Assembly: GCA_963668315.1 (NCBI GenBank) | Contig: OY764216.1 | Span: forward strand, 5,440,001-5,504,000 | DNA: 64,000 bases | DNA from: Spirochaetia bacterium | GTDB taxonomy: Bacteria; Spirochaetota; Spirochaetia; DSM-2461 | Direction: 5' to 3' | In this document: piece by piece, positions 1 to 64,000 of the stretch | How the letters are laid out: each line of letters begins with the position of its first letter | Position numbering within the stretch: position 1 is the first letter of the stretch | Position numbers and translations under genes: made by a program | The notes under the pieces: generated by a model | Seen by the model: the letters and a program-made list of their open reading frames with translations, nothing else | What the model was told of the DNA's origin: nothing | Database searches by the model: none

Positions 1-128
1 AATCCCTGGGCATCGACGACCAATTGGGGGTCTGGCGTGGGGATGAGTTTGGTGTCGTCGGAGGCATGGAGGGTCGTATTGGTCAGGCCAACACATAGCC
101 CGAGGACTGAAATCAAGACGGATCGCAT
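1..128 (-). CDS. Exported hypothetical protein, N-terminal part only (runs off the window)
   Basis: Manual translation MRSVLISVLGLCVGLTNTTLHA-SDDTK...; signal-peptide-like; AGGAG RBS at 136-140. Confidence 0.7.
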   Translation of the reverse strand, partial: MRSVLISVLGLCVGLTNTTLHASDDTKLIPTPDPQLVVDAQG

Positions 129-282
129 CGCTATTCTCCTCAAGATAACGCCTTCCTGCTGACTGTTGGAATGCGACAGTCGAAGGGTGTGTAGCTCGCC
201 ATGATACATAAAGCCCGCCGGGGTGTTGAGGCCCGTCTTCCCCTCTACCAAGGGAGATGTGCTCTGTGAGCGTAAAACAGAA

Positions 283-330
283 CAGGCCAACCCGACAAGC
301 CGTGTGAGGAGGCATTGCCGGGTTGGCCTG
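283..330. terminator. Stem-loop just downstream of the 341-1291 gene
   Basis: Inverted repeat CAGGCCAACCCG...CGGGTTGGCCTG. Confidence 0.5.
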
Positions 331-340
331 GTGGTCGCGT

Positions 341-1291
341 TTACTTCTGAGACACGGACTGTTTGAAGATCGGGGTGTTCTCAGTCACCTCGATCGTGAC
401 GGGCTCGGCATTCTTCTTGGCTGTCCGAGCCGGCGGGCGAGGGGCCGGGGGAACTTCGGCCCGCTCGGGCTGCTTGTCGTCGATCTTGGGGCTGTTGCTC
501 CGATTGGTGGATTGGGGCGCCGGGGGCAAGTTTGCCTCGACGATCTTGGTTTCTTCCCGGACTTCGACGACACAAGCGGCCACGATCGCTGTGGCGACTT
601 GCTCTGGCTCCGCGGCGAGGTATTCCTCGACCTTTCGCTTGCTTGCCTCGTCGTGGGTGTCATCCTCGATCTCCCAGGAAGGACGCACAGGGCTGCACGC
701 GACGGCCTGAGCGTTCTCGATCATCAGTTGGTCGACCTCTGCCAGCAACTCCTGCCCCTCGACCGTCAGATCCTGTAGCCGGATCAACTCGCGTTTTGTG
801 GCCAGTATTGCCAGTTGCGACTCGGTCTTGCCGATCTGTACGGCGTACTGCTCCATCTGCTGCTCCCCGCGAGCCAAAGTCGCCGCGAGTTCCTCCTGCG
901 ACTGCCGGTAGCCTTCTGCCTCGGCCAGCAACAGGCTGACCTGAGAAAACATTTGGGCCTTCGTGTAGGCACAATCGTGAACAACCGCTGCGTCCTGGCC
1001 GGACTGCTCCAACTCTTGGTAGGCAACGCGGAAGTCATTGGCCAGAGATCGGGCTCGCTGGACCTTGGCCGACAGCTTGGAATTCTGGGCCGAGAGCCTT
1101 TCGACCTCGGTACCCAGTCGGAATCGGGCCTTGTTCATGGTTTCCAGGTCCTGGGCCAGCCTCGACTCCACGTAACGGACATAGGCAACCGGGTGGCGGT
1201 CTTTGACCTGCCCCAGGACCCAGGGGTACCCCACGTAGCTTGTAACGCCAAACACGAACACAGCCATCGTTGTAACAACCAACTTCTTCAT
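341..1291 (-). CDS. Membrane-anchored coiled-coil protein with Pro-rich tail (loosely PspA/IM30-like)
   Basis: ORF 341..1342; start moved to MKKLVV (AGGAG at 1299-1303); N-terminal hydrophobic segment, long heptad-like helical region. Confidence 0.7.
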   Translation of the reverse strand: MKKLVVTTMAVFVFGVTSYVGYPWVLGQVKDRHPVAYVRYVESRLAQDLETMNKARFRLGTEVERLSAQNSKLSAKVQRARSLANDFRVAYQELEQSGQDAAVVHDCAYTKAQMFSQVSLLLAEAEGYRQSQEELAATLARGEQQMEQYAVQIGKTESQLAILATKRELIRLQDLTVEGQELLAEVDQLMIENAQAVACSPVRPSWEIEDDTHDEASKRKVEEYLAAEPEQVATAIVAACVVEVREETKIVEANLPPAPQSTNRSNSPKIDDKQPERAEVPPAPRPPARTAKKNAEPVTIEVTENTPIFKQSVSQK

Positions 1292-1372
1292 CGTTCTTCT
1301 CCTGACAAGCATGCGATTTGTGAAGACTGCCTTCCAGAGCATTCGAGACGAGGTTTCCTTCCTCTGTAGCTC

Positions 1373-1400
1373 ATGGTCTCCCGGGGGCCGCGGATTGCGC
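1373..1400 (-). promoter_or_regulatory. Putative ECF promoter, copy 1
   Basis: GCGCAA-N16-GACCAT on the minus strand, about 80 nt upstream of ATG 1291. Confidence 0.6.
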
Positions 1401-1658
1401 GCCGAGCGGATAAGATCTTCGATGGACCGAGAATGACAACTACGTTAGTCATCTTACTGCCCTATGTCGCCTAATTGACATCGAGGGGTCGTTGCACGCA
1501 GAATGCGGGCCTTGTGAAATTGGGGCTTTTCGTATCCGGACGGGGACGCCGGGGTGCCGCGTTCGTGCCTGACCCCCTCGCCCGAGCGACTGCTAGAATG
1601 ACGCCTGTCACATGACGCTGCATCACAACTCACTTCCCGTGTATCTGGAACGACTTCC

Positions 1659-3130
1659 ATGAGAATTCCCCTTGCCGTCGCTTTCGTTGCCCTGACGAGT
1701 GCTCTCACTTCCGCAACCGAGCTACCCCGAAGCACTCCGGAGATGCAGGGCGTGTCGTCTCAGGCCGTTCTCGAATTCGTGAACGCGGCCGACAAGAAGC
1801 TCGATTCGCTACACAGTTTCATGCTGCTGCGCCATGGCCATGTGGTGGCGGAGGGCTGGTGGGCGCCCTATCGGGCGGAAGCCCCCCATTCTCTCTATTC
1901 GCTGAGCAAGAGCTTCACCTCCACGGCCGTGGGATTGGCGATCGCCGAGGGCAAGCTCAGTGTGGATGACGAACTGATCAAGTTCTTTCCAGAGGACGCC
2001 CCGGCGAACCCAGCAAGAATCTCAGGTCGATGCGGATCAGCGACCTGCTCCGCATGTCAACAGGCCACCAGACCGAGCCACCGCGCACGTCGACGGAGCC
2101 CTGGACCAAGACCTTCCTGAACCACCCGGTTCCGTTCAAACCGGGAACGCATTTCCTTTACAACACTTCGGCCACCTACATGCTGTCGGCGGTCGTTCAG
2201 AAGGCAACGGGAGAGGTCCTTCTGGACTACCTGAAGCCCCGTCTATTTCAACCGCTGGGCATTGAAAACCCTACGTGGGAAACGAGCCCTCAAGGCATTT
2301 CTACCGGCGGTTACGGGCTGAGCGTTCGCACGGAGGACATCGCCCGCTTTGGGCAACTCTACCTGCAGAAAGGCAAGTGGCAAGGCAAGCAGCTTGTGCC
2401 GGAGGCGTGGATCGAGGCGGCAACATCCCGACAGACCTCGAACGGCAGCAATCCGGCAAGCGATTGGGACCAGGGCTACGGCTACCAGTTCTGGCGTTGC
2501 CGCCACGGTGTCTTCCGGGGCGACGGAGCGTTCGGCCAATACTGCATCGTACTGCCCGAACAAGACGCCGTGATCGCCATCACCAGTGGCCTGGGAGACA
2601 TGCAGGCCGTGCTGAACGTGGTATGGGACGAGCTTCTACCGGCTTTGAAATCGGGACCTCTTGACGCTGACGAACAGGCAGCGAAGACGTTGGCGGAACG
2701 GCTGAACGGATTGGCGCTACCGGTGCAGGAAGACGTCGCTTCGCCCACGGAGCCTTTGGGTGGAAAGTACGCCTTCCCGGAGAACGAGAACAAGCTGGAA
2801 TCGATCGCGTTGGAGAGCGGTGACAGCAACAGTCGGGTGACCCTTGTGGCACGGATTGACGGCACGGACCAGCGGATCGTCTTCGGTCGCGGCAAATGGG
2901 TGACGGGCAAGGCCGCCTGGATCTCGACGGCCGAGCAGCCCGTGGCGGCGAGTGGCGGCTGGACCACAAACGATACGTTCACGGGGAAGATCTGTTTCTA
3001 CGAAACACCTTATGTCGTCACGGTAAGCCTGAAGCACGCAGGCAGTGAACTCCGCTGCAGCTCGACATGGAACGTCCGGTTCGGCGGTGCAAAACATATT
3101 GAGTTGCAGGGGAAGGCCCAGGACCAATAG
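1659..3130 (+). pseudogene. Beta-lactamase class C/AmpC-family serine hydrolase with a single frameshift near 2003-2006 (real or sequencing error)
   Basis: Signal peptide and SxxK (SLSK) in ORF 1659..2120; YNT and family C-terminus in ORF 2030..3130; adding one base restores DAPAEPSKNLRSMRISDLL. Confidence 0.8.
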
Positions 3131-3676
3131 CGGGGCCGGCTCCTACAGCATTCCGGACTTCTCATTGCGAGTTCACTTCTGAGCCGTCCGGGTTCGTTTC
3201 GCACCGATTCCGGAATGTTTGGCCGCCGGTGAAAGGCCTTGGCGAGCAGCCCCCCGACACAGGGAGAACATTGCCCCAGATTCACAACAATAGGCAAAAT
3301 GCCCTTTTTTTCCGGCATGCGATATCAAATCGGGCAAGAGAACCTCCTGTTCGTTAGATGGAAGTGAAGAGTCCGGGCCATTAATAGGGACAGAGAAGCA
3401 CTTGGAACTCTGCTTCTGGGCGAAGTCTGGGTATCTCGCACGATTTCTGCCTTTCTGGGCCACTTGTTTTCCGGAGTTTTTTTGATCAGACTAAGGCTCC
3501 CTTTCTAAGCCGTTATGCTGTTGGCCCACCGTTGCGTGGCCATGCAGACCTCGACGGGACGAATTAGAAAACGGGGCAGGATCTGGTTGTTTTCTTTTTC
3601 CTAGGGGAGGAGTACCTCCTCCTCCTTCTAGATATCCGGATTGCGTGTGCCATTTTTGGCATTTTGGTCGTTCCGC

Positions 3677-3704
3677 GCGCAACTCGTGTCTTCGCGGGGA
3701 CTAT
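3677..3704 (+). promoter_or_regulatory. Putative ECF promoter, copy 2
   Basis: GCGCAA-N16-GACTAT, about 60 nt upstream of ATG 3763. Confidence 0.65.
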
Positions 3705-3762
3705 CTCTTCCGGGCAGTGAAGAAAATCCAGTTTCCTAACCACCTGAAAGAGGAGATGTGTC

Positions 3763-4095
3763 ATGTCGATCCGCAGGAGCATGCTGTTGCCGTTGGCCGT
3801 CCTGATGCTTGGCCTGGTCCCCGTTGGGACGACCCTGGCCGGTACGGGGACGAAGGCTCCCCAATCGCAGAGCCAGAAGCAGCAGGCGCCGAAGAAGGCG
3901 CCCCAGAAGGCCAAACGTCCTACCCAAACCGTGGTGAAGCATCACGGCGCGCACCGCTACGTGTGGGTCCGAGTGACGCCCGCCACGGTCAAGTATGAAG
4001 GCGACAGCCCGAAGTCTCAGCAGCCGACCGCGAAGCCGAGCAAGCGTACTCAGCAGAGCACGCAGCAGAGCGTTTCGCAGAAGCCCGGCAAGTGA
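3763..4095 (+). CDS. Small exported Gln/Lys/Pro-rich protein
   Basis: GAGGAG RBS, signal peptide ending TLA, low-complexity Q/K-rich mature region. Confidence 0.8.
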   Translation: MSIRRSMLLPLAVLMLGLVPVGTTLAGTGTKAPQSQSQKQQAPKKAPQKAKRPTQTVVKHHGAHRYVWVRVTPATVKYEGDSPKSQQPTAKPSKRTQQSTQQSVSQKPGK

Positions 4096-4345
4096 CCCCA
4101 GTCGGCGATTCCTTGACGGAACGGTCATGAGGTACCGACCGTTTCGTCGGGGCATGCCATTGAGCGACATTTGGAGGCGCGGGGGCTCGTGAGATTTCGG
4201 GCCCCCCGCCATTACCGCCGTACGCGACTCTACCAAGGAGTCATAAGAAAGATGCAGGGACTTACGATTGATACTGTCGACAACTGTCCGGACTGGGTTC
4301 GGGAATCATCCCCGGTTGCAGCCTTGGGATGAAGGTTGCCGCAAG

Positions 4346-5254
4346 ATGGACAAGCGTTTGCACTCATGGCGCCGCGAGTATTCGTCCAGCGTGTGCGACC
4401 AGGTCTTCGCGGGTGACTGCGAGGACAGCCGCGTGCTTTTTCAACGCCACTGGGAGTGTTGGATTCACCACTGGCAGACGGCGGGGCAGGAGGTTGACGG
4501 CGAGACCGTTGCCGAATCGATCGAGAAGGGCGTGGGCTACGTGGGCGGGGGCGACCTGGGGGGCAACCCCTTGTTTGACCTGGTGCTGGCCCTGGCCGTC
4601 ACTCGCCGGCATAGCAGAGCGGCGTCCCGCTTCCAGGACGAGTTCTTCGAGGAGGCCAAGTGCCACGCACGCAAGCTCGCGGCGGTTTTTTCACGGGAAG
4701 ATCCGCTGGAATGGTGGACCGAGTTCTTCGACGAACTGGGCGGCTTCAGCGGGCGCCCGGCGAAGCTCGATCGCTATAACGGTCGGACCTCGCTCCGCCG
4801 ATGGGTGCCAATTGTCCTGTGGAATTATCTGCGAAATCTGCTGAGGAAGCGGGGGAGGCGAAACGCCAAGGAAGGCACACTGCCCGATACGGTACGAGAC
4901 GCGAAACAGGAGGAGATCCCCGTGGAGGAGCAAGAGAACTTCGCAACGCTTTCGGCCATTTTTCGGTCCGCGTACGAGCAATTGTCTTCGGAAGACGCCA
5001 GCCTGCTTTCTCTGTACTACGACGAGGGATTATCGAATCTGGAGGTCGCCTCTCTGCTGGCGATCAATCCCGGTACGGCGACGCGGCGACGCAAGCGTGC
5101 CGAACAGAGGTTTCGCGAACTGCTTCTTCAAGAGGCCGAACAGCGGAACGAGTCGCTTCAATCCTTGCAGGAGCGAATTGCCTCGGCGGGGGTCGACTTC
5201 GCCAGCCTGCTGTTCAGCGTCGTCGAGAACCGAGACGAGGAGGTGACGTCATGA
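4346..5254 (+). CDS. ECF-type sigma-70 factor with N-terminal extension (resembles the Myxococcales-type family)
   Basis: DLVLALA..., KLDRYNGRTSLRRW region 2, region-4 HTH LSSEDASLLSLYYDEGLSNLEVASLLAINPGTATRRRKRA; start uncertain (4268 or 4346). Confidence 0.85.
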   Translation: MDKRLHSWRREYSSSVCDQVFAGDCEDSRVLFQRHWECWIHHWQTAGQEVDGETVAESIEKGVGYVGGGDLGGNPLFDLVLALAVTRRHSRAASRFQDEFFEEAKCHARKLAAVFSREDPLEWWTEFFDELGGFSGRPAKLDRYNGRTSLRRWVPIVLWNYLRNLLRKRGRRNAKEGTLPDTVRDAKQEEIPVEEQENFATLSAIFRSAYEQLSSEDASLLSLYYDEGLSNLEVASLLAINPGTATRRRKRAEQRFRELLLQEAEQRNESLQSLQERIASAGVDFASLLFSVVENRDEEVTS

Positions 5255-6411
5255 CCGAGCGGCAAACACTCGAAGAACTTGTCCGCCAGGCCTTTCGCAG
5301 CGGGCTGCAGACTTCCCACGATTCCGGGGGCTACCATCCGGTTGATGATGACGACTTTCTCATCGACCTGTCGATCGGTGGCACTTCGGATGCGAAGCGT
5401 GCCGAATTCGTCGACCACCTGGCGCGCTGTTCCTATTGCCGGCACGAAATCGCGCGGATGATCCAGGCGGGGGTGCTTCAGTTGCCGGAAGTCGCGGCCG
5501 AGGAGCCGCCTCAGGCAATCTCGTTGCCGCCGCGGAACGCATCGCGTTGGCACTCCGCCCGAATCCTGCTTGCGGCAGCTGCCGCGATCCTGATCGTCGT
5601 GGGAGTCTCCATACTCTTCATGCCGGGAACGAGCGAATTGGCGCTGGCCCGGAACGACTTGAAGGCCGATCGATACCTTTCGGCCCTGGAACACGCGGAG
5701 GCCTACCTGGATTCGTCGGCGGACGACGCTTCCGGGAGAGAGGAAGCGAAGCAGATTCTCAGCGACGCGGGGTACCGGCAGTCGCTCGAATCGTTGAAGA
5801 AGAGCGACTTCGAGCTCGTGAAGGAATTGGGAAGCCGGGTCGAAGACCTTGCGGGGCGATCGCCGCGGATGACCAATCTGAAGCTGCAGGCGATGCGGAA
5901 ACAAACCGGCTCGTCTGCGTGGCCTGGTCGGGGTGAGTTGACCGAATACGGCTATCGTCTTGACGGCCATTCCTATGCCAAGCCTTTGCCGGTCTTCGAC
6001 GAGAACGTGAAGGCGATTCTCTCGGGATACGAACGTGCCGTAGCCGAGTTCCCCGACGATTCCGAACTGCGACTGAATTACGGGCAGTATCTCCTGGAGC
6101 AGGACGATCCGGAGGGGGCGCGAGCCCAGTTCCTGGAGGCGCAGCGATTGGCCCCGAATGCACTCGAAACGCAGATGGCCCTGGGAATCGTCGCCTTCCA
6201 GCAGAAGCACTTCGATGCGGCCATCGGGTATTTTCGCTCTGTTTTGAACGGTCAGCCCGACAACACGCAGGCCATGCTGAACCTTGCCGTTTGCCATGCC
6301 CGGCTTGGCCAGAAGGCCGAGGCCGTGTCGTGGTTCGAGAAAGTCCGCGACCATCTCGCTCCCGGCCCTCGCCGCGACGAAGTGGACCGTGCCATCAACG
6401 ATCTGAAGTGA
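5251..6411 (+). CDS. Anti-sigma factor: ZAS zinc finger, TM helix, extracytoplasmic TPR domain
   Basis: ATGA overlap with the sigma stop; HLARCSYC (HxxxCxxC); TM ILLAAAAAILIVVGVSILF; C-terminal TPRs. Confidence 0.85.
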   Translation: MTERQTLEELVRQAFRSGLQTSHDSGGYHPVDDDDFLIDLSIGGTSDAKRAEFVDHLARCSYCRHEIARMIQAGVLQLPEVAAEEPPQAISLPPRNASRWHSARILLAAAAAILIVVGVSILFMPGTSELALARNDLKADRYLSALEHAEAYLDSSADDASGREEAKQILSDAGYRQSLESLKKSDFELVKELGSRVEDLAGRSPRMTNLKLQAMRKQTGSSAWPGRGELTEYGYRLDGHSYAKPLPVFDENVKAILSGYERAVAEFPDDSELRLNYGQYLLEQDDPEGARAQFLEAQRLAPNALETQMALGIVAFQQKHFDAAIGYFRSVLNGQPDNTQAMLNLAVCHARLGQKAEAVSWFEKVRDHLAPGPRRDEVDRAINDLK

Positions 6412-6463
6412 CCCTTTGAAGAACCATCTGGCTATCTCTGGACAACCCAATCGAGGTGAAACG

Positions 6464-8059
6464 ATGACAACGCAACGCCAGCTCCTGCCCATCACGCTCG
6501 CCGCTATCCTTGTGGTCGCAACGCTGGTTCCCGCCCGGGCCCAATCGGGCCGGACGCTCAATAACTTCCTTGCCCCCCAAACCAAGGCGGAGAACTCGAA
6601 CGAGAGTCCTGCGGCCGAGGACGCCGCTCATCCGGCCTTCTTCGTCAACCTGGACGTAGATCGGGACGATCGCCTCTACGAGGAGGGAGAGCTGATTCGG
6701 GCCACGGTCAAGTCGGAACGAGCCGGTTACCTGTACGTCTTCGTCGTCTCCGGCGACGGCACGGCCCTTTGCCTGTTTCCGAACAACTACGACCGCAACA
6801 ACCGGATTCCGGCCAACCGGGAGATCGTGGTTCCCAGCCCCGAGGCGCCTTTCAAACTGAGGGTTACGGCTCCGTTCGGAGAGGAGGGCCTTGTGGCGAT
6901 GGTGTCGGAGGAGGAGATCAAGCCCGAGTTGCTGGGGGCCAAGTCGCTCACGGAGAAGCCTGCGACGGAGGTTTCATGGTCGAAGGCGATTGAAGTGGTA
7001 CCCAAGTACGACTGTGCGGATGACATGGTGGTCATTCGGACGGTGAAGTCGCGGGCAGAGGCACGTCCGGCGGGCGAGGGTGCTCGCCCTGGGGCCGCCG
7101 AGCGAGAAGAGGGCCGGGCCGAAGCCACCGGGACGTCGTCCGTACGCCGGGTCGGCCTCTTTGTGGGAATAACCAAGCATCTGCACATAACCGACAACGA
7201 CATGCCTTCCATTTCGCACAGCGTTGACCTCGTAGCGGCCGCCATGCATGACTTCGGTCACCTGGACGAGATCATCCTCGTGCGAGATGACAAGGCTTCT
7301 CACGACGGGATTGAAGCCGCCTTCGCGAAACTCGTCAAAATGACCAATCCGGGCGATGAGGTCTTCATCTACTGGGTCGGTCACGGATGCGCCTATGACT
7401 TTGCGGACGGCCGCCATGAGAATCTCCTGTGCGTCTACGATTCGGACGTTGTCGCCGATGAAAACGATCACCCCTGCCCCACAAACTACGTGCTTGAGAC
7501 AGAGTTCACCAAGTGGGTTCGAAACCTGGAGAAACGCCGCATTGCCATCGTTGTGGATTCGTGTCATTCCGGGGGGCTGCTGGATGCTGAACCGACGGAC
7601 ACGGTTCGGTGGGCGGAGTCACTGGAGCGTTCGGGCAACGAGTCGCTCACGAGCGTGATGTCGGGCGTCAAGGTCGGCGACATGACGAAAACGCTCACCG
7701 ATCTTCGCGACAAGACCCAAACGCCCGACGACGACGGACCGCTCTTCCTGATCGATGCCCTGCGGCGACTCAAGGGAATCGGCGAAGGGGACGCGGCCGT
7801 GATCCTGTCTTCCGCCGAGGATCAAGCATCATTCGGCGGGCTCTTGTTTAATGGAAAAGAGTACGGTCTGGCATCGTTCTGCTTCGCGGCAGCGATTATC
7901 GACGCCCCCTTGCTCTACGCCGGAACCGACCGACAACTCACATTTGCCGAAGCCTGGCTGTTCATGAAGACCCATGTCACCGCGATCAGCCTGGAATTAG
8001 AGCGGTACCAAACCCCGGTCTATTACAACCCGATCGGTGAGATCATTGTGAGGCCTTGA
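6464..8059 (+). CDS. Exported DUF4384-like + caspase-like (peptidase C14) protein
   Basis: Signal peptide; GYLYVF...LFPN domain; catalytic YWVGHG and VDSCHSGG. Confidence 0.85.
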   Translation: MTTQRQLLPITLAAILVVATLVPARAQSGRTLNNFLAPQTKAENSNESPAAEDAAHPAFFVNLDVDRDDRLYEEGELIRATVKSERAGYLYVFVVSGDGTALCLFPNNYDRNNRIPANREIVVPSPEAPFKLRVTAPFGEEGLVAMVSEEEIKPELLGAKSLTEKPATEVSWSKAIEVVPKYDCADDMVVIRTVKSRAEARPAGEGARPGAAEREEGRAEATGTSSVRRVGLFVGITKHLHITDNDMPSISHSVDLVAAAMHDFGHLDEIILVRDDKASHDGIEAAFAKLVKMTNPGDEVFIYWVGHGCAYDFADGRHENLLCVYDSDVVADENDHPCPTNYVLETEFTKWVRNLEKRRIAIVVDSCHSGGLLDAEPTDTVRWAESLERSGNESLTSVMSGVKVGDMTKTLTDLRDKTQTPDDDGPLFLIDALRRLKGIGEGDAAVILSSAEDQASFGGLLFNGKEYGLASFCFAAAIIDAPLLYAGTDRQLTFAEAWLFMKTHVTAISLELERYQTPVYYNPIGEIIVRP

Positions 8060-8134
8060 AGAAGGGCAGGGAGCCGCCCTGCTGAATAAAACGGTGGTCT
8101 GCCAGCGATTCGGTGAGCTAACAGGAGGGGACCG

Positions 8135-11100
8135 ATGAGTTGCCGATTTTTGATGAACGTGATATTGGCCCTGGTGCTGGCCGTGTTCGCCGATCCGGGC
8201 CGAGCCCTCGGTGACGATTTAGACGACTTTCTCCGCCTGTCGGAGGAGTGCAAGAAGCAGTCGGATGCGGGCGAGTTTGATCGCGCGGAGAAGACAGCGC
8301 TTGCACTCCAGCGGCTGGCTGACGGGGCGTTGGCAGAACTCCCGCTTGCCAGGCTGGGGGCGGCTCGCACGCTGGGGACGATCTACTTCCGCCAAAGACG
8401 CTACGACGAAGCGGAACCGGTTCTGAAGCGAGCCTTGGCGATCAGCAAGGAGGCCTTCGGGAACGACGAGATGGCGGTGGGGGCGTGCCTCAACAGTCTG
8501 GCTCTCGTGTACCACAGCCAGGGACGGTACGACGACGCGAAGCCGCTCTACGAGCAGTCGCTGGCGATTGCCGAGAAGCAGCTAGGAAAGACTCATCCGA
8601 GTGTCGCGGCTGCACTCGGGAGCCTGGCGGAACTACACAGCGAGCAAGGTCGCCTCTCCGACGCGGAGCCGATGCTCGAGCGAGCCCTGGCGATCAACGA
8701 GCAGACTCTCGGCAAGGATCATCCGCAGACCGCCCTCTCTCTCCACAACCTGGCGAAGCTGCACGAAAAGCAGGGACACTTCGCCGAGGCGGAACCACTC
8801 CACCGGCGCGCCTTGTCGATCCTGGAGAAAGCTCTTGGGGAGGATCATCCCTACCTGGCGACGAGCTTGACCAGCCTGGCGAATATGTACTGCGCCCAAC
8901 AGCGGTTCACCGAGGCGGAGCCTCTGTTGAAGCGAGCCCTGACGATATCGGAGGCGGCCTTCGGACGTGACAACCCGGGGGTGGCCTCCGCCCTCAACAG
9001 CCTGGCCCTGCTGTATCAGAGTCAGGGCCGGTACGACGAAGCCAAGGCTTTCCACGAGCGGGCACTGGCCATCGCCAAGAAGACATTCGACGAGAACCAT
9101 CCGAATGTGGCCACGAGCCTCGACAGTCTGGCAGGCCTCTATCACAAGCAACGCCGCTATTCCGAGGCGGAGCCGCTCTACAAGCAGGCCCTGGCGATTC
9201 GCGAGAAGGCCTTTGGCCCCGACCATTCTGACGTGGGCCGGAGCCTCGACAACCTGGCCAGCTTGTACGCGGACCTGGGACGATATGCCGAAGCGCAGCC
9301 GCTTTACGAACGGGCCCTGGCGATCAAGGAAGAAGCTCTGGGCGCGGACCATCCCAGCGTGGCGACCAGCCTGAACAACCTGGCACTGCTGCTGGCGGAA
9401 CGGGCCAACTACGCCGAAGCGGAGCAACTCTTCGATCGATCCATAGCGATCCAGGAGAAGTGCTATGGCAGTGACGGGCTCGGCGTGCTGACCACCTTGA
9501 ACAACCGGGCCACACTGTGTGTCGATCAGGGACGCTATGCCGAGGCGGAGGGGCTTTATCGACGTGCACTGGCCATTGTGGAAGAAAACGTCACGAACGA
9601 TCATCCTGCCGTGGTGTCGTGCCTCAACTATCTGGCGGTCTTGTACCGGCTCCAGGGCCGCTCCTCTGAGGCGAAGGAGCTTTTCCTGCGAGCGCTCGCG
9701 ATCCAGAAGAAGTTGTTCGGGGAGGACAGTTGTGAATCTGCGGAAACACTCGGCAACTTGGCGGGCTTGTATTCGAAACAAGGCCGGTACGCGGAGGCGG
9801 AGCCGCTGTTCCTGCGCGCCATCGCCATTCAGGAGAAGTTCCTCGGCAAGGAACACATTCAATTGGCGATGAACCTCGAGAATCTGGCATTGCTGTATTA
9901 CAATCAAGGCCGTTTTGAGGACGCCGTACTGCTGGTGAAGAGGTCGCTGGCCATCCGCGAGAAGCTGTTTGACGGTACGCACCCCAGCGTGGCCGACAGT
10001 CTCGGCAGTATGGCCGTGCTTCTCAGCACCGTGAATGCCGACACCGAGGCGGAGCGTCTTTATCAGCGATCCCTGGAATTGCACGAAAGCGTTTTGGGAC
10101 CATCGCATCCGCGCGTGGCGGAAGGGCTGGTCAATCTGGCCGGTCTGTATGTGAAGCAGGAACGTTTCGCGGAGGCGGAACCGCTGCTCCGTCGATCGCT
10201 CAAGCTCTGGGAAGAGTCGTTTGGACCAGAACATCCGAACGTAGCTCAGTCGCTCATCTCGCTTGTCGATCTGCATTTGAAGCAGGGACGCGGCCGTGAC
10301 GCGGAACCGCTCGCCGATCGCGCCGTTGCGATCACAAACCGCGAGGGAATTGCCGAAGGGGAACGCGCGGCCAGCTATGCCCGCCGCGCAGAAGCACGTT
10401 GGGCTCTTGAGAAACGGGAAGACGCTGTGGCGGACCTCCGCGAAGCAATGCGTCTGGCCACCCGGATACGCAGGCAAGCGTCGGGGATCGAGCAGCAGCG
10501 GTCCGGCGCGTTTGCGATGCACCTTCATCTGTTTGAGCGGATGGTCTTCTGGCAAACCGAGTTGCACGATTTTGACAAGGCTTTGGAGGCGATGGAGCAA
10601 TCCCGTGCCCAAGGTCTGCAGGACCTGATGCGGGCAAACGGGGTCGATATGCTCGAAGGCCTTCCCGAGGAGACTGCATCGCGTCTGAACAAGGCGGAAG
10701 GCCTGGCTCAAGCGGATGTCGTCTCCTTGCAGAAGCGATTCAAAACGCTGCAAGATCGAACGGACATGGAATCGGATGAAAAGGCCGAAGAAGGCAAGCG
10801 GCTTCTGGAGGAGCTTGCCGCGGCCCGGGAACGGCTGGTTCAGGCCTGGTCGAATATCAAGAACGCCAGCCCCGCTTATCGGCTCCTGCTCGCTGAGGAC
10901 CGACAGCCCGTGCGGATCGAAACCATGGGCAAGGAGTTGGCCGAATCGGACACGCTTGCCCTGCAATATCTGCTCGGTTCGGAGCACGGATTTCTGCTTG
11001 CCTACGGCGGCGGAATCGAACCGATCCTCGTGGAACTGAAACTCAACGACACGCAGGCCTCACTTCTGAACAGCGAAGCGGGACCGCTCACCGCGATTCG

Positions 11101-12175
11101 CGCCCGGGAGATTCTCTTCGGCCAACGCGATCGTGACGGCTTGTTGCACGGATTGACGAGTCACGAGGCCATCGGCGAGGACGCCGGCCCGGATTCAGGC
11201 ACGGTCGACCAATTGAATGTCCTCTGGACCGTCCTGATCCCCGACGAGCGGCTTCGCGAGCAACTCGTCGACGGCGAGACCTTTCGCAGGCTCCTGATCA
11301 TTCCCGACGGCGCACTTGCCCGATTGCCCTTTGAGACGCTTGTCGTCGATGGTCATCGCGTCGATCCCACCTACCTCCTGGACGCCGGTCCGCCGACCAT
11401 GTACGCTCCTTCGGCCACCGTGTTTCACAACCTCAAGCATCGAGAGGTCTCTGCTTCCAAGGGCGAGACGCTGACTGTCGGCGATCCGAGCTACGGTTCG
11501 ACGGACGAGTCCGGGGATCGCGGAACGGTTCCGGGGGAACTTGAAATTGCCAGCCGCTTCGCCCAGCTTGGACGGCTTGCGGATTTGCCTTGGACCGGTG
11601 ACGAGAGCTGCTGGATCAAGGAATCCTGCGAGGACAAGCATGTGCCGGTGGTCCAGTTCACGAAAGAGAAGGCGACCGAGGAGAACGTTCGCAACAGCAT
11701 TCGAGGCCGGTCGCTGGTCCATTTCGCCTGCCATGGGCTGGCGGACGACGAGTGTGGGAACCTGTTCGGGGCCCTGGCCTTTACACCGGTCGATGCGGGC
11801 AATCCGTCGAACGACGGCTTTCTGACCGTAGCCGAGATGTTCGATCTGGACCTGCACGCCTGCGAGTTGGCGATCCTGAGCGCCTGCGATACGAACATCG
11901 GTCCCAATCAGCGTGGGGAAGGCACGTGGTCGATGTGCCGGGGAATGTTGACATCGGGCGCCCGGCGTGTCGTCACCACCGACTGGCAGGTGGCCGACGA
12001 GGCTTCGGCTCACCTGGTGTATGCATTCGTCTATTACCTTCACGAGTGTGAGTCGGGCGAGCCGGACTACACCGAGTGCCTGCGGGATGCCCGGCTTTCG
12101 ATTCGGAACCATGATAATCGGCAATGGCGGCACCCGTATTTCTGGGCGCCGTTTGTGTTGATGGGACCGGAGTAG
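8135..12175 (+). CDS. Exported TPR-CHAT protease 1
   Basis: Signal peptide; 42-aa TPR array (HPxVAxSLxxLA); CHAT HFACHG, LSACDT, HPYFWAPF. Confidence 0.95.
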   Translation: MSCRFLMNVILALVLAVFADPGRALGDDLDDFLRLSEECKKQSDAGEFDRAEKTALALQRLADGALAELPLARLGAARTLGTIYFRQRRYDEAEPVLKRALAISKEAFGNDEMAVGACLNSLALVYHSQGRYDDAKPLYEQSLAIAEKQLGKTHPSVAAALGSLAELHSEQGRLSDAEPMLERALAINEQTLGKDHPQTALSLHNLAKLHEKQGHFAEAEPLHRRALSILEKALGEDHPYLATSLTSLANMYCAQQRFTEAEPLLKRALTISEAAFGRDNPGVASALNSLALLYQSQGRYDEAKAFHERALAIAKKTFDENHPNVATSLDSLAGLYHKQRRYSEAEPLYKQALAIREKAFGPDHSDVGRSLDNLASLYADLGRYAEAQPLYERALAIKEEALGADHPSVATSLNNLALLLAERANYAEAEQLFDRSIAIQEKCYGSDGLGVLTTLNNRATLCVDQGRYAEAEGLYRRALAIVEENVTNDHPAVVSCLNYLAVLYRLQGRSSEAKELFLRALAIQKKLFGEDSCESAETLGNLAGLYSKQGRYAEAEPLFLRAIAIQEKFLGKEHIQLAMNLENLALLYYNQGRFEDAVLLVKRSLAIREKLFDGTHPSVADSLGSMAVLLSTVNADTEAERLYQRSLELHESVLGPSHPRVAEGLVNLAGLYVKQERFAEAEPLLRRSLKLWEESFGPEHPNVAQSLISLVDLHLKQGRGRDAEPLADRAVAITNREGIAEGERAASYARRAEARWALEKREDAVADLREAMRLATRIRRQASGIEQQRSGAFAMHLHLFERMVFWQTELHDFDKALEAMEQSRAQGLQDLMRANGVDMLEGLPEETASRLNKAEGLAQADVVSLQKRFKTLQDRTDMESDEKAEEGKRLLEELAAARERLVQAWSNIKNASPAYRLLLAEDRQPVRIETMGKELAESDTLALQYLLGSEHGFLLAYGGGIEPILVELKLNDTQASLLNSEAGPLTAIRAREILFGQRDRDGLLHGLTSHEAIGEDAGPDSGTVDQLNVLWTVLIPDERLREQLVDGETFRRLLIIPDGALARLPFETLVVDGHRVDPTYLLDAGPPTMYAPSATVFHNLKHREVSASKGETLTVGDPSYGSTDESGDRGTVPGELEIASRFAQLGRLADLPWTGDESCWIKESCEDKHVPVVQFTKEKATEENVRNSIRGRSLVHFACHGLADDECGNLFGALAFTPVDAGNPSNDGFLTVAEMFDLDLHACELAILSACDTNIGPNQRGEGTWSMCRGMLTSGARRVVTTDWQVADEASAHLVYAFVYYLHECESGEPDYTECLRDARLSIRNHDNRQWRHPYFWAPFVLMGPE

Positions 12176-12216
12176 GCTCTGCTCTGGCATTTATACATTA
12201 CCGGAGGGATGCTACG

Positions 12217-15200
12217 GTGAAAGCGATTTGCGTTGGCACTGCCTTACAAGTGATCGTGTTCTTGAACTTCGTTTCGCCGCTCGCGGGAGCCGAGTGGGAG
12301 ACGTTGAACGAACAGGCGTTGGAGCTGCGTGCGAAGGGCAAGTACGCGAAGGGCCTCGACGTGGCTGACAAGGCTGTCAAGAGTGCGAGAAGAGCATTCG
12401 GCGGCGATAGTCCGGAATACGCGATTTCTGTGAACACGCTTGCCATGCTCCACCTCTCCCAGAAACAGTACGCGCAAGCAGAGAGGCTTTTCAAGGATTG
12501 TCTTTCAGTCTTGGAGAACAGTCTAGGCAGGAGCCACCCGGAGCGAATGAACGTTCTGGTGAATCTGGCAGGTTCCTACGTCGAGCAGCGTCGCTATGAT
12601 GAAGCGGAACCGCTCTACCGGGAGGCGATCGACACATGCATACGGAACAAGCATCCGTTCGCGGAGCAAGCCACATTAGGGCTCGCGTGGCTGCGATTCG
12701 TACGAGGTCAATACGATGAGGCCATACGCGAGTACGAACGGGCCAAAGGCCTTCGTTCGGCTCGGCTTGGACCAGATCATTCTGACGTCAAGGCGATCGA
12801 AATGTCCATTGCGGGAGTGCGTGACAAGGCGAAGAACGCAGAGAAGATGTCGGGTGGAATTGCGGCATACAAACGTTTGGAACGTGAGTATATGCAGTAT
12901 CGTGACCGAGGAGAGTTTGAGAAAGCGCTTGATGTTGCCGCAAAGGTGCAGAAGCTGGCCGAGAACGACTTGAAGAGTCAGCCCGCCTATTTCGGCACTG
13001 CGCTTATGATGCGAGCGATGGCAAACGGTGCTCTTCGTCGTCAGGGAGATGCCTTGAAGCTGTACGAAGAGGCCCAGCCGATTCTGGAAGAATCGCTCGG
13101 ACCGGACCACGGCTACGTCTTGACTTGTGTTGACGCCCGTCTTTCTTACTACATACAGCACGGTCGCGAGGCCGACGCTGTGTCGCTGTGCGATAGGGTG
13201 GTGTCGTTGATTGAGGACGCCTACGGACCAGATGATCAACGATTGGGAAGCCTCCTCTGCCGTCTGGCAGGTCTACACATCCAACAGGATCGGCTTGCCC
13301 AGGCCGAAGAGGTTTACGGGCGTGTGGTGAATCTCTTCGACGAACTGTCTCCAGAAGACCCGCTCATCGTGGCTTCCGCGTTGCGCGGCCTTGCAAGCGT
13401 TGCCAGGCGTCAGTGGCATTTTGATGATGCGGAAGCCCACTTGCGGCGTGCGTCCAGGTTACTGGCCGAGGCGGTTCCCGAACCCAAATGGGATATCGCG
13501 GCCAACACGGAGTCTTTGGGAGCGCTTTTCGCGGAACAAGGGCGTTACACCGAGGCTGACGATTGCTACCAACAGGCCCTGGCGATCATCGAGGAGGTCA
13601 ACGGGCCGGACGACATCCTCATGGCCCCGCCACTTGCCAGGCTTGCAGATACGAACATCCTTCGCGGCCGATATGGGAAAGCTGAGAGCTTCTGCCAGCA
13701 GGCTCTCGCAATCAACCTCAAGGTGCTCGGGCCCAAACATGCAAATACAGCCAAGTGTGTTGGAACATTGGCACAAATTTACGCAGATCAGGGTCTGTAT
13801 GCAGATGCGGAATCGCTCTATCGGCGTTGTCTGCCGGTATTGCAGGCGGAACTGGGACCGCGCCATGCCGACGTGATATCGGCACAAGTGAATCTTACGC
13901 TGCTTTATTGGGCGCAAGGAAGACACGAAAAGGCAGAGGAGATGTTGGGGGAACTACGCGATGTGCCCGACACTTTCGAGACGCATACCGGGTTAATTCA
14001 CGCCATGAGCCTTGTGTCTTCGAGCCAAGGACGCTATGCCGAAGGCACCAAGCACGCGCAGCAGGCACTCACCATGTGCCGAGAGGCGCTGCCACGCGAA
14101 CACCCGCGCGTGGCAACAAACCTTCAGACCTTGGGTATGATCCTTCAGCGTCAGGGGCGATATGTCGAAGCTGAACGGTTTGTACGCGAAGCTCTGGAAA
14201 TCCAAGAGGGTGTCTTTGGGAGGGGCAACCATATGATTGCCGCAGAACTCGTAAACCTGTCGCTCGTTCTCACTGGTTTGCAGCGTTACGACGAGGCGGA
14301 ATCGCTGTTGGATCGCGCCGTGAGATTCGTCGATGAAAGTGACTCTATGAGCGCCGATGTCGCGGCCTACGTGCTCAAGAGTCGTGCGCACTTGTACTGG
14401 AAGACGGGACGACAAAAGAAGGCAGTCACTGATCTGCGGCGAGGTATTCAGTTCATCTTCCAGATGCGAGGACAGGCATCGGGATCAGAACAGGAGCGTG
14501 CGACGACTTTCTCAAGATCGGCTAGTGCATTTGAGACGATGCTTTCATGGCAAACTCAGCTTCAAAACCTGCCGGAAGCGTTTGCAGCGATTGAGGGTTT
14601 CCGCGCACAAGGCCTCCAGGACTTGATGCAATCCAACGGCACGGACCTCCTCGAAGGTCTGCCCGACGAGACGGCGGCGAGTCTGCGCCTGGCCGAACTG
14701 GATGCGCAGGCCGAGGTGGCATCGCTGCAGAAGCAACTCGAAGTCCTGCAAATCCGCGCCGACATGGACTCTGAAGACAAGGTGCGGGAAGGAAAGCGGC
14801 TGATTGAGGCTCTTGGGGAGGCGCGCCAGGGTCTCGTGCAGGCCTGGGCGGATATCAAGAACGCCAGCCCCGCCTACCGGATGGTCGTGACGGAGGATCG
14901 AGAACCGGTGCGGTTCGAGGCGTTCCAGCAGGAACTTGGAAACTCCGATACGGTTGCACTGCAATACTTGCTCGGTGGAGAAAACGGTTTTCTGCTTGCC
15001 TACGGCGGCGGAATCGAACCGGCACTGATCACGTTGGAGATCACTGACACTCAGTCCGAGGTGTACGGCTGCGATGCCGGGCCGCTGACGGCTGCTCGCT
15101 TTCGGCAGGTTCTTCTGGGCAGCAAGGATCGGCCGGGACTTCTCCGTGACTTGACGAACTTTGGGGAGGTGAGTGATGAAGGTGTGCCGTCGAAGGATGC

Positions 15201-16173
15201 CCTTGACGCGTTAAGAACGATGTGGGCTGTTCTCGTGCCCGATGAGACGCTGCGTGAGAAGCTCGTGGATGGTAAGAGCCTCAAACGCCTGTTGATTCTT
15301 CCGGACGGCGTCCTTGCCCGATTGCCTTTCGAAGCCCTGGTCGTGAACGACGATCCGCAAGCTCCGGAGTATCTTCTCGACAACGGTCCGCCGACCATGT
15401 ACGCTCCTTCGGCCACCGTGTTTCACAACCTCAAGCATCGAGAGGTGTCTGATTCCAAGGGCGAGACGCTGACCGTGGGCGATCCGAGCTACGGTTCGAC
15501 GGACGAGTCCGGGGATCGTGGAACGGTTCTGGAGGAACTTCAGATTGCCAGTCGCTTCGCCCATCTTGGACGGCTTGCCGACCTGCCTTGGACCGGTGAC
15601 GAGAGCTGCTGGATCAAGGAATCCTGCGAGGACAAGCATCTGCCGGTGGTCCAGTTGACAAAAGAGAAGGCGACCGAGGAGAACGTTCGCAATAACGTTC
15701 GAGGCCGTTCGCTGGTTCACTTCGCCTGCCATGGTCTGGCGGACAACGAGTATGGGAACCTGTTCGGGGCCCTGGCCTTGGCGCCGGTCGATGCAGGTGA
15801 TCCGTCGAACGACGGCTTCCTGACCGTGGCCGAGATGTTCGATCTGGACCTGCACGCCTGCGAGCTGGCGATCCTGAGCGCCTGCGACACGAACATCGGC
15901 CCCAATCAGCGTGGGGAAGGCACATGGTCGATGTGCCGCGGCATGCTCACATCGGGAGCCCGGCGTGTGGTCACCACCGACTGGCAGGTGGCCGACGAGG
16001 CTTCGGCTCACCTGGTGTATGCATTTGTCTATTACCTGCACGACTCCGAATCGGACGGACGTGACTACGCCGAATGTCTGCGTAACGCCCGGCTTTCGAT
16101 TCGGAACCACGACACTCGCCAGTGGCGGCACCCGTATTTCTGGGCGCCGTTTGTGTTGATGGGACCGGAGTAG
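12217..16173 (+). CDS. Exported TPR-CHAT protease 2
   Basis: GTG start after GGAGGG; signal peptide ending AGA; TPRs; intact His/Cys CHAT motifs. Confidence 0.95.
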   Translation: MKAICVGTALQVIVFLNFVSPLAGAEWETLNEQALELRAKGKYAKGLDVADKAVKSARRAFGGDSPEYAISVNTLAMLHLSQKQYAQAERLFKDCLSVLENSLGRSHPERMNVLVNLAGSYVEQRRYDEAEPLYREAIDTCIRNKHPFAEQATLGLAWLRFVRGQYDEAIREYERAKGLRSARLGPDHSDVKAIEMSIAGVRDKAKNAEKMSGGIAAYKRLEREYMQYRDRGEFEKALDVAAKVQKLAENDLKSQPAYFGTALMMRAMANGALRRQGDALKLYEEAQPILEESLGPDHGYVLTCVDARLSYYIQHGREADAVSLCDRVVSLIEDAYGPDDQRLGSLLCRLAGLHIQQDRLAQAEEVYGRVVNLFDELSPEDPLIVASALRGLASVARRQWHFDDAEAHLRRASRLLAEAVPEPKWDIAANTESLGALFAEQGRYTEADDCYQQALAIIEEVNGPDDILMAPPLARLADTNILRGRYGKAESFCQQALAINLKVLGPKHANTAKCVGTLAQIYADQGLYADAESLYRRCLPVLQAELGPRHADVISAQVNLTLLYWAQGRHEKAEEMLGELRDVPDTFETHTGLIHAMSLVSSSQGRYAEGTKHAQQALTMCREALPREHPRVATNLQTLGMILQRQGRYVEAERFVREALEIQEGVFGRGNHMIAAELVNLSLVLTGLQRYDEAESLLDRAVRFVDESDSMSADVAAYVLKSRAHLYWKTGRQKKAVTDLRRGIQFIFQMRGQASGSEQERATTFSRSASAFETMLSWQTQLQNLPEAFAAIEGFRAQGLQDLMQSNGTDLLEGLPDETAASLRLAELDAQAEVASLQKQLEVLQIRADMDSEDKVREGKRLIEALGEARQGLVQAWADIKNASPAYRMVVTEDREPVRFEAFQQELGNSDTVALQYLLGGENGFLLAYGGGIEPALITLEITDTQSEVYGCDAGPLTAARFRQVLLGSKDRPGLLRDLTNFGEVSDEGVPSKDALDALRTMWAVLVPDETLREKLVDGKSLKRLLILPDGVLARLPFEALVVNDDPQAPEYLLDNGPPTMYAPSATVFHNLKHREVSDSKGETLTVGDPSYGSTDESGDRGTVLEELQIASRFAHLGRLADLPWTGDESCWIKESCEDKHLPVVQLTKEKATEENVRNNVRGRSLVHFACHGLADNEYGNLFGALALAPVDAGDPSNDGFLTVAEMFDLDLHACELAILSACDTNIGPNQRGEGTWSMCRGMLTSGARRVVTTDWQVADEASAHLVYAFVYYLHDSESDGRDYAECLRNARLSIRNHDTRQWRHPYFWAPFVLMGPE
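14836..16173 (+). repeat. Near-identical CHAT-coding repeat; partner 22645-23982, shorter partners about 11387-12175 and about 19940-20312
   Basis: Direct comparison: same length (1338 nt) as the partner and few substitutions. Confidence 0.9.
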
Positions 16174-16244
16174 GGCTCCTGCCGCGACTATTGCGTTCCA
16201 GACCATTCGCTCACGGAAATCCGATAACAAGAAGGAAGGCCACA

Positions 16245-19200
16245 GTGTTGTACAAATACCGTTCGCGATGTTTGGCATCGATTGGGATGTTGCTCCTGCT
16301 TCTGTGCCAAGACCGTAGTGCTCGCGGCGATGACCTCAAGGAATGGAATCGCCTTTTCGCGCTTTGTGTGAAACAGACCGCAACGGGGCGCTTTGACGAG
16401 GCAGAGCGGAGCGTTTTCAAGCTCAAGGAGATTGCCGAAGGGCCGTTTTCCGACGAGCCGGCATGCATGGGGCATGTCCTCAGCCTTCGTGGCAATATCA
16501 ATCTCTGCCGTGGTGACTATGCAACAGCCGAGTCGTTTTTTGCACGCTCTTTGGAGATCTTTTCGTCTTCGCTCGGGAAGAGTCACCCGAATGTAGCCCT
16601 GGCGCACATGAATCTTGGAGTGACTTATCGCAAGCAGGGCAAGGAAACGGCGGCAGGACGCTCCTACGAACGTGCCCTGGCAATTCAGGAAGAGCTTATC
16701 AAGGAAGACGCAAGCGCAGAGAGCATCGAGCGGTCGGGCATTATTGACACACTGTCAAATCTGGGAGTGCTTCGCCAGTTGCAGGGGCGCGACGCCGAGG
16801 CGGTACGAGTTCTCGAACGTGCGCTGACCTACAGCAGCGAATGCGGAAACGAAACGTCGTCAGCAGAAGCGGGGGCACACAGCAACCTTGGGGGACTCCT
16901 CAACAAACTGGAACGCTATTCGGAGGCCATTGCCCATTTTGAGCAGGCCCTTGCCATTCGCAAGAAGATCCATGGCCAGGAGAACATCGACTATGCCCTG
17001 ACCCTGAACAACCTTGCGGCGGCCCATTTCTATCAAGAGCAGTACGACAAGGCGGAGCCGCTGTACCTTCAGGCACTGACCATTTGCGACAAACTGCCGC
17101 CGACGCCCGAGTCGGAGAGGATCACCACGACCTGGTCCGACAAACTCGCATCGATCTGCGAAGCGCAAGGCCGCTTTGCCGACGCGGAATCGCTCCACCG
17201 GCGTTTGCTGGCTCATTACGAGCGAGCCGACAAGCGTGACAACACGGCCGTTGCCATGAGCTTGAACAACGTCGGGTACTGCTGTTACATGCAGGCAGAG
17301 TACGACGACGCCGAGCAGATGTACAAACGCGCCCTGGCCCTTCGTGAGCGGATACACGGGAAAGACCATCCGGAAGTCGCAACCGTCGTCGGAAATCTCG
17401 GAACACTCTATTCGGCGCAGGGACGACTGGCCGACGCCGAGGAGTTCCACAAGCGGGCCCTACGCATCCAAGAAGACACGCTGCCCCGAAACGACCCTCG
17501 GATCGCCCTAAGCCTGAACAACCTGGCTGATGTCTATCGCATCCTGGCGCAGTACAGGAAAGCGGAACCGCTCTATGAGCGGGCACGCTCGATCTTCGAG
17601 CGATCGCCCGGAAGAAACAGCTTCGAATACGCCATGGCTCTGAACAATCTCGGCGTCCTCCATTCCGAAGTTGGGAACTATGCAACGGCGGCCGACTTTC
17701 ATCAGCAAGCCTTGAAGATCCGAGAGAAGCTTCAGGGAGCATCTCACCCGGATGTCGCGTTGAGTTCGCATAACCTGGCCACCGTGTATCTGGACGAGGG
17801 ACGTGACCTCGAGGCGAAGAAGCTCTTTGAACGCGCCCTGAAGATCTATCGGGACGCCGGACAAGGCGCACATCCGAATATCGCCCCCGTTCTCGATCTC
17901 CTGGGGAACGTCTACGTACATTTGGGACAATATGCCGATGCCGAAGCGCTTCTTCGGGAAGCGTTTGTGATCCGCCAGAGTGCGTTGGACCCCGGCCATA
18001 TCCAAGTGGCCACAAGCTACAACAATCTAGCCACAATCGCCACTCTGAGTGGCCGTTACGAGGACGCGTGCGCCCTGTCGGAGAAAGCTCTGGCAATCCA
18101 AGAGGATGTTCTCGGCGGCGATCACCCGGAAATCGCACGGACCCTGAATGCAATTGGCGGGACACATTTCGCCCGTGGCAGCTTTGCCGAGGCCGAGCCC
18201 TATCTTACGCGAGCCCTTTCGATTCGGGAGAAGGCCGGCTCCGATGAGCAGATCGCAGAAAGCCTCAATAATCTGGGAACGCTTCATGGTGACCTGGGGC
18301 ATTTCGAGGATGCGATTCGATTGCATGAACGAGCATTGAGTATTCGCAGAAACGCCGGCGGAGGTGCGTCCGAGTATGTTGGCCAGAGCCTGGTGAATCT
18401 CGCCATCGTGTATCGCGATCAGAAACAGTATGCCGCGGCAGAGCCGCTCATCGACGAAGCGATAACACTCTTCGATGACTTCCAGGCGAAGAGTGGCTGG
18501 AAGAACACCGCTCATCTGGTGCGTTCGGATATTCGGATGCGGCAGGGACGCCCGGACGCGGCATTGGCCGATATCCGAACCGCTATGCAACAGGCCAACG
18601 AGGTGCGGAAACAGATGCCCGGCGTCGCTCACCAGCGAGCGACCGCCTTCGGCCAGTTCGCCAGTGCATTCGAGAAAATGGTGGAATTCCAGACGGACGT
18701 GGAGGATTTGCCACAAGCCTTTGCCGCGATCGAGAGCTTCCGTGCCCAAAGCCTCCAGGATTTGATGCACTCCGCCGGCGTCGCTCTTCTCGAGGGTGTG
18801 CCCGAAGACAATGCGACTCGCTTGCTTCGAGCCGAATCTGATGCCAAAGCGGAAGTGGCGGCACTGCAGAAGCAACTTGACGTGATGCGTATCCGCTCCG
18901 ACATGGACGATGGAGAGAAGGTCCAGGAGACGAGACGACTTGCCCAGGCCTTGGAAGAGGCCCACGGGCGTCTTGTGCAGGCCTGGGCCGATATCAAGAA
19001 TGCCAGCCCGGCCTACCGGATGATTGTGACGGAAGACCGAGAACCGGTGAAGTTGGAGGTCTTCCAGGAAGAACTGAGCGGATCCGGCACCCTCGCTTTG
19101 CAGTACATGCTCGGCCAAGACAACGGTTTCCTCCTTGCCTACGGCGGCGGAATCGAACCGGTGCTCAGCAAATTGGACGTCAAGGAAGCCCAAGCCACGA

Positions 19201-20312
19201 CGCTCGGCTGCAAAGCAGGCCCACTCACTGCGGCCCAAGTTCGGCAGATTCTATTGGGCAACGACGACCGCCCCGGACTCCTCCAAGAGCTGACAAATCG
19301 GAATCAGATTGAGGACGACGGCCTTCCGTCAGAAGAGATAATCAAGCAACTCAACACGCTCTGGACGGTCCTTGTTCCTGACGAAACGCTCCGGGAGAAA
19401 CTGGCTGACGGTGAGGCCCTTCAACGTCTGTTGATTTTGCCGGACGGGATTCTGGCTCGGCTGCCCTTCGAAGCTCTGGTCGTCAACGACGATCCCGTTA
19501 ACCCGGAATACCTGATCGACAACGGGCCGGCGACCATGTATGCTCCCTCGGCCACAGTCTTCTACAACCTCAAGCATCGCAAGCTTGCCTCTTCGGAGGG
19601 CGAGACCCTCACCGTGGGCAACCCGCGATATGGAGGCGACGGCGAACCGGGCGATCGTGGAGACGTTCTCGACGAGTTGAAGACGGCTAGCCGGTTTGCC
19701 CATCTGGGTACGCTTGCCGAACTGCCGTGGACTGGGGATGAAAGCCGTTGGATCAAGGAGTCATGCGACGCCAAGGGCTTGCCGGTTGTCCAACTGACTC
19801 AGGAATCGGCCACCGAGGCCAAAGTCCGCCAAAACGTGGCCGGCCGATCACTCGTCCATCTCGCCAGCCACGGCATGGCCGATGGTTCGCACGGCAACCT
19901 GTTCGGTGCATTGGCACTCACCCCCGTCGATGCCGGAGACACCTCGAACGACGGATTCCTGACCGTAGCCGAGATGTTCGATCTGGACCTGCACGCCTGC
20001 GAGCTGGCGATCCTGAGTGCCTGCGACACGAACATCGGCCCCAATCAGCGTGGGGAAGGCACGTGGTCGATGTGCCGGGGAATGTTGACATCGGGCGCGC
20101 GGCGTGTGGTCACCACCGACTGGCAGGTGGCCGACGAGGCTTCGGCTCACCTGGTGTATGCATTCGTCTATTACCTGCACGATTCCGAATCGCAGGCACG
20201 CGACCACGCCGAATGTCTGCGTAACGCCCGGCTTTCGATTCGGAACCATGACACTCGCCAATGGCGGCACCCGTATTTCTGGGCGCCGTTCGTGTTGACG
20301 GGACCGGAGTAG
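16245..20312 (+). CDS. Exported TPR-CHAT protease 3
   Basis: GTG start after GAAGGAAGG; signal peptide; TPRs; HLASHG and LSACDT. Confidence 0.95.
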   Translation: MLYKYRSRCLASIGMLLLLLCQDRSARGDDLKEWNRLFALCVKQTATGRFDEAERSVFKLKEIAEGPFSDEPACMGHVLSLRGNINLCRGDYATAESFFARSLEIFSSSLGKSHPNVALAHMNLGVTYRKQGKETAAGRSYERALAIQEELIKEDASAESIERSGIIDTLSNLGVLRQLQGRDAEAVRVLERALTYSSECGNETSSAEAGAHSNLGGLLNKLERYSEAIAHFEQALAIRKKIHGQENIDYALTLNNLAAAHFYQEQYDKAEPLYLQALTICDKLPPTPESERITTTWSDKLASICEAQGRFADAESLHRRLLAHYERADKRDNTAVAMSLNNVGYCCYMQAEYDDAEQMYKRALALRERIHGKDHPEVATVVGNLGTLYSAQGRLADAEEFHKRALRIQEDTLPRNDPRIALSLNNLADVYRILAQYRKAEPLYERARSIFERSPGRNSFEYAMALNNLGVLHSEVGNYATAADFHQQALKIREKLQGASHPDVALSSHNLATVYLDEGRDLEAKKLFERALKIYRDAGQGAHPNIAPVLDLLGNVYVHLGQYADAEALLREAFVIRQSALDPGHIQVATSYNNLATIATLSGRYEDACALSEKALAIQEDVLGGDHPEIARTLNAIGGTHFARGSFAEAEPYLTRALSIREKAGSDEQIAESLNNLGTLHGDLGHFEDAIRLHERALSIRRNAGGGASEYVGQSLVNLAIVYRDQKQYAAAEPLIDEAITLFDDFQAKSGWKNTAHLVRSDIRMRQGRPDAALADIRTAMQQANEVRKQMPGVAHQRATAFGQFASAFEKMVEFQTDVEDLPQAFAAIESFRAQSLQDLMHSAGVALLEGVPEDNATRLLRAESDAKAEVAALQKQLDVMRIRSDMDDGEKVQETRRLAQALEEAHGRLVQAWADIKNASPAYRMIVTEDREPVKLEVFQEELSGSGTLALQYMLGQDNGFLLAYGGGIEPVLSKLDVKEAQATTLGCKAGPLTAAQVRQILLGNDDRPGLLQELTNRNQIEDDGLPSEEIIKQLNTLWTVLVPDETLREKLADGEALQRLLILPDGILARLPFEALVVNDDPVNPEYLIDNGPATMYAPSATVFYNLKHRKLASSEGETLTVGNPRYGGDGEPGDRGDVLDELKTASRFAHLGTLAELPWTGDESRWIKESCDAKGLPVVQLTQESATEAKVRQNVAGRSLVHLASHGMADGSHGNLFGALALTPVDAGDTSNDGFLTVAEMFDLDLHACELAILSACDTNIGPNQRGEGTWSMCRGMLTSGARRVVTTDWQVADEASAHLVYAFVYYLHDSESQARDHAECLRNARLSIRNHDTRQWRHPYFWAPFVLTGPE

Positions 20313-20346
20313 TGGTCACAAGACTCATCTCGACTCGGAGAGCACC

Positions 20347-23300
20347 GTGCGACCGATCCTATCGCTCTTTCTCGCTATTTCAGTCACGCTTGTTTCAGGC
20401 TCCCTTGCTTCTGCTCAGTCGCTGAAGTCCTTCTGCGCCGATGCGGAACGTGCAAGGCAGTTCATTTCTTCCGGGCAGTACGCAGAGGCTGACCGGCTTA
20501 CGGCCGAACTCGTTGCCGCCGCACAGAAGCGTTTTGCTGCGGAGGAACGGGCATCGACCGAACTCAACAACATCGGATTGGCGTATTTCCGCCGAGGCCG
20601 TTACGATCGTGCTCGACGCGCATTCATGCCTGCGTTGACGATCTCCGAAAATATCGATGCGAAGAGTCTTGATACGGGGATCATTCTGGACAATCTGGGA
20701 GTGATTGCGAGCAAGCAGGGGCGATACCAGGATGCAGAACGATACGAGCAGAGGGCTTTGGCAATCCGTGAAAAGGCATTGCCGGGAGACAGTCCACTTG
20801 TTGCCTTGTCCCACAATAATCTCGGGACATTGTATCAAAGGCAGAATCGATATTCCGAGGCCGAACAGCATCTCAAGGACGCAATAGATATCTACCGAAA
20901 GAAGACGGACAAGTCATTGGATCTCGCGCGTAGCCTTGACAACCTCGGCACCGTGTACGAGAGGCTCGGGCGATATTCCGAATCTGAAGCCCTGTACAAG
21001 GAGGCACTGAAGATACGCGAAGCTCAGCTCGATCCCATGCATGTCAGTCTCGCCTCCACACTCAATAACCTCGGTGTATTGTACAAGGCAACGGGACGGT
21101 ATACCGAGGCAGAACCGCTTTATGAGCGGGCGATTCGAATCTGGGAGCACCAAGACCACCCCAGTCGCGCCTGGGGTCTGGACAATCTGGCTACGTTGCG
21201 TGACGTGCTCGGTCATTATTCAGAGGCCGAAGAGCCCTGCCGGCGAGCCCTCAACCTGAGATTGAGGACATTTGGGGAAGGCCATCCTGAGGTCGCAACG
21301 AGCTATAACAACTTGGCGTTAATTCTGGATCACCAAGGAAAGCACGCTGAAGCGGAGGACCTCTACAGACGGGCACTGGAGGCGGCAACGGCACAAACCG
21401 GCGATGATCCGGATACGGCGACTCGGCTCAACAACCTCGGCTCCCTCCTGCGAGATCTCGGCAAATTCGACGAAGCGGAGCCTCTGCTGAAACGTGCGGT
21501 GGAGATCCAGGAAAGCAGGGGCAACGGGGAGCCGTCGGCACTCGGATACAAGTTGAGTAACCTCGCGGTGCTCTACGATCTTCTTGGACAACACGCTCAA
21601 GCAGAGAAGCTGCACTTGCGCGCCTTGAATGTCTACGAGAGTGGTTGTCCATCGGGACACCCGGACATTGCGACCGGACTACATTGCCTTGCCTTTCACT
21701 ACTCTGAACAACGCCGGTACGAAAAGGCAGAGCCCCTGTTGCGCAAGGCCATGGAGATATGGGAAGCAAGGGAAATGACGGGGCATCCGGCGTATGCAGC
21801 CTGCCTCAACACGCTGGGAACACTTCTTGATGATCAAGGCCGCAACGCTGAGGCCGAGGAGGTCCTTCTCAAGGCACTGGAGGCGAACGAGAAGGTATTC
21901 GGAGAGAATCACCTCAATGTGGCGATAAATCTTCAGAATCTGGCTGGTGTCTACTGGGACCTGGACCGAAATTCTGATGCGGAACCACTCTTCCGGCGTT
22001 CCCTCAGGATCTTCGGACAAAAACTGGGAACAGATCATCCCACGTACGCGACAGCTCTCACACGGCTTGCCGGCCTGGCCAGATTCGAGGGACGCGCTTC
22101 CGAGGCCGAATCGCTATGCAGTCAAGCGGTAGAGACGGTGCGCAAGACGGGCGTATGTGCCCCACGATTCGCCGTGGAGTGTTTTGTCAACCGGGCACAG
22201 CTCTATTGGGCGCTTGGGCGAGAAGAGGAGGCAATTGACGATTTGGAAGAGGCTATGACGTACGCCGGCCAGGTGCGTGAGCACGCTTCAGGGGGCGATG
22301 TTCATAGGTCGATGACCTTCGCGAGCTATGTCGGGGTCTTTGAGGTAATGCTCGACTGGCAGGCGAAACTCGGCGAGTTGACCGTGGCGTTCCAGACGAT
22401 CGAACGCTGTCGTGCCCAGGGCCTTCAGGATCTTATGCAGTCCAACGGGATGGACCTGCTTGAAGGCGTGCCGGAACAGACCGCCTCCGAATTGCGGGAA
22501 GCGGCACACGTTGCACAGGCCGAAGTAGCCTCGCTGCTCAAACAGATCGAGGTGCTTCATGAACGTACGGACTTGGCGTCGAAAAAGAAAGCCAAGAAGA
22601 CGGAAGATCTCGTCGATCTTCTCGACAACGCCCGCGAATCACTAGTGCAGGCCTGGGCGGATATCAAGAACGCCAGCCCCGCCTACCGGATGGTCGTGAC
22701 GGAGAATCGAGAACCGGTGCCGTTCGAGGCGTTCCAGCAGGAACTTGGGAAGTCCGATACGGTTGCACTGCAATACTTGCTCGGTGAGAAGAACGGTTTC
22801 CTCCTTGCCTACGGCGGCGGAATCGAACCGGCACTGATCACGTTGGAGATCAGTGACACTCAGTCCGAGGTGTTCGGCTGCGATGCCGGCCCGCTAACGG
22901 CTGCTCGCTTTCGGCAGGTTCTTCTGGGCAACAAGGATCGGCCGGGACTTCTCCGCGATTTGACGACCCTCGGGGAGGTGACTGACGAAGGTCTGCCATC
23001 GAAAGAGACCCTCAATGCCTTACGTACTCTGTGGGCTGTTCTCGTGCCCGATGAGACGCTGCGTGAGAAGCTCGTCGACGGGGAGAGCTTCAAACGCCTG
23101 TTGATTCTTCCGGACGGCGTCCTTGCCCGATTGCCCTTCGAAGCCCTGGTCGTGAACGACGATCCGCAAGCTCCGGAGTACCTTCTCGACAACGGGCCGC
23201 CGACCATGTACGCTCCTTCGGCCACCGTGTTTCACAACCTCAAGCAGCGAGAGGTCTCTGCTTCCAAGGGTGAGACGCTGACGGTCGGCAATCCGAGCTA

Positions 23301-23982
23301 CGGTTCGACAGCCCAACCGGGAGATCGCGGAACGGTTCTGGAAGAACTTCAGATTGCCAGTCGCTTCGCCCATCTCGGACGGCTTGCCGACCTGCCTTGG
23401 ACCGGTGATGAGAGCTGCTGGATCAAGGAATCCTGCGAGGACAAGCATCTGCCGGTGGTCCAGTTGACAAAAGAGAAGGCGACCGAGGAGAACGTTCGCA
23501 ATAACGTTCGAGGCCGTTCGCTGGTTCACTTCGCCTGCCATGGTCTGGCGGACAACGAGTATGGGAATCTGTTCGGGGCCCTGGCCTTGGCGCCGGTCGA
23601 TGCGGGCGATCCGTCGAACGACGGCTTCCTGACCGTGGCCGAGATGTTCGATCTGGACCTGCACGCCTGCGAGCTGGCGATCCTGAGCGCCTGCGACACG
23701 AACATTGGCCCCAATCAGCGTGGGGAAGGCACGTGGTCGATGTGCCGGGGGATATTGACGTCGGGCGCCCGGCGTGTGGTCACCACCGACTGGCAGGTGG
23801 CTGACGAGGCTTCGGCTCACCTGGTATATGCATTCGTCTACTACTTGCACGATTCCGAATCGCAGGCACGCGACTACGCCGAATGTCTGCGTAACGCCCG
23901 GCTTTCGATTCGGAACCATGATAATCGGCAATGGCGGCATCCGTATTTCTGGGCGCCGTTTGTGTTGATGGGACCGGAGTAG
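20347..23982 (+). CDS. Exported TPR-CHAT protease 4
   Basis: Signal peptide ending ASA; TPRs; HFACHG and LSACDT. Confidence 0.95.
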   Translation: MRPILSLFLAISVTLVSGSLASAQSLKSFCADAERARQFISSGQYAEADRLTAELVAAAQKRFAAEERASTELNNIGLAYFRRGRYDRARRAFMPALTISENIDAKSLDTGIILDNLGVIASKQGRYQDAERYEQRALAIREKALPGDSPLVALSHNNLGTLYQRQNRYSEAEQHLKDAIDIYRKKTDKSLDLARSLDNLGTVYERLGRYSESEALYKEALKIREAQLDPMHVSLASTLNNLGVLYKATGRYTEAEPLYERAIRIWEHQDHPSRAWGLDNLATLRDVLGHYSEAEEPCRRALNLRLRTFGEGHPEVATSYNNLALILDHQGKHAEAEDLYRRALEAATAQTGDDPDTATRLNNLGSLLRDLGKFDEAEPLLKRAVEIQESRGNGEPSALGYKLSNLAVLYDLLGQHAQAEKLHLRALNVYESGCPSGHPDIATGLHCLAFHYSEQRRYEKAEPLLRKAMEIWEAREMTGHPAYAACLNTLGTLLDDQGRNAEAEEVLLKALEANEKVFGENHLNVAINLQNLAGVYWDLDRNSDAEPLFRRSLRIFGQKLGTDHPTYATALTRLAGLARFEGRASEAESLCSQAVETVRKTGVCAPRFAVECFVNRAQLYWALGREEEAIDDLEEAMTYAGQVREHASGGDVHRSMTFASYVGVFEVMLDWQAKLGELTVAFQTIERCRAQGLQDLMQSNGMDLLEGVPEQTASELREAAHVAQAEVASLLKQIEVLHERTDLASKKKAKKTEDLVDLLDNARESLVQAWADIKNASPAYRMVVTENREPVPFEAFQQELGKSDTVALQYLLGEKNGFLLAYGGGIEPALITLEISDTQSEVFGCDAGPLTAARFRQVLLGNKDRPGLLRDLTTLGEVTDEGLPSKETLNALRTLWAVLVPDETLREKLVDGESFKRLLILPDGVLARLPFEALVVNDDPQAPEYLLDNGPPTMYAPSATVFHNLKQREVSASKGETLTVGNPSYGSTAQPGDRGTVLEELQIASRFAHLGRLADLPWTGDESCWIKESCEDKHLPVVQLTKEKATEENVRNNVRGRSLVHFACHGLADNEYGNLFGALALAPVDAGDPSNDGFLTVAEMFDLDLHACELAILSACDTNIGPNQRGEGTWSMCRGILTSGARRVVTTDWQVADEASAHLVYAFVYYLHDSESQARDYAECLRNARLSIRNHDNRQWRHPYFWAPFVLMGPE
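22645..23982 (+). repeat. Near-identical CHAT-coding repeat, partner of 14836-16173
   Basis: Direct nucleotide comparison. Confidence 0.9.
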
Positions 23983-24104
23983 GTTGGATTACCGCGTTTG
24001 TTGGAGATCCTGATTGACACTTTGCCCTTTCCGTTGTTTTCGAACCCCAAGCGGCAAGGAGGCTGCAACGAGAGGCTTCGACCCTGAATCTCTGGAGAAG
24101 AACA

Positions 24105-25226
24105 TTGATGCGACCTCGACAAATACAGGGAACCTTCTGGATCGTAATCCTGGGCGTTTTGGCGGGACCGGTCGCGGGCCAGATTGCGGTGGCTCCGCCG
24201 ATGCCCGACCATGCTTCGGTCGGCAAGACGTGGGTGGTTGCGATCGGCGTCGGCAAGTATGAGCACTTGCAGTCATTGGCTTATACGTTGGCTGATGCCA
24301 AGGCATTTGCCGACGCCTTCGAGGAGGTGGGATTGGTCAACCGACGGCAAGTGCGGCGGGTGACCGACGGCGATGCCGCGATTTCGGACGCCAAGGCGCT
24401 CCTCAGGCTGCTCGAAGGGCAAATGGGCAACGCCGGTTCACAGGACACCTTCGTCCTCTTCTACGCCGGTCATGGCTACAGTTCCGAAGACGGAAAGGCC
24501 TTTCTGGCGCCGGCGGGATTCGATTTGGATCGGCCGGCTGAGACGGGGATTTCGATGGAACGCCTCCGTGAGGTATTGGACGCGTGCCCCGCTCGTGTGA
24601 AGTGCGTCATCCTCGACGCGTGTTACAGCGGCGGGTTCAGCACGGACCGGCAGTTCGACGGGCAGGCCGCCGTGGATTTGCTCAAGAGCGCTCGCGGCAC
24701 GGTCGCGATATGCAGCAGCACCGACCGGCAGCCGAGCCTGGAATCGGCAGAACTCGAGCACGGTGTGTTCACGTATTGGCTGGTTCGCGGACTTCGCGGA
24801 GACGCCAATTCGCAGATCGACACGGTCATCGATGCGGCGGAACTGTTTCGCTACGTCAAGGACCGGGTGGCCAAGACGGCGGACGAAGCGGGAGGTCTCG
24901 TGCAGCAGCCGACCTGGGGCCTGGACCGCATGCCCGAGATCCCCACGGTGATCGAATTGCGACGTCCCGACCGGCCGAGTGTGCTGGTGCCGATGAAGGC
25001 CGCGCCGCTTCCTCCGGATCCGAAGGTACTCTCCGTTTTCCTGGACAGCATCGAACATTTCCCGCACGCCAATGCCCGAAATGCGATCGGCATCTCGAAA
25101 TGGGTGCTGGCGAACGCTCCTCCCGGCTCCAGTCTCGCAAGGCGAGCCCAAGCGCATATCGACAAGCTCGACAAGATGATCCTGGAAGGCACGCTGCGTC
25201 TGCCGCCGCCGGGAGAGGAGGAATAG
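24105..25226 (+). CDS. Exported caspase-like (C14) protease with short helical C-terminal domain
   Basis: Signal-like N-terminus; FYAGHG, ILDACYSG, HGVFTYWL. Confidence 0.9.
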   Translation: MMRPRQIQGTFWIVILGVLAGPVAGQIAVAPPMPDHASVGKTWVVAIGVGKYEHLQSLAYTLADAKAFADAFEEVGLVNRRQVRRVTDGDAAISDAKALLRLLEGQMGNAGSQDTFVLFYAGHGYSSEDGKAFLAPAGFDLDRPAETGISMERLREVLDACPARVKCVILDACYSGGFSTDRQFDGQAAVDLLKSARGTVAICSSTDRQPSLESAELEHGVFTYWLVRGLRGDANSQIDTVIDAAELFRYVKDRVAKTADEAGGLVQQPTWGLDRMPEIPTVIELRRPDRPSVLVPMKAAPLPPDPKVLSVFLDSIEHFPHANARNAIGISKWVLANAPPGSSLARRAQAHIDKLDKMILEGTLRLPPPGEEE

Positions 25227-25325
25227 AGGCGTTTTTCCCACGCGTTCGACTTTTTGGGATGCCTCCGACGCGTGCCGGGACGGGACGCCCCCCCCGATGG
25301 CGTGAAACGGGGACTGAAGATTCTC

Positions 25326-25353
25326 GCGCAATCCAGGCGGATGGTAGGTGTAT
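25326..25353 (+). promoter_or_regulatory. Putative ECF promoter, copy 3
   Basis: GCGCAA-N16-GTGTAT, 50 nt upstream of ATG 25404. Confidence 0.65.
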
Positions 25354-25403
25354 TGCTGACAGTATTGGAATGGCTTTTTTTTCCCGAATATGGAGAAATC
25401 ACG

Positions 25404-25865
25404 ATGAGAGACAGATGGTTGTTTGTGGCTGCCGGACTCCTTTTGGTCGCTTGCCTGGGATGTTCGTCCGAACCGCCGGCGGACTCGAAGACGGGGCAGA
25501 AGCCCGACCCCCCTGCCCAGGAGCAAGCAGTTCCCTCCGCGCCTGGTGACGAGCAAGGCCAGGTCGACCTGAAGCAGGCTCCCGTGGCTGTGCCCAGCAA
25601 GACGGGCCAGGAGCAGTCGGAGGTTCCTCCCGCACCAGGTGACGGACAAGAACAGGTTAGTCAGAAACAGGCTCCCGTGGCTGCGTCTGCCAAGGCAGGT
25701 TCGGATCAGCTGAAGATCCCTGCTGCACCTGGTGACGGGCAAGGTCAGGTTAGTCAGAAACAGGCTCCCGTGGCTGCGCCCGGCAAGTCCGCCCCGGAAA
25801 AATCAGAAGCTCAGCCCGCGCCGGGCGACCAGTCGGGGGCAGCGAACGAGAAGCAGACGCAGTAA
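25404..25865 (+). CDS. Lipoprotein with 31-aa Gln/Lys/Pro-rich repeats
   Basis: GGAG RBS; lipobox-like CLG-C; PGD repeats starting at 25542, 25635, 25728, 25821 (93-bp period). Confidence 0.8.
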   Translation: MRDRWLFVAAGLLLVACLGCSSEPPADSKTGQKPDPPAQEQAVPSAPGDEQGQVDLKQAPVAVPSKTGQEQSEVPPAPGDGQEQVSQKQAPVAASAKAGSDQLKIPAAPGDGQGQVSQKQAPVAAPGKSAPEKSEAQPAPGDQSGAANEKQTQ

Positions 25866-25971
25866 AGCCCGTTGCAGAAACTTGACAAATCGGCCAGGGA
25901 CGTCCACCGATGCAGTCAACTTTCCAGCCTCTGCTAGACGCAAAGACCAATAGCAACTGGAGGAAAAGACC

Positions 25972-26784
25972 ATGAAAGAAAGAAAGACAGGCCGGCTGAT
26001 GCCACTCGCGGTGGTTCTTCTGGGACTCACCGCCATGGTAACCGTCGGCGGAGAGCAACCCGACAAGCCGCTGGACAAGCTTGGGCCGGCGTGGCAGGTG
26101 GGTGATTCGTGGAAAGTGCGAGCCGTGACGATCCAATCACAAGCGGCCGACAAGAGTTCCGAGCAGCAACAGCAGGCGAAGAAACCTGTTGACTGGCAGT
26201 TCACCGTCACCGGCACGGAGAAAATCAAGAATCGCGACTGTTACCGGGTTTCGGTCACTTGCCTGACGAAGGGGCCGAACCAACCGGTCACGACTCTGTG
26301 GTTCGACGTGGAGAACCGGACGTTGACGCGAGTGGAAGCGAAGATCCTGATCAAGGGCAAATGGCGAGTCTTCACCGAGACCTACGTTTCCCAGGATGGG
26401 AAACCTTGCCCGGTCCTCGGTCCGATTCCGGCGCTTCCCTTGGACTTCCCCGTGTTCACCGAGGAAGGCGGGACAAAGAACCTCGCGTCTCAGACCTACG
26501 AGGCCATCTACGGGGACAAGGGCGTGAAGTCCATCGACGACGTCGGTTTCGCCTTCTCGGTTGATCAGAGCTTCTCTCCGGCAAAGGCCGACCACGTGAA
26601 GTCGTTGGCGCCGACCAGTGAAGGCGAGGGAGTTGTGGAAGTGGAAATCCGTGGTGCACGTCGCCGCGTGTCTCAACTCTGGCAACCCGGCGCACCTTGG
26701 CCCATCTATAGCAACAACGGCATGACGGAAGCTCGGCTCGTGGAAGTCAAGCGTGCCGGCAACGCCGAGGAGGAGGTGCAGTGA
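25972..26784 (+). CDS. Exported beta-rich protein of unknown function
   Basis: GGAGG RBS, signal peptide, stop overlaps the next start. Confidence 0.85.
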   Translation: MKERKTGRLMPLAVVLLGLTAMVTVGGEQPDKPLDKLGPAWQVGDSWKVRAVTIQSQAADKSSEQQQQAKKPVDWQFTVTGTEKIKNRDCYRVSVTCLTKGPNQPVTTLWFDVENRTLTRVEAKILIKGKWRVFTETYVSQDGKPCPVLGPIPALPLDFPVFTEEGGTKNLASQTYEAIYGDKGVKSIDDVGFAFSVDQSFSPAKADHVKSLAPTSEGEGVVEVEIRGARRRVSQLWQPGAPWPIYSNNGMTEARLVEVKRAGNAEEEVQ

Positions 26785-28817
26785 TGATACGCTTCACGAA
26801 ACACAATCGCCTGCCGATTGCGGCAGTTCTGCTTTCCCTGTCCGCCTGTCTTGCGGCCGTCTCTCCGAGTTGCGCCGAAGTGGAAGAGGCACGTACGGAC
26901 ACCGATCCGTGGTCCGGCTACTGGTGGCCGATCTCTCGGGGCGAAATGCTCGTTCCGCTCGGCAAATACGACGCCCTGATCGGCGCCCGTGCAGCCGCAT
27001 GGGAGCGGGCCAACAATCCTCCCGGGGCGAACGTTCCCAAGTGGTTCGGCTATTGTCACGCCTGGGCCGCCTCGTCCATCATGGAACCCGAACCGGCCGC
27101 GGCGATCCGCGTTCAGAACGTGGGACTCGGTGTGGGCGATCAGAAGGGACTGCTGGCGGCATGCCATGCCAACGATGTGGCCAATTCCTTCGGTGATCGT
27201 TTTGGCGACGGGCAAGGCAGCGAAGATCCTCACGATCTGCCTCCCGACGAGTTCTGGATGTTGCTCAAACGGCACATTCGCGAACAGGGCGTTCCCTTGA
27301 TTGCCGATATCGAAGCCGGTGACGAAGTGTGGAACTACCCGATCTTTGCGTATCGCGTCGAATACGCTCCGGCGGGTGGGACCGACCGATACCAGGGGAC
27401 GATTTCCATCTGGATGGCAGACGATGCTGTGCCCATGGACTACGTCGGGGTCAAACGGCTGTTCAAGAAGTACCTTTTCGAGGTTTCCATGCGTAACGGC
27501 AGCGTTGTCATGGGAACGGGAAAATGGCTTGGCACCAGCCGCGACAACCATCCCGACTTCGCTTGGTTTCCCTACGTCGTTCGTCCTGAGAATCCCCAAG
27601 TCGATTACGGCAAGGTGACGAAGATCCTGGGAACGCGGCCGGCCGGCGGCACCACTCCCCCGGATTCCGACACGCCAGCTTCCGCCAATACTCCGGATTC
27701 GACTCCAACGGGCACGCCTGCAGGTACGCCCAGTGGTACGCCCAGTGGTACACCCAGTGGTACACCCAGTGGTACACCCAGTGGTACACCCAGCGGTACA
27801 CCCAGCGGTACACCCAGTGGTACACCCAGTGGTACACCCAGCGGTACACCCAGTGGTACACCCAGTGGTACACCCAGTGGTACACCCAGCGGTACACCCA
27901 GCGGTGCACCCAGCGGTACACCCAGCGGTACACCCAGCGGTACACCCAGTGGTACGCCCAGTGGTACGCCCAGTGGTACGCCCAGCGGTACGCCCAGTGG
28001 TACGCCCAGCGGTACACCCAGTGGTACACCCAGTGGTACACCCAGTGGTACACCCACGCCCAGCGGCACCCCCGGCGGAACTCCGGGAGCTGCACCGAGC
28101 GGCGAACAACCTTCCCGGCCCCCGAGCGGTGTTGTCGTCCAGGCTCGTCCCGAGCCGTTGCTGCTGGATCCGATGGATCTGGTTTCGCTGATCGCCACGC
28201 GAACGTCGGACTTCGCATTGGATATCACGGTCGACCGTTTTGACGGCGGAAAGTACCGGGAAGGCGACCTGGTGTCGATTTCCGGCAAGTCAGCGAGAAG
28301 CGGTTATCTGTACCTGTTGGCCGTCGACACGGAAGGCGTTCCCTCGCTGCTCTACCCGCAGCCCGGCGACGACAACCGTATTGAAGGCGGCGTGGAGTTC
28401 GAGGTTCCGGCGCGGAAGTCCAAGTACCAGTTTCGGCTGTTTCCGCCCCTGGGCGACTACCGGATCAAGGGAATCGTTTGCGAGAAGCCGCTGGAATTCT
28501 CCGGTCTTGTGACGGGTTCCCAACAGCAGGTCGCCTCGTCACCGCAGGCGGCCCAGTCGTCGCAGACCTCCGACGGCAAGGAGGCAGAGACGTCGGACGT
28601 GGCGATTGACCAGCAGAAGTTTCGTTGGAACCCGACGCAACGCGCGCAAGTGAAACAGTTGCTCACGGAGTACAAGAGCAAGGGCAACCTGTCGCAGGAA
28701 CAGGTCGATCATGTCGACCCGCACAACGTTCTCGGTGAGTTTGCCCAGGATGAAGTGGCTTTTTACGTTGGCAAACGCGGGAAGACGCCGCTCCAATCCG
28801 GGAAGGTCCAGCGCTGA
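26781..28817 (+). CDS. Exported GP42/TGase-elicitor-like transglutaminase domain + (GTPS)n linker + DUF4384-like domain
   Basis: PWSGYWWP, WFGYCHAWA, GDQKGLL and EVWNYPI resemble Phytophthora GP42-family motifs; C-terminal GYLYLL...LLYP domain. Confidence 0.75.
   Translation: MMIRFTKHNRLPIAAVLLSLSACLAAVSPSCAEVEEARTDTDPWSGYWWPISRGEMLVPLGKYDALIGARAAAWERANNPPGANVPKWFGYCHAWAASSIMEPEPAAAIRVQNVGLGVGDQKGLLAACHANDVANSFGDRFGDGQGSEDPHDLPPDEFWMLLKRHIREQGVPLIADIEAGDEVWNYPIFAYRVEYAPAGGTDRYQGTISIWMADDAVPMDYVGVKRLFKKYLFEVSMRNGSVVMGTGKWLGTSRDNHPDFAWFPYVVRPENPQVDYGKVTKILGTRPAGGTTPPDSDTPASANTPDSTPTGTPAGTPSGTPSGTPSGTPSGTPSGTPSGTPSGTPSGTPSGTPSGTPSGTPSGTPSGTPSGTPSGAPSGTPSGTPSGTPSGTPSGTPSGTPSGTPSGTPSGTPSGTPSGTPSGTPTPSGTPGGTPGAAPSGEQPSRPPSGVVVQARPEPLLLDPMDLVSLIATRTSDFALDITVDRFDGGKYREGDLVSISGKSARSGYLYLLAVDTEGVPSLLYPQPGDDNRIEGGVEFEVPARKSKYQFRLFPPLGDYRIKGIVCEKPLEFSGLVTGSQQQVASSPQAAQSSQTSDGKEAETSDVAIDQQKFRWNPTQRAQVKQLLTEYKSKGNLSQEQVDHVDPHNVLGEFAQDEVAFYVGKRGKTPLQSGKVQR
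27723..28055 (+). repeat. 12-bp tandem repeat GGTAC(A/G)CCCAG(T/C), about 27.7 units, encoding (GTPS)n
   Basis: Seen directly. Confidence 0.98.
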
Positions 28818-28869
28818 CCCCAAGACAATTCCATTCGATATCAACGTGAAATCAAGACTAGGAGACACA

Positions 28870-30345
28870 ATGATGAGAAGAACCGCCCTGTTTACGCTTG
28901 GAGTCGCGCTGCTGGGATGCTGCCTCGCAGTCGCCGAGGGGGCCGAGAAGCGGCGGCAAGGCCAGGCCACCGCCCGCGGCATTGCCGTTGAGGGAATTCA
29001 GAACTCGACCCCCCAGTTCTCCGTTCGCGTGAGCGTGGATCGGAAGGACCGCACCTACCGCGCAGGCGAACTGGTCGTGGTAACGGTGGAGTCGAGCCGG
29101 GCCGGGTATCTGTATCTGCTGTACTGTGATGCGGAAGAGAACGTTTACGCGGTGTTTCCGAACCAGTACCAGAAGTCGAACCGGATCGAGGCCAACCAGA
29201 AGATCGTGGTCCCGGCGGCCGGCTCGAACTTCCGGTTTCGCATCACCAATCCTTTCGGCAGCGAGATTCTGAAGGCCATCGTGACCGACGAGCCGGTCAA
29301 GGCCGCTGGACTGCCCGATCTTACCAAGAGCGATGCCACCCAGTTGGACGCCGACACACTTCGCGCAGCATTCAAGGGAATGACGGTCGAGGGGGTAGAG
29401 ACGCCTTCATCCCAGGACGAGACGCCTTCGTCCCAGGACGAGACGGACGCCGACGAGACGGACGCCGACGAGACCTGCGTCTGGGCAGAGCACTCCATTG
29501 AACTTCGCACGCTGCCAGCCAACGCCGAACGCGAGATCCACAAGCCTCGCCGTTTCGCCGTGGTGATCGGGATCAGCGATTACTTAAGCCCCGGAATTCG
29601 TGATCTCACGGTCTGCCACGAGGACGCGAAGGTGATGGGGGCCCTGTTGATGGAGAAGTGCGGCGTTGCCGAAGAGGACTGCATTATGCTTCTCAACGAA
29701 GAAGCGACGATGGAGAATGTCCGGCGGGTCTTCTGTGAGGCGTTGCCGAAGCACACGCGGGAAGGCGACGTGATCTTCATCTTCTGGTCGGGTCACGGCG
29801 GCCGCTGTGCCGACGAGGGCGGCGACGAAGCCGATGGCTACGACGAGTATCTGCCTTTGTACGACAGCAAGCGGTTCGAGATGGACACCATGCTCATGGA
29901 CGACACCTTCGGACGCTGGGTCCAGGATCTCGACGGGCGCAAGATCGTCGTCATTCTCGATGCCTGCCACAGCGGAGGCCAGACGAACAAGGCCAAGTCG
30001 CTCTCCAAAGCGATTGGTGACGACGAAAGCTCGGACTGGATGCCGTTCGACTTCGTGGGCAACGAGCTCTCCCGGGTCAAGGACATCGGCCAAGAGGACG
30101 CCGCGATCGTCGCCTCCTCCGTGTCGGCGGAAGTCTCGCACGAGCGGCTCGAGGGCGACCTCAGCGTGTTGACCTACTTCCTCGTGGAGGCGATCAACAA
30201 CGCCACCTCGCCGATAACACTCGACAAGCTGGTCGAGAAGGTCAAGCCCAAGGTCGACGCCTACGTCAAATCGCGGTTTCCCGGCGCCAAACAGTCGGTG
30301 TTCTACCAGACCGACTTGACAGAGCCGCTGATGGTGAATCCGTAG
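28870..30345 (+). CDS. Exported DUF4384-like + caspase-like (C14) protein; paralog of 6464-8059
   Basis: AGGAG RBS; signal peptide; FWSGHG, ILDACHSGG. Confidence 0.9.
   Translation: MMRRTALFTLGVALLGCCLAVAEGAEKRRQGQATARGIAVEGIQNSTPQFSVRVSVDRKDRTYRAGELVVVTVESSRAGYLYLLYCDAEENVYAVFPNQYQKSNRIEANQKIVVPAAGSNFRFRITNPFGSEILKAIVTDEPVKAAGLPDLTKSDATQLDADTLRAAFKGMTVEGVETPSSQDETPSSQDETDADETDADETCVWAEHSIELRTLPANAEREIHKPRRFAVVIGISDYLSPGIRDLTVCHEDAKVMGALLMEKCGVAEEDCIMLLNEEATMENVRRVFCEALPKHTREGDVIFIFWSGHGGRCADEGGDEADGYDEYLPLYDSKRFEMDTMLMDDTFGRWVQDLDGRKIVVILDACHSGGQTNKAKSLSKAIGDDESSDWMPFDFVGNELSRVKDIGQEDAAIVASSVSAEVSHERLEGDLSVLTYFLVEAINNATSPITLDKLVEKVKPKVDAYVKSRFPGAKQSVFYQTDLTEPLMVNP
29398..29475 (+). repeat. 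In-frame microduplications (21 bp x2, 15 bp x2) encoding ETPSSQDETPSSQDETDADETDADET
   Basis: Seen directly. Confidence 0.9.
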
Positions 30346-30411
30346 GCAGAGTTCGAGTCAGGAGCGTAGGCAGGGCAGCATCGCCCCCGTGGCGGTGCTG
30401 CCCCGCCTTGC

Positions 30412-33400
30412 ATGTGCTGTGGAGCGGCAAGACACCTGTTGAACATGTTGAGTGCCATGGTTGCGAGCCTTGTCCAATGTCTGTTGCTGCTGCAAGTGGC
30501 CCTGTGGTGTGCGTGCGTGAGCGGCGCTGAGGCCGATCCGCCGAGCCGGTTCAGCGATGAGCTCGCAAAGGCATCGCAGTTTCTCGCACAAGGTAATCGT
30601 ATCGGGGCATTCGAGATTGCCGATGGTCTGCTAACGCGGGCCAAGTATGTTCCATCCAGAAGAACCGATCTCCCGATCGCAATGCGAGATCTTGCCAACC
30701 GGCTTATGGATTACGGATACTACAGGGAAGCGGAGCCACTGTATCGGGCTGTTCTCGAGTTTTCTGAACGAATCGCCGGTCCGGATTCCGAGGCTGTGGC
30801 AACGAGCGCCAACAACTTGGGGCTTTGCTGTCTTCAGCAAGAGCGATATTCGGATGCCGAAGCACTTCTTAAGCGCTCGCTGCAGATCAGCGAACGTCGT
30901 CTCGGACCAACTCATCGACTGACCGCCGTGCGCTGTGACAATCTGGCAGTGCTGCACCAGGCTCTGGGCCGGTTCAACGAAGCGGAAATGCTTCAGCTGC
31001 GTGCTCTTCGCATCCTGGCGTCTCTACCGAATGCGTCAAAGTGCGACGAAGCCAACGTACTTGGAAACCTTGCAAGCGTACAACAGGACAAGGGATCTGC
31101 GATTGTCGCTGAGCGTGCCTATCAGCACGCGTTGGAGGTATTTGCGCATGCGTTCGGTGAGGACGCTCCGGAGACCGCTCACTGCCTTATGAATCTGAGC
31201 GTACTGTACGAAGAGAACGATCGATACGCAGAGGCGGAGAGCGCCTGCCAAAACGCCAGGAGGGTCCTTCTCCGCACCTTCCCGGCGGATCATCCGCGGA
31301 TCGCGTCGTGCAATAACAGCCTGGGAGCGATATACTGGAAGCAAGGACGCTATCGGGAAGCAGAAGCGAACCTCAAAGCGGCTCTTAACGCTCGTCAGAA
31401 GTGTTTTGGTCCGGGCCATTCGGAAACCGCGGTCACGGCCTCGAACCTCAGTGTGGTCTACTTGGATCAAGGCAGAATCACGGAAGCGGCCAATCTGCTC
31501 GAGGAGACGGTAGAAGTGCTGGAATCCGAGGACGGACCGGTGCATCCGCTCCTCGCTGGAGTTGTGTTGAATCTGGCAACTTGCCGGGTCGCCAAAGGGG
31601 ATAGAGCGGCAGCGGAGGGGCTGTATCGCCGCGCCCTGGAGATTCGTGAGAAGTCCCTTCCGGACGGTTCTCTGTCAACAATCAGCAGCCTGGAAGCCCT
31701 TGCGGGGTTCTATCTCGATGGCAGCCGGATTGAGCAGGCCGAACCGCTGATCGAACGCGCAGTTGCCCTCATTGACCGTCATGAAGCGGCTCCACCACGA
31801 TTGGTCAAGCAAGTGTACATGTCCAGGGCTGATTTGAAGTGGAAAACCAATCGTCGCGAGGACGCCGTCAGTGATTTGGAGGTGGCCATGCAACAGGGCG
31901 ATGCACTGCGCACTCATGCCTCCGGCGTCGAGACGGATCGGGCAAGGGCATTCTCTCAACATGTAGGCGTTTATGAGCGAATGGTGGCATACCAAACACA
32001 GTTGAGAGATGCCGGGAAGGCATTCGTAGCCATGGAGTCTTGTCGCGCGCAGGGATTGCAGGATTTGATGCGATCAAGCAATATTGACTTGCTCCAAAAC
32101 GTACCGGAGCCAACCGCGACCGCCCTGCGTGAGGCGGAGAGTCGAGCCCAAGCGGAATTGGCCGCATGGGAGAAGCAGTTTGAAGTTTTACGCACGCGAG
32201 CCGACATGAATGACGACCACAAGGTCGCCGAGGCCAAGCGACTCGAAGAAGAACTCGGTACCGCCCGGCAACGGCTTGTCCAGGCCTGGGCCAATATCAA
32301 GAATGCCAGCCCTGCCTATCGGCTCGTCGTTTCCGAAGATCGAGAACCGGTGCGGCTGGCAACGCTTCGGAAAGAACTGGACTCGTCAGATACGGTGGCG
32401 CTGCAATACATGCTCGGAAAGGAGAACGGATATCTGCTCGCCTATGGAGGGGGCAGAGAGCCGACCTTGACGGCCCTCCACGTCAGTCCGGCTCAGGCCG
32501 AGACGCTCGGATCCGAGTCCGGTCCTCTGACCTCGGCGCGGGCCCAGCAGATCTTGTTGGGCAGCAAGAATCGGCACGGGCTGCTCCAGGGGCTGACTGA
32601 TCTTCGGGCGATAAGCGTCGACGGCCTGCCGGCAAAGAGCACACTCGAACAACTTCGGACGTTCTGGTCCGTTCTGGTGCCCGACGAGTCGCTCCGCGAG
32701 CACCTCCTCGACGGCAAGAGTTTCAAGCGATTGCTCATCCTGCCCGACGGCGCATTGGCCCGACTGCCCTTCGAGGCCTTGCTCGTCGGTGACGATCCTG
32801 CAGATCCGGAGTACTTGCTCGATCGTGGCCCGGCAACCGTGTACGCTCCCTCCGCCACGGTCTTCCACAACCTCAAGCATCGTCGGAACGAAGCTTCGAG
32901 CGGGACAACGCTTACGGTTGGCAACCCAGACTACGGGGCCCGTGGAGAATCCGAGGATCGAGGCGGTGTTTTGGACGGGGTGAAGGTGGCAAGCCGCTTT
33001 GCCAGTCTGGGCAAGCTTTCCGATCTGCCCTGGACGGGCGACGAGAGCCGATGGATCAAGGAGACGTGTGAGGCCAAGGGCCTGCCCGTCCTTCAATTGA
33101 CGAAAGAGGCTGCCACCGAGGCCAATGTTCGCGAGAGCGTTGGCGGCCGCTCCATGGTGCACTTTGCCTGTCACGGACTGGCAGACGATTCCTATGGGAA
33201 CCTGTTCGGGGCGCTCGCGCTCACGCCGGTCGATGCGGGCGACCCGTCGGACGACGGGTTCCTGACGGTGGCGGAGATGTTCAACCTGAATTTGAAAGGT
33301 TGCGAACTGGCGATTCTCAGTGCGTGCGACACCAATATCGGGCCGAATCAGCGGGGCGAGGGCACATGGTCGATGTGCCGCGGGATGCTCACGTCGGGAG

Positions 33401-33618
33401 CCCGGCGGGTGATCACGACGGATTGGCAGGTGGCCGACGAGGCTTCGGCGCACCTGGTTTATGCCCTGGTGTACTATCTCCACGAATCCGAGGCCGGTCA
33501 GTGGGATTACGCCACGTCGTTGCGCGATGCGCGGCTTTCGATTCGGCAGCATGAAGAGAATGCCCATTGGCATCATCCCTATTTCTGGGCCCCGTTCGTT
33601 TTGATGGGGCCGGAGTAA
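30412..33618 (+). CDS. Exported TPR-CHAT protease 5
   Basis: Hydrophobic signal ending AEA (start may be 30445); TPRs; HFACHG and LSACDT. Confidence 0.95.
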   Translation: MCCGAARHLLNMLSAMVASLVQCLLLLQVALWCACVSGAEADPPSRFSDELAKASQFLAQGNRIGAFEIADGLLTRAKYVPSRRTDLPIAMRDLANRLMDYGYYREAEPLYRAVLEFSERIAGPDSEAVATSANNLGLCCLQQERYSDAEALLKRSLQISERRLGPTHRLTAVRCDNLAVLHQALGRFNEAEMLQLRALRILASLPNASKCDEANVLGNLASVQQDKGSAIVAERAYQHALEVFAHAFGEDAPETAHCLMNLSVLYEENDRYAEAESACQNARRVLLRTFPADHPRIASCNNSLGAIYWKQGRYREAEANLKAALNARQKCFGPGHSETAVTASNLSVVYLDQGRITEAANLLEETVEVLESEDGPVHPLLAGVVLNLATCRVAKGDRAAAEGLYRRALEIREKSLPDGSLSTISSLEALAGFYLDGSRIEQAEPLIERAVALIDRHEAAPPRLVKQVYMSRADLKWKTNRREDAVSDLEVAMQQGDALRTHASGVETDRARAFSQHVGVYERMVAYQTQLRDAGKAFVAMESCRAQGLQDLMRSSNIDLLQNVPEPTATALREAESRAQAELAAWEKQFEVLRTRADMNDDHKVAEAKRLEEELGTARQRLVQAWANIKNASPAYRLVVSEDREPVRLATLRKELDSSDTVALQYMLGKENGYLLAYGGGREPTLTALHVSPAQAETLGSESGPLTSARAQQILLGSKNRHGLLQGLTDLRAISVDGLPAKSTLEQLRTFWSVLVPDESLREHLLDGKSFKRLLILPDGALARLPFEALLVGDDPADPEYLLDRGPATVYAPSATVFHNLKHRRNEASSGTTLTVGNPDYGARGESEDRGGVLDGVKVASRFASLGKLSDLPWTGDESRWIKETCEAKGLPVLQLTKEAATEANVRESVGGRSMVHFACHGLADDSYGNLFGALALTPVDAGDPSDDGFLTVAEMFNLNLKGCELAILSACDTNIGPNQRGEGTWSMCRGMLTSGARRVITTDWQVADEASAHLVYALVYYLHESEAGQWDYATSLRDARLSIRQHEENAHWHHPYFWAPFVLMGPE

Positions 33619-33662
33619 CGATTTCGTTTTTTCCCAGGAGTCGCGTAATCTTGGCAGCAATC

Positions 33663-33728
33663 CACGACAATCCCCAATGGCACCACCCCCATTACTGGGC
33701 ACCGTTTGTTCTGATGGGACCGGAGTAG
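33663..33728 (+). pseudogene. Orphan 3' end of a further TPR-CHAT gene
   Basis: Translates HDNPQWHHPHYWAPFVLMGPE*, about 45 nt after the stop of CHAT 5. Confidence 0.9.
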
Positions 33729-33747
33729 CGATTCTGCGTGCTCGCGG

Positions 33748-33775
33748 GCGCAATCTCGACTGCGTTCGAGTGTAT
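33748..33775 (+). promoter_or_regulatory. Putative ECF promoter, copy 4
   Basis: GCGCAA-N16-GTGTAT, about 90 nt upstream of ATG 33864. Confidence 0.65.
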
Positions 33776-33863
33776 GAATCGTGGGCTCCGATCAAGAGCT
33801 CGCCACCCCCACCAGGGGAGGGTGATAGATTTGCGGCACTCATTACGACAAGGACCTCCCACC

Positions 33864-36002
33864 ATGCGACGAGCATTTCTCACGTCACTTATGAGCGTTA
33901 TGGTCTTCATCTCGCACCTCTTGGCCGCCCAAGGAGCCGGCAAGGCCCTCATCATCGGCATCGAACAATACGAAAAGGCGCCGCGACTGGATTTCGTCAG
34001 AAACGACGTCAAGAATCTGGCCGAAGCCCTCTCGAACCGCTGCCTCTACGACGTCACCATGGTGATCGATTCGGCCGTCGACTCCCGGTTGGATTCCATC
34101 GGCCCCACCACCCATCGCGACGCGATCATGCGCCGCATCGAGGATTGGCTCGCCGGAATCCAACCAGAAGACAACGCGATCCTCTATTTCAGCGGGCACG
34201 GGTTCTTGGACGCGGACGGAAAACTGTACCTCGCCGTAATCAACTGTGACCCCCGAAACCCGTCTCCCGGGGGAATTCCCGTGGAGTGGCTCCGTGAACA
34301 CTTGAAGCAATGCCGGGCTGCCCGGAAGGTTCTCCTGCTCGATGCCTGCCATTCCGGCAACGCGAGAAGCAACGCCGTCCAGTCGGTTTCGGCCAAGGCT
34401 ATCGCCGTCGAATTCGCCGGCGTGGAGGGCATTACGACGCTTGCGAGCTGCCAGGGTGACGAAAACAGTTATCTCTGGTCGCAGAAGGAGCACTCCCTGT
34501 TCACGTACTGGCTTGCCCAGGGACTCCTGGGCCATGCCGATGTGGGCTGCGACGGGGAGATCACCTTCGACGAACTCGCCGATTTCGTGTCGAACAACGT
34601 GTCGCTCGTCGCCGACATGGAATTGGGCAAGAAGCAAACTCCTGTTGTTGTCGGCGACAGGAATCCCAACGGCGCCCTCACACTGCAGGTCAAGCCCGTG
34701 GAGCTTTCGCTGCTGATCTCTGACATGGCCGACCAGATCGATACACAGCTTCGGCGTGAGGAGTTCCCCGCCGTGGGAATTGTGCCTTCCTTCACCTGCG
34801 GTGAGACGGGGCAGAGACTGGACCCCCAGTTCGGAATGCTCCCGAGCTATGTGGCCGCCGAACTCCGCCGCTTGCTTTCCAGCCGAGGCCGTCATGAGTA
34901 TCGAATCATCAGTGAGAATGCAATGCGAGAGACGTTGCAGGAGATCGGGGCCGGACTGTCCGACATTGGGGCCAGCAAGACGAGAAACCTCCGGGCCGCG
35001 CGTTCGTCCGAAGAGATTCCGATTCCTTCCCTGGTGACCGGCAGGATCCGCCGTGGCCACGGCCCGATCGTTCGCGTTTCGTGCAATCTTGTCGACGCGA
35101 AGAACATGTACGAAATCGGCTCGGCCGGCGGCACTGCCTACCTGAACGAATCCGAACTCGCCATGGCCCCCGACAGCGTGTCGCACGTTGACTCGGGCGA
35201 GAAGCAGCGCCCAACCGTGGCGCCTGCACCGGGGCCCAAGAACCGGGTCCGACCCCGCCCGCAAACATCCACCGGAAGCGGCGGAGCGGTCGCTCCTGCC
35301 ATGCCTCCCGGCGTCGTTGAGGCCCACCAGAAGCACAAGCAGAAGGCCAAGCTGCCCCATCCGTTGAAGGATCCGAACTTCCCCTACCGCATTGCGATCT
35401 ACGTCAAGGTCGGACCAAACAGGTACCTCCCACGCGAGCTGCATTTCGAGGGAAACCAGTGCTTCGTGACGCTTGATCGGGGCGAGGTCTACGCGATCTG
35501 GATTGAAAACCGCACGGATCACGGCGTCTTTCTGCGGTTGATGGTCGACGGACTGAATACCCTTGCACAAAGCGTTGGGGTCGATGAATCCGGGATCGAA
35601 GTGAAACCGAGTGAAGAAAAAGTCGTCGCTCCTCGCGTCAGCCTTGAGAACGCCCAGGCCTGGCATGTCGACCCGGATAAGATCAACGCGGTAGTCGGCT
35701 TCCACAGCAACGAGGAGGATACGGCGTATGAATTCCAGGTTGTTGACCTGGAGGAATCGGCCGCTGCAAGTCAGGGCTACACCGAGAACATCGGGCTCAT
35801 CACGGCAGCATTCTACAAAGAAAAAGCGAAGACCCGAGGCAGGGGGGGCCCTTCGGTGCAAGCACGTGATCCAGACGGCGGTACAAAGGTCGGCGAGAAG
35901 GTGATTCAGGTCGTTGAGAAATACGAAGGGCCCTACGTTCCTGGCGACCTGCTTACCGTGCTTCACATTCGCTATGTTTATTCCAGTGACAAGTCGGAAT
36001 AG
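33864..36002 (+). CDS. Exported caspase-like protease + CsgG/FlgO/TolB-N-like domain + Pro-rich linker + beta-sandwich domain
   Basis: Signal peptide; YFSGHG, LLDACHSG; middle domain ending SLVTGRI...VSCNLVD; C-terminal GEVYAIWIEN...VDGLN...IGLITAAFY. Confidence 0.85.
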   Translation: MRRAFLTSLMSVMVFISHLLAAQGAGKALIIGIEQYEKAPRLDFVRNDVKNLAEALSNRCLYDVTMVIDSAVDSRLDSIGPTTHRDAIMRRIEDWLAGIQPEDNAILYFSGHGFLDADGKLYLAVINCDPRNPSPGGIPVEWLREHLKQCRAARKVLLLDACHSGNARSNAVQSVSAKAIAVEFAGVEGITTLASCQGDENSYLWSQKEHSLFTYWLAQGLLGHADVGCDGEITFDELADFVSNNVSLVADMELGKKQTPVVVGDRNPNGALTLQVKPVELSLLISDMADQIDTQLRREEFPAVGIVPSFTCGETGQRLDPQFGMLPSYVAAELRRLLSSRGRHEYRIISENAMRETLQEIGAGLSDIGASKTRNLRAARSSEEIPIPSLVTGRIRRGHGPIVRVSCNLVDAKNMYEIGSAGGTAYLNESELAMAPDSVSHVDSGEKQRPTVAPAPGPKNRVRPRPQTSTGSGGAVAPAMPPGVVEAHQKHKQKAKLPHPLKDPNFPYRIAIYVKVGPNRYLPRELHFEGNQCFVTLDRGEVYAIWIENRTDHGVFLRLMVDGLNTLAQSVGVDESGIEVKPSEEKVVAPRVSLENAQAWHVDPDKINAVVGFHSNEEDTAYEFQVVDLEESAAASQGYTENIGLITAAFYKEKAKTRGRGGPSVQARDPDGGTKVGEKVIQVVEKYEGPYVPGDLLTVLHIRYVYSSDKSE

Positions 36003-36035
36003 GCCGTTGCCGAGGATGATAGGAAGGAGCTACTC

Positions 36036-37493
36036 GTGATAGAATCAACTGTCCTGCACCGAGGCGACCGGCGGGGTGCGAGCCGTTGCTTCATGGCCGT
36101 CTTCATTCTGGTCTCTCTGCTCGGTCCTGCCGCATTACACTCTCAGGATCAGCCTGCCGGGGCGGACAGCCTGACCGTCGGACGCCGCTGGGCCGTGATC
36201 GTTTGCGTCAACGACTATGACGACGCCGGCATCCCGGATTTGCGATTTTGTGAGGCCGACGGGCAATTGTTGGCCGGCGTCTTGAGCGAGGAATGCGGAT
36301 ACAACCCGCGCGACGTCGTAATGCTGGTGAGCGGCGCCACGAGCAGTTCGATGCGTCCCACGCTCGCAAACATTCGCACGGAACTCCGGTTTCTTGCGCG
36401 GCGTGCCCAAGCGGATGATGTTGTTCTCGTCTATTTCTCCGGGCATGGCTACCTGGACGACAACGGGCGGGGCTACCTTCTGCCGGAAGACTGTCGGCGA
36501 GACAACCTCGAGGGCTCGACCCTTCCGACGGCTGAGTTGCGTGAATGCCTGGCCGATTGTCCTGCTCGCGGCAAGTTGCTCGTCCTGGACTGCTGCCATG
36601 CGGGAGGCAAGGGCTTGCAGGTGGATCCGACCGGCGAGGAACTGGGCACGGTGTTTCGGGAGACGCCTGGACTGCTCACGCTTGCCAGTTGCCGGGCGGG
36701 GGAGCGATCCTGGGAATGGGAGCACAAACGCCACGGCCTTTTCAGCTACTACCTCGCCGAAGGACTCCGCGGCGAGGCCGACACGCAGTATGACGGTCTT
36801 GTCGACAGCACGGAACTCTACAGTTACGTGCGCGGCAAGGTCATCTCGACGGCCCAGGAAATCGACGCCGCCCAGACACCGGTCCAGGTCGTCGGGCCCG
36901 GCGAGGTGCCCGTATTCGCCTTGGCCAAGGTGAAGCCCAAGGTCTATTTCGAGGACTTTTCCGGAACTCAGCCCGGCATGGCTCCCGAGGACTGGAAAGG
37001 TCGGGGGCTGACCGTTCAGGAGTTGGGCGGCCAGCGGGTGTTGCAGGCCCGCGACCTCGGCCAGGGCTTTGTCGACTTGCCCGCCCAGCGGATCACGGGG
37101 GATTTCTTTGTCGAGTGTTTCTTCGACACCAACGGCTACGTGAACAAGCCTCGCAGTTTCGAGTTGAGTCTGTTCACGAAACAGGGCTCGCCGATTGTCC
37201 GGGTCGCCGTACTGGATCGCTACCCGAACTGCGACGTTACCGTGAACAATCGCCACCTCCGTGCGCCGAGACTCAACCGGAAGAACAGGCTGTACATTAC
37301 TCGCTCAGGTCGCGGCCTGAGCGTGCAATTGAACGGCGAGCCCGTCGAAGCCACGCAAATATCCGACGCCGATCTTCCCGGCCTGCGACTGGCCCTGGGC
37401 AACAATCGCGACGAATACGGCCGCGTGGACACCAGCAAGTTTCCCACCGTCTACTCGATCCGCGTTGGACCACTGGCTGCGGACGGAGGTTGA
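36036..37493 (+). CDS. Exported caspase-like protease with C-terminal beta-sandwich (possibly ConA/LamG-like)
   Basis: AGGAAGGAG RBS; YFSGHG, VLDCCHAG, HGLFSYYL. Confidence 0.9.
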   Translation: MIESTVLHRGDRRGASRCFMAVFILVSLLGPAALHSQDQPAGADSLTVGRRWAVIVCVNDYDDAGIPDLRFCEADGQLLAGVLSEECGYNPRDVVMLVSGATSSSMRPTLANIRTELRFLARRAQADDVVLVYFSGHGYLDDNGRGYLLPEDCRRDNLEGSTLPTAELRECLADCPARGKLLVLDCCHAGGKGLQVDPTGEELGTVFRETPGLLTLASCRAGERSWEWEHKRHGLFSYYLAEGLRGEADTQYDGLVDSTELYSYVRGKVISTAQEIDAAQTPVQVVGPGEVPVFALAKVKPKVYFEDFSGTQPGMAPEDWKGRGLTVQELGGQRVLQARDLGQGFVDLPAQRITGDFFVECFFDTNGYVNKPRSFELSLFTKQGSPIVRVAVLDRYPNCDVTVNNRHLRAPRLNRKNRLYITRSGRGLSVQLNGEPVEATQISDADLPGLRLALGNNRDEYGRVDTSKFPTVYSIRVGPLAADGG

Positions 37494-37585
37494 CGGGGGC
37501 AGCATCCAATCGGCAATCCGTCGATCGGCGCGGTTTCTCTTCATGAACGAGATGGAAATCCAGGATAGATTGAGCGAGGGCATCA

Positions 37586-40500
37586 ATGAAGTCAAGCACG
37601 TTCTGCCGGCTGTGTTTGATCGCCGGAAGTCTGGCGGGTGTTTTCGGGCTGAATTCGGGCTTGCCCACGCGGGCAGCCGAGTCGACGGAGGAATCACCAC
37701 CGGTCTTGCTGCGTTGGAAGCTCCAACCCGGAGAAGAGCTGCGTTATTCCCTGCAACAGACGGATGTCGGACTGTCTTCTTTCGGCAGCATGCACGAAGA
37801 AGCAACCGAGGAAGGTCGACGTGTTATGAGTGTCGACATGTCCTGGCATGTTGACGAGGTCCAGTCCGAGAAGGTTGATCTCTCCATGCAAGTCCGGCGA
37901 CTTCGATTCTGCATGGAGCAACTCGAAGGAACGACGAATGAGCCAGGTGATGCCTCCAAGTCGCTCTCCGTCCGGTTTGACTCCCAAACGGAGGACTTCA
38001 AGCTCCGCCTCGATCCGTCCAAGCGGCACGAGCCGTTGCTGATCCCACAAAATCAGGCAGGAAATGCCCTGCAAGACTACGCCAGGCTGTGTGGCCAGAA
38101 ATCCCGCTTCACACTCTCTCCTCGCGGAGACGTTCTCCAAGCCGAGTTGCCCCAGGGACTGAAACGCCGGTTCCAACTTGGCGAAGGAGGCGAACAAAGG
38201 TTCCTGGCTCTGCAGTTTGATCCGCTGGCAAGGCTGACCAGTTGTTTTACACAAGGAGACTTCGCGTCCGTGGCCCTGGGGTCGTTCGTTCCCCCTGGCC
38301 TGCAAGTAACAACGAACCGGGGACCAACGGCCTTCTCGCAAATCTCGTCACTGCTATTCGGGTGCCTGCCGAGCCACGCGGTTCGAATCGGCGATCGTTG
38401 GGAGAGGGAGACGTCCATGGAGACGATGTTGTTCAACGCCACCACAACGTCTCATTTCACCTATCAAGGTCTTGTTGAGATGGACGGCCGGGCGATCGAC
38501 AAGATCTCCATGGAGATGGAGTTACATCTCACGCCGTCTCAAATGGTGGCAAACGCGAGCCCTGGAGCACAGCTTGGCGAGTACTGGAAGAAGTTCAATC
38601 AATTCGTGACCTTTCAACTGAATGGCACGTGGTGCTTCGATCGCGATCGAGGGCGTACTGTTGAAATGATGATCGACGTGAACACCCAGTTCCGGGTTGA
38701 CCCGCAAGAATACAGCGGCGCGTATGCATCGGTGATGGCCAACCAGGAACGGCAGTCTCGTCACAGGATTCACATCGCGGAGGGCGCAAGCGGTGAAGAA
38801 GAACTTAAGATGCCCGCCTATCTTTCGGAAAATCGACCGCAATTGGTCGACCTACGAACACAACTGAAGACGAGATACGAGGAACAGTTCCAGGCAGGGC
38901 AGTATGGGCAGGCGGCGAAGACAGCAGACGAGCTCTTTCGACTGCACCAGCGTTTCATCCATTGGACGCGTCAAGGCAATCGGGACAATGGCGACGGGAT
39001 CCCCGCGAACCACTTTCTGAGCCAAGGTTCGGAGTTTCTAGAAGGTTTGGATTGGGCGGCGCAGGCCCTGATGATGCGAGGGGACGCCGAGGCGAAGATG
39101 TCTCGTTTCGCCGAGGCAGAACGCTCCTATCTCGATGCTGAACAGGGGTTACGGTCGCTCCGAGGATGGTGGAGCCCCGAACTGGCCGCCACTTATCAGC
39201 GTCTGGCTGATCTGTCCGCGGAACAGGAACACTGGGCCAAGGCACTCGAATACCAGGAAAGGTCCGCCAATATTCGTGAGACCCTCCTCAAGCCCACTGG
39301 GGAATTAGGGCTGCGGTTTCACGTCGTCATGGATGAAACGAGTGGGGCAGCAGGCCGACGGCCTTTCGGATTCCTGCGGATTTCCGAGGTGGCTCCCGGT
39401 TCCGCGGCGGCTACGACCCTGGGCCTGAAAGTTGGCAACACCATTGACTTCATCCAGGCAGACGGCGGAGTCCTGCTCAACTGCGGCGGCGAAGTCCGGG
39501 GGAACGAGGCAGCGGAGTGCCTCAACAGCTTGCTGAGCGGGCCTGCTGGGACGAAGGTCGCCGTCCGAGCCCATTACGGTCGCAACGCAGCATCCGAGTT
39601 CCAATGGCTCGAACGTGCAGCCCGTGAAGACCACGAGCCACCCTCCGAAGCCGCGGTGAGCAATCTGGTCTCCTGCCTGCTTCGCATGGCCTCGCTCTGC
39701 CGACACGCCGGCGATTTGAAAAGAGCGAGAAGTTCCCTGCTCCGTGCAGCCGATCTGGCCGACAGCGTTGACAATCTGGACGGCGGATCGGCGGCAACTC
39801 GCTACGAGTTGGCATGCGTGTTGCAGGAAGAGGGCCGATCCGAAAAGGCGGAACAGCTCTTTCGGGAATGCGCGGAACAACTGAAAGAAGAGACACAGGA
39901 TCGGGAGTTGTACGCTTGCGTGCTGGCGAGTTGGGCAACATTGGACCAACAGGCAGGCAACACGGAAAAGGCCGTACAACGAATCCGGAAAGCCGCATCG
40001 ATCCGAACGGAGTTATTCGGCTCGAAACATCCGGAAACGGTGGCCACCCATTGGCAACTGGCAAGGTTTCTCCTTGAGTCGAAGGCCGCAAACGAAGCCT
40101 CCCGGGTCCTGGAAGCAACGCTCGATGAAATCGACGACAGTGCGGGCAGCTTCACCCTAAAGGCCAAATGCCTGCAAACATTGGCGGAAGCGAAATGGGC
40201 TCTGCAGGAACGTGACGCAGCGATCGACCTCCTCCGCCAAGCCATGAATCAGGCCGAACTTCAGCGCGGGGCAACCAAGGGAGGGGACTCGGTCCGGGTC
40301 AGCCTGTTTGGCCGATTTGCAGGTGCTTATGAGCGGATGGTCGAGTGGCAGATCGCTCGCCAGCAACCTGCGGAGGCTTACGAGGCCATCGAACGCTCCC
40401 GCGCACGATCCCTTATCGACCATCTGCAGTGGTACGGCGTTGACCTCCTGCAGAGCGTGGACGACTCGAATCTGAATGTCATGCGTCTCTTGGGGGGAGA

Positions 40501-42259
40501 GGAAGACCCGGTGCTCGACTCGCAGGCCTGGCAGCGTACGAAGCAACTGGAAGACACAGCTCAAGACACGGAACGCTACCGCCAACTGTACGCACAGTCG
40601 CCGCTCCGCGGCCGAACGGAACAAGAACAACTCCGCGAGGAAATCGCCGAGCTCCGCCGCGGCGGGAGGCGGCATGCTTCCTACGATGATGAAACTCGTC
40701 TGCAGCGTCTTTCCATTGAATACGCCTCTATGAATCTGCCAAAGGAGCTGCGACGCGATCTGTTCTACCTGTTTCGCGACGAGTTCTCGCGATTGTGCGA
40801 CGAGACCATGCGCATCGGGCGCGAACGCCGGCAATCACGCCCACAGTACTGGGAACAGATCGCGAATAACTGGCATCCTCTCTCGATGGAAGAAGTTGTC
40901 AATCTCGTTCGAAGCAGCAAAGCCCTCTACGTGCAATATCTTGTCGGCTCGGAAGGCACCTACGTGCTCACCGTCGCGCCCGACGGAAAGACGGAAACGC
41001 AAACGCTCCGCATTCGGGATCAGGAAGGCTCCATTCTCGGGGTGCCTGTCGGGCCCTTGACGCGAGAGAAGCTGCGGACAATTCTCCTGGCTCCCGACTG
41101 CGGCGTATGCCGCTTGCTGGCGTCACCGGAAAAGGCACTTGAGGCAACCAGCCGGTTGGCGGCGCTCTGGTCGCTGTTGATTCCCGACCACGCCAAACAG
41201 CTGCTACGTAGCGGCAGTCCTGAAGAGATCATAGTCATCCCCGATGGCCTGCTCTCAATCCTCCCGTTCGAAGCACTGGTGATGAACACGGCTCCCAGTA
41301 CGGAGTACCTTCTCGATTCAGGCATTCCGCTTAGCTACTGCTATTCGGCCACCCTCCTGCAATTGCTTCGGGACCGGCCGGAGGCGACGTCGTTGCCCGG
41401 GGTTGAATCCGTCTTGTCCGTCGCGGACCCCGCGTACACGAATTCAACGCCTGGGGTCGAGGACGGAAACGACCGTAATGGCACACCGGCCACACGTTAC
41501 GTGCTTGCGGGAGGCTCATTGGCCAAGTTGCCTTTCACTGCCGTGGAGTCGCAATGGGTTGCCGACGTCTTTCGCGATGCGGGGAGGCAAACCGAGTCCC
41601 TGCTCGGAAATTCCGCCACGGAGAACGCGGTGCGTCAGAGGATCGCAGGTCGTCGCTACGTCCATTTCGCCTGCCACGGTCTGGTCGATGAATCGGCGGG
41701 AAACCGCTTTGCCGCGTTGGCAGTCACCCCTGGAACATCTGCACGCCTTTCCCGAGGAACCCTGCGGCAGCGTTATGAGAGTCTCATATCGCCCAGACTG
41801 TTTCCGCACCTGGACTCCGCCGGCTTGATGCCTGCTTCGCTTCGCGAGGAGGACGCCTACGGCGATGAGCCGGGCGAGGTGTCCCGTAGCGAATGCGACG
41901 GCTTCATCACTCTCGACGAGATATGCCAACTGAACCTGCACGGGTGTGAACTCGCAATTCTTAGCGCCTGCAATACGAACTTCGGTCCGGAGCAAACCGG
42001 AGAAGGTGTTTGGTCCCTGTCTCGCGGCTTCTTCGTAGCCGGCGCTCGTCGTGTCGTGGCAACCAACTGGTCAGTCGATGATGAGGCCGCCTCAAGTCTC
42101 GTAAGTTACTTTTGTAGTTGCCTCGCTCAGGGCGAAGTGTTTGGAGACGCTCCCAACTACGCGAAATCACTGCATCGCGCGAAGAAATGGCTGCGAGATC
42201 AGAAAGAATGGGAGAGCCCGTCCTTCTGGGCGCCCTTCGTCCTGATGGGGCCTGGCTGA
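37586..42259 (+). CDS. Exported multidomain CHAT protease 6: DUF6263-like beta domain, TPR, PDZ-like insert, TPR, CHAT
   Basis: LRWKLQPGE N-terminal domain; GELGLRF...ISEVAPGSAA...GLKVG...GPAGTKV PDZ-like segment; HFACHG, LSACNT. Confidence 0.9.
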   Translation: MKSSTFCRLCLIAGSLAGVFGLNSGLPTRAAESTEESPPVLLRWKLQPGEELRYSLQQTDVGLSSFGSMHEEATEEGRRVMSVDMSWHVDEVQSEKVDLSMQVRRLRFCMEQLEGTTNEPGDASKSLSVRFDSQTEDFKLRLDPSKRHEPLLIPQNQAGNALQDYARLCGQKSRFTLSPRGDVLQAELPQGLKRRFQLGEGGEQRFLALQFDPLARLTSCFTQGDFASVALGSFVPPGLQVTTNRGPTAFSQISSLLFGCLPSHAVRIGDRWERETSMETMLFNATTTSHFTYQGLVEMDGRAIDKISMEMELHLTPSQMVANASPGAQLGEYWKKFNQFVTFQLNGTWCFDRDRGRTVEMMIDVNTQFRVDPQEYSGAYASVMANQERQSRHRIHIAEGASGEEELKMPAYLSENRPQLVDLRTQLKTRYEEQFQAGQYGQAAKTADELFRLHQRFIHWTRQGNRDNGDGIPANHFLSQGSEFLEGLDWAAQALMMRGDAEAKMSRFAEAERSYLDAEQGLRSLRGWWSPELAATYQRLADLSAEQEHWAKALEYQERSANIRETLLKPTGELGLRFHVVMDETSGAAGRRPFGFLRISEVAPGSAAATTLGLKVGNTIDFIQADGGVLLNCGGEVRGNEAAECLNSLLSGPAGTKVAVRAHYGRNAASEFQWLERAAREDHEPPSEAAVSNLVSCLLRMASLCRHAGDLKRARSSLLRAADLADSVDNLDGGSAATRYELACVLQEEGRSEKAEQLFRECAEQLKEETQDRELYACVLASWATLDQQAGNTEKAVQRIRKAASIRTELFGSKHPETVATHWQLARFLLESKAANEASRVLEATLDEIDDSAGSFTLKAKCLQTLAEAKWALQERDAAIDLLRQAMNQAELQRGATKGGDSVRVSLFGRFAGAYERMVEWQIARQQPAEAYEAIERSRARSLIDHLQWYGVDLLQSVDDSNLNVMRLLGGEEDPVLDSQAWQRTKQLEDTAQDTERYRQLYAQSPLRGRTEQEQLREEIAELRRGGRRHASYDDETRLQRLSIEYASMNLPKELRRDLFYLFRDEFSRLCDETMRIGRERRQSRPQYWEQIANNWHPLSMEEVVNLVRSSKALYVQYLVGSEGTYVLTVAPDGKTETQTLRIRDQEGSILGVPVGPLTREKLRTILLAPDCGVCRLLASPEKALEATSRLAALWSLLIPDHAKQLLRSGSPEEIIVIPDGLLSILPFEALVMNTAPSTEYLLDSGIPLSYCYSATLLQLLRDRPEATSLPGVESVLSVADPAYTNSTPGVEDGNDRNGTPATRYVLAGGSLAKLPFTAVESQWVADVFRDAGRQTESLLGNSATENAVRQRIAGRRYVHFACHGLVDESAGNRFAALAVTPGTSARLSRGTLRQRYESLISPRLFPHLDSAGLMPASLREEDAYGDEPGEVSRSECDGFITLDEICQLNLHGCELAILSACNTNFGPEQTGEGVWSLSRGFFVAGARRVVATNWSVDDEAASSLVSYFCSCLAQGEVFGDAPNYAKSLHRAKKWLRDQKEWESPSFWAPFVLMGPG

Positions 42260-42415
42260 ACAAACTTAACACGGAATGCGAAACGGAATGTGATTCCTGT
42301 TGTCCCTGCAAGGCATAGAACAATGTGGTTGCAACAATCTGGTTGTGTTTTAAGAACAGAGGGAGCTCGCCCAGGCGGATCTTCCACGTGCGTAAGCCGT
42401 TATGCACGGAAGACG

Positions 42416-44487
42416 ATGCCGTTGTGCGTACCTCTTTGGCTGGCCTTGATCCTGCTGCTCACGGCAGAAAGCCAGGCTCAAGTGACAATACGCGGTACGC
42501 GACTGATTGCCCCGCCTGAGGAAGATGTCACGGCTGTCGATCTGCAGGGTGCCGAGGCGGTCGTCAGAAGTCCCACCCTCTATCACTCGATTGCATTTCC
42601 GAAAGAGCCCAACCGTCTTGTGACGGTGGATCGCGACATCGAAATCTGGGATCTGGCCTCGCGCAAAAAGGTGGACCGCTGGAAACTGGACGATCCGGCA
42701 AATGCCCGCGACGATTCAACAAATCTGTCGAGAATCATGTCGCAACTTCAATCTGGGGCAACACGTTCCCTTGCCGTGTCGCGTGACGGGCAGTTCCTGG
42801 CATGTCTTGGGGCGCAACTGTGCGTGTTTCATGCGGCGACGGGCAAAAACCGTCTGGAAAGGCGCCCTGGCTGCCGCCGTCTTCCAGGATAACCAAACGC
42901 CCATTGCCTTCTGGCCCACGCGACCGTGGCTGGTAACCCAGGGCCCGGGCAGCGGTGGAACGGTTGTCGATTTCCAGACGGGTGACCAGGTTGCGGTGGT
43001 CGGGCCACCACGTCCCAGGGCCGGTTCCTCCGAACCTCGCCTGGCTGTGTCGGGGCACTATGGCCGAACTTGCGCGGTCTCTCCAACGGGGCGTGACCTG
43101 GCGTTCATCGATTTCGAGATCTTTCCAGGCGGCTGCGTCCGGTTCTGGGAACCGAATGAAAAGCAACTCCTCACCAAGGCCATACGGACCTCCGAAGACA
43201 TCGCCTCCATTGCCTATTCGCCCGACGGCAAGACGATTGCCGCGCTGGTCGGGAACGGGGATTGTCATGACATCGTGTTGTTCGACGCAGAGTCATGCCG
43301 GCGGTACGCCACCCTTGCCCATTCACGCAGCACTCGCCACCTGGTCTTCTCCCCCGACGGGCGCTGGCTGGCGACGCACTCGGCTGGAGATGTTCTCATT
43401 TGGGATGTGAACAGTCGTCAGATCATTGCGGTGTTGACCGGTGCTGTCGGCTGGAGTCCCTGCATAGCCTTCTCTCCCGATTCCCAGTGGTTTGGCGCGG
43501 CGGACGGCGGCGTGTACCTCTGGTCGCTGGCGGAGATCGCAACTGACAAGATCGAGGCGGTCGACACGAAACCACCGCTGGTTGGGCACGCCCACAATGC
43601 GCCGGTTACCGATCTCCACTTCGCGCCGGCGTCCAACACACTCTATTCCGTTGGGCAGGACGGCGCGTTGAACGCCTGGAACTTACCCGGCGGCGACGCC
43701 TGCTGGTCGCAACAGGAGGAACGGCTTGAACTAGCCCGTGTCACCGCTTCTTCCGATGGAAAGCAGCTTATTGCCGCCGGGGCCAGGCGCGGCCGGGGTG
43801 TGATTCGATTTCACGATCCGCAACACGGGACGCTTGGACGCGAAATGACGCGCCCCGCGGGCATGGTGTTAGCGCTCGCGTTGGCTCCAGGCGACCGGCA
43901 ACTTGCCTTCGGAACGAGCGAAGGGGAGATCGCCGTTTACAGCATGGAAGACGAAGGGATCCAGGACACGTTCCAGGCCAAGGGCGCCCCGATTTGGAGT
44001 CTCGATTACTCGCCCGACGGACGCCTGCTGGCCTCTGCCGGCTGGACACGACATGTCGAGTTCAACGATCATACAACTCTGGGACACATCCGCAGGAACT
44101 ATCGTTGGGAAACTCGCAGCTCTCCAGGGAACCGTCTACGTCGTGCGGTTTTCTCCTGACGGAAAGCAATTGGCATCCGGAGGAACGGATGGCGTCGTCC
44201 GCGTGTGGGACGTATCTTCCAGAAGGCTCATCAAGAAGATGGGCGATACCAGCGGAAGTGTCTTCGACTTGGCGTTCCAGCCAGAGGGAGATGCACTCAT
44301 TTTTGCGGGAGCGGACGGTCTTCTCCACCGTTGGCCGCTCAAGACGCGCTCTGCCCGGCAGCTATTGCCCGGACTGGGCGGCTACGGTTTCACCGTGGAA
44401 ATCATGCCCGATGGCCTGGCTGTCCTGGCGGCTGGCGCCGATCGCTCGCTTCATCGCAGGACATTGCCGACACTCTCTGCAGAATGA
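42416..44487 (+). pseudogene. Exported WD40 beta-propeller protein with two frameshifts
   Basis: WD40 repeats (SPDG, IWD) continue across three frames; shifts at the A5 run 42845-42849 and near 44045-44075. Confidence 0.8.
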
Positions 44488-44533
44488 GGCAGGGGCCATC
44501 CACCGGATGTGCCACTGTGAGGGAACCTTGATC

Positions 44534-45378
44534 ATGAGAAGAACATCCTTGATTCTGGCCTGTCTACTTATCCTCTATGCCGGATGCGCATCAAGCCTGA
44601 ACGCCCAAGATGCCGAGACGCGAAAGCTCCAACACCCCAAATGGCGTTTTGGCGTTCCGGTGACGAAGGAGAACGTTCAGTCGCGCTCCCATATTGCAGT
44701 TGTATCTCCCGATGAGCGCATGATCGCGGTAAGAGTGTATCCCCCACACAACGTTGAGTGCATCGTTCTCTTCGACAGGAAGACCGGACGCGAGATCCGA
44801 CGACTTGCGACACGAGAGGAAGTGGGCCACCAATTCGGTTGGTTGAGTTTCTCGCCCGATTCGAAGCACCTATTGAGTTGGTCCGGCCAAGAGTTCCGGT
44901 ATTGGTCCGTTGAGACGGGTGAGGTTCTTCTGAAGCACGGTATCCGGCGCAAAGGTCCGATTGCCGGCCCTCCCATCTTCCACCCGACGGGCAAGTACTT
45001 CGTCTCGTGTGTTGGGAGTGGCGCCCAAGGCAACCTCTTGCTCTTCTGGGATCGTTCCACGCTGAAACACGTCGGATCGTTCAATCCGAGAGGGGAATAC
45101 CCTTGGTTCGACTGTGATCAAGCAAGGGAGATGAGCTGTCGTACGAAAAGCCTGCATGGGAGCACGGCGCATTCTGCAAGGCGGTTCTGGAAGCTCTCGC
45201 GGGAAAAGCAGATGCTGACGACAATGGGAAGGTCACCATCAAAGAGCTCGTGGACTATGCTCAGCTGCGAGTGGCCGAACTAACCGAAGATCGTCAGCAT
45301 CCGCATCTGCCGAATTTGAACGATTTCGCGCCGGACCTTGTACTTGCTCACGTCGTTGAACAGGCGGGGTCGCCTTAG
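44534..45378 (+). pseudogene. WD40-caspase gene with a large internal deletion
   Basis: Signal peptide and a few WD-like repeats, then out of frame 45118-45378 SSKGDELSYEKPAWEHGAFCKAVLEALAGKADADDNGKVTIKELVDY...QHP (C-terminal half of a C14 domain). Confidence 0.85.
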
Positions 45379-45588
45379 ATAGTGGGCGGGATTTTGTCCG
45401 CGCCGGCTTCAAGCTAAGCGGTCCACGGCAGAAGGCGGGATGCGAATTGCCCCGCCTCCGCCCGGATCTTCTCAATCGCGATTGTGTCCCGATCGCGCTC
45501 ACAGTCCAGCACGATCGCGGCGCTGTGCGGTGACCCAGAAACCGATCATCACACGGTTCCCTTCTTTCCCCGAATGCATCGGGAACGC

Positions 45589-45616
45589 GCGCAATCCGTT
45601 CTGCCGACGGGACTAT
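45589..45616 (+). promoter_or_regulatory. Putative ECF promoter, copy 5
   Basis: GCGCAA-N16-GACTAT upstream of the small ORF at 45824. Confidence 0.6.
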
Positions 45617-45823
45617 TCACGGTAAGCAACGGGAGGTCGGTTCCACCTCGACGTTGCTAGCGGCGAGACAAGCTTCTCGCTTCTTCCCCGGAACAGGCCG
45701 GGGCGGAGAGTCGGCAATCCAACCTCGTTGCCATGGGGCAGCGTTTTCATTCAGGCTGGCGCCGTCTTACTCGAGCCTGCTGCAACGGCACGTCCCCCAT
45801 TCACCGGCGTGAAAGGAAAAATC

Positions 45824-45955
45824 ATGAAACCGCTTGGCACGATTCTCATGTACTGTCTTGTCTGCGGACTTTATTGCCTGATGCTGTCGGCAGTAATGAC
45901 GCTCTGCCTGATGGCACTCTCCTTGTCCTATTGCCTGCCGCCGGTTGTCAACTGA
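45824..45955 (+). CDS. 43-aa hydrophobic Cys-rich small protein
   Basis: GAAAGGAAAA RBS; MKPLGTILMYCLVCGLYCLMLSAVMTLCLMALSLSYCLPPVVN. Confidence 0.55.
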   Translation: MKPLGTILMYCLVCGLYCLMLSAVMTLCLMALSLSYCLPPVVN

Positions 45956-45994
45956 TTGCACCGTGGACACGGCGGCCGTTTTCTCTTCTTCGGC

Positions 45995-46022
45995 GCGCAA
46001 TATCCCATACCGGCGGGACTAT
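45995..46022 (+). promoter_or_regulatory. Putative ECF promoter, copy 6
   Basis: GCGCAA-N16-GACTAT, about 90-105 nt upstream of the radical SAM gene. Confidence 0.65.
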
Positions 46023-46108
46023 TCCTAGCAAGCAGCAGTTGAGCCGAAAAAGCCTCCCTCGAAACGGGGGCGGCCGGGCTGACATCAAACGAAAACAACT
46101 CCCTCCTT

Positions 46109-47269
46109 ATGAAAGCAAGAGAAACCATGACTGCGACCACGATAGAACGCCGGAAAACCGCTCGCCGCTCGTGCACGCTGATTGTCACGCATCGGTGCAA
46201 CCTGAACTGCCGCTACTGCTACGAAACCAACAAGTCGAACCGCAAAATGACGGTCGACACGGCCAAGGAAATCATCGAGCGCGTGTTGACCACCAACCCG
46301 GGATGCGAAGTGGCGATCGACTTCCTCGGCGGCGAGCCGCTCATGGAGTTCGAGCTCATCCGCGAGGTCGCCGAATGGACCTGGAGCCGCCCCTGGCCCG
46401 TCCCCTACATCATGTTTGCGACGACCAACGGGACGCTGCTCAACGACGAGATGAAACAGTGGTTCCGCGAGAACCGGGATCGATTCCACCTCGGGCTGAG
46501 CCTTGACGGCACTCCCGAGATGCAGATCACCAACCGCGGCTGCTCCTACGACGCCATGGACCTCGACTACTTCCTTAACACCTGGCCTTCCCAAGGCGTC
46601 AAAATGACGATCTCCTGCGAAACGGTTGGCACCCTCGCCGAGGGAGTCATCTATCTCCAGGAAAAGGGTTTTGACGTCCAGGCCACCGTGGGCTACGGAA
46701 TGCCCTGGTCCGACGACACCATCGCCGTGTTTGCCCAGCAGCTCCGCGAACTCGGACAGTACTATCTCGCCCACCCCAACGTCGCCCCGATCCGCTTGCT
46801 CGACCTCGGCCTGGAGTACGTCCTCGGAGAGCGGAAGCAAAAGCGGAAGTTCTGCGGCACGGGAACCCACATGACGACCTTCGACGTCGACGGCCACGCC
46901 TACCCGTGCCAGATGTTCACGCCCCTTGTGATGAACCGGTCGCAGATTGAAGGCCTTGCCGTAATTGACTTCCACGACGAACAGGCTGCCGTCGACGCCA
47001 AGTGCGACACCTGCCTGCTCCACGACATCTGCCCCACATGCTACGGATTCAACTACAAATACACCGGCAACATCGCCACCCGCGAGGACGTGATGTGCCG
47101 GCTCTTCAAAGTCCAGGTCCTGCAATACTGCTGGTTCGAATTCGAACGGCTGCAGGCCAAGGCAAGGCCCCTGAGCCGTGACGACTACCGGAAGGCGAAA
47201 GGCATCCTCAAGGTCCACGAAATGCTCACCCGGTCAGACATCTCGGAGACCGGCTGTGCGGTCGCCTGA
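46109..47269 (+). CDS. Radical SAM/SPASM peptide maturase (CXXX-repeat target type)
   Basis: CNLNCRYC, FLGGEPL, TTNGTLL, SLDG; SPASM cysteines FCGTG...YPC...KCDTC...ICPTC...C. Confidence 0.92.
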   Translation: MKARETMTATTIERRKTARRSCTLIVTHRCNLNCRYCYETNKSNRKMTVDTAKEIIERVLTTNPGCEVAIDFLGGEPLMEFELIREVAEWTWSRPWPVPYIMFATTNGTLLNDEMKQWFRENRDRFHLGLSLDGTPEMQITNRGCSYDAMDLDYFLNTWPSQGVKMTISCETVGTLAEGVIYLQEKGFDVQATVGYGMPWSDDTIAVFAQQLRELGQYYLAHPNVAPIRLLDLGLEYVLGERKQKRKFCGTGTHMTTFDVDGHAYPCQMFTPLVMNRSQIEGLAVIDFHDEQAAVDAKCDTCLLHDICPTCYGFNYKYTGNIATREDVMCRLFKVQVLQYCWFEFERLQAKARPLSRDDYRKAKGILKVHEMLTRSDISETGCAVA

Positions 47270-47386
47270 TCGGCCATGCCGCCAAGGCGGCCGAAGCACG
47301 TTGACCGCAATACTCGTTCTGTGTTGTGTGCGGCGAATGGTTTTCGTCGCGGTGCGTATCTTCAACCCACGTTTTGAAAGGGATTC

Positions 47387-47575
47387 GTGATGACTGCTGT
47401 TCTGGAAATGAAAGACCTCGCCCTGTTGTCGGACTGCGTTCACGAGTACGAACACGAATTCGGAGTCGACATCGACGACGCCGAGCTTCCCGAGGCCGTC
47501 GACTGCAACGGCGGATGCGACGGCACTTGTGCCTGGACCTGCGGCGGCACGTGCAGCGGCACGATGCAGTTCTAG
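47387..47575 (+). CDS. RiPP precursor 1 (CxxxC-repeat core)
   Basis: Acidic leader + CNGGCDGTCAWTCGGTCSGTMQF; GAAAGGGA RBS. Confidence 0.9.
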   Translation: MMTAVLEMKDLALLSDCVHEYEHEFGVDIDDAELPEAVDCNGGCDGTCAWTCGGTCSGTMQF

Positions 47576-47600
47576 GCGACACCGCTTCCTGCCGACATCC

Positions 47601-47641
47601 GGTTGTTGGTGGCAAGAACAGCTTCTTTACCGCCAACAACC
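47601..47641 (+). other. Conserved RNA hairpin after precursor 1; also at 47904-47941 and 48205-48244
   Basis: GGTTGTTGG(N)GGCAAG...CGCCA(A/G)CAACC inverted repeat, no U-tract. Confidence 0.75.
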
Positions 47642-47688
47642 AGTGCCGGCTGCTTACTCAAGAGAAAACCACGTTTTGAAAGGGATTC

Positions 47689-47877
47689 GTGATGACTGCT
47701 GTTTTAGAAAGGAAAGACCTCGCCCTGTTGTCGGACTGCGTTCACGAGTACGAACACGAATTCGGAGTCGATATCGACGACGCCGAGCTTCCGGAAGCCG
47801 TCGACTGCAACGGCGGATGCGACGGCACTTGTGCCTGGACCTGCGGCGGCACGTGCAGCGGCACAATGCAGTTCTAG
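47689..47877 (+). CDS. RiPP precursor 2 (core identical to precursor 1)
   Basis: One leader substitution (M to R) relative to precursor 1. Confidence 0.9.
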   Translation: MMTAVLERKDLALLSDCVHEYEHEFGVDIDDAELPEAVDCNGGCDGTCAWTCGGTCSGTMQF

Positions 47878-47989
47878 GCGAGCTCTCCCCTCGGCCGGCC
47901 TCCGGTTGTTGGGGGCAAGAACGCCTTTGTCGCCAACAACCTCCGCCGGCCAGTCACCCTAAGTGCGAACCACATTCAAGAAGGGGTCC

Positions 47990-48178
47990 GTGATGACTGC
48001 TGTTTTGGAAATGGAAGATCTCGCGTTGTTGTCAGACTGCGTTCATGAGTACGAACACGAATTCGGAGTCAGCATCAACGACGCCGTGCTTCCCGAAGCC
48101 GCCGGCTGCAACGGTGGATGCGACGGTACCTGCGCCTGGAGCTGCCAAGCCATGTGCACCGTCGAGATGAAGTTCTAG
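47990..48178 (+). CDS. RiPP precursor 3 (divergent core)
   Basis: Conserved leader + CNGGCDGTCAWSCQAMCTVEMKF. Confidence 0.9.
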   Translation: MMTAVLEMEDLALLSDCVHEYEHEFGVSINDAVLPEAAGCNGGCDGTCAWSCQAMCTVEMKF

Positions 48179-48313
48179 GCGAAACGAGTCCTCACCGACG
48201 CACCCGGTTGTTGGCGGCAAGGCCACCTTCGCCGCCAGCAACCGAGCCTTACCCCTTCCGAATGTCGCTCTTCTCAACTCAGTGTTAACCACCGCATATC
48301 CGGAGTTGCATCC

Positions 48314-50146
48314 ATGACAAAGCGGCCCGATCACGCGTCTGACTGCCCCAAACCGCCCAAAACCGGCAACTCCGACCGGGGCGATGCGACCGATGCCGAA
48401 CGAATGTCAGCCTGGACCAGCCTGGCCTGGATCGTCGGCCGCATCCACGGCAAACCACTTCTGCTCGCTCTCTTGATTGCTTCTCAGGCAGCAACCGGAC
48501 TGGTGCCGTGGTGCCTCGGTCGGGTTGTCGACAGCCTGGGAACTCATCGCACCGGCAACCCCATTGCCATGGCACTGGCCGTCCTCGGCGTCTGCAGCCT
48601 TGGGGGCGTGGTCCTTCGTCGGCTCTTCGAACACCGGTTTCGCACGGCAATGCGACGCGTCGAACTCGCCCTCAGAAACGAAGTTTGGGATACGCTGCAA
48701 ATGCTCTCCCTTCGCACAATCGAAGAGCTTCCCCAGGGCGCGACGCTCAGCAAGATACTCCGTGACACGTCAATCGTTGCCCAAGCAGTTCAGCCCCTGA
48801 TCCGGGCGGCCTTCGCCGCGTCGCTGATGGGCTGCGTTGCCATCATCTCCGCCGGCGCGAAAGCGCCGCTGGTGGCTTTGGCCCTGGCTGCCATGTTGCC
48901 CTTGTACTATTGGCTCCTGCGCAGAGACGTCGCAAACGTTCAGACCGCGAATCACGGATTTCGACTCGGCATCGAAAGGCTTTCCGAAAACGTCTCGCAG
49001 CAGTTGGCAATGCTCCCCTTTCTGCGAGCGACGGCCGCATCCGGCGACGTCCGCCCGATCGTTGACGACGCCATGCGAGAGACGCGCCGCGCCGGCGAGA
49101 ACCTTGACGGGGCATCCGTCGACATGGAGTTTCGACTCGGTTTCCTGCTTACCGGCAGCCAATTTGCCGTTCTGGCCTTGTGCGGCTGGCTGGCATGGAA
49201 CGGCACGCTCACTGTCGGCGACGTGGTCGCCTACTACATGCTGTGTAACTTCGCCTTGGGAGCGTTTATTCAGGCCGTCGGCCTGCTGCCCAACCTCCAT
49301 GCCGTTCAGGAATCATGCCATTCGCTGCAGGAACTGCTCACCCGTCCCGGCGAGGAATGCGACGAAGGACGTCTCCAAATCGCAAACGTCCGTGGCGGTG
49401 TCCGCATTCAGAACCTCGAATTTCGCTACGACCACCACGGAGCAGAAATCCTCTCCCATGTGTCGCTGTCCATCGGACCTCGTGAAACCGTCGCGGTTGT
49501 CGGCCCAAGCGGCAGTGGAAAAACCACGCTGGCACGACTTCTGCTCGGATACGACCATCCAACAGCCGGGACGCTCGAAATCGGCGGTCACGACATCCGC
49601 AATCTCCACCGCGACGGTCTCCGCCGAAAGATCGCCTTGGTGCCCCAGGATGTCGAACTCTTTCGGGGAACGCTCCGCGACAACATCACGCTGCTTTCTC
49701 CGAAGGTGAGTGAGGAACAACTGGCCCGAGCCATCGACATTGCAGGGCTGAAGAGAGTCTTCCATCATCATCCGGCCGGGTTGGACACCGTTGTTGGTCC
49801 CGGCGGCGTTGAATTGTCCGGCGGAGAACGTCAGCGGGTTGCCATCGCCAGGGCAGTTGTCCGAGATGCCGACCTGATCATCCTGGACGAAATGGCCCAC
49901 AGGCTCGACGTGGCTGCCCGCGATGAAATCCTGCAGAAGATGCGAGCCTACTGCAAAACGAAGAGCGTGCTTCTGATCACCCACCAGTCGGAAATGCTCG
50001 ACATGGCCGATCGGGTCTTCGTACTCTGTGATGGGAATGTGACTCAAGTCGACAACCGTACTGCATGCACCGGCTTCGCTCCCCTGGTCAAGAGTCGCAA
50101 GCAAGAAGAGAGATACGGCATTTCTGACGCGCCGCTTTGCTCCTAG
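48314..50146 (+). CDS. ABC exporter, fused permease/ATPase, without a C39 peptidase domain
   Basis: TM helices; GPSGSGKT, LSGGERQR, IILDE, ITH. Confidence 0.92.
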   Translation: MTKRPDHASDCPKPPKTGNSDRGDATDAERMSAWTSLAWIVGRIHGKPLLLALLIASQAATGLVPWCLGRVVDSLGTHRTGNPIAMALAVLGVCSLGGVVLRRLFEHRFRTAMRRVELALRNEVWDTLQMLSLRTIEELPQGATLSKILRDTSIVAQAVQPLIRAAFAASLMGCVAIISAGAKAPLVALALAAMLPLYYWLLRRDVANVQTANHGFRLGIERLSENVSQQLAMLPFLRATAASGDVRPIVDDAMRETRRAGENLDGASVDMEFRLGFLLTGSQFAVLALCGWLAWNGTLTVGDVVAYYMLCNFALGAFIQAVGLLPNLHAVQESCHSLQELLTRPGEECDEGRLQIANVRGGVRIQNLEFRYDHHGAEILSHVSLSIGPRETVAVVGPSGSGKTTLARLLLGYDHPTAGTLEIGGHDIRNLHRDGLRRKIALVPQDVELFRGTLRDNITLLSPKVSEEQLARAIDIAGLKRVFHHHPAGLDTVVGPGGVELSGGERQRVAIARAVVRDADLIILDEMAHRLDVAARDEILQKMRAYCKTKSVLLITHQSEMLDMADRVFVLCDGNVTQVDNRTACTGFAPLVKSRKQEERYGISDAPLCS

Positions 50147-50361
50147 GCAGCCGTGGCCATGGATCACGGCATTTCCGGAGCCCCGACCGTCCTGCTGGGA
50201 AGAGTGGATGCTGGAGAGCGAGCCAGGCGAAGTCTGGAGGAGCCCTTCGGATGGGTGTCTTGTGCTCCGCGCGGGTCGGTTGTGGTCTTCCGAAAACTCA
50301 GCACGACGGGCGAAGTCCGTGGACAATACGGGACTATTCACGATTTCCCGCCCGTTTCCCC

Positions 50362-50426
50362 TTGCAAACTGACTGCACGGTCATATACTGAATATACAGT
50401 TCAGTCATTACCTGACCCTCTAGTCA
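50362..50426 (+). promoter_or_regulatory. Sigma70-like promoter overlapped by putative TetR operators
   Basis: TTGCAA(50362)-N16-TATACT(50384); TGAC-N6-GTCA at 50370 and 50413, variant ATAC-N6-GTCA at 50394. Confidence 0.7.
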
Positions 50427-50457
50427 CCACCCCTTGCAGGGGCAGGAGGAGGCTTCC

Positions 50458-51048
50458 ATGGCACGGCTTCTGGAGCAGCGGAAACGGTTCACGAAAAACG
50501 CGATCTATGACGCCGCCATTGGGATCCTCACCCACGAGGGGTTCGATGCAATGACCATGGAACGTGTCGCTGAGGTTGCGGGCGTCGCCAAGGGCAGTGT
50601 CTACAACTACTTCCCCAACAAGCAGGAGCTTGCTCGCTTCGTTTTCACCAACACTATCGATCCACTCGCCGAAACCATCGAAGGGATTGCGAATCGGGAC
50701 CTACCGGCCCTCGAGAAACTCCGCCAGATTCTGCGGACGTGGTTCCAGTACGTGAACGAGCATCGCGGGGTGGTCAATATGCTGTTCAACGACCACGCAT
50801 TTCAGAAGCTGTTGAAGATGGTAGACCCGCCACCGAGGAACAAGCCAATCGGCCGCTTTGACGCGATTATCCGACAGGGAATCGAAGAAGGCGTTTTTCG
50901 CGCCGTTGATGCTCGCGAATACGCGAGGTTGTTGTTCGTCGTCGTTTGCGAAACTTGCGACGAACACGTTGCCCGACAAGAGACGTGGGGCATCGAAGAT
51001 TCGGTCGACCTTGTCATGGACTTCTTCCTTCATGGCGCCGGCAAGTAA
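50458..51048 (+). CDS. TetR/AcrR family regulator
   Basis: AGGAGG RBS; HTH TMERVAEVAGVAKGSVYNYFPNKQEL. Confidence 0.95.
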   Translation: MARLLEQRKRFTKNAIYDAAIGILTHEGFDAMTMERVAEVAGVAKGSVYNYFPNKQELARFVFTNTIDPLAETIEGIANRDLPALEKLRQILRTWFQYVNEHRGVVNMLFNDHAFQKLLKMVDPPPRNKPIGRFDAIIRQGIEEGVFRAVDAREYARLLFVVVCETCDEHVARQETWGIEDSVDLVMDFFLHGAGK

Positions 51049-51322
51049 TCGAGGGGAAGGATGGACCACGGGAAGAACCGGCATCGCAAGCGAGCAGATG
51101 TCTATTGGAGGTCGCCAATCTGACGGTCGGTTCGTGGTCCACGTTCGAACCGCTGTGCCCTCTCAGCGGCCCCCAATTCAAGGCTCAGCAGCCACCTTGA
51201 CTGAGACGTGATTCGCAGTGATCTTGCGGCGTTGCGTCCCACGGCGCACAGGCTGCGCAAAATGATCGGTCTTTCAATACACCGCGAAAAAACGGAACGC
51301 TTCATTGAAGAAGGAGTATCGT

Positions 51323-52720
51323 GTGAATCGGAAGAGGAAAGGTGCCTTATCGTGCAGAATTCTCTGGATTGTCAGCGCGGCATTCGCTGCCGCTGTTGTC
51401 ATTGGAGTCGGGCTACCGAGGGCAGGTTCGCATCTGTTCTTCTCCAAGACGAACGAGCCCGGCACATCCGCGATGAAAACAGGACTTCGTCGGGTGCTGA
51501 CCGAGACGGTTTCGGACCACGCCGAAGCCGATTTGACGACGTTTCCGGGAGCAACCAAGGCTTCCCAAGCGTCTGACCTGGCATTTCGTGTCGGGGGACC
51601 GTTGATTGAGGTCAAGGTGAAGCCTGGAGATCACGTCTCACGGGGCGACGTGCTTATGCGCATCGATCCACGGGATTTCGAGACAGCAGCCAAGGCTGCC
51701 GAGGCAACCCTTGTCTCGGCGCAAGCCAAGCTCAAGGCCATGAAAGAGGGGGCGCGCGAGGAGGATATCCGCGTCCTGGAGGCGAAGCTTGCTGCCGGGA
51801 AGGCGCGTCGTGACTATGTGGAAAAGAACCACGTCCGCTACGGGGAACTTGTCAAGAAGAACGCGATTGCACGGCAGCAGATGGACAGCATCGAGGCTGA
51901 ACTCGAAGCCGCCGTTGAGGACGTTCGTGCTCTTGAGAAGGAGTTGGAAAAGGCCCAGAGAGGCGCTCGCCTTGAGGACATCCAGGCCATGGAAGCGGAC
52001 ATCCGTGGAATGGAAGCACAGCTTCAAGCGGCCCGGGACGCGTTGGAGGACACCCGGCTGCTGGCCCCTTTTGACGGTACGGTCACACAACAACTCGTCG
52101 AGAACCATGAACAGGTTGCCGCCGGCCAGGTTGTGGTCGGCATGCACAACGTCTCCACAATCGAAATTGAGGTCGACCTGCCCGAAAAAGAACTCGTCCA
52201 TCGCCGTCCAGGGGACGGATTTGCTGCATCCGTACGTTTTGCAGCGGTAGGCAACCGTCTCTTCGAAGCGACGCTTCACGAAATGAACACCAAAGCCGAT
52301 CAGGCAACAAAGACCTACAAAGTGACCTTTGCGATGCCCGCCCCCAACGATGTCACGATTCTCCCGGGCATGGTGGCGGAAGTTCAACTTGAATCACGCG
52401 CCAATGAAGACTCCGGTGGGCCCAAGGCGATGGTTCCCGCCGCGGCCGTCATGGGCAATCAACACGGCAACCGATTCGTTTGGGTCGTTGCCGACGATTC
52501 GACCGTTCAGCATCGCAACGTGGAACTCGGCTGGCTCTCGTCGAACAACCGCTACATCGTCCAATCGGGTATTCACCAAGGCGAACGCGTGGTCATCTCC
52601 GGGGCAGCGTTTCTCCACAATGGCGAACAGGTACTCGCGGAAGACACAGACACGACACCGAAAACGGCTTCTCACAACCAGTTGAAACCTCGCCCCTCGG
52701 CACAGCCACATGGCTGTTAA
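51323..52720 (+). CDS. RND efflux periplasmic adaptor (MFP)
   Basis: TM anchor, LAFRVGG...VKPGD, coiled coil, LLAPFDG, ILPGM; start inferred from AGGAG. Confidence 0.92.
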   Translation: MNRKRKGALSCRILWIVSAAFAAAVVIGVGLPRAGSHLFFSKTNEPGTSAMKTGLRRVLTETVSDHAEADLTTFPGATKASQASDLAFRVGGPLIEVKVKPGDHVSRGDVLMRIDPRDFETAAKAAEATLVSAQAKLKAMKEGAREEDIRVLEAKLAAGKARRDYVEKNHVRYGELVKKNAIARQQMDSIEAELEAAVEDVRALEKELEKAQRGARLEDIQAMEADIRGMEAQLQAARDALEDTRLLAPFDGTVTQQLVENHEQVAAGQVVVGMHNVSTIEIEVDLPEKELVHRRPGDGFAASVRFAAVGNRLFEATLHEMNTKADQATKTYKVTFAMPAPNDVTILPGMVAEVQLESRANEDSGGPKAMVPAAAVMGNQHGNRFVWVVADDSTVQHRNVELGWLSSNNRYIVQSGIHQGERVVISGAAFLHNGEQVLAEDTDTTPKTASHNQLKPRPSAQPHGC

Positions 52721-52878
52721 GAGGTGGCAGAAAGACCGCATCCAACCTTCGCCACCGAGAACCGTCGCGACGCACGCCCCAAATACCGGTGAGTTGTCTT
52801 TGCGCTGATGCTGGATGCAGCCCTCGACACGTCACCGCCACGCGGAGCACCGCGGACTGACAGAAACAGGCAGAATTC

Positions 52879-55800
52879 GTGAATCCCGCCAAGATCGCAC
52901 TCAACAACCGAATATCGGTCATCGTACTGACACTCGTAGTCGCAGTTGTCGGCATCCGTTCCTACTTTCGTCTTGGGAGGCTGGAGAATCCGGATTTCGT
53001 TATTAAGACAGCTCTGATCTACACGGCCTACCCCGGTGCGTCTGCCGAGGAAGTCGAGCAAGAAGTGACCGACGTCATCGAGGAGGCCATCCAGTCCCTC
53101 GGGGAACTCGATGAAATCAGTTCCACCTCCATGGACGGCCTGTCGGTGGTCGAAGCGGAGATGAAGTCCAAATTCTCCGGGAACCGATTGCAGCAAGTTT
53201 GGGACAAACTGCGCCGGAAAGTGAGCGATGCCCAGGGATCTCTCCCACCAGGGGCCGGACCGTCTGTTGTGAACGACGATTTCGGCGACGTCTACGGGCT
53301 TTTCTACGCCATCTCGGGAGACGAGTACAGTTATGAAGCGTTGAAGGAGTATGGCGAGGACATCAAGAAGGAACTGCTCCTTTGTGACGACGTGGCGAAA
53401 ATCGACTTCTGGGGACTTCAGCCGGAAGTCATCTACATCGAAGTGTCCCAGGAACGGATGGCCGAACTTGGAATCTCACCGCAATCGATCGTGAACATCG
53501 TGCGGTCCCAGAACGTCGTACAGCCTTCAGGAAAGGTGCGAGTCGACGGCGACTACATTCGCATCGAGCCGACGGGAGACTTCAGTTCCGAACAACGTAT
53601 TGGCGACCTCCTGATCACCCCCACGGTGACGGGCGGCACGATTCGCCTCAGTGACATCGCCACCATACGACGCGGCTATGCCGATCCGCCCCGCCAATTG
53701 ATGCGTTTCAACGGCCACCACTGCGTCGGCATGGGCATTTCGACCGTGGTCGGAGGGAACGCAGTGACCATGGCGAATTCCGTCAAGGCGAGATTGAAGG
53801 AGCTCGCGTCCCTTCGCCCGCCCGGAATGAACATCGACACCATTTACGATCAGGGCGGCCTTGTCGACAAAGCGGTGAACGGTTTTGTACTCAACCTGGC
53901 CGAGTCCGTTGTGATCGTCGTCGTCCTTCTGCTCCTGTTTATGGGACTGCGGAGCGGCCTGATCATTGGGGCGGTGCTGTTCCTCACCATTCTGGCAACG
54001 TTCGTCTACATGGAAGTTGCCGGGATCGCCTTGCAGAAAATCTCTCTTGGTGCACTGATCATTGCGTTGGGGATGCTTGTCGACAACGCCATCGTTATCG
54101 TCGAGGGTGTGCTCATCAAGTCGCAGCAGGGGATCGACCGAGTGACTGCGGCAATCCAGACCGTTGGCCAGACGCAGATTCCTCTGCTCGGCGCAACGTT
54201 CATCGCCGCCTTGGCTTTTGCCGCGATCGGGTTTGCTCCCGGAAATACCGGTGAATTCTGCTCCTCCCTCTTCTGGGTCCTCGGCATTTCCTTGCTGCTC
54301 AGTTGGGTGACGGCGGTGAGCGTGACCCCGCTCTTGTGTGTCTGGTTCTTGAAGACACCTGCCGCAACGAACAACGACCCCTACGACAAGTTCTTCTTCC
54401 GCGTGTACCGCCGAGTGCTGCATGCCACACTGCATTTCTGGCCTGTAACACTGGGCGCCATCGTCGCGGTGGTTGTTGCGGCGGGAATCGCATTCCGATT
54501 CGTACCCGTGTTCTTCTTTCCCGATTCGACACAACCTTTCTTCCTGCTCGACTTCTATCACGCGGAGGGAACCCATATCGAGAAGACCTCCGAGAGCCTG
54601 CAGAGAATCGAGGAGTTTCTCAGCAAGGAGCCGTCGGTTGTTCGCACGACCACCTTCGTGGGGCAAGGGGCCCTGCGATTCATCTTGTCCTATTCTCCCG
54701 AAGACCCGAACAGCAGTTACGGCCAGATTGTGGTCACCTTTTCCGACGCGGCGGGGATGGAGGCTGCCCGGGAACGCCTCGCGACTTTTCTTCGTGAGAG
54801 TTTCGAAGATGCGGAGTGGAAAATCGAGCGAGTCCCCGAGGGTCCAACCTACGACTACGACATCGAAGCGAGATTTCGCGGACCGGACAAGGCCGTGCTG
54901 CATGACCTCGCGGATCAGGCCAAGGAGATCATGAGACGCTTTCCAACGGACAACGTTCGTGACAACTGGCGCAATCCGGTATGTGTTCTTCGGCCCGAGT
55001 TCGCCGAATCGGTGGCGAGAAAGACCGGCTTGACACAAAGCGATCTGGCCTATGTTCTGGCGATGAACTTCGGTGGACAACAGATCGGCATCTACCGCGA
55101 GAACAACGATCTTCTACCCATCACCTTGCGATCTCCCGCCGACCAGCATGATAGCTATGCCGATGCGCGACGCATCCATGCATGGAGCCAGATTCATGGG
55201 CGCGCCGTGCCTCTTGACGTGATCGTGAGCGAGTGGACCAAGAACTCGGTATGGGAAGACTCCTTGCTCAAACGGCGTTTCCGTCAACGGGAGATCACGG
55301 CCCAATGCAACGCACGAGGCGGATATGCATCCGCCCTCTTCCAACAAATAGGGCCCCTCATTGAGGGCATCGAACTACCACCAGGATACACACTCCGGTG
55401 GGGTGGCGAGTACGAAACGGCAATGGAAGGTCAGGAGCCCCTAGCGGCCATGTTTCCCCTTTGCCTCCTCACGATGTTTCTCATCCTGATCCTGATGTTC
55501 AACGCGTTGCGAGAACCGCTGATCATCTTCCTTTGCCTGCCCTTGATCGTTGTCGGCGTTGCCGCCGGGCTGCTCCTCAGTGGTTTGCCATTCGGGTTCA
55601 TGGCGATCCTGGGCTTCCTGGGACTAACGGGCATGTTGATCAAGAACGCGATCGTGCTGATCGACGAAATCGACGCCAACAAAGCGTTGGGCCTTGCGCC
55701 GTACAGATCCGTCCTGGATGCCGCCACAAGCCGTCTCAGACCGGTCACCATGGCATCGGGAACAACGGTCCTGGGAATGACGCCTTTGCTCTGGGATCCG

Positions 55801-55941
55801 TTCTATTGCAGTATGGGAGCAACCGTTGCCGGCGGGCTGATCGGCTCGACAATTCTCGTCCTGCTGGTGGTCCCCTTATTCTACGTCTTGTTTTTCCGTA
55901 TCAAGCCGCAGTGCCCGTTGTCTCCGCCGAAATCTGCCTGA
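52879..55941 (+). CDS. AcrB/AcrD/AcrF family RND transporter
   Basis: 1020 aa; YPGASAEEVEQEVT, GMLVDNAIV, IKNAIVL, RLRPV. Confidence 0.95.
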   Translation: MNPAKIALNNRISVIVLTLVVAVVGIRSYFRLGRLENPDFVIKTALIYTAYPGASAEEVEQEVTDVIEEAIQSLGELDEISSTSMDGLSVVEAEMKSKFSGNRLQQVWDKLRRKVSDAQGSLPPGAGPSVVNDDFGDVYGLFYAISGDEYSYEALKEYGEDIKKELLLCDDVAKIDFWGLQPEVIYIEVSQERMAELGISPQSIVNIVRSQNVVQPSGKVRVDGDYIRIEPTGDFSSEQRIGDLLITPTVTGGTIRLSDIATIRRGYADPPRQLMRFNGHHCVGMGISTVVGGNAVTMANSVKARLKELASLRPPGMNIDTIYDQGGLVDKAVNGFVLNLAESVVIVVVLLLLFMGLRSGLIIGAVLFLTILATFVYMEVAGIALQKISLGALIIALGMLVDNAIVIVEGVLIKSQQGIDRVTAAIQTVGQTQIPLLGATFIAALAFAAIGFAPGNTGEFCSSLFWVLGISLLLSWVTAVSVTPLLCVWFLKTPAATNNDPYDKFFFRVYRRVLHATLHFWPVTLGAIVAVVVAAGIAFRFVPVFFFPDSTQPFFLLDFYHAEGTHIEKTSESLQRIEEFLSKEPSVVRTTTFVGQGALRFILSYSPEDPNSSYGQIVVTFSDAAGMEAARERLATFLRESFEDAEWKIERVPEGPTYDYDIEARFRGPDKAVLHDLADQAKEIMRRFPTDNVRDNWRNPVCVLRPEFAESVARKTGLTQSDLAYVLAMNFGGQQIGIYRENNDLLPITLRSPADQHDSYADARRIHAWSQIHGRAVPLDVIVSEWTKNSVWEDSLLKRRFRQREITAQCNARGGYASALFQQIGPLIEGIELPPGYTLRWGGEYETAMEGQEPLAAMFPLCLLTMFLILILMFNALREPLIIFLCLPLIVVGVAAGLLLSGLPFGFMAILGFLGLTGMLIKNAIVLIDEIDANKALGLAPYRSVLDAATSRLRPVTMASGTTVLGMTPLLWDPFYCSMGATVAGGLIGSTILVLLVVPLFYVLFFRIKPQCPLSPPKSA

Positions 55942-55974
55942 CACGTGGCCAAATGCTGAACAGGAGCCGTCGTC

Positions 55975-56769
55975 ATGAGACCCTTTGACAACAAGCCGGA
56001 AGGGGCATCATTCTTCGCCGTGCAAGACCATGGCGATGTCACTGTCTTGAGACTCGGAATACACGTTCCCGAGCATATGACAGATCTCCGTGAAACCGAT
56101 CGACTGTGGGACTTCCTGGCAGGTCGTCACGGTCAGGCCAAGAAGGTTCTCCTGATCACGAGCGAGCCAGAAACGCTCGCTCCGGCAAGCTTGGACGAGT
56201 TCTGGACACATGTCCACAAGGATGAAGCCAAGGGCCGGTTGCCTGAATCGCAAATCGCCGCTGACGTTGCGATTGCGAGGGAAGAGAATGCATTCCGACA
56301 CTTCGTAGAACTCCTCCGGAACAGTGAGAGCTTTGTGATTTCTGCCGTTCAGGGGCAATGCGACTTCAGCTTCTTGGGCGGGATACTGGCCAGCGACTAT
56401 CGCATCGCTTCGGAGGATACGGCCTTCATCAATCGGCTGTTCAGATCCGAAACGACCGTGGGAGTGCTCCCGTGGTTCCTGTCACGCTTTCTCGGACACG
56501 CCGAGGCCGCTGACATCCTCCTCGAAGGTCGCTCCCTCACGGCCACGGAGGCCTATGATCTGAAACTGGTGAACAAACTCGTTCCCTCCGATTGCTTCGA
56601 GCAAATGGTGTTCGACGTGGCCGAGCGTTTTGCCTCCATTCCAACGCACGCCCTCCGCTCGCTGAAACGGAGTCTTGTTGCTTCCGTGGAGGGCCTTGCA
56701 GCATACCTCGACAGGATCGGGACAGGATTTCAATACCGTGCGAGGCTTCCTCAAAACGACCCTTGGTAG
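55975..56769 (+). CDS. Divergent enoyl-CoA hydratase/isomerase (crotonase-fold) protein
   Basis: ISAVQG...LASDYRIASED, ILLEGRSLTATEAYDLKLVNKLVP. Confidence 0.75.
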   Translation: MRPFDNKPEGASFFAVQDHGDVTVLRLGIHVPEHMTDLRETDRLWDFLAGRHGQAKKVLLITSEPETLAPASLDEFWTHVHKDEAKGRLPESQIAADVAIAREENAFRHFVELLRNSESFVISAVQGQCDFSFLGGILASDYRIASEDTAFINRLFRSETTVGVLPWFLSRFLGHAEAADILLEGRSLTATEAYDLKLVNKLVPSDCFEQMVFDVAERFASIPTHALRSLKRSLVASVEGLAAYLDRIGTGFQYRARLPQNDPW

Positions 56770-56798
56770 GATGGTGGACTCGTTTTCCGGATGCCCCC

Positions 56799-59372
56799 TC
56801 ACTGCTCCTGTCGACTGACACTCCCTTCGCACACAACGCCCGCCGGCAGCTTTGCGTCTATCGGCGTTCCATGGACTTCCAGGGAGCCGTTGGCGATCGT
56901 GCCTAGGAGCGTGGCCTTCGCCTGCGATCCGGTCAAGCTCACGTGATCGCGGCGACCGGCGAAGTTGACGTTGACGGCAAATACTTCGCCGCTGCTCACC
57001 TGCAAGCCGTTGCCGTAACGCTGGGCGTGCAGGCCCTGCAATACGAGGCGACCGTTCTCCACAAGCGCCAGTGTACTGGGATCGCCCCACACCATCGTGT
57101 TGATCAGGCGAGCGACGCCCGAGTACCCCGCGCCGAGCTTGATGGCAATCTTGTTCTCGGACGACATCGCCACGAGTTCGGAATTGATCATGTCGATGCG
57201 CCCGTTGCCCTTCTCGAAGAACACGCCGACCTTCGAGCCGTCGGTACCGTGGCCATGGATCACGGCATTTTCGGGGCCCCGGCCGTCCTGCTGGACATAG
57301 TGGATGCCGTAGAGCGAGCCGTAAACAAAGTTCTGGAACAGCACTTCCTCACGGCAGTTGCCGATCAGCATGGCATCGAGGTTTTCCTTCTGAAACGTCC
57401 AGAGCGCGTTAAAATCCAACCTGCCTCGGGGGAAGAAAGGATTCCGTTGGTCAAAGCGGGACCAGTAATGGGGATTGAACTGGGTGTTGCGCACCTCACC
57501 CGCGACGCTGCCGCCTCCCAGGGCCACGCCGACCTTCAAGGGCGATCCGGAGAGATATTCCACGTAGTGCCGGTCGCAACGATACGTCATCAAATCCAGA
57601 AACCGATACGGGTTGCGACAGTTGACGTGGACAATATAGAGGTCCTCGCCTTTGCCCTGAATCAAGAACGGATACTCCTTCACGTTGCCGATACGGAGAT
57701 CCGGGTAGCTGAACGAGAGCCCTTTGAGCCCCGCCCGTGCGTTGACGGTTACGGCCGGAGTTTGCTCATCGGGAGCGGGATAGACATGGATCATGCTGCC
57801 GCTGCCCATGGTGTGATGGGGAACGTCGTGAATGCCACGCAACTCGACCCCGCTGGGCACAGAAAGCGTACCGCGCAGAATGTAGTTGCCGCCGGGCACG
57901 AACACGATGCCACCGCCGTCCTTGCCGGCCTGATCCAGTGCACTCTGCAGAGCCTGAGTGTCGTCGTCTTCGTCCCGCCCGTTGGCATTCCACGGCAACT
58001 CGGTGGCCACGTAGAGCACCTCCCGCGCGGCACGGGTCACGCGAGTCGTGTTGGCGTCGAATTGCGGGACGCCCTGCAAGGTTACCGGCCTATCGATAAG
58101 TTTGAGCTTCCCCGGCTCCATGTCGTTCTGGATCCTGGGCGGCCCCTGGGCGAACGTATTGCCCATCAGTGCCGCCCCCTGCGCGTCGGCGCCCAGTACG
58201 ATTCGCGAATCGGAATCGGTCATTTCAACTGACGTCATCGCCAGAACACCACCGGTCATGGTGATGTCGCCGCGCGTGATGCGGCTCTTCTGAATAATGA
58301 AACAGCCCGTGCCCTCGCAGTAGAGAGCCTGATCTCCGGATACGTCGCAGTCATTCAAGAGAATTGCGGCACCGAACGGCCTGCCCAGACGAAAGCCATA
58401 GTCGCGTCCAGCAAAGGCACATCGCGTGAAGACCATGCCGTAAGGGTTCGTTTCATGCACCTCGACCGCCGTCTTACAGTTACGAATGTCGAGACCGTAG
58501 AACTGGGCGTTTGCCGAACCGCGTGCCCCCCTGGTGATCAGGTAACCGGTGTGATAGCCGTCGACCGCGACGTAAGCAACGTACTCCCAGTCGCTCCGCT
58601 GCATGTGGATGGCCGTGCCGTTGTCCAGCAGCCATGCAGCAAATTCCGCTTCGCCCCGGGGACTGTTATCCAAACCGCAACGGCACCAATAGTCGGGTGA
58701 GAAGTGGATATTCTCCAGCCGCCCGATATCGGTGGTCGAGTCGTAGCGGATCCCGATCTTCAAGGGCGTGCCATAAACGTTGTGGACGAAGTGCAACTCG
58801 TTGCCGCCCGGTCCTATGCGGATTCCCTGATAAGGGTTGACCAGGGTCAGGTTCTCGAACGTGGCGTTGTCGCCGCTCTTCTGACTCAGACAGTAGGGAT
58901 AAGGAACGATGTCGTCGGCGTTCTGCTCGGGATACCAGATCGTCAGGTCCTTGACACCCGCACAGTAGTTGACGGTGATAAACGGCGTTCCTTCCTCTTC
59001 GCCTCGCCCGGCATAGGCCATCAGAACCGTGCCCTGGGCGGCGGGCTCTTCCTTCATCGGTGCGGTCCACTCACCGCGCAAGGTCACCGAGACAGGAACC
59101 TCGAGAGTCCCCTTGATCACGTAGCGGCCCGCGGGCACGAACACCGTGCCGCCCCCGGCAGCCGCCATCTGATCCAGGGCCTGCTGAAACGCTCCCGTAC
59201 AGTCCGTCTGCCCATCACCTTGGGCGCCGAAATCGACGACACTGTATCCGGCAATGACCGTGTCAGACGTGGAAAATCTGGTCTTGATGATCTTCCACTG
59301 AGGAGCTGCCGGAGCGCCATAAGCAACACTGCACAGTAGCAGGCTCACGATAACGTGCTTCAGGGACGTCAT
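56799..59372 (-). CDS. Exported tandem beta-helix glycoside hydrolase (pectate_lyase_3/GH55-like)
   Basis: Two copies of (FGAQGDGQT)DxTxAxQxALD...GGGxVFVPxGxY. Confidence 0.85.
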   Translation of the reverse strand: MTSLKHVIVSLLLCSVAYGAPAAPQWKIIKTRFSTSDTVIAGYSVVDFGAQGDGQTDCTGAFQQALDQMAAAGGGTVFVPAGRYVIKGTLEVPVSVTLRGEWTAPMKEEPAAQGTVLMAYAGRGEEEGTPFITVNYCAGVKDLTIWYPEQNADDIVPYPYCLSQKSGDNATFENLTLVNPYQGIRIGPGGNELHFVHNVYGTPLKIGIRYDSTTDIGRLENIHFSPDYWCRCGLDNSPRGEAEFAAWLLDNGTAIHMQRSDWEYVAYVAVDGYHTGYLITRGARGSANAQFYGLDIRNCKTAVEVHETNPYGMVFTRCAFAGRDYGFRLGRPFGAAILLNDCDVSGDQALYCEGTGCFIIQKSRITRGDITMTGGVLAMTSVEMTDSDSRIVLGADAQGAALMGNTFAQGPPRIQNDMEPGKLKLIDRPVTLQGVPQFDANTTRVTRAAREVLYVATELPWNANGRDEDDDTQALQSALDQAGKDGGGIVFVPGGNYILRGTLSVPSGVELRGIHDVPHHTMGSGSMIHVYPAPDEQTPAVTVNARAGLKGLSFSYPDLRIGNVKEYPFLIQGKGEDLYIVHVNCRNPYRFLDLMTYRCDRHYVEYLSGSPLKVGVALGGGSVAGEVRNTQFNPHYWSRFDQRNPFFPRGRLDFNALWTFQKENLDAMLIGNCREEVLFQNFVYGSLYGIHYVQQDGRGPENAVIHGHGTDGSKVGVFFEKGNGRIDMINSELVAMSSENKIAIKLGAGYSGVARLINTMVWGDPSTLALVENGRLVLQGLHAQRYGNGLQVSSGEVFAVNVNFAGRRDHVSLTGSQAKATLLGTIANGSLEVHGTPIDAKLPAGVVCEGSVSRQEQ

Positions 59373-59408
59373 GTTTTTCCTCGTCGCAGAACTGCTGTTG
59401 GAAGAACC

Positions 59409-62168
59409 TCACTCCTGCAGATTCAGTTGGCCATCCAGCTTGTACGTTTCACCGGCAACGGTGTCGAAGGTACGAGCCAGGTCGCCATAGCGTAGTCGGC
59501 AGGTTCGCCCGGCCTTGGAAAGGATGGTGACGCCATTCAGTTTGCCCTCTTCCCAACGCATGTTGACGTCGAAGGCGCCCCGGGCGCAGAGGCCTGCGAT
59601 GCTGCCGCTCGGCCAGGCATCGGGCAGGGCGGGCAGCAGATGAACGACTCCCATGTGGCTCTGGAGCAGCATCTCCGTGACCCCCGCGGTGGCGCCGAAG
59701 TTGCCGTCGATCTGGAAGGGCGGGTGGGTGTCGAAGAGGTTGGGCAACGTGCTGTGGATCAACTGTTCCTTGAGCATGAGGTAGGAATGATTCCCGTCGT
59801 GCAGTCGGGCCCAGAAGTTGACTTTCCATGCCTTGCTCCAGCCCGTGCCGCCGTCGCCCCTGGCGGTTAGCGAAATTTTGGCCGCCTCGGTGTATTTCGG
59901 CGTGGTCAAAGGTGATATCTGCCGGCCCGGATGCAGGGCGAAGAGATGGGATACGTGGCGGTGTCTGTCATTCGGCCTGTCCCAGTCGGGTTTCCACTCC
60001 TGAAGCTGCCCCCACTTGCCAATCCGCAAGCCCGGGTCCAGTTTGTCCCTGGTTTCGATCAGGGTCGCTTTGAACTCGGGATCGGCCTGGAGGATGTCGC
60101 AGGCCTCGATGGTGTTGGTCAGCAGGTCCCAGGCAATCTGCTGGTGAATCGAGGCTCCCACGCAGAAGCCGCCGTTCTCGGGCGAATAGGAGGGCGACGA
60201 AACCAGCTTGCCGTCGTCGCCGTCGACGACCAGGTAGTCCAGCCAGAACTCGGCCGCTTCCTTCATGATCGGATAGGCCACGTTGCGCAGATAGTCGCGA
60301 TCCTGGGTGTAGCGATAGTGCTCAAAGACATGTTGGCACAGCCACGCGCCGGCTTCCGGGGCATAGAAAGCCCCGCTCGTGCTCGGCCCCGTGTGACCGA
60401 AGATGTTGTTCTCGTGGTGCGTGGTCCAACCTCCGGCCCCATAGAAGTTCCTGGCCGAGATGCGACCGCGCGGGCGCAGGCTGTCGATGTATTCAATCAA
60501 CGGGAGGTGACATTCGCTGAGATTCGTGACCTCAGCAGGCCAGTAGTTCATCTGGACGTTGATATTCGTGTGGTAGTCCGCATTCCAGGGCGGATTCATG
60601 ACGTTGTTCCACATGCCCTGCAGATTGGCGGGCAGCGTGCCGGGACGGGAGGAACTAATCAGAAGATAGCGGCCGAACTGAAAATACAGCGTCTCCAGCG
60701 CCGGGTCGTTGCCCTCATAGGCCTTGAGCGTTTCATCCGTCGGCAGCGCCGTCGGCAGCGCCGACGGCGTGGCGTCGAGATCCAGGCTGACCCGATTGAA
60801 GAGCCCCTGGTAGTCCGCCAAATGGCGGGCCTTGAGCTTGTCATAGGACATTGCGCTTGCCGCGTCGACCCGTTTCGTCACGGCCTCGTGCGGATGGGGG
60901 CCCTTGTAATTCGGGTACTCATTGACATAGCCCGTGCCAATGGCCGTGATGATCACCACCGAATCCGCTTTGCTGACAGCCAGGCTCTTGGCGCTCTCCG
61001 AGATCGTTCCTCCCTGAGCAATGACCTGGGTCTGCGATTCGAAGGCCATCTTGTTGCTGGTCAACGCTCCGCTGAAGGTAAGCCGGCCGTCCGCGACCGT
61101 GGTCACCGAATCGGAATGGGCCGACGCCAGACGCAGGTCAAAGGACAAGCTTCCGGCAGGCTGGGCGGCGAGCTTCATCACCAGCACGTTGTCCGGGTAG
61201 CTGATGAAATACTCACGGGTGTAGGAGACGCCATTGAGTTGGTAACTGACGCGGGTGACCGCCTCGGCGAGATCGAGTTGGCGACGATACTGCTGAACCT
61301 CGACGCTCTGCCCCGGGGGATCGAACCGTATCTCGGCCAATTGCAGCCCGATGCCGGCGTTGTTCTCCATGTCCAGGCGATAGAACGTGTAGGGCCGGTC
61401 GTTGTCGAAACGGAAGTTGCGAGTCATGTGCCGCTTGGGAAAATCTTCGTCGGACCGGCTGTCCAAGGTCTTCCAGGTATGGCCGTCGTTGGAGCCCTTG
61501 AGCGTCCAGTTCTTCGGGTCGCGATGGTCCGCATCGTTGGCAGAGGTCAACGAGTAGGTGGTGACCACCACGGGCTTGTTCATTTTGGCTTGGATCCAGT
61601 AGGGGCCTCCCGTTTGGCCGGTGAACCACTTGGAATGAACTTGGCCGTCAAAGGCCGATTCCTTCGGTTCGTTGTCCTGCTGGGCGCTGACCTGGATGTC
61701 GACGGCATGGAGTCTCTCCATGAAATCCAGATAGAGATCGCCGAAGGTCAGGTACGAACCGAAGCCGTTGCGGACGCCCTTGAGTTCCGGCATCAAGCGA
61801 GTGGCCTCTTCGTACTTCTTCTCGGCCAGCAGCGTTCGGATTTGGGCAAGATACTCGGTCCGATCCGGCCGGTTGCCGCCCGTGTATTCGGGATCCTCGC
61901 CCGGGCCCCCCGACCACAGGCTCTTCTCGTTGAGATTGATGTGCTCCTGGTCCACGCCCCCGAAGACCATGCCACCCATATGGCCGTTCCCCATGGGCAG
62001 GGCCTGGAATTCCCACCCGGTTGCCGGCGCACGATACCACAAGGCCAACGTGGATGCCGGACGATCGGCAGGCCGGGTGAAGGTGATCTCGGCCGCCGCT
62101 TGCTGGGCGTACCAGCCAAGAAAGAACATGGAAAAGACGAAGAAGCACGCAAAACTCTGTTTTTTCAT
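59409..62168 (-). CDS. GH95 alpha-L-fucosidase-like enzyme with inserted F5/8 type C (discoidin)-like module
   Basis: ALPMGNG, NEKSLWSG, FQFGRYLLISSSR, NINVQMNYW, HRHVSHL, PPFQIDGNFG; start 62168 or 62198. Confidence 0.92.
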   Translation of the reverse strand: MKKQSFACFFVFSMFFLGWYAQQAAAEITFTRPADRPASTLALWYRAPATGWEFQALPMGNGHMGGMVFGGVDQEHINLNEKSLWSGGPGEDPEYTGGNRPDRTEYLAQIRTLLAEKKYEEATRLMPELKGVRNGFGSYLTFGDLYLDFMERLHAVDIQVSAQQDNEPKESAFDGQVHSKWFTGQTGGPYWIQAKMNKPVVVTTYSLTSANDADHRDPKNWTLKGSNDGHTWKTLDSRSDEDFPKRHMTRNFRFDNDRPYTFYRLDMENNAGIGLQLAEIRFDPPGQSVEVQQYRRQLDLAEAVTRVSYQLNGVSYTREYFISYPDNVLVMKLAAQPAGSLSFDLRLASAHSDSVTTVADGRLTFSGALTSNKMAFESQTQVIAQGGTISESAKSLAVSKADSVVIITAIGTGYVNEYPNYKGPHPHEAVTKRVDAASAMSYDKLKARHLADYQGLFNRVSLDLDATPSALPTALPTDETLKAYEGNDPALETLYFQFGRYLLISSSRPGTLPANLQGMWNNVMNPPWNADYHTNINVQMNYWPAEVTNLSECHLPLIEYIDSLRPRGRISARNFYGAGGWTTHHENNIFGHTGPSTSGAFYAPEAGAWLCQHVFEHYRYTQDRDYLRNVAYPIMKEAAEFWLDYLVVDGDDGKLVSSPSYSPENGGFCVGASIHQQIAWDLLTNTIEACDILQADPEFKATLIETRDKLDPGLRIGKWGQLQEWKPDWDRPNDRHRHVSHLFALHPGRQISPLTTPKYTEAAKISLTARGDGGTGWSKAWKVNFWARLHDGNHSYLMLKEQLIHSTLPNLFDTHPPFQIDGNFGATAGVTEMLLQSHMGVVHLLPALPDAWPSGSIAGLCARGAFDVNMRWEEGKLNGVTILSKAGRTCRLRYGDLARTFDTVAGETYKLDGQLNLQE

Positions 62169-62260
62169 CGAGAATATCCTACGCAACGATCGCGACATGC
62201 AAAACGACTATTCTATTTGCCAGATCCGGCAGGTGCAATGTCCGTTGCGCGTCGTGATCG

Positions 62261-62440
62261 TCAGGCCACGCCAACCACTTGCTCCACGAATCGCTTTGCT
62301 TTCTTGACTTCTTCGAGCGTTTCGTCGAGATTGCCGGGCTTGACCATCTCGATCATCAGCGGCCCGCCCTTCAGGCCGCCACGGCGGAATTCCGCGAAGA
62401 GGGCCGGAAAGTCCACGTTGCCGGTGATCACGTTCCGGTC
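62261..62440 (-). pseudogene. C-terminal remnant of a sugar-phosphate isomerase/epimerase (xylose-isomerase-like TIM barrel)
   Basis: TGNVDFPALFAEFRRGGLKGGPLMIEMVKPGNLDETLEEVKKAKRFVEQVVGVA*, with no N-terminal part. Confidence 0.7.
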
Positions 62441-64000
62441 AGTTACTCAGTTCCATGATCGCATCCGCGATCTTCCGACGCAGGCCGTTGTAGTCGCGGA
62501 ACTGGAATCCGTTGGCCATCTTGTGGTCGCCGGAGACGATCTTGCCGCCCTCGGCCCCGAGTTCTTTGCGGCCTGTCCAGTCGCCCTGGGCGGCGGACCC
62601 CGTCGAGCCGTTGAAGTCGATCCGCCCCAGTTGTTTCTCGATTTCTTCCCAAAGGACCCCGGCACGCTCCGCTCGTGGGTCATTCCTCGCGTTCAACTCC
62701 TTCACATGACTCTCCAGCGTGACCAGATACTTGTAGTCGTCGACGCCTTCGCGTATTGCCTCCCACGCCAACGTTGGGCCACCGGTTTCGTCGCCCGCGG
62801 GAGGATACTGATAGATGATCGTGTTCGGTTCTGCGTAAACGGACTCGGGCTGATCCGGCCGGAAGGCGGTCTGGTAGCTCCACTGAATGACGCCGGTGCC
62901 TCCGGCCTGATAGAGCCCGAAGCCGTATCCGAATCGGAGCACTTCGGGATGCCATCCGGTCAGGTCGAGATTGTAGAACCAGACCTCTTTCCTGTCCTCT
63001 CGAAGCTGGCGCAGAAACGCGTTCCAGCCACCTGCATCATAGGTTCCCCTTTGCAGGACGGGGCCATCGTGATAAACCAGGACGTCACAGAGGTCATACA
63101 GACGCTCGAGCGTTTGCGGGTTTCCGTTGGAGCCATCCTCTTCGGTGCGCACTCCGGGAATTGTCTTCAGCACTCGCAAACACGCTTCCGCGTCGTCCAG
63201 ACGGGCCGTGTGCTCAAACGGTTCATCAAGTGGCTGGAAGAGGATCTCCGGCCAACGGTTCTTCCGGCCACGTTCCAGAATGGCGACGATGATCTGCCTG
63301 TAGTAGTCGGCCAACTTCTCCTTATCGCCGTGAGCGTGTTCCTTGCACCAGCGTAAGACGTCCGAGCCCATGAGCCAGTCGATGGGCATGGTGAAACCGG
63401 CGTCAAGATACTCTCGAACGGCTCGCTCAAGGTCGCCTGAGCCGTCGAAGGCTACGTCCACCCGTTCACCATTGAGGGCAACTTTCGCGCCCAGGTTGCA
63501 GCATAGCCCCACGGTCGTCATTCCGTGCGCTCGCATGTCGCGCCAAGCGGCGGCGCGGAAGTTCTCGTCGCCCACGGGCCGATGGTACATTCCGAAATAG
63601 ATGGGATCCGGTTCACGAAGACGAATCGGCAGCACTTCCATTTCGAGCGGCAATTGGGTAATGCCCGCATTGGCCGCCGAGACGGTCACCGCAGCCCGAT
63701 AGTGCCCCGGTGGCGCGTCTTTCGGCACGCGGATCGTGATCCAGTATTGCTGCGAGGTCTCGGCCGCAACGTCGACTTGCCCATACGACGCCAGGTACAA
63801 CGGCACGACCATGGGGTCGGTATGGAAAGGGCCCCAACGCGATTGTCCCTCTTTTCTACCGTAGCGCACGGGACGAATCGAGACGTGCTTTTGAGCGATG
63901 GTCGCACCAGCCTCGTTCTCGAGCGATGTGCAAGTCACGTTGACGCCATTCACGTCCCGTAACGCCCGAATCGCGAACGAAACCGGCTCCGTTTCGCCGG
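62439..64000 (-). CDS. DUF4091/GH123-like glycoside hydrolase, N-terminus beyond the window
   Basis: Frame open to the window edge (GETEPVSFAIR); WITIRVPKDAPPGHY, DEP, WEAIREGVDDYKYL. Confidence 0.8.
   Translation of the reverse strand, partial: GETEPVSFAIRALRDVNGVNVTCTSLENEAGATIAQKHVSIRPVRYGRKEGQSRWGPFHTDPMVVPLYLASYGQVDVAAETSQQYWITIRVPKDAPPGHYRAAVTVSAANAGITQLPLEMEVLPIRLREPDPIYFGMYHRPVGDENFRAAAWRDMRAHGMTTVGLCCNLGAKVALNGERVDVAFDGSGDLERAVREYLDAGFTMPIDWLMGSDVLRWCKEHAHGDKEKLADYYRQIIVAILERGRKNRWPEILFQPLDEPFEHTARLDDAEACLRVLKTIPGVRTEEDGSNGNPQTLERLYDLCDVLVYHDGPVLQRGTYDAGGWNAFLRQLREDRKEVWFYNLDLTGWHPEVLRFGYGFGLYQAGGTGVIQWSYQTAFRPDQPESVYAEPNTIIYQYPPAGDETGGPTLAWEAIREGVDDYKYLVTLESHVKELNARNDPRAERAGVLWEEIEKQLGRIDFNGSTGSAAQGDWTGRKELGAEGGKIVSGDHKMANGFQFRDYNGLRRKIADAIMELSN

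Follow-up and report, generated by a model that had tools for sequence, protein, structure and literature searches.

The window analysed here, a stretch of 64,000 nt, carries an island of caspase-domain and TPR-CHAT protease genes, a transglutaminase gene and a RiPP cluster, together with genes for an ECF-like sigma factor and a candidate anti-sigma factor and with intergenic copies of a bipartite motif (Table 1). The operon headed by site 1 runs leftward about 10 kb past the left edge of the window and encodes a coiled-coil protein, a WD40/caspase protein, a caspase and an SH3-like/WD40/two-caspase protein. This operon, like the role of the anti-sigma-like partner, site 7 and the chimeric state of the contig, was absent from an earlier note on this DNA. 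All proteins encoded at 6464..25226 have signal-peptide-like N-termini, as assigned by eye. Against a mean Gln+Lys content of 7% (maximum 11.6%; 78 ORFs), the 110-aa protein and the 153-aa lipoprotein-like protein (21%) are enriched. No Pfam match was obtained for cc333, homologues of which occur in sigma loci at 30-45%, marking it as a conserved regulon member; PIFQQ[SFN] ends 7 of 10 distinct homologues. In the transglutaminase the WxGxCHxW motif is intact, as it is in 9 of 11 homologues, and a profile search matches PDB 3tw5 (E 5e-11); PDB matches to circumsporozoite-type repeats were rejected as spurious, since they arise from a PSGT repeat. Four other loci encode the transglutaminase and its partner p270 as one fused protein. 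Pfam searches of 39 ORFs and PADLOC searches of 14 returned caspase, TPR and spurious rSAM/repeat matches only, with no CBASS or CRISPR.

Table 1. Genes and motif sites of the island, in window coordinates.
Feature	Position	Strand	Sequence or evidence	Remarks
cc333, coiled-coil-like protein	341..1342	-		Likely start 1291; N-terminal hydrophobic segment, Lys/Gln-rich tail
Site 1	1373..1400	-	GCGCAA-N16-GACCAT	Heads leftward operon
Site 2	3677..3704	+	GCGCAA-N16-GACTAT	Putative autoregulatory promoter, sigma operon
110-aa exported-looking protein	3763..4095	+		25% Gln+Lys
ECF-like sigma factor	4253..5254	+	TIGR02937, PDB profiles, AF2 model	N-terminal extension of ~110 residues
Anti-sigma candidate	5251..6411	+		386 aa; His-x3-Cys-x2-Cys, one TM helix ~105-123, C-terminal TPRs
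DUF4384-caspase, four TPR-CHAT proteases, caspase	6464..25226	+	Domain searches	
Site 3	25326..25353	+	GCGCAA-N16-GTGTAT	Heads transglutaminase operon
153-aa lipoprotein-like protein and 270-aa conserved partner (p270)	25404..26784	+		Ahead of transglutaminase
TGase_elicitor-family transglutaminase with DUF4384	26781..28817	+	PF16683, E 1e-19	
DUF4384-caspase and fifth TPR-CHAT protease	28711..33618	+	Pfam	
Site 4	33748..33775	+	GCGCAA-N16-GTGTAT	
Two caspase-domain proteins, sixth TPR-CHAT protease, frameshifted WD40 gene	33865..45378	+		
Site 5	45589..45616	+	GCGCAA-N16-GACTAT	208 nt ahead of 43-aa ORF
43-aa hydrophobic Cys-rich ORF	45824-45955	+		Doubtful reality
Site 6	45995..46022	+	GCGCAA-N16-GACTAT	Heads RiPP cluster
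RiPP cluster	46109..50146	+		Radical SAM/SPASM-type maturase, three Cys-x3-repeat precursors, ABC exporter; weak TIGR04114/04117 matches
Cys-x3-repeat precursors	47390, 47692, 47993	+		
Site 7	50310..50337	+	GCGAAG-N16-GACTAT	Additional to the earlier six; one mismatch; ahead of TetR/RND efflux operon

The 5.62-Mb contig that holds the window is an assembly chimera, with its joint 11,087 nt left of the window, and only its last 195 kb, window included, is planctomycete. Depth differs between the short-read contigs on the two sides of the joint (188.9 vs 16.6; 60.1 vs 4.3), and those on both sides continue into other sequence; a horizontally acquired island in the main organism is rejected on this evidence. 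Because the contig is chimeric, the rest of it is no control for motif counts, and its use as one was dropped. The planctomycete is thus known from 195 kb, at least 96% of its genome lying outside the data, so that its genome's other sigma factors are unseen; one further ECF gene is present in the segment. The public genome record thus carries 195 kb of a second organism.

The earlier note had begun the sigma gene at 4346, a start that we correct to the ATG at 4253. Short-read contigs of two runs have one base fewer at position 4301 and homologues align upstream of it, so the apparent frameshift there is an assembly error. The protein scores 52.8 bits with TIGR02937 (cut-off 42.9) and matches PF08281; its best PDB profile matches are AlgU and sigmaE (E ~1e-11, from profile position 111), along with SigL, and the same three lead the Foldseek matches, at an E of only 3.7e-3 (AF2 pLDDT 89). 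It has sigma2 and sigma4 domains and no sigma3, as in ECF factors, and at ~333 aa it exceeds their short sigma2-linker-sigma4 form, although ECF classifications permit extensions. The N-terminal extension is conserved, with the motif WxCWxxHW..GGxPLxD, and a helical tail closes the C-terminus. The gene that overlaps its 3' end encodes a protein in which H56, C60 and C63 are invariant across an alignment of 16 homologues; its TM helix was called by hydropathy, and domain searches give TPR matches only. A predicted complex of the two proteins scores 0.87, against 0.01 for the best control, with at least 91% of contacts shared between model runs and a partner pLDDT of at least 86. The mark for this score is attained by 116 of 157 solved pairs and 2 of 215 mismatched pairs; because any sigma-ZAS pair is similar to complexes already solved, the score indicates likeness. 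We consider this gene a candidate for the co-transcribed anti-sigma factor, with binding predicted from the model.

The earlier note had described six copies of the bipartite motif, read by eye, with an exact 16-nt spacer, and had estimated less than one chance match. A strict pattern search of the window bears this out: all six are found at the positions, strands and sequences reported, all in the island, whereas 100 dinucleotide-shuffled windows gave 0.18 matches on average and at most 1. Five of the six extend to GCGCAAT, as had been noted; the -10 form is G(A/T)(C/G)YAT, and no pair occurs at a spacing of 15 or 17. All six are intergenic and face the next gene, with start codons 51-208 nt away, and every gene block of the island has a site at its head. 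The pattern is not equally frequent in coding sequence: of 36 copies of GCGCAA, 9 are intergenic and 27 coding by the CDS set of this analysis, and the -10 follows at N16 in 6 of the former and none of the latter. These six are the only strict matches on the whole contig, with none in a same-organism control of 131,584 nt. As the pattern was built from the same six sites, the shuffle figure overstates significance, and the real tests are leave-one-out scanning and other genomes. When held out, the sites still took ranks between 1 and 7 among the 390,874 positions scanned in the planctomycete segment, in which the one-mismatch site 7 scored 19.8 and the next best position 13.4. Sigma-70 promoters carry TAnnnT at 16-18 nt and sigma-54 promoters GG-N10-GC; both readings of the motif were rejected on inspection, the former element being missing at that distance and the latter from the reverse strand.

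The earlier note had also proposed examining orthologous loci, and there the rigidly spaced GCGCAA-anchored motif precedes most homologous sigma genes, and it also heads the caspase, transglutaminase and coiled-coil operons orthologous to those of the window. Measured from the estimated start, 16 of the 25 sigma homologues have GCGCAA no more than 100 nt away (1.07 expected); in a later set the count is 5 of 16 (0.63 expected), or 4 of 13 after removal of three near-copies of earlier loci. In 18 motif-bearing loci, 353 kb in total, GCGCAAY..STCT is concentrated at one spacing, with 22 occurrences (including the sigma-proximal sites used to define the motif) vs 0-4 at 11 others. The motif was found ahead of p270-transglutaminase in genomes G005, G257, G111, G002, G431 and G442, ahead of cc333 in G257, G002, G346, G005 and G014, with three tandem motif-bearing cc333 copies in G442, and ahead of caspase operons in G081, G283, G253, G002 and G003. 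In the 11.3-Mb genome of G442, which is out of sample, 11 of 16 matches lie within 64 kb round the sigma gene; five of the G442 copies derive from one duplicated cassette and so are not independent. Such out-of-sample conservation, besides the shuffles and leave-one-out results, refutes a chance pattern picked by eye, to which the post hoc fit on six sites might have pointed and which we now give a negligible probability.

The -10 element of relatives is CGTC(T), at rigid spacing, vs the form seen in the window, which is unlike that of every relative whose upstream DNA was read (two close sigma homologues, at 74% and 52%, were compared as protein only). For the -10 change from CGTCT to GACTAT, a search for residue-base covariation gave no clean position. 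The family geometry, AA(T/C)-N15/16-CGTC, fits the ECF promoter hallmark AAC...CGT (available text of PMC8103513), and the one-base-shorter promoter class forms a single clade of the sigma tree (8 rows, 100/100). Ten sigma-less genomes have 1-4 dispersed matches each, never two per contig, and across 261 family-level genomes the variant seen in the window has 0-10 matches in each, without clustering among those listed (150 rows). The association has its exceptions, one branch of the family being without the motif. In 14 family loci with the same genes no such motif was found, and a de novo search there did no better than shuffles, reaching at most 5 of 14, whereas its positive control reached 12 of 20 (shuffle maximum 6); the larger tree places the window's sigma among such motif-less loci (89/91, unstarred) and the smaller beside the motif clades (87/50). 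G002 shows no overall excess (13 matches vs 12 in the reversed control), and 10 of 14 hand-picked off-locus matches are not ahead of island genes. Of two loci returned by a metagenome scan, one was true and the other (L003) a false positive.

These patterns bear on what reads the sites. A dimeric DNA-binding regulator might bind the motif as its operator, or the motif might be a mobile-element repeat, as the REP-like repeat of G257 brings to mind, which imitates the pattern in dozens of copies (it makes up most of that genome's count, which was left out). But the two parts of the motif do not repeat each other in either direct or inverted form, the spacers of sites 1-4 show no conservation (10-20 of 48), and the sites always stand in sense orientation just upstream of a start, so that we hold this explanation highly improbable. 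The sites might instead be real promoters read by another host sigma, such as a general stress sigma, with the island sigma merely one of its targets. Planctomycetes average 40 ECFs per genome (PMC7826278, in the part available), at least 96% of this genome is unseen, and no relative read has the -10 found in the window; yet matches are restricted to the island in the available 195 kb and likewise concentrated at the island in G442, promoter class tracks the island sigma's tree, and sigma-less genomes show no motif cluster, which makes another sigma improbable. We regard it as highly probable, judging from sequence, that the island's own ECF-like sigma uses the motif as its -35/-10 promoter. 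Of the single regulon proposed in the earlier note, the part that joins sigma, protease island and transglutaminase finds support in comparative sequence evidence and is conserved in planctomycete relatives, while the link to the RiPP cluster is confined to this genome; we infer that the sigma reads the sites and that the modules are co-induced.

The RiPP maturase matches PapB and TIGR04115, each below cut-off (128 bits vs 350 for the TIGR04115 rSAM), and one of the three precursors reaches 19.2 bits vs a cut-off of 20 for the Cxxx-repeat RiPP family. Sites 5 and 6, two perfect copies of the genome-specific variant, support the RiPP arm in this genome only. We consider it probable that the cluster is co-induced with the island. 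In a rather unlikely alternative only the core island forms one regulon, the RiPP and efflux genes being passengers and sites 5-7 copied promoter fragments, weak or dead. Consistent with this, no rSAM homologue was found in the related sigma loci compared or in 301 genomes (E<=1e-40), the flanks of sites 5/6 and 5/7 share 23 of 48 positions (other pairs 9-20), cassette duplication is observed in G442, and the adjacency of RiPP genes to the island is known from the assembly alone; in addition, the -35 of site 7 carries a mismatch, and the site overlaps with the TetR/RND efflux operon's own sigma-70-like promoter (50362-50389). Against it, sites 5 and 6 are the two top-scoring copies, held out as well, and site 6 lies 87 nt ahead of the maturase, where no sigma-70-like promoter was found. 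Between these two sites, the 43-aa ORF has a codon score of 0.72 vs 0.67 for a control frame and no family match; a structured RNA after site 5 was rejected (z -1.56; no Rfam match in the window).

The island resembles the DdvS/DdvA island of Myxococcus xanthus (PMC11506125, as far as its available text describes it) in mode: in each, the neighbour of an ECF sigma is an anti-sigma that crosses the membrane once and has its zinc domain in the cytoplasm and TPRs in the periplasm, both are multi-promoter (P1-P4 there are sigma-dependent, the sigma's own included), and CHAT and other cysteine peptidases are common to both. However, the sigma family is different, having a long N-terminal extension unlike DdvS, and the proteases are separate and look exported; DdvA has a fused TPR-CHAT and a 900-residue periplasmic part, whereas the shorter anti-sigma here is without CHAT and the six TPR-CHAT and many caspase-domain proteins are encoded by genes of their own. 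DdvS/DdvA is further characterised by phage defence when induced and by RseP cleavage. The DdvS/DdvA regulon includes CBASS and type III-B CRISPR, neither of which is among the window ORFs scanned, and outputs here are the transglutaminase, coiled-coil proteins and RiPP. In type III-E CRISPR (CASP-sigma/Csx30/Csx29; PMC10028731, bioRxiv 2022.08.17.504292, accessible parts) the likeness is a locus-encoded ECF with three motif copies in its own locus and a TPR-CHAT protease adjoining a sigma/anti-sigma pair, and some Csx30 carry DUF4384. Craspase, in contrast, is cytoplasmic and RNA-triggered, whereas the island has no Cas genes (no Cas7-11, Csx30 or Csx31 matches among ORFs scanned), a membrane ZAS anti-sigma and exported-looking proteases. 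Within ECF classifications, as given in the accessible part of PMC7826278, ECF54 adjoins CHAT and TPR genes, as here, but is 100% actinobacterial, lacks an anti-sigma and has the promoter GTATCAG / CTCC, none of which holds for the window sigma; the predicted ECF51 promoter, GCAACCG / GCGTGTC, resembles the family motif, but ECF51 is 100% actinobacterial with no protease context. ECF87-89, compared by description only, are planctomycete ECFs with an N-terminal extension, like the window sigma, and none has been studied experimentally according to the text available from PMC8103513. EACC2-caspase systems (PMC8195603) also couple caspase genes to an ECF sigma and a TPR protein, there DUF1822; proteolytic activation is proposed and a promoter motif is not mentioned in the accessible text, and no EACC2, TRADD-N or DUF1822 match was reported for window proteins. 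Our literature search turned up no account of the sigma family, the motif or the island, nor did a search of supplements covering 20 of 23 Planctomycetes places; Wiegand 2020, outside the search, may hold this group.

A mechanism consistent with these features can be proposed. At rest, the sigma would be held by the zinc-type domain at the N-terminus of the adjacent membrane protein; once the TPR part of this protein in the periplasm senses an envelope signal, the anti-sigma would be destroyed, probably by regulated intramembrane proteolysis as with other single-pass anti-sigmas. That an island protease makes the first cut is conceivable, if on balance doubtful. Free sigma would fire site 2, giving positive feedback, and sites 1 and 3-6, inducing together ~60 kb that encode exported caspase/CHAT proteases, the transglutaminase with its Gln/Lys-rich exported partners and, here, the RiPP cluster. 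Each sigma lineage may retain the GCGCAA -35 while having its own -10 or spacer, and new cargo may join when the promoter is copied ahead of new genes. Since the transglutaminase travels with Gln/Lys-tailed exported proteins, a protease-plus-cross-linking envelope response is suggested. A speculative and, we think, unlikely extension is an inducible clotting-like response of the planctomycete envelope, in which an exported caspase/CHAT cascade releases the sigma and matures substrates, the Phytophthora-GP42-type transglutaminase, after attack or damage, cross-links co-induced Gln/Lys-tailed exported proteins (cc333 with its PIFQQS tail, plus the proteins of 110 and 153 aa) to form a patch or coat, and variable cargo such as the RiPP arrives by promoter-cassette duplication.

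Bacterial caspase and CHAT proteases are widespread and, to our knowledge, almost none has known triggers or substrates; a private promoter would show which genes act with those of the island. The conserved core would comprise caspases, the GP42-type transglutaminase and Gln/Lys-tailed exported proteins, the remainder being variable cargo. If the sigma does read the motif, its expression should switch on every module of the island, among them a RiPP cluster that is otherwise silent. Finally, this sigma family, with its unexplained N-terminal extension, has three promoter classes built on a common -35, a natural series in which to study the ECF promoter code.

The motif cluster of the window, in which GCGCAA lies 16 nt upstream of a -10 hexamer G(A/T)(C/G)YAT, is real. 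All six copies described in the earlier note were recovered exactly where it had placed them, versus 0.18 expected in shuffles, in line with its estimate of fewer than one chance match; its exact 16-nt spacer is upheld by zero matches at spacing 15 or 17, and all six copies are, as it held, intergenic and facing the next gene, 51-208 nt away. That the motif might be as frequent inside genes was also considered there: with coding sequence defined by our own CDS set, the -10 accompanies 0 of 27 coding GCGCAA hexamers versus 6 of 9 intergenic ones. In leave-one-out analysis, a matrix of five sites placed the sixth at rank 1-7 of 390,874 positions in all six rounds, and the full weight matrix identified a seventh site (score 19.8 vs background 13.4) within the cluster, like the other six.

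Motif sites with the genes behind them, and other features (window coordinates unless a genome or locus handle precedes them)
Feature	Coordinates	Content
Site 1	1373-1400 (-)	divergent block: coiled-coil-like gene (341-1342, -), then three further caspase genes left of the window
Site 2	3677-3704 (+)	21-kb block: 110-aa Gln/Lys-rich protein, sigma factor (4253-5254), zinc-motif TPR membrane protein (5251-6411), DUF4384-caspase, four TPR-CHAT proteases, caspase
Site 3	25326-25353 (+)	lipoprotein-like gene, 270-aa gene, transglutaminase, DUF4384-caspase, TPR-CHAT
Site 4	33748-33775 (+)	two caspase genes, TPR-CHAT, WD40 gene
Sites 5 and 6	45589-45616 (+), 45995-46022 (+)	short ORF; radical SAM RiPP cluster
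Site 7	50310-50337	TetR/RND operon, which also has its own sigma-70-like promoter
One-base assembly errors	2005, 3723, 4202, 4301	relative to short-read contigs
Beta-lactamase-family gene	1659-3130	
PSGT tandem repeat	26781-28817	long linker at about residues 300-425 of the transglutaminase, whose gene coordinates are given
Partial gene copy	33677-33730	from the 3' end of the CHAT gene just upstream
43-aa ORF	45824-45955	hydrophobic, five Cys, good ribosome-binding site
Precursor genes	47390-48290	three in tandem, Cys-x3
Sigma-70-like promoter	50362-50406	TTGCAA-16-TATACT plus overlapping inverted repeat, 25 nt past site 7
Five-fold cassette	G442:C5:1,493,577-1,533,715	about 50 nt per copy
Anti-sigma/caspase-type ORF	L113:3770-6394	874 aa
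Sigma/caspase ORF	L010:9806-12103	

Only the six copies match the strict motif in the full 5.62-Mb contig, a count void as a control because the contig is a chimera. This single-contig genome, whose record (G000) is rated 96.95% complete and 1.62% contaminated, is planctomycete in its last 195 kb and another bacterium in the remainder. GC and tetranucleotide composition of the final part are sharply unlike the rest; its genes are by their signatures of planctomycete type, and the main part appears spirochaete-like, judging by its tmRNA tag. The joint (G000:C1:5,428,913/4, 11,087 nt left of the window) cuts through the middle of an ORF, and short-read contigs break at that very base, differ in depth across it (188.9 vs 16.6, and 60.1 vs 4.3) and extend from both sides into different sequence. 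As a same-organism control, 131,584 nt of this planctomycete held no motif match. Over 19.9 kb compared with short-read contigs, a stretch covering sites 1 and 2, five indels are assembly errors and both sites are free of them. One-base errors split the beta-lactamase-family and sigma genes, and the sigma start formerly placed at 4346 has to be moved to 4253, the true start being masked by the indel at 4301.

The sigma profile search returned 78 representatives (E<=1e-30) with a common N-terminal extension, and both the predicted fold and the best solved relatives are ECF. Homologue loci with a named source are from Planctomycetota. Around comparison genome G001, a homologue is carried by 17 of 401 genomes in the order and by 16 of 261 in the family. 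The gene directly downstream is conserved, with His56, Cys60 and Cys63 invariant, and the modelled complex of sigma with residues 1-85 of this candidate anti-sigma scored 0.87 vs 0.01 for the best control (contacts agreeing by at least 91% across runs, partner pLDDT at least 86). The score mark is passed by 116 of 157 solved pairs and 2 of 215 mismatched pairs, and likeness to solved sigma-ZAS pairs may account for the pass. At homologous locus L113, one ORF joins an anti-sigma homologue to a region that its blast label alone marks as DUF4384/caspase-type, and may be a DdvA-like fusion inside this family; at L010, an ORF with the motif upstream combines the N-terminal half of a sigma homologue with a caspase domain, and is either a true fusion or an assembly error.

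The motif is very probably the promoter read by the island's own sigma. Conservation upstream of orthologous loci, proposed earlier as a check, was found: in a comparison that left out the window sigma's two close homologues, 16 of 25 non-redundant loci have GCGCAA no more than 100 nt from the estimated sigma start (1.07 expected), as do 5 of 16 loci of a later set (0.63 expected; 4 of 13 if three loci nearly identical to earlier ones are dropped). The -10 in homologous loci is unlike that of the window, reading (G)CGTCT(T) and variants at equal distance, or CGTC one base nearer; the shorter-spaced class forms one clade of the sigma tree (100/100). Across 353 kb of 18 motif-bearing loci, defining sites included, the spacing peak reached 22 vs 0-4 at other spacings; the same count gave no peak in six other loci. 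Fourteen loci have the same genes with no motif detected, and the window's sigma groups with motif-less loci in one tree (89/91) and beside motif clades in a second (87/50).

Copies also cluster at sigma in genomes G081 (four), G283 (five) and G257 (five within 16 kb, one inside the transglutaminase gene). Genome G442 (11.3 Mb), fetched out of sample once the pattern had been fixed, has 11 of its 16 copies within 64 kb round sigma. Six genomes have the motif before the 270-aa gene and transglutaminase, and six have it before the coiled-coil gene (as three tandem copies in G442, each with its own promoter); it also precedes caspase operons, including some on contigs without sigma. A general planctomycete promoter is argued against by ten genomes without a sigma hit, with 1-4 scattered matches each, and by the background level of the window's own variant in 261 genomes. 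Among hand-picked matches off sigma contigs, 10 of 14 are not upstream of island genes, and genome G002 has 13 matches vs 12 in a reversed control. Dozens of copies of a REP-like repeat, dispersed over many contigs of G257, fit the promoter pattern of the family, whether by chance or by origin.

Of the single regulon proposed to join protease island, transglutaminase and RiPP cluster, the core is well supported by conservation, whereas the RiPP link comes from a single genome: neither the related loci nor 301 genomes gave a counterpart, even though 611 homologues of the maturase exist elsewhere (E<=1e-60). Behind each precursor gene lies an inverted repeat of similar sequence (GGTTGTTGG...CCAACAAC-like), which could set transcript stoichiometry. 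A family search with the 43-aa ORF between sites 5 and 6 gave no match. Sites 5, 6 and 7 are somewhat more alike than the rest, with 23 of 48 flanking positions shared by pairs 5/6 and 5/7 vs 9-20 for other pairs, and five copies in G442 are one duplicated cassette before unrelated membrane/exported genes, amid transposase-like ORFs. We read such copying as the way cargo may enter the regulon; copies made in this manner are not independent evidence. The partial CHAT copy lies right before site 4, and the inverted repeat overlapping the sigma-70-like promoter is likely a TetR operator.

Of five caspase-type ORFs tested, four carry the His and Cys motifs, and all six CHAT ORFs have the Cys motif. 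By eye, the protease N-termini resemble signal peptides, so the proteases are probably exported, in which case the anti-sigma would be within their reach on its periplasmic side only. The island would most likely be run by a membrane anti-sigma switch of the standard kind, with positive feedback, and be driven as a whole via internal promoters. That an exported island protease makes the first cut in the anti-sigma is a more tentative idea, a split form of a model that is likewise a proposal for DdvA (PMC11506125). DdvS/DdvA comprises an island sigma, a zinc anti-sigma with periplasmic TPRs and promoters P1-P4, and our island would work alike; it falls outside that system, since the anti-sigma has no fused CHAT and the ORFs scanned include no CBASS or CRISPR genes. 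CASP-sigma, which has three motif copies in its own locus (PMC10028731; bioRxiv 2022.08.17.504292), is similar too, but no Cas genes occur among the ORFs scanned here. ECF54 and ECF51 (PMC7826278) are alike in context or motif and do not share phylum, anti-sigma or promoter. The literature search found no published account of this sigma family or motif, ECF87-89 lying outside the comparison.

Among solved structures, the elicitor enzyme 3tw5 is similar to the transglutaminase (E 5e-11), of which 9 of 11 homologues keep WxGxCHxW. Transglutaminases link Gln to Lys, so the regulon's small exported proteins, with Gln+Lys shares of 25% and 21% (background maximum 11.6% in 78 ORFs), are plausible substrates, together with the Lys-rich tails of coiled-coil homologues, which close with PIFQQ in 7 of 10. 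That the island builds a cross-linked patch or coat is a rather unlikely extension of this. The PSGT linker separates the enzyme part of the transglutaminase from DUF4384.

Follow-up and report, generated by a model that had tools for sequence, protein, structure and literature searches.

A planctomycete locus with an ECF sigma factor, a TPR anti-sigma factor and operons of predicted exported caspase-like proteases

Genes of the locus and source of the DNA

The window, by which we mean the whole stretch of 64,000 nucleotides that was analysed, contains genes for an ECF sigma factor and an anti-sigma factor and behind them, on the same strand, genes for 11 proteases of clan CD, six of them CHAT and five C14. 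The features are as follows, in window coordinates unless assembly positions are given.

Assembly 5,429,773-5,440,290, left operon past the window edge: after its first gene (next line) WD40-PDZ-C14, C14 and WD40-C14-C14
341..1342, minus: membrane-anchored, probably coiled-coil protein; first gene of the left operon
1373..1400, minus: candidate ECF promoter, copy 1, before the left operon
3677..3704, plus: candidate ECF promoter, copy 2, before the main operon
3763..4095, plus: signal-bearing protein of 110 aa, rich in Gln and Lys (Q+K makes up 0.32 of the mature part)
4252..5254, plus: ECF sigma factor; the assembly has one extra base near 4301 that is missing from the contigs of three runs
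5251..6411, plus: anti-sigma factor with ZAS motif (HxxxCxxC), one transmembrane helix and two TPR blocks; the loop between the blocks contains Lys244
6464..8059, plus: DUF4384-C14 protease that belongs to the core metacaspase-like clade as a divergent member (ORF 6416)
8135..12175, plus: TPR-CHAT 1
12217..16173, plus: TPR-CHAT 2 (ORF 12124)
16245..20312, plus: TPR-CHAT 3 (ORF 16122)
20347..23982, plus: TPR-CHAT 4
24108..25226, plus: C14 protease (ORF 24105)
25404..25865, plus: predicted lipoprotein with Gln/Lys/Pro-rich repeats
25972..26784, plus: 270-aa signal-bearing protein (weak DUF3108, CT021-like features); opens a conserved three-gene block
26784..28817, plus: transglutaminase-elicitor domain, in which Cys-His is retained, with Pro/Ser/Gly/Thr linker and DUF4384
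28870..30345, plus: DUF4384-C14 metacaspase-like protease of the core clade, whose linker has the conserved Lys376 and Lys404 (ORF 28711)
30445..33618, plus: TPR-CHAT 5 (ORF 30412)
33864..36002, plus: C14 protease with long C-terminal region of no named family (ORF 33738)
36036..37493, plus: C14 protease with C-terminal domain of no assigned family
37586..42259, plus: TPR-CHAT 6, weak DUF6263 N-terminal region
42416..44487, plus: WD40 protein whose N-terminus is hydrophobic; the extra bases at 42845 and 44043 are assembly errors
44534..45378, plus: remnant gene in which a caspase C-terminal tail follows, in another frame, a signal-like start and a propeller-like stretch
45589..45616, plus: candidate ECF promoter, copy 3, before a small ORF
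45824..45955, plus: 43-aa hydrophobic Cys-containing ORF
45995..46022, plus: candidate ECF promoter, copy 4, before the radical SAM gene
46109..47269, plus: radical SAM/SPASM peptide maturase, PapB/CXXX-repeat-like, under the family cut-offs
47390..48178, plus: three precursor peptides of 61 aa with Cys-x3 repeats (47390, 47692, 47993)
48314..50146, plus: ABC exporter

All six CHAT genes of the assembly sit in the locus (ORFs 8135, 12124, 16122, 20347, 30412 and 37586; Pfam CHAT, E 1e-50 to 6e-53), and in the alignment each has its CHAT domain (PF12770) after the TPRs, with the His-Gly and Cys motifs. Four of the C14 genes (24105, 28711, 33738, 36036) are recognised by Pfam and the fifth, 6416, by NCBIfam NF047832 at E 8e-8, under that model's cut-off; the C14 (PF00656) dyad is present in 5/5. 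Domain matches and alignments of all 11 proteases thus verify the gene set given in the sequence-only reading, behind its sigma factor and ZAS-TM-TPR anti-sigma factor. The signal-like N-termini that it reported were likewise found in 11/11 with a hand-written heuristic, compared with 9 of 1807 internal segments as null (0.5%), although the threshold was set after the values had been seen and an uncleaved anchor would also score. Among the sensors it named was PDZ; no PDZ domain was detected in the 37586 CHAT, and a weak PDZ match (E 4e-4) lies in the left operon. In the TPR-CHATs the catalytic half is constant and the N-terminal modules vary, and we read the six as a local expansion with divergent sensor halves. 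Among the scanned window genes a nicking-enzyme model from the defence scan matches the low-complexity linker of the transglutaminase. The 270-aa protein gave just two weak matches across 401 phylum-wide genomes.

The final 196 kb of the assembly (GCA_963668315.1), from position 5,428,914 to the contig end, is planctomycete DNA misjoined onto another organism's chromosome. No contig bridges the junction (5,428,913/914), each side continues into different sequence, and the depths are about 183 and 17; a search of 400 further genomes from the labelled phylum did not find the sigma family. As the junction is an assembly misjoin, horizontal transfer into the labelled host is ruled out, and any gene-transfer claim would be misled by these ~196 kb. 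Since the DNA from 5,428,914 on is another organism's, island status relative to the labelled host is not assessable, and there are no real junctions with the host chromosome that would make the locus a horizontally acquired island. The GC content (0.58-0.62, versus 0.58-0.64 within the 196-kb piece) has no clear step, and the locus continues to the left of the window with three further C14 genes, to a total of 14 predicted exported caspase-like proteases. Of the island of about 42 kb that had been described, the gene set is real, but it is no island of the labelled genome.

Short-read contigs do not have the extra bases of the sigma and WD40 genes; these bases are assembly errors, and a broken sigma, beta-lactamase or WD40 gene is ruled out in the same way. 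The anti-sigma gene has no indel in the contigs of three runs (checked to window position 6600), and the WD40/caspase-tail remnant is real, as the contigs show no indel there.

A conserved unit of sigma factor, anti-sigma factor and protease

The sigma factor matches TIGR02937 above the cut-off. The anti-sigma factor has 386 aa, a single predicted transmembrane helix (residues 102-122) and TPRs as its only other domains, without a fused TPR-CHAT or other protease domain; its HxxxCxxC motif matches zf-HC2 at E 0.01, under the cut-off, and a fold search returned generic TPR matches only. Relatives were gathered with CHAT and anti-sigma queries and a whole-genome search, while sigma-profile scans of metagenome and genome contig collections found nothing. 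The sigma family was found in 22 of 401 genomes from the order to which a Thermoguttaceae genome belongs. An anti-sigma gene adjoins the sigma gene in 17/20 family loci, and two of the 20 (L103, L105) have no anti-sigma homologue. Where downstream sequence was available, a clan CD protease lies within three genes in 13 of 15 loci (12 C14, one CHAT), compared with 0/3 generic ECF loci, and 11 of the 12 C14 loci have a protease of one and the same clade (support 96/92) beside the pair. The neighbourhood survey therefore bears out the association that had been claimed, and as judged from these 13/15 informative loci the conserved core is sigma factor, anti-sigma factor and a predicted exported protease. 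In L106 and L108 this is a minimal trio whose C14 is a standalone protein. The CHAT array as core of the cascade is not supported, because CHAT adjoins the pair in only one of 13 loci; among 80 CHAT loci, L014 alone had the sigma/anti-sigma family.

A caspase fold is shown for the 28870 protein, and the solved structures closest to the core C14 are those of fungal and plant metacaspases and of GSU0716. Among 120 DUF4384-C14 homologues, 90 are positive in the signal-peptide heuristic (null 0.3-0.5%); His309 and Cys366 are kept in 120/120, Lys376 in 115, Lys404 in 118 and Lys/Arg169 in 112. Asp252 and Asp364 are invariant, and the acidic loop is metacaspase-like. From this loop and the two aspartates, with the functional role that we presume for them, we infer that the C14 proteases would have Arg/Lys P1 specificity and depend on Ca2+. 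A locus-wide lysine tag was rejected as weak by simple counting (long form, 19/300 shuffles for non-CHAT proteins and 58/300 overall; short form, 3/300 overall).

In the predicted structure of the anti-sigma factor the loop between the two TPR blocks, residues 216-250, is non-helical and has the lowest confidence of the outer domain, residues 126-386. Of 20 anti-sigmas, 18 have a basic residue four to five places past a conserved Gly (15 Lys, 3 Arg) and the other two have Met; in this count two positions were allowed, and five of the 20 rows are close kin. The residue after it is Pro in the window anti-sigma and its two closest homologues; most others have a different residue there, frequently Gly, Ser, Ala or Asp. 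Pro after the cut-site Lys is disfavoured by most proteases of this clan, which speaks against the cleavage proposed below.

Proposed signalling and its alternatives

The motif GCGCAAY-N15-GACYAT has exactly four copies in 5.6 Mb, all of them in this locus, intergenic and co-oriented with the downstream genes, though it was defined from these same four sites. A motif with the same -35 element is found within -200..+150 of the sigma ORF start in 10/20 family loci and 0/3 controls (background 0.02 per 350 nt), but the -10 element and spacing in the window differ from this family motif, which matches none of the four window sites and is near control level genome-wide in four of five genomes. A different ECF sigma factor of the source organism could be the reader of the window motif. 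The earlier suggestion that the sigma factor amplifies the response thus holds as far as the copies before the protease operons form a candidate, motif-based feedback loop. The peptide cluster was rejected as a conserved part; its maturase is present in one of five related genomes, on another contig than the sigma gene.

Our reading, held with moderate confidence, is that in this planctomycete locus an ECF sigma factor and a TPR anti-sigma factor head operons of predicted exported clan CD proteases, that an exported metacaspase-type C14 is the likely site-1 cutter of the anti-sigma factor and that the freed sigma factor would transcribe the whole set. Envelope damage, a change in Ca2+ or foreign protein would be sensed by TPR, WD40 or DUF4384 modules, and the C14 zymogens would be opened at conserved lysines of their linkers, either autocatalytically or through the TPR-CHATs. 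The anti-sigma factor would then be cut or engaged at the basic loop, intramembrane proteolysis would follow, and the sigma factor would drive both protease operons, the transglutaminase and the radical-SAM peptide cluster in a positive feedback. What is seen directly is the gene anatomy, the intact dyads, the order of sigma, anti-sigma and protease genes and the four promoter-like motif copies, and DdvA/DdvS as well as SAVED-CHAT cutting PCaspase may be taken as precedents. Thiol proteases need protection in an oxidising periplasm, which counts against this scheme.

It is possible, with a clearly smaller probability, that the proteases are output only, made by the sigma factor against foreign or damaged proteins, and that the anti-sigma factor uses its own TPRs for sensing and is cleaved by a site-1 protease of the host. 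The promoter motif before the protease operons and the Lys-Pro site of the window clade would fit this well, as would the two informative loci of 15 where the pair has no neighbouring protease (L107, L113). However, the protease follows directly after the anti-sigma gene in most loci while the other genes vary, and L014, in which the first TPR block is deleted, still has the basic loop.

We consider it unlikely that the loop is an uncleaved bait that sits in the caspase active site, so that both partners are silenced and the signal is their release without a cut. Lys followed by Pro in the window clade agrees with such a role; in AtMC4 a lysine of the linker keeps the active site blocked until Ca2+ sets off cleavage (bioRxiv 2020.03.09.983940), and the Haliangium cascade has a protein inhibitor (bioRxiv 2023.06.23.546230). 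Against it, the non-Pro residues of most homologues resemble the caspases' own linker sites, where Gly, Ser, Ala or Asp also tends to follow the basic residue.

A more elaborate and quite improbable scheme is a wound response outside the cytoplasm, similar to clotting or complement, where variable TPR-CHAT and WD40 sensors would open lysine-tagged metacaspase zymogens. The anti-sigma factor would be cut and the transglutaminase activated, the latter cross-linking the Gln/Lys-rich exported proteins of the locus as an envelope patch; the freed sigma factor would amplify, and a thioether peptide antibiotic would be made. Such small proteins were rejected as a general transglutaminase partner, since with ATG starts none was found in 13 related loci, five of which have the transglutaminase. 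Most doubtful is a kit for feeding or competition that senses neither damage nor infection, with surface or secreted proteases, varied binding modules and a peptide antibiotic: the varied N-terminal modules on a constant catalytic half, the peptide cluster behind the same promoter motif and a scan of the window genes with no known defence gene beyond generic caspase and TPR models speak for it, but known sigma-linked relatives regulate defence, and clan CD proteases are typically narrow processing enzymes.

Relation to known systems

Almost nothing is known about the function of signal-bearing bacterial caspases. Yca1, AtMC4 and Geobacter GSU0716 are the closest solved relatives of the core C14 in both sequence and fold, also in the acidic loop that follows the catalytic His, and we know of no signal peptide, DUF4384 or sigma link in these three. 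ECF54 (PMC7826278) is likewise encoded near TPR-CHAT but is actinobacterial, and is there given no putative anti-sigma; some ECF25 anti-sigmas (PMC7826278) have zinc-binding and DUF4384 domains, and the part of the supplement on ECF groups that was covered does not contain the word "caspase".

In type III-E systems (PMC10028731; bioRxiv 2022.08.17.504292) the TPR-CHAT Csx29 cuts the anti-sigma Csx30, with Met at P1, CASP-sigma has sites in its own locus, and some Csx30 C-terminal domains are DUF4384, a domain that is also present here. That system is cytoplasmic and RNA-guided via Cas7-11, and these sources describe Csx30 without the transmembrane ZAS architecture found here. The type III-B SAVED-CHAT/PCaspase/PCc-sigma system of Haliangium (bioRxiv 2023.06.23.546230) has CHAT and C14 proteases encoded together with a sigma factor, and its CHAT cutting a caspase is a model for any cascade here. 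It is CRISPR-linked and triggered by cyclic oligoadenylate via SAVED, and its caspase cuts the sigma factor itself, whereas the scanned ORFs of our locus include no SAVED domain or Cas gene such as a Cas7-11 partner.

The closest known system is DdvS/DdvA of Myxococcus xanthus (PMC11506125). Both have an ECF sigma factor, a single-pass ZAS anti-sigma factor with extracytoplasmic TPRs and a non-cytoplasmic clan CD protease proposed as site-1 cutter (both locations predicted in our case). A DdvA-type system also features RseP-dependent intramembrane proteolysis, and intramembrane proteolysis is a step of our proposed scheme. DdvA carries a periplasmic TPR-CHAT, so the premise that the characterised CHAT-sigma systems are all cytoplasmic is not upheld, and the extracytoplasmic idea has a precedent. 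The CHAT domain is fused to DdvA itself, whereas here the anti-sigma factor has no protease domain, the proteases are separate proteins with signal-like N-termini, and the core partner is C14. DdvA controls CBASS and CRISPR genes; the candidate regulon here comprises proteases, transglutaminase and peptide cluster, and no CBASS or CRISPR-Cas genes were found among the scanned window genes of a source genome known from 196 kb only. The site-1 step of DdvA is still a proposal, as its signal is unknown (PMC11506125). The present locus offers a minimal conserved unit of sigma factor, anti-sigma factor and one predicted exported metacaspase, together with a predicted cut loop, zymogen sites and a candidate promoter, which makes site-1 cleavage of an anti-sigma factor by a separate caspase directly testable.

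Origin of the DNA

The assembly labelled Spirochaetia bacterium has a mean GC of 51%, and from about 5,428,900 to its end the GC is about 60%; by score, this terminal 196 kb belongs to a different composition class. The junction cuts through an ORF, the halves of which appear unrelated:

G000:C1:5,428,913/914 in the labelled assembly (L001:7913 and L013:2313/2314 in the fetched regions): misjoin

In the public contigs of the sequencing runs X1, X3 and X4, contig depth is 183, 189 and 60 left of the junction and 17, 17 and 4 right of it, and the contigs continue into other sequence on both sides, while in X2 depth exceeds 70 over the greater part of the right side and is about 2 on the left. 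No contig of X1-X4, which come from two samples of a single study, bridges the junction. Among named organisms, the proteins of the locus have their nearest relatives in Thermoguttaceae and other Planctomycetota. The unbridged junction, the differing depths and these relatives together show that the locus is planctomycete DNA misjoined to another chromosome; the "island" that the sequence-only reading described is not one of the labelled genome, whose supposed acquisition of it by horizontal transfer is rejected. Any finding from windows in the terminal 196 kb thus carries the wrong host label. The host's own portion of the assembly has one further C14 match (G000:C1:1,409,003-1,409,623). The public contigs also reveal single-base indels at window positions 2005, 3723, 4202, 4301, 42845 and 44043 as assembly errors; with these mended the sigma starts at 4252, and a 74%-identical homologue suggests the same start.

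Proteases, sigma and anti-sigma

Pfam assigns CHAT to six of the window ORFs, all long TPR proteins, and C14 to four more; a fifth C14, at 6464, matches NCBIfam below the cut-off and clusters with the other C14s in a tree. The eleven clan CD proteases (six CHAT, five C14) of the sequence-only reading are thereby recovered, and alignments show the His-Gly and Cys motifs kept in 11/11. The signal-like N-termini claimed for all of them were also found, with gene starts picked by a ribosome-binding-like site or by signal likeness: a simple heuristic, distinct from SignalP and with a cut-off fixed after the values had been seen, was positive for 11/11 proteases versus 9/1807 internal segments, and for 90/120 homologues of the core C14 protease (the DUF4384-C14 protein at 28870). 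The proposed sigma exceeds the TIGR02937 cut-off, and the anti-sigma shows the parts of a ZAS-TM-TPR protein: an HxxxCxxC motif, a single predicted membrane helix and a pair of TPR blocks.

The locus continues beyond the left edge of the window with WD40-PDZ-C14, C14 and WD40-C14-C14 genes on the minus strand, the last with Gly replacing Cys in one of its two C14 domains; with these three it counts 14 clan CD genes plus a remnant. This remnant, the last gene (44534-45378), has a caspase tail and is real, no assembly indel being found there. Among the five similar CHATs, nucleotide identity is 70-89% across the last 1.35-1.6 kb, and their TPR halves gave no blastn match to one another, which is consistent with duplication while the sensor parts diverged. 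In one relative a 15,318-base contig is the source of the sigma, of the anti-sigma and of DUF4384-C14; if it is a single contig in all three cases, there is no room for a four-CHAT array between them.

The core C14 is nearest to fungal and plant metacaspases and to GSU0716, and its His-Cys dyad is invariant in 120 homologues. Lys376 (kept in 115/120) and Lys404 (118/120) lie within or bordering a low-confidence linker of the predicted structure. In the plant metacaspase AtMC4 a linker lysine is described as keeping the enzyme inactive until cleavage is set off by Ca2+ (bioRxiv 2020.03.09.983940), and a 2012 paper noted signal-like N-termini in prokaryotic metacaspases (PMC3501461).

Over the part that aligns to PDB 3TW5, the transglutaminase of the locus has retained Cys-His, and its Gly-Thr-Pro-Ser linker is encoded by a 12-bp tandem repeat (27723-28056) of 27.8 copies, a count that is the assembly's only, as short-read contigs break there. 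Two small predicted exported proteins have Gln+Lys fractions of 0.32 and 0.24 versus a maximum of 0.19 in 799 control segments; a search of 13 related loci found no such Gln/Lys-rich proteins.

Conservation and possible regulation

Across 401 genomes from the order to which a Thermoguttaceae genome belongs, the sigma profile matched 22, with 23 matches in total. The survey took in 20 fetched regions and L014, a family locus with CHAT, with two weak matches left out; three of the 20 regions, used as controls, held generic ECFs that aligned to the profile in part only, and two metagenome loci made the total 20 family loci. The anti-sigma adjoins the sigma in 17/20, is absent there in two, and one locus ends at the sigma. 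Among the 15 loci with sequence beyond the anti-sigma, a C14 lies within three genes in 12, a TPR-CHAT in one and neither in two, and no clan CD protease was found near the sigma in the three controls. The predicted conservation of the pair beside such proteases is thus borne out in 13/15 informative loci, although the loci are kin and so do not count independently. In 11/12 C14 loci the protease beside the pair belongs to one clade, whose members stand alone or are fused to DUF4384, and a block of a 270-aa protein, transglutaminase-DUF4384 and DUF4384-C14 recurs in five loci. The family sigma at L105:303-3854 is extended by a long stretch at its C-terminus and lacks an anti-sigma homologue; the next gene has an FAD-oxidoreductase-like N-terminal motif.

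Downstream of the proteases lies a peptide cluster:

45995-50146: candidate ECF promoter, then genes for a radical-SAM maturase, for three almost identical 61-aa Cys-x3 precursors and for an ABC exporter

The pattern GCGCAAY-N15-GACYAT, derived from the same four window sites, has exactly four copies in the 5.6 Mb of the assembly, one each ahead of the left operon, of the main operon, of an ORF for 43 aa and of the radical-SAM gene, and a looser form gives 3 matches versus 0.13 expected. No copy was found at the beta-lactamase-family (serine hydrolase) gene between two divergent operons (1659-3130), whose frameshift is an assembly error, nor at the TetR-like regulator and RND efflux pair (50434-55941), a region probably unrelated to the locus. 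The same -35 with a CGTC -10 is present near the sigma start in 10/20 family loci and 0/3 controls (background 0.02 per 350 nt), which gives independent support for the candidate promoter, and L098 and L110 have second copies before linked genes. The window -10 and spacing are unlike those of the family motif, which genome-wide is near control level in 4/5 genomes. The promoter is a candidate for tying the peptide cluster to the protease locus. In related genomes the cluster is not a conserved neighbour. A related radical-SAM cluster, L148 (G401:C45), is present in the genome of L014, and upstream of it GCGCAAC-N16-CTC weakly resembles the site before that genome's sigma.

The loop between the anti-sigma TPR blocks has a conserved Leu-x-x-x-Gly-Tyr-x-x-x-Gly, followed after 4-5 residues by Lys in 15/20, Arg in 3/20 and Met in 2/20 rows. 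We give cleavage of the anti-sigma roughly even chances. In the window protein, where it is Lys244, and in its two closest homologues this lysine is directly before Pro, which counts against cleavage, and enrichment of a lysine tag across the locus is weak by simple counting. In L106, L108 and L109 the loops read Ile/Ala-Val-Ala-Arg and the linkers of the adjoining caspases hold similar Arg-ending stretches, a hint that loop and linker could carry matched tags. Two anti-sigma homologues (L110:15953-17128, L111:16024-17079) lack the zinc-binding His/Cys and have Met replacing the loop Lys/Arg, yet the linked caspase is retained.

Comparison with known systems

Our literature search, covering titles and the starts of abstracts, with subscription papers, a planctomycete ECF survey and several supplements outside it, returned no description of a trio in which a sigma and a TPR anti-sigma go with an exported caspase as a protein of its own. 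ECF54 is described near a TPR-CHAT and without anti-sigma (PMC7826278). The anti-sigma Csx30 is cut by Csx29, and some Csx30 C-terminal domains are DUF4384 (PMC10028731; bioRxiv 2022.08.17.504292). In Haliangium it has been shown that a CHAT cuts a C14, which then cuts a sigma (bioRxiv 2023.06.23.546230). DdvA, a ZAS anti-sigma of Myxococcus xanthus, crosses the membrane once and has a TPR-CHAT in the periplasm; its self-cleavage is proposed but not shown, and according to its authors it is the sole characterised anti-sigma of its kind (PMC11506125). The present locus would work like DdvS/DdvA but is not a member of that system: it is real and conserved, a form of the DdvA idea split over separate proteins, with a predicted exported metacaspase at its centre and, here, a greatly expanded set of proteases.

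Follow-up and report, generated by a model that had tools for sequence, protein, structure and literature searches.

Tandem TPR-CHAT genes with divergent TPR halves and probably recombined CHAT ends in a predicted exported protease cluster of likely planctomycete origin

We describe a cluster of TPR-CHAT protease genes in which the TPR halves are highly divergent and the catalytic 3' ends of four neighbouring copies have been made 91-95% alike, in all probability by recombination, to judge from their silent sites. Gene conversion is the probable form of that recombination. Taken as a whole, we lean towards a reading in which proteases with divergent TPRs and recombined 3' ends act as predicted exported sensors feeding one caspase relay in the envelope. 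The array would be a clean case of a conserved output domain that keeps recombining as its sensors drift out of reach.

The genes lie, all on the forward strand, within the 64,000-nucleotide window (the whole stretch of DNA analysed here), where six CHAT and five caspase-like enzymes, export being predicted for all, form one predicted operon. An ECF-type sigma factor (4268-5254, start codon uncertain; TIGR02937 above cut-off, E = 3.8e-14, and Sigma70_r4_2) is followed by a predicted anti-sigma factor (5251-6411) that overlaps the sigma stop by 4 nt and carries an HxxxCxxC zinc motif, one transmembrane helix (about residues 100-133, from hydropathy) and C-terminal TPRs matched by Pfam; its match to an anti-sigma model is weak and below cut-off. 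Upstream of the sigma factor is a small protein with a predicted signal peptide and no family match (3763-4095), whose membership in the cluster is uncertain. A protein with DUF4384, a caspase-like protease domain, a predicted signal peptide and His-Cys motifs (6464-8059) precedes TPR-CHAT copies 1 (8135-12175; 1346 aa, 16 repeats), 2 (12217-16173; 1318 aa from the likely start), 3 (16245-20312; 1355 aa from the likely start) and 4 (20347-23982; 1211 aa). Then come a caspase-like protease (Peptidase_C14) with a predicted signal peptide (24108-25226), a predicted lipoprotein with low-complexity repeats (25404-25865), a protein with a predicted signal peptide but no assigned function (25972-26784), which recurs as a neighbour in two related loci and found only unnamed clusters in an atlas search (0.91-0.92), and a protein joining a transglutaminase-elicitor domain by a GTPS repeat linker to DUF4384 (26784-28817). 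A second DUF4384 and caspase-like protease (28870-30345) belongs to a conserved core, in which copy 5 (30445-33618; 9 repeats), with an orthologue, P0006, also has its position. Beyond copy 5 are an orphan second copy of the CHAT 3' end (33662-33728), about 82% identical to the others, a caspase-like protease with two further domains (33864-36002), which is the commonest single neighbour type in relatives, and another caspase-like protease (36036-37493). The five TPR-CHAT genes of the preliminary description were all found at their positions, and we add a sixth, distant one at 37586-42259, whose CHAT domain is 38% identical to those of copies 1-5. Every cluster protein except the sigma and anti-sigma factors has a hydrophobic N-terminus, as assessed by hydropathy and inspection rather than by a trained predictor. 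A scan for promoters and terminators gave 5 and 17 sites, which is chance level.

In all six copies the TPR repeats are followed by a CHAT domain (PF12770; 170-181 bits against a Pfam cut-off of 24), and the catalytic His and Cys motifs are intact and align with those of DdvA and Csx29. The predicted CHAT model (pLDDT 85.5) has a two-part separase/Csx29-type fold and matches Csx29 (Z 27.0, rmsd 3.3, 351 residues aligned), separase (Z 22.9) and DdvA (Z 21.9). The TPRs are of the 42-residue kinesin-light-chain type, a peptide-binding type, in arrays of 9-17 repeats. Across all ten pairs of copies 1-5 the TPR regions are 28-38% identical, so the claim that the recognition domains vary holds between paralogs. 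This divergence is old, however: the TPRs of copy 5 are 81% identical to those of P0006, compared with 76-77% for the linker and first CHAT segments, and whole-domain dN/dS was 0.07, 0.18 and 0.19 in three orthologous pairs of relatives, a fourth being saturated. The TPRs of orthologues are under purifying selection by this measure, and the dN/dS comparison gave no sign of the fast or positive selection expected of diversifying sensors.

Copies 1-4 share nested tracts of DNA that all run to the stop codon. The longest is common to copies 2 and 4 (14836-16173 and 22645-23982), spans both CHAT sub-domains and begins at a maximum-likelihood breakpoint at 14836/22645, where mismatch falls from 44% to 6.7%; in copy 4 it contains a less converted island at about 23283-23322. 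Copies 1 and 2 become alike at 11386/15384 (41% to 8.4%), and the tract of copy 1 (11386-12175) is the entire caspase-like catalytic domain. Copy 3 joins only at 19944 (33% to 5.7% against copy 2), with a tract (19944-20312) that lies 3' of the catalytic His and holds the catalytic Cys and the C-terminus. The tracts quoted in the preliminary description thus begin exactly at maximum-likelihood breakpoints, although they are 90-95% identical rather than identical, with a longest exact run of 158 nt. Near identity of the CHAT DNA extends to all four copies over the last ~365 nt but not upstream of it, and the CHAT domain of copy 3 has only 82% protein identity to that of copy 2. The claim of a constant effector holds only in part: copy 3 has in common just the half 3' of the catalytic His, and copies 5 and 6 are unconverted. 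At the breaks, four-fold site differences fall from 0.51-0.79 upstream to 0.12-0.18 inside the tracts; in copy 5 they are 0.46-0.63 in every CHAT segment, which shows that it was not homogenised. Within the tracts, synonymous divergence still amounts to 0.15-0.30, so we take ongoing conversion as no more than a possibility, though a single run of 52 identical codons between copies 2 and 4 (P = 0.001) points to a fairly recent event.

A mosaic of this kind could in principle be the consensus of collapsed repeats, and the contig is indeed chimeric 11 kb upstream of the window, with at least one indel error nearby. Contigs in Logan from three runs, however, cross all three breakpoints and continue separately past each of the four stop codons; their boundaries are those expected from shared 31-mers, and they have 0 differences to the window in the listed unique pieces; the same silent-site step also occurs in relatives. 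We thus regard an assembly artefact as highly improbable, since independently assembled contigs confirm the breaks, though not how single variants are phased across shared runs of at least 31 nt. Between 88 and 94% of sampled window words were present in the runs, and each of the 12 alternative letters in runs X1, X2 and X4 is the base that a paralog carries. No RNA data set was among those listed as containing the window. The runs that confirm the structure derive from two samples of one study and may include the source of the assembly. A further run, X5 (share 0.12), is too thin to use; its pieces are short, with depth around 2-4, and in it a CHAT stop is joined to 24073. Of its six letters at 20085-20117, two are found only in copy 5 and one in no copy; the run may represent a related strain.

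The window is likely a planctomycete piece mis-joined to a spirochaete contig, which would mean that the array genes are filed under the wrong organism. The foreign tail amounts to 195 kb of another phylum's DNA, and its depth is about one-tenth that of the host contig in three runs. Among 40 genomes related to the assembly's named lineage, the best CHAT matches are 30-33%; the window does not belong to that lineage, which makes these genomes useless as controls.

Could purifying selection alone, with no recombination, have kept the CHAT ends alike? The last 120 residues are 87-97% identical even between orthologues, but in the array silent sites fall three- to five-fold at sharp, pair-specific points, and they do so neither in orthologues nor in copy 5. 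Synonymous divergence is flat along the gene in orthologous pairs, none of four showing a step, and the last CHAT segment is therefore not constrained at silent sites. Since silent sites drop at the breaks in the array and are flat along orthologous genes, recombination rather than selection alone made the ends alike; for the main tracts, purifying selection alone is refuted by this result, and we give it next to no credence overall. Trees built separately for each segment (with care for the upstream part and segment A, quickly for segments B and C) conflict with one another. Upstream, only copy 5 and P0006 group; segment A unites copies 2 and 4, segment B copies 1, 2 and 4, and in segment C all branches are short. 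Two pairs on contigs of equal length, P0023/P0079 and P0078/P0094, unite only in segment C. Homology ends at the stop codon and the closest copies are alternate ones, 2 and 4, which is not expected from duplication of whole genes. Together, the steps at silent sites, the conflict between segment trees and the controls with orthologues support the proposal that copies 1-4 have undergone gene conversion or an equivalent homologous exchange.

Within the tracts, several variants cited as a patchwork are really shared, namely GDPSYGSTDESG by copies 1 and 2, NHD[N/T]RQW by copies 1 and 4 or 2 and 3, and HDSESQARD by copies 3 and 4, but REVSASKG, attributed to copies 1 and 4, reflects a private change of copy 2 only and is uninformative. 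Triplet tests were significant in two of three cases over 15384-16170 (P = 0.009 and 0.006; the third P = 0.37) and in 4 of 12 over the last 365 nt (P < 0.05, uncorrected). For the same two regions, P was 0.066 and 0.30 in a runs test on informative sites. With 174 silent sites, a Sawyer-type run test reached significance only for copies 2 and 3 (P = 0.0003) and copies 1 and 3 (P = 0.008).

How might exchange come to be confined to the catalytic end? Purifying selection would hold the protease ends of neighbours close enough in sequence for RecA-type exchange, and exchange would in turn reset them, in episodes of gene conversion seeded where selection has kept homology. The TPRs, at 28-38% amino acid identity, would be too far apart to exchange, and the pattern would thus need no dedicated machinery; we found no match to a reverse transcriptase (RVT_1; control positive in 3 of 14 genomes), an integrase or a Cas7-like RAMP family in the 195-kb piece, and no Cas model among 14 scanned proteins. 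In the 45 nt after each break, identity to the unconverted copy 5 reaches background percentiles of 100, 91 and 93, and breakpoints on such islands of residual homology fit a passive homology ratchet, or passive gene conversion. In relatives, two of nine tandem neighbour pairs show the same step, at L032 (9/59 against 75/158, P = 7e-6) and L025 (11/64 against 69/187, P = 0.002), and tracts occur in two further five-copy arrays. That search also gave two weak matches (E 0.14 and 0.63), which were dropped as not being CHAT ends. Scans for loci with narrow queries gave no hits. The other seven pairs have no significant step; homogenisation is thus not required for the system.

Alternatively, as in the adaptive, ongoing version of the preliminary description, conversion may have been favoured because every sensor needs to keep one substrate-docking surface for a local caspase or DUF4384 partner. 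Both the catalytic Cys and the C-terminal helices lie in the segment common to all four copies, Csx30 is reported to dock on C-terminal CHAT2 residues of Csx29 (PMC10028731), and one of the breaks falls close to where the catalytic domain begins (at model residue 295, against 313-320 as the first residues aligned with metacaspases). Yet this segment is also the one that unconverted orthologues conserve best, the breaks fit residual homology, copies 5 and 6 are unconverted within the same operon, most tandem pairs in relatives lack the step, and the TPRs carry no diversifying signal. We consider selected homogenisation unlikely.

A second alternative is that cassettes of TPRs plus 5' CHAT from related strains were inserted or swapped through homologous recombination with the conserved CHAT region as its anchor, so that the like 3' ends reflect a shared population pool rather than one chromosome, in a true reverse of polymorphic-toxin cassettes. 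The similar silent divergence of all tracts could mark one donor pool. Copies 1-4 are without an orthologue among the best matches and copy 5 has one: none was found for copies 1-4, a search with the TPRs of copy 4 gave nothing above 45%, and among shorter proteins there was only a 235-aa C-terminal fragment at 77%. The orphan CHAT end after copy 5 and a between-genome pair (L035/L043) whose identity rises from linker to C-terminal end (0.40, 0.65, 0.74, 0.88) also accord with such exchange. Single crossovers, however, would leave the last CHAT bases linked to the old next TPR, whereas identity here reaches the stop (48 nt exact in copies 1 and 2) and ends there, and four-fold divergence below 0.25 in the last segment occurs in only 1 of 3441 between-genome pairs. 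We therefore doubt that cassettes were the source, though with no orthologue of copies 1-4 found, conversion within the genome is not separable from exchange with related strains.

In regard to function, receptors with a common output are the likeliest reading, by analogy with characterised systems. Each TPR solenoid would bind a different protein or peptide cue, and binding would allosterically align the His-Cys dyad, as in Csx29. The activated CHAT enzyme would then cleave neighbouring caspase-like proteins, as SAVED-CHAT cleaves PCaspase, and the ECF sigma factor would be set free once the membrane anti-sigma factor is cut in its outer domain. With recombined ends, several sensors could act through a single protease relay in the cell envelope; we advance the relay as drawn tentatively, as a real possibility somewhat short of an even bet. 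A broader notion, of an innate-immune-like extracytoplasmic repertoire in planctomycetes, with TPR sensors, interchangeable catalytic halves kept by selection and an exported caspase cascade (DUF4384 docking, transglutaminase effector) leading to an ECF sigma response, seems to us rather improbable. A complex prediction for the CHAT domain of copy 2 with the DUF4384 domain of gene e returned "no answer" (score 0.00) and carries no weight either way.

The proteases may instead be secreted for attack or processing, with competitors, hosts or the cell's own surface proteins (the transglutaminase, for example) as targets and with TPRs that choose substrates rather than sense for a relay. A predicted signal peptide on every protease, the peptide-binding TPR type, and a transglutaminase and repeat-rich lipoprotein within the operon suit this idea. 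Against it, a sigma/anti-sigma pair heads the operon, here and in L075 and L077; the gaps among the tandem copies are 34-71 nt and hold no immunity-like small genes; and the bacterial TPR-CHAT and SAVED-CHAT enzymes characterised in the cited accounts are narrow, signal-gated initiators. We judge a purely secreted role improbable and retain the sensor reading.

By analogy with known systems, the pattern is Tlp2/Tlp3/Tlp4-like evolution on Csx29/DdvA-like proteases. The Campylobacter jejuni chemoreceptors Tlp2, Tlp3 and Tlp4 are described as paralogs that have output domains in common while their sensory domains are about 30% identical, much as here, but their signalling domains are identical, whereas the part shared here is 90-95% identical, nested and incomplete, and a protease encoded in a tandem operon provides the output (PMC9769880). 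The Csx29-Csx30-CASP-sigma locus of type III-E CRISPR likewise has TPRs with a two-part CHAT fold, a His-Cys dyad and a sigma factor (PMC10028731; 10.1101/2022.08.17.504292), and DUF4384 is given as one type of Csx30 C-terminal domain (10.1101/2022.08.17.504292). Unlike that locus as described, the cluster has no Cas7-like gene that we found in 195 kb, predicted export, long kinesin-light-chain-type TPR arrays and six copies, with DUF4384 fused to caspases and a transglutaminase. The predicted DUF4384 model is an Ig-like sandwich; a wide structural search listed only generic Ig-like and macroglobulin matches (Z up to 7.6) and not Csx30, Foldseek gave no match at E <= 0.001, and a sequence search of solved structures gave nothing significant.

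In the SAVED-CHAT/PCaspase cascade of Haliangium ochraceum, too, a CHAT enzyme has caspase-like proteases and a sigma factor as neighbours, and this cascade is our model for the initiator-executioner order; its SAVED sensor, by that account, binds cA3 in the cytoplasm, whereas here there are TPRs, predicted export and five operon caspases (10.1101/2023.06.23.546230). DdvA/DdvS of Myxococcus xanthus links an extracytoplasmic TPR-CHAT to a zinc anti-sigma and an ECF sigma factor, but DdvA is reported as anti-sigma and TPR-CHAT fused in one membrane protein, and here they are separate genes (PMC11506125): the 386-aa anti-sigma factor has a transmembrane helix and TPRs but no CHAT domain and is not a DdvA-type single chain. 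Coral TPR-CHAT expansions share tandem copies and variable TPR length, with CHAT domains that cluster by species; these are animal genes in hundreds of copies, explained by independent duplication, and the available text mentions no export or caspase operon (PMC12314368). Antigen sensors of multicellular bacteria diversified by DGRs form repertoires with CHAT effectors in lineages including planctomycetes, but through reverse-transcriptase hypermutation of C-type lectin domains as described, in contrast to the TPRs here, under purifying selection and with no RVT_1 in 195 kb (PMC10907252).

A literature search with little reach into subscription journals, and excluding supplements, found no account of this cluster and none of conversion between bacterial TPR-CHAT genes. 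As far as the cited accounts go, bacterial CHAT/caspase cascades described so far are cytoplasmic and associated with CRISPR or CBASS, with DdvA as a membrane-bound exception. Four natural chimeras with a common catalytic end and differing sensors make it testable which envelope cues activate TPR-CHAT enzymes. A sigma factor occurs in only 3 of 93 related loci of at least 12 kb (flanks limited to 10 kb), and caspase, DUF4384 or gene-f domains in 49 of them; by these sequence matches, the neighbourhood of TPR-CHAT, caspases and DUF4384 is one that recurs across Planctomycetota.

The ends of the first four TPR-CHAT copies of the window were made alike by recombination and not by selection alone. 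Across copies 1-5 the TPR regions are only 28-38% identical in all ten pairs, as different as the preliminary description had proposed, and change-point fits bear out its tract coordinates for two pairs: mismatch falls from 0.443 to 0.067 at 14836/22645 (copies 2 and 4) and from 0.406 to 0.084 at 11386/15384 (copies 1 and 2). It also falls from 0.331 to 0.057 at 19944/15805 (copies 3 and 2), and only from about 0.4-0.5 to 0.23-0.29 in pairs with the unconverted copy 5. The claim that CHAT DNA is nearly identical in copies 1-4 holds for the last 365 nt, at 91-95%, but not for a longer stretch in all four. At the protein level, the tract common to copies 2 and 4 includes both CHAT sub-domains, that of copy 1 begins at model residue 295, close to where the catalytic domain starts (metacaspases align from 313-320), and that of copy 3 begins between the His and the Cys (model residue 436). 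Every tract has the stop codon as its 3' limit, and the spacers beyond are unrelated.

Silent positions separate recombination from conservation. Differences at four-fold sites amount to 0.57-0.84 across the final TPRs and the linker and to 0.12-0.18 inside every tract; for copy 5 they amount to 0.46-0.63 across the CHAT segments. Along the genes of four orthologous pairs from relatives, synonymous divergence stays level between the TPRs and the C-end (0.41-0.46 in loci L027/L037, for example), despite the last 120 aa being their most conserved part. Trees built segment by segment (34-35 proteins; quick trees for the second and third CHAT segments) conflict in the expected way. The proposed patchwork of shared variants within the tracts is weaker: of three triplet tests over 15384-16170, two reach significance (P = 0.009, 0.006), and one listed patch is uninformative. 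Copy 4 keeps a divergent island in which 12 of 16 codons differ (P = 0.0001); it most likely corresponds to 15474-15513 of copy 2 or lies near the tract's 5' part. Copies 2 and 4 have 52 identical codons in common (P = 0.001). The original observation is in part confirmed, and its interpretation in part supported.

Repeat mis-assembly was weighed against independently assembled contigs from sequencing runs; in four of these (X1-X4) 88-94% of 1029 sampled words are present. Runs X1, X2 and X4, whose contigs were compared with the window, are two samples from one study, maybe including the assembly's source, and represent a second assembly of reads rather than a second organism. Contigs unique to one copy match without differences over 12147-14865, 19132-19988 and 20261/20894-22674 in X1, X2 and X4, and over 10994-11415 in X1 and X2. 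In X1, X2 and X4 the unique contigs span the breaks and end where 31-mers common to the copies begin, four separate contigs begin just 5' of the four stop codons, and all 12 other letters are paralog bases. The breaks are crossed without differences; the phase of single variants lies beyond the power of these contigs.

As to how the ends became alike, the 45 nt after the breaks lie at the 100th, 91st and 93rd percentiles of identity to copy 5; the tracts thus begin on islands kept by selection. Synonymous divergence of 0.15-0.30 and dN/dS of 0.07-0.25 inside the tracts point to episodic exchange followed by purifying selection. Neither a reverse transcriptase nor a RAMP gene was found in the assembly, and all 14 of its integrase matches fall outside its tail. 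Passive gene conversion is favored; its main rival is exchange with related strains, because no orthologue of copies 1-4 was found.

Among related loci, some of them on the same contig, 18 of 154 (window included) carry at least two complete CHAT ends. A 3' silent step is seen in two of nine frame-intact neighboring pairs on seven contigs (L032, L025), is marginal in one (P = 0.035) and absent in six. This test leaves out frameshifted copies and pairs in seven loci, of which L089 (0.84) and L108 (0.78) show a rise in nucleotide identity in the last segment and L024, L036, L059, L070 and L164 do not. Two five-copy arrays adjoining DUF4384-caspases (L165/L080/L018 on G045:C4; L166 on G044:C32) have mosaic tracts between non-adjacent copies, rising for example from 72-74% to 94-95%, although some such pairs could be whole-gene duplicates; their many frameshifts are probably sequencing errors. 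In groups of proteins whose contigs are of the same length and presumably one and the same, the last 120 aa are 84-100% identical versus 28-62% for the TPRs. The family is patchy: with seven candidates scored per genome, at least 20 of the 301 genomes in the class carry it.

That the recognition domains vary stands for differences between paralogs but not for fast diversification, of which none was seen at the whole-domain level in orthologous pairs. TPR dN/dS is 0.07, 0.18 and 0.19 in three pairs, with the fourth saturated, and copy 5 and its orthologue P0006 are 81% identical in the TPRs, 76% in the linker and then 77, 76 and 93%. The TPR differences reflect old paralog divergence. Divergent sensors likewise share an output in C. 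jejuni Tlp2/3/4 (PMC9769880), and tandem TPR-CHAT expansions likewise occur in corals (PMC12314368), whereas concerted evolution runs in the opposite direction in fungal NLR repeats (PMC10197012).

All genes between 4268 and 42259 are read in the same direction (+) and are spaced -4 to 245 nt apart. The order is ECF sigma, predicted TM-TPR anti-sigma, DUF4384-caspase, TPR-CHAT copies 1-4, caspase, predicted lipoprotein, unknown protein, transglutaminase-DUF4384, DUF4384-caspase, copy 5, two caspases and the distant copy 6. About 30 GTPS tetrapeptide repeats (27705-28102) connect the transglutaminase and DUF4384 domains. In copy 6 (37586-42259) the N-terminal 450 aa form an unrelated domain, an insert may be PDZ-like, and the CHAT domain carries an insertion. 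An orphan second CHAT 3' end of about 25 codons follows copy 5 (33619-33728), with the same five bases directly after both ends, and suggests an old short duplication or the leftover of a lost copy. In the 93 loci of at least 12 kb, a caspase occurs in 42, DUF4384 in 30 and the C-domain of gene f (a caspase-like protease gene 3' of copy 5) in 32, with at least one of these in 49; the sigma factor is present in three and the transglutaminase in two. Their commonest order is DUF4384-caspase, TPR-CHAT, gene f, with copy 5 in the TPR-CHAT place.

Each of the six CHATs and five caspases carries His-Cys motifs, the array's TPRs are of the 42-residue kinesin-light-chain type, and all cluster proteins except the sigma and anti-sigma have a hydrophobic N-terminus, read from hydropathy and inspection as a predicted signal peptide. 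The structure predicted for the C-terminal 557 residues of copy 2 matches Csx29 (Z 27.0, rmsd 3.3, 351 aligned), separase (Z 22.9) and DdvA (Z 21.9). Csx29, a TPR-CHAT under allosteric gating, cleaves Csx30; the latter docks on the C-terminal CHAT2 part of Csx29 and binds a sigma factor (PMC10028731). One of the C-terminal types of Csx30 is DUF4384, which is frequently fused to proteases (10.1101/2022.08.17.504292). PCaspase is cleaved and activated by SAVED-CHAT and then cleaves a sigma factor and an inhibitor (10.1101/2023.06.23.546230), and DdvA is a periplasmic TPR-CHAT upstream of an ECF sigma (PMC11506125). From these precedents we infer a relay in which exported TPR-CHATs would act as initiators and the caspases as executioners, with anti-sigma release as the possible outcome. 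No account of this cluster was found in the literature searched; the portions consulted of PMC8195603 and PMC10907252 concern other caspase and CHAT conflict systems.

The host of this cluster is likely not a spirochaete. The window occupies G000:C1:5,440,001-5,504,000. The contig has a GC of about 51%, against 58-63% in its last 200 kb, and contigs of four runs break at G000:C1:5,428,914/5 (L001:7914/7915), with loose ends continuing elsewhere on either side. Depth there falls from 60, 183 and 189 to 4, 17 and 17 in three runs and rises from <12 to ~71 in the fourth. Spirochaete FlaA genes lie in the body of the contig and PF07596, a planctomycete marker family, in its tail; 73 of 74 related genome loci are assigned to Planctomycetota, with Kuenenia counted among these. 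The last 195.6 kb, whole window included, is therefore likely planctomycete DNA mis-joined to a spirochaete contig. The join, 19 kb from the array, creates a false fused ORF.

Just upstream of the window, genes for WD40-caspases and caspases, one of them resembling gene f, make up a second cluster in divergent orientation (L001:8774-19291, - strand). Two of the ORFs there are probably parts of a single WD40-caspase gene that a one-base assembly error at L001:16993 has split. A beta-lactamase-family gene at 1659-3130 is split over two overlapping frames, which may reflect an assembly indel. A radical SAM gene, precursor peptide copies and an ABC transporter at 46109-50146 likely form a RiPP cluster; the Cys-rich precursor of ~62 aa is present in three tandem copies of ~300 nt each (47364-48243). 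A 100-nt inverted match (83%) links two distant places, 50151-50248 and 57247-57347.

Follow-up and report, generated by a model that had tools for sequence, protein, structure and literature searches.

A GP42-fold enzyme encoded with a LolA-like partner and a DUF4384-caspase: a possible latent transglutaminase

Genes at the locus

The window, the 64,000-nt stretch of DNA that was analysed, encoded a GP42-fold enzyme of 678 aa at 26781..28817 (+; all features given below are on this strand). The protein consisted of a signal peptide, a catalytic domain, a Pro/Ser/Gly/Thr linker and a DUF4384 domain. Its start codon was GTG at 26781 or ATG at 26784, overlapping the stop of the upstream gene for a partner protein ('cap', 25972..26784). 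The GP42-like catalytic domain (253 aa, 26877..27635) contained the catalytic residues Cys (27054-27056), His (27057-27059) and the strand-2 Asn (27333-27335). A 12-bp tandem array at 27723..28056 (27.8 copies as assembled) encoded a (PSGT)n spacer, which was far shorter in the homologues. The DUF4384 domain (aa 492-570, 28254..28490; Pfam E 3.4e-12) had a Gln-rich C-terminal part; its profile found no match in the PDB, and Atlas gave mostly DUF4384 clusters.

The partner was composed of a signal peptide and a predicted LolA-like open beta-barrel, with a conserved Gln55-x-Gln57 loop (26134-26142) and Lys motifs at K169 (26476), K186 (26527) and K210 (26599). Upstream of it lay a lipoprotein-like repeat protein (25404..25865), rich in Gln (13.7%) and built of SQKQ units, which is a candidate cross-linking substrate.

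The conserved downstream neighbour of the enzyme was a DUF4384-caspase (28870..30345) with an intact His-Cys dyad, a signal-peptide-like start and a Lys motif (K376, 29995) that follows the catalytic Cys. Caspase-type proteases with intact dyads were also encoded at 24105..25226, with a signal-peptide-like start, and at 36036..37493. A second conserved caspase type, which relatives often have in the same cluster, lay at 33738..36002, and a DUF4384-caspase paralogue lay upstream at 6416..8059. Four of these caspases scored above the Pfam cut-off for Peptidase_C14 and the fifth was recognized by NCBIfam and tblastn; the dyad was present in 5/5.

The segment 8135..23982 encoded four TPR-CHAT proteases in tandem, each with an intact dyad and a signal-peptide-like start, and others were found at 30412..33618 and, divergent, at 37586..42259. 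An ECF sigma factor (4268-5254) and a membrane TPR anti-sigma-like protein (~5251-6411) have homologues that recur near the module in relatives.

A Pfam scan of the window detected no CRISPR or SAVED component, and NCBIfam held no model for either the enzyme or the partner. The PADLOC anti-phage models gave nothing for the partner, only a match to the low-complexity linker for the enzyme, and otherwise generic caspase and TPR matches. The PADLOC 'REase' match and the circumsporozoite matches stemmed from the PSGT repeat.

The enzyme has the fold of GP42

An earlier note on this DNA had assigned the enzyme to the GP42 transglutaminases from the motifs PWSGYWWP, WFGYCHAWA, GDQKGLL and VWNYP, all four of which fell within ORF 26781-28817. 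The assignment was borne out by Pfam TGase_elicitor (E 9.9e-20, 71.1 bits against a cut-off of 25). The isolated catalytic domain matched a single PDB sequence, that of GP42 (3TW5, E 3.5e-13). The Foldseek comparison with GP42, run on an AlphaFold model (pLDDT 95.5), returned 3TW5 with E 8.6e-16 and TM 0.80. VIA-align superposed 238 residues of the model on 3TW5 with Z 23.3 and rmsd 2.1 A. The runner-up matches were far weaker (Foldseek E 0.036; VIA-align Z 7.2).

Cys60-His61 aligned with the mutant Ser-His of 3TW5, in agreement with the adjacent catalytic Cys-His that the note gives for GP42. Among the aligned close homologues, Cys was kept in 169/169, and 164 of roughly 169 kept the His. Asn153 aligned with the strand-2 Asn of GP42, and this position was Asn in 173/174 aligned close homologues. 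The downstream Asp, which the note also gives for GP42, was not confirmed at the aligned position. The helix Asp of GP42, the catalytically important Asp328, aligned with Ala98; Asp100, two residues on, was found in 170/174 homologues.

The enzyme and GP42 of Phytophthora sojae (3TW5, PF16683) shared the fold, the Cys-His motif, the strand-2 Asn and secretion (predicted here), together with the W-N-x-P stretch of Pep-13 and an HPDF motif. The enzyme differed in being about 90 residues shorter, in its Asp not being at the aligned position, and in having a DUF4384 domain, a partner of its own and a neighbouring caspase.

Next in structural similarity came papain-like proteases, with Z 6.8 for IdeS and Z 6.2 for staphopain. 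This raised an alternative, that the enzyme is a hydrolase, either a Mac-1/IdeS-like cysteine peptidase or a Gln deamidase, with the partner as its cognate inhibitor. It would then be an extra protease of an exported cascade, with no cross-linking. Staphostatin and staphopain are a precedent for such an inhibitor and peptidase pair. The absence of the GP42 Asp from the aligned position also favoured a hydrolase, as did the partner predicted to cover the active site and the PPC, P-domain, MAM, CARDB and PKD appendages of distant relatives, which are common on secreted peptidases. However, a transglutaminase, GP42, is the sole characterised member of the fold and was by far the better match, and a hydrolase would leave the Gln loop, the Gln-rich tails and the Gln/Lys-repeat neighbours unexplained. 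We consider a hydrolase rather unlikely. The available text of two papers describes the one characterised member as a transglutaminase (PMC4915311, PMC10318531) and the strand-2 Asn as a replacement of the canonical His (PMC10318531).

The partner is predicted to cover the active site

The partner was adjacent or fused to the enzyme in 21/23 informative close loci. These were made up of 11/13 loci found via the enzyme and 10/10 new genomes found via the partner profile, from a search that matched 17 genomes and with six weak matches (E ~1e-4 to 1e-3) left out. Two loci, L009 and L011, were without the partner. Among the 120 homologues listed, 19 had the partner fused to the enzyme, and the pair was also found in distant lineages that lacked DUF4384. 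A GP42-fold enzyme and a LolA-like protein together make up a widespread two-gene module, of which our literature searches found no description.

The predicted complex of enzyme and partner gave an ipSAE of 0.86, compared with 0.09 for the best control. In calibration, the mark was reached by 116/157 solved pairs and 2/215 mismatched pairs. The runs shared at least 88% of contacts, and the pLDDT of the partner was at least 82. Recall of a solved complex was unlikely, because the partner had no sequence match in the PDB (best E 1.6).

On the enzyme side the predicted interface comprised residues 56-61, with Cys60 and His61, and 151-153, with Asn153. On the partner side it comprised residues 53, 55-60, K186 and 191-196. 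The listed residue pairs of the model did not include the residue contacting Cys60. Gln57 was kept in 42/50 partner rows and in 8/10 held-out partners. The model suggested that the partner very probably covers the active site, its Gln loop being part of the interface. The LolA-like partner, nearly always present and absent from the note, is likely to be the regulated component.

The structural matches of the partner to LolA (139 residues aligned, Z 8.6, rmsd 3.4 A) and to vitellogenin (180 residues aligned, Z 10.8, rmsd 4.5 A) were near the scores of unrelated barrels. Its best Foldseek E was 0.006, Pfam DUF3108 stayed below cut-off, and Atlas gave clusters without a name and one CT021 cluster (0.91-0.92), which was a lead only. 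Homology of the partner with the enzyme family was rejected (hhalign probability 4.7%). The likeness (Z 8-10.8) to lipid-carrying barrels such as LolA and lipovitellin would fit an acyl-transferase or deacylase acting on lipids or lipoproteins, which the partner would carry, with the caspase cluster providing only co-regulation. The adjoining lipoprotein-like gene and the persistence of the pair in distant lineages without DUF4384 are in line with this. Yet the Z values are middling and common to unrelated barrels, and the predicted interface consists of protein loops at the active site; such an activity is very improbable.

The enzyme is linked to a DUF4384-caspase

The DUF4384-caspase was next to the enzyme in 17/17 informative loci (8/8 and 9/9 with enough DNA), and two proteins, P0155 and P0169, were enzyme-DUF4384-caspase fusions. 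With this conserved gene order, the fusions and a shared basic motif, the caspase link proposed in the note was stronger than the window alone shows. The note had also placed the DUF4384 domain in two neighbouring caspases. Two such proteins exist (39% and 33% identity), but only the one at 28870-30345 adjoins the enzyme; the other (6416-8059) is found 20 kb upstream. No DUF4384 match was obtained for the caspases at 24105, 33738 and 36036.

TPR-CHAT proteases were rejected as an obligatory part, with CHAT in 3/13 first-round loci and 0/10 held-out loci, many on short contigs. The four tandem ones of the window are accessory and were absent from most related loci.

A Lys motif is a candidate cut site

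A K-[SAGN..]-[LIVM] motif recurred shortly after the catalytic Cys of the caspases, within the partner and in the linkers of fusions. In 13/17 caspase loops, a count made without a shuffle control, it lay no more than 20 residues beyond the catalytic Cys. The 12 close partners contained 47 copies against 11.5 expected, whereas the 17 distant partners contained 3 against 7.7 expected. This contrast amounts to one evolutionary event, because the DUF4384-bearing enzymes form one branch. We had the data in view when defining the motif, and only the 10 held-out partners were independent; these had 31 copies against 7.9 expected, with a maximum of 17 in 1000 shuffles. The motif was also present in 18/24 fusion linkers directly before the enzyme (two of 26 fusions, having no anchor motif, were dropped), compared with 40/736 background windows.

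The available text of a paper on orthocaspases reports that they cleave after Arg or Lys and self-activate (PMC7475262). From this and its place after the Cys, the motif is likely a caspase cut site. Lys and Arg interchanged at two motif sites in the DUF4384-caspases, which suits a protease P1 residue better than an amine acceptor. Equally, the motif could serve as a ligand of DUF4384 or TPR domains.

The partner motifs were almost purely Lys (K186 was Lys in 48 rows and Arg in 1). This would suit a different arrangement, in which the transglutaminase is constitutive and the partner is its substrate. Gln55/57 would donate the acyl group, the Lys motifs would act as amine acceptors or as tags for docking, and the operon proteins would be stapled into a covalent surface scaffold without proteolysis. 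The Gln loop in the predicted interface and the unfused enzymes, which had no propeptide of their own, agree with this arrangement. The Arg at equivalent sites of the DUF4384-caspases speaks against it, as does the position of the motif right after the caspase catalytic Cys and directly before the enzyme domain in fusions. We hold it to be unlikely.

Gln/Lys-repeat secreted proteins flanked 4/25 close loci; the other 21/25 had no such neighbour in the DNA examined. Gln-rich enzyme tails were seen in 40 of the 120 homologues listed (22% vs 7% Gln).

Spread of the GP42 family

The available text of a review confines GP42 homologues to oomycetes and Vibrio (PMC4915311). Our searches matched 1669 family representatives at 50% identity, and judged by these sequences the family extends far beyond those groups. 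The residue after the Cys varied in 64 distant homologues (H27, N17, D11), suggesting that the chemistry may vary within the family.

All DUF4384-bearing enzymes fell into one branch (support 100/100) of a tree of 34 of the 49 intended rows, 15 having failed a motif-based cut. This placed the caspase link as a single origin. The apparent absence of caspases at most distant loci was judged from 1.5 kb flanks only.

Planctomycetota were the nearest among the named relatives, so that the label 'oomycete-type' for the assignment in the note describes the fold only; an oomycete origin of the 26781-28817 gene was unsupported.

A latent transglutaminase as the best explanation

We propose that the enzyme is a latent transglutaminase freed when the caspase cleaves the LolA-like cap, and put the probability at roughly 0.4. 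The note's own reading, a protease-activated cross-linking akin to clotting, was supported in part: the GP42 assignment and the caspase link held, and transglutaminase chemistry, proteolytic activation, clotting and docking by DUF4384 are hypotheses. The scheme begins with an enzyme that has the GP42 fold, Cys-His and Asn, in a three-gene unit of partner, enzyme/DUF4384 and DUF4384/caspase. All parts would be exported, as predicted from their hydrophobic N-termini. The K/R-[SAGN]-[LIVM] motif would be the caspase cut site, with slightly better than even odds, and the reaction is probably Gln-Lys cross-linking rather than hydrolysis. In the weakest step, cutting would activate the enzyme, and its product would seal or stiffen the envelope or matrix; Gln/Lys-rich secreted proteins are the candidate substrates.

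Observations that run against a latent transglutaminase include Ala98 at the Asp position, the varied residue after the Cys and the peptidase-type appendages of distant relatives, the single origin of the caspase link, the two loci without the partner, the 21/25 close loci without a Gln/Lys-repeat neighbour in the DNA examined and the lack of a propeptide in unfused enzymes.

A broader and doubtful extension is a planctomycete extracytoplasmic coagulation. The ECF sigma/anti-sigma pair would induce the exported caspases, which any TPR-CHAT sensors present would prime. One Lys code would be cut in the caspases, the fusion linkers and the LolA-like cap. The Gln/Lys-repeat lipoproteins, polymerised by the GP42 transglutaminase thus released, would then form a covalent plug where the envelope is damaged or under attack.

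These proposals address two questions, the role of exported bacterial caspases and that of bacterial GP42-type enzymes. One operon names a protease, predicted cut sites, a predicted inhibitor, an enzyme and candidate substrates. If the latent-transglutaminase reading is true, the caspase output would be constructive, not lethal. Even with a hydrolase as the enzyme, the two-gene module would stand.

Comparison with known systems

Factor XIII with thrombin and the Streptomyces pro-transglutaminase are protease-gated transglutaminases with an inhibitory or carrier part. Their transglutaminase families and proteases are unrelated to those here, and the likeness is an analogy only. If our reading is true, the locus would be a bacterial counterpart, assembled from unrelated components, of the protease-triggered cross-linking by thrombin and factor XIII.

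As far as the available texts describe them, the SAVED-CHAT/PCaspase/PCi/PCc-sigma cascade (bioRxiv 2023.06.23.546230) and Csx29-Csx30-RpoE (bioRxiv 2022.08.17.504292) resemble the window in clustering CHAT, caspase and sigma factor, and DUF4384 makes up one group of the C-terminal domains of Csx30 (bioRxiv 2023.06.23.546230 / bioRxiv 2022.08.17.504292). The window differs in that all its proteases have signal-peptide-like starts and the putative output has the GP42 fold.

The protease-activated modules of the MBL, alpha/beta-hydrolase, Pepco or EACC1 kind (bioRxiv 2025.11.14.688446) are similar, by the available text, in having a latent effector beside a caspase-like protease, freed by site-specific cuts. 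They are antiviral death effectors. The predicted inhibitor of the enzyme described here is a LolA-like protein, encoded separately or fused to it. The word 'transglutaminase' is absent from that available text.

Source of the DNA

The window consists of planctomycete DNA, part of a 195-kb tail wrongly joined to the assembly of a different organism. That the host of this assembly (G000) had acquired it horizontally was rejected on the grounds of contig breaks, depth, composition and relatives, of which 0/30 contained PF16683. Independent contigs ended exactly at G000:C1:5,428,913/914, and each side ran on into other sequence. Read depths across this junction were 60 vs 4, 183 vs 17 and ~2 vs 75, and the sequence composition also shifted abruptly there.

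The GP42-fold enzyme

All four motifs named in the earlier note were present in the 678-aa ORF at 26781–28817 (plus strand), which matched TGase_elicitor in Pfam (E 9.9e-20). The ORF also encodes a DUF4384 domain (aa 492–570, E 3.4e-12), and between the two domains lies a (PSGT)n stretch encoded by a 12-bp array of 27.8 copies. Compared with PDB sequences, the isolated 253-aa catalytic domain (its numbering is used below) had GP42 (3TW5) as its sole match (E 3.5e-13), and a profile search recovered GP42 at E 1.8e-21. The AlphaFold model of the domain (pLDDT 95.5) bore out the GP42 assignment of the earlier note, with a TM score of 0.80 to 3TW5 and, by structure alignment, Z 23.3 and rmsd 2.1 Å over 238 residues. 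The runner-up structures were papain-like proteases (Z at most 7.2). By sequence and fold the enzyme was a GP42-family member; its transamidation is putative.

In excerpts of a 2016 review (PMC4915311), GP42 homologues are confined to oomycetes and Vibrio, whereas 1669 representatives of the family were matched here. In the phylum to which genome G031 belongs, 21 of 401 genomes carried the family. The distant hits (P0213, P0217, P0224, P0235, P0264 and others) carried GP42-fold domains on diverse secreted proteins, accompanied by PPC, P-domain, MAM, PKD, CARDB, EF-hand and HHH domains. Some were apparently archaeal, and a uniform set of about 820–850 aa had a C-terminal half without assignment.

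Active site

In GP42, as described in the parts of PMC10318531 consulted, His immediately follows Cys and acts with a strand-2 Asn or a non-core-helix Asp. Cys60, His61 and Asn153 of the enzyme aligned with GP42, and in the close group (174 rows) Cys was kept in 169 of 169, His in 164 and Asn in 173. A downstream Asp had also been expected. The Asp ending the GP42 helix, which we take to be Asp328, aligned with Ala98 in both alignments, so that the expected Asp was not confirmed at this position; the nearby Asp100, kept in 170 of 174 rows, may stand in for it. In 64 distant rows the His61 position was variable (H in 27, N in 17, D in 11), and the HPDF His was mostly kept (60 rows).

Judged from its sequence, the enzyme is very likely active and compatible with transamidation or hydrolysis alike. 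A hydrolase with the upstream gene product as its cognate inhibitor is a somewhat unlikely reading.

The upstream partner and its predicted complex

The upstream gene (25972–26784) runs over the start of the enzyme. Fusions of its product, the partner, with the enzyme made up 19 of the 120 listed homologues and 26 of 254 overall. Among 13 close loci plus a second copy (L057), it was adjacent or fused in 11, one was uninformative, and it was missing at L009 and L011. A partner profile matched 17 of 401 genomes, 11 of them strongly, and in all 10 new genomes with a strong match the enzyme followed. Partner-like genes also lay beside many distant enzymes bearing PPC, SH3 or EF-hand instead of DUF4384. 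The enzyme-partner pair thus reaches further than the association with caspases.

The model of the partner (pLDDT 81) was an open beta-barrel with likeness to several barrels, among them LolA (Z 8.6) and lipovitellin. The LolA likeness is a fold-level lead only; on such a lead the two could be a lipid acyl-transfer pair, which we consider very unlikely.

The complex predicted for the enzyme domain and partner gave an ipSAE of 0.86 (0.85–0.86 in three runs; best control, 0.09). Of the solved pairs, 116 of 157 attained the ipSAE mark, compared with 2 of 215 among the mismatched ones; with the alignments used here these counts are approximate. Contact agreement among runs was at least 88%, with partner pLDDT at least 82. 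The prediction supports binding of the partner to the enzyme. The enzyme side of the predicted interface included 56–61, 98–109 and 151–153, which make up the active site. The partner contributed 53, 55–60 (including Gln55-Ser-Gln57), Lys186 and strand 191–196, which paired with enzyme 208–212. Among the close rows, 42 of 50 had Gln57, as did 8 of 10 held-out partners (those found with the partner profile); it was rarer in distant partners (8 rows).

At L013:3660–5455, a close homologue has Cys-Gln replacing Cys-His, and its partner likewise lacks the Gln loop; joint drift is possible.

Link to caspases

Wherever the available DNA extended far enough, a caspase with DUF4384 (28870–30345 in the window) followed the enzyme: at 8 of 8 loci of the first round (including one partial, one split and one beyond a 1.7-kb gap) and at 9 of 9 held-out loci. 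In two cases enzyme, DUF4384 and caspase formed a single protein. The caspase-linked GP42-fold enzyme module is real. All DUF4384-bearing enzymes fell in one branch (support 100/100; tree of 34 of 49 rows), and the caspase link therefore arose once.

Near the module, sigma or anti-sigma homologues occurred at 3 loci of the first round and at 5 of the 10 held-out ones; for CHAT genes the figures were 3 and 0. The dyads of the window's five caspases and six TPR-CHATs were intact. A hydrophobic N-terminal stretch, by hydropathy only, was seen in 14 of 14 window proteins checked, and the module proteins are predicted to be exported.

Five TPR-CHAT genes at 8135–33618 have CHAT domains 75–78% identical and divergent TPR arrays, which suggests recent sensor expansion on a common protease. 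Just upstream of the window, the island has a divergent arm at L021:8773–19380 (minus strand), which encodes WD40 proteins and holds three further caspase-type genes, two having the Lys motif described below after the catalytic Cys. A coiled-coil-like exported ORF without family match (341–1342, minus strand) starts the divergent arm; L013:1484–2572 may be similar to it. WD40 genes apparently broken across frames (42290–45283) mark the island's end, followed by a radical SAM gene (46109–47269).

A Lys motif as candidate cleavage code

Orthocaspase activation cuts are located in the loop after the catalytic Cys. Most caspase loops (13 of 17, raw count) carried K-[SAGNDHT]-[LIMV] within 20 residues past this Cys. 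Orthocaspases cleave after Arg or Lys and activate themselves, according to excerpts of PMC7475262.

The same motif was enriched in 12 close partners (47 copies vs 11.5 expected), and occurred 3 times vs 7.7 expected in 17 distant ones. In 50 aligned rows the motif Lys was kept at Lys169 in 44, Lys186 in 48 and Lys210 in 44. Ten held-out partners, 30–62% identical to their best earlier match, held 31 copies (1000 shuffles: mean 7.9, maximum 17). In 18 of 24 fusion linkers the motif immediately preceded the enzyme, 16 times at the identical offset (background 40/736; shuffled mean 1.3; many fusions are close kin).

If the transglutaminase were constitutive and the partner its substrate, these Lys residues would be amine acceptors or docking tags. 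Lys and Arg interchange at two sites in the DUF4384-caspases, which favors a protease site; we hold the constitutive enzyme to be unlikely.

Two [KR]-[AG]-[IVM]-x-V-E motifs bracket DUF4384 in 28870–30345 and its homologues. If cut, the new ends could serve as docking strands.

Candidate substrates and proposed working

Gln/Lys repeats are typical of transglutaminase substrates. The lipoprotein-like product of 25404–25865 has SQKQ repeats and 13.7% Gln (median of 108 tail ORFs, 3.7%). A similar lipoprotein-like ORF occurs at L009 (BLAST E 1e-5, no composition correction), where another protein contains 22% Gln and 15% Lys, and at L006 and L083 QKQ-repeat ORFs lie immediately upstream of the partner. 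Counting the window, such neighbors were found at 4 of 25 close loci, and none was found in 98 kb of distant loci. By their sequences, these neighbors are candidate substrates. The enzyme tail was also Gln-rich (22% vs 7%; 40 of 120 homologues), a value inflated by the anchor motif.

The best reading, at roughly 40%, is a latent transglutaminase-cap complex. The transglutaminase would be latent while complexed with its cap, the partner; an exported Lys/Arg-specific caspase would open the complex, and the freed enzyme would cross-link Gln/Lys-rich proteins. The fold, residues, gene order, fusions and motif enrichment were observed, and export and the complex are predicted; from these we infer the cutting, the activation of the enzyme, its chemistry and its role in the cell.

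CHAT-caspase-sigma cascades and protease-effector zymogens, as far as the excerpts describe them, work similarly; the present module differs in its predicted export and its output. Excerpts of a prokaryotic caspase operon survey (PMC3501461) do not mention transglutaminase, and those of PMC8195603 mention only other transglutaminase-like folds. In a literature search that covered few subscription papers, no published description of the module was found.

Origin of the DNA

The final 195 kb of the source contig (G000:C1), including the whole window, had a GC content of about 0.60 vs 0.52 and a distinct tetranucleotide profile. Independent contigs from three sequencing runs (X1, X2 and X4, all of a single study with no more than two samples, which may be the source) diverged at G000:C1:5,428,913/914 (L021:7913/7914, upstream of the window) and continued elsewhere; depth differed greatly between the two sides. 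The assembly is mis-joined at G000:C1:5,428,913/5,428,914. The final 195 kb, with the whole window, comes from a planctomycete-like organism, distinct from the source of the remaining contig, which looks spirochaete-like. This bears on all findings from windows of this contig tail.

The region 24100–27650 was covered by overlapping contigs with zero differences in all three runs. PF16683 was found in 0 of 30 relatives of the source assembly, and the named close homologues of the enzyme were from Planctomycetota.
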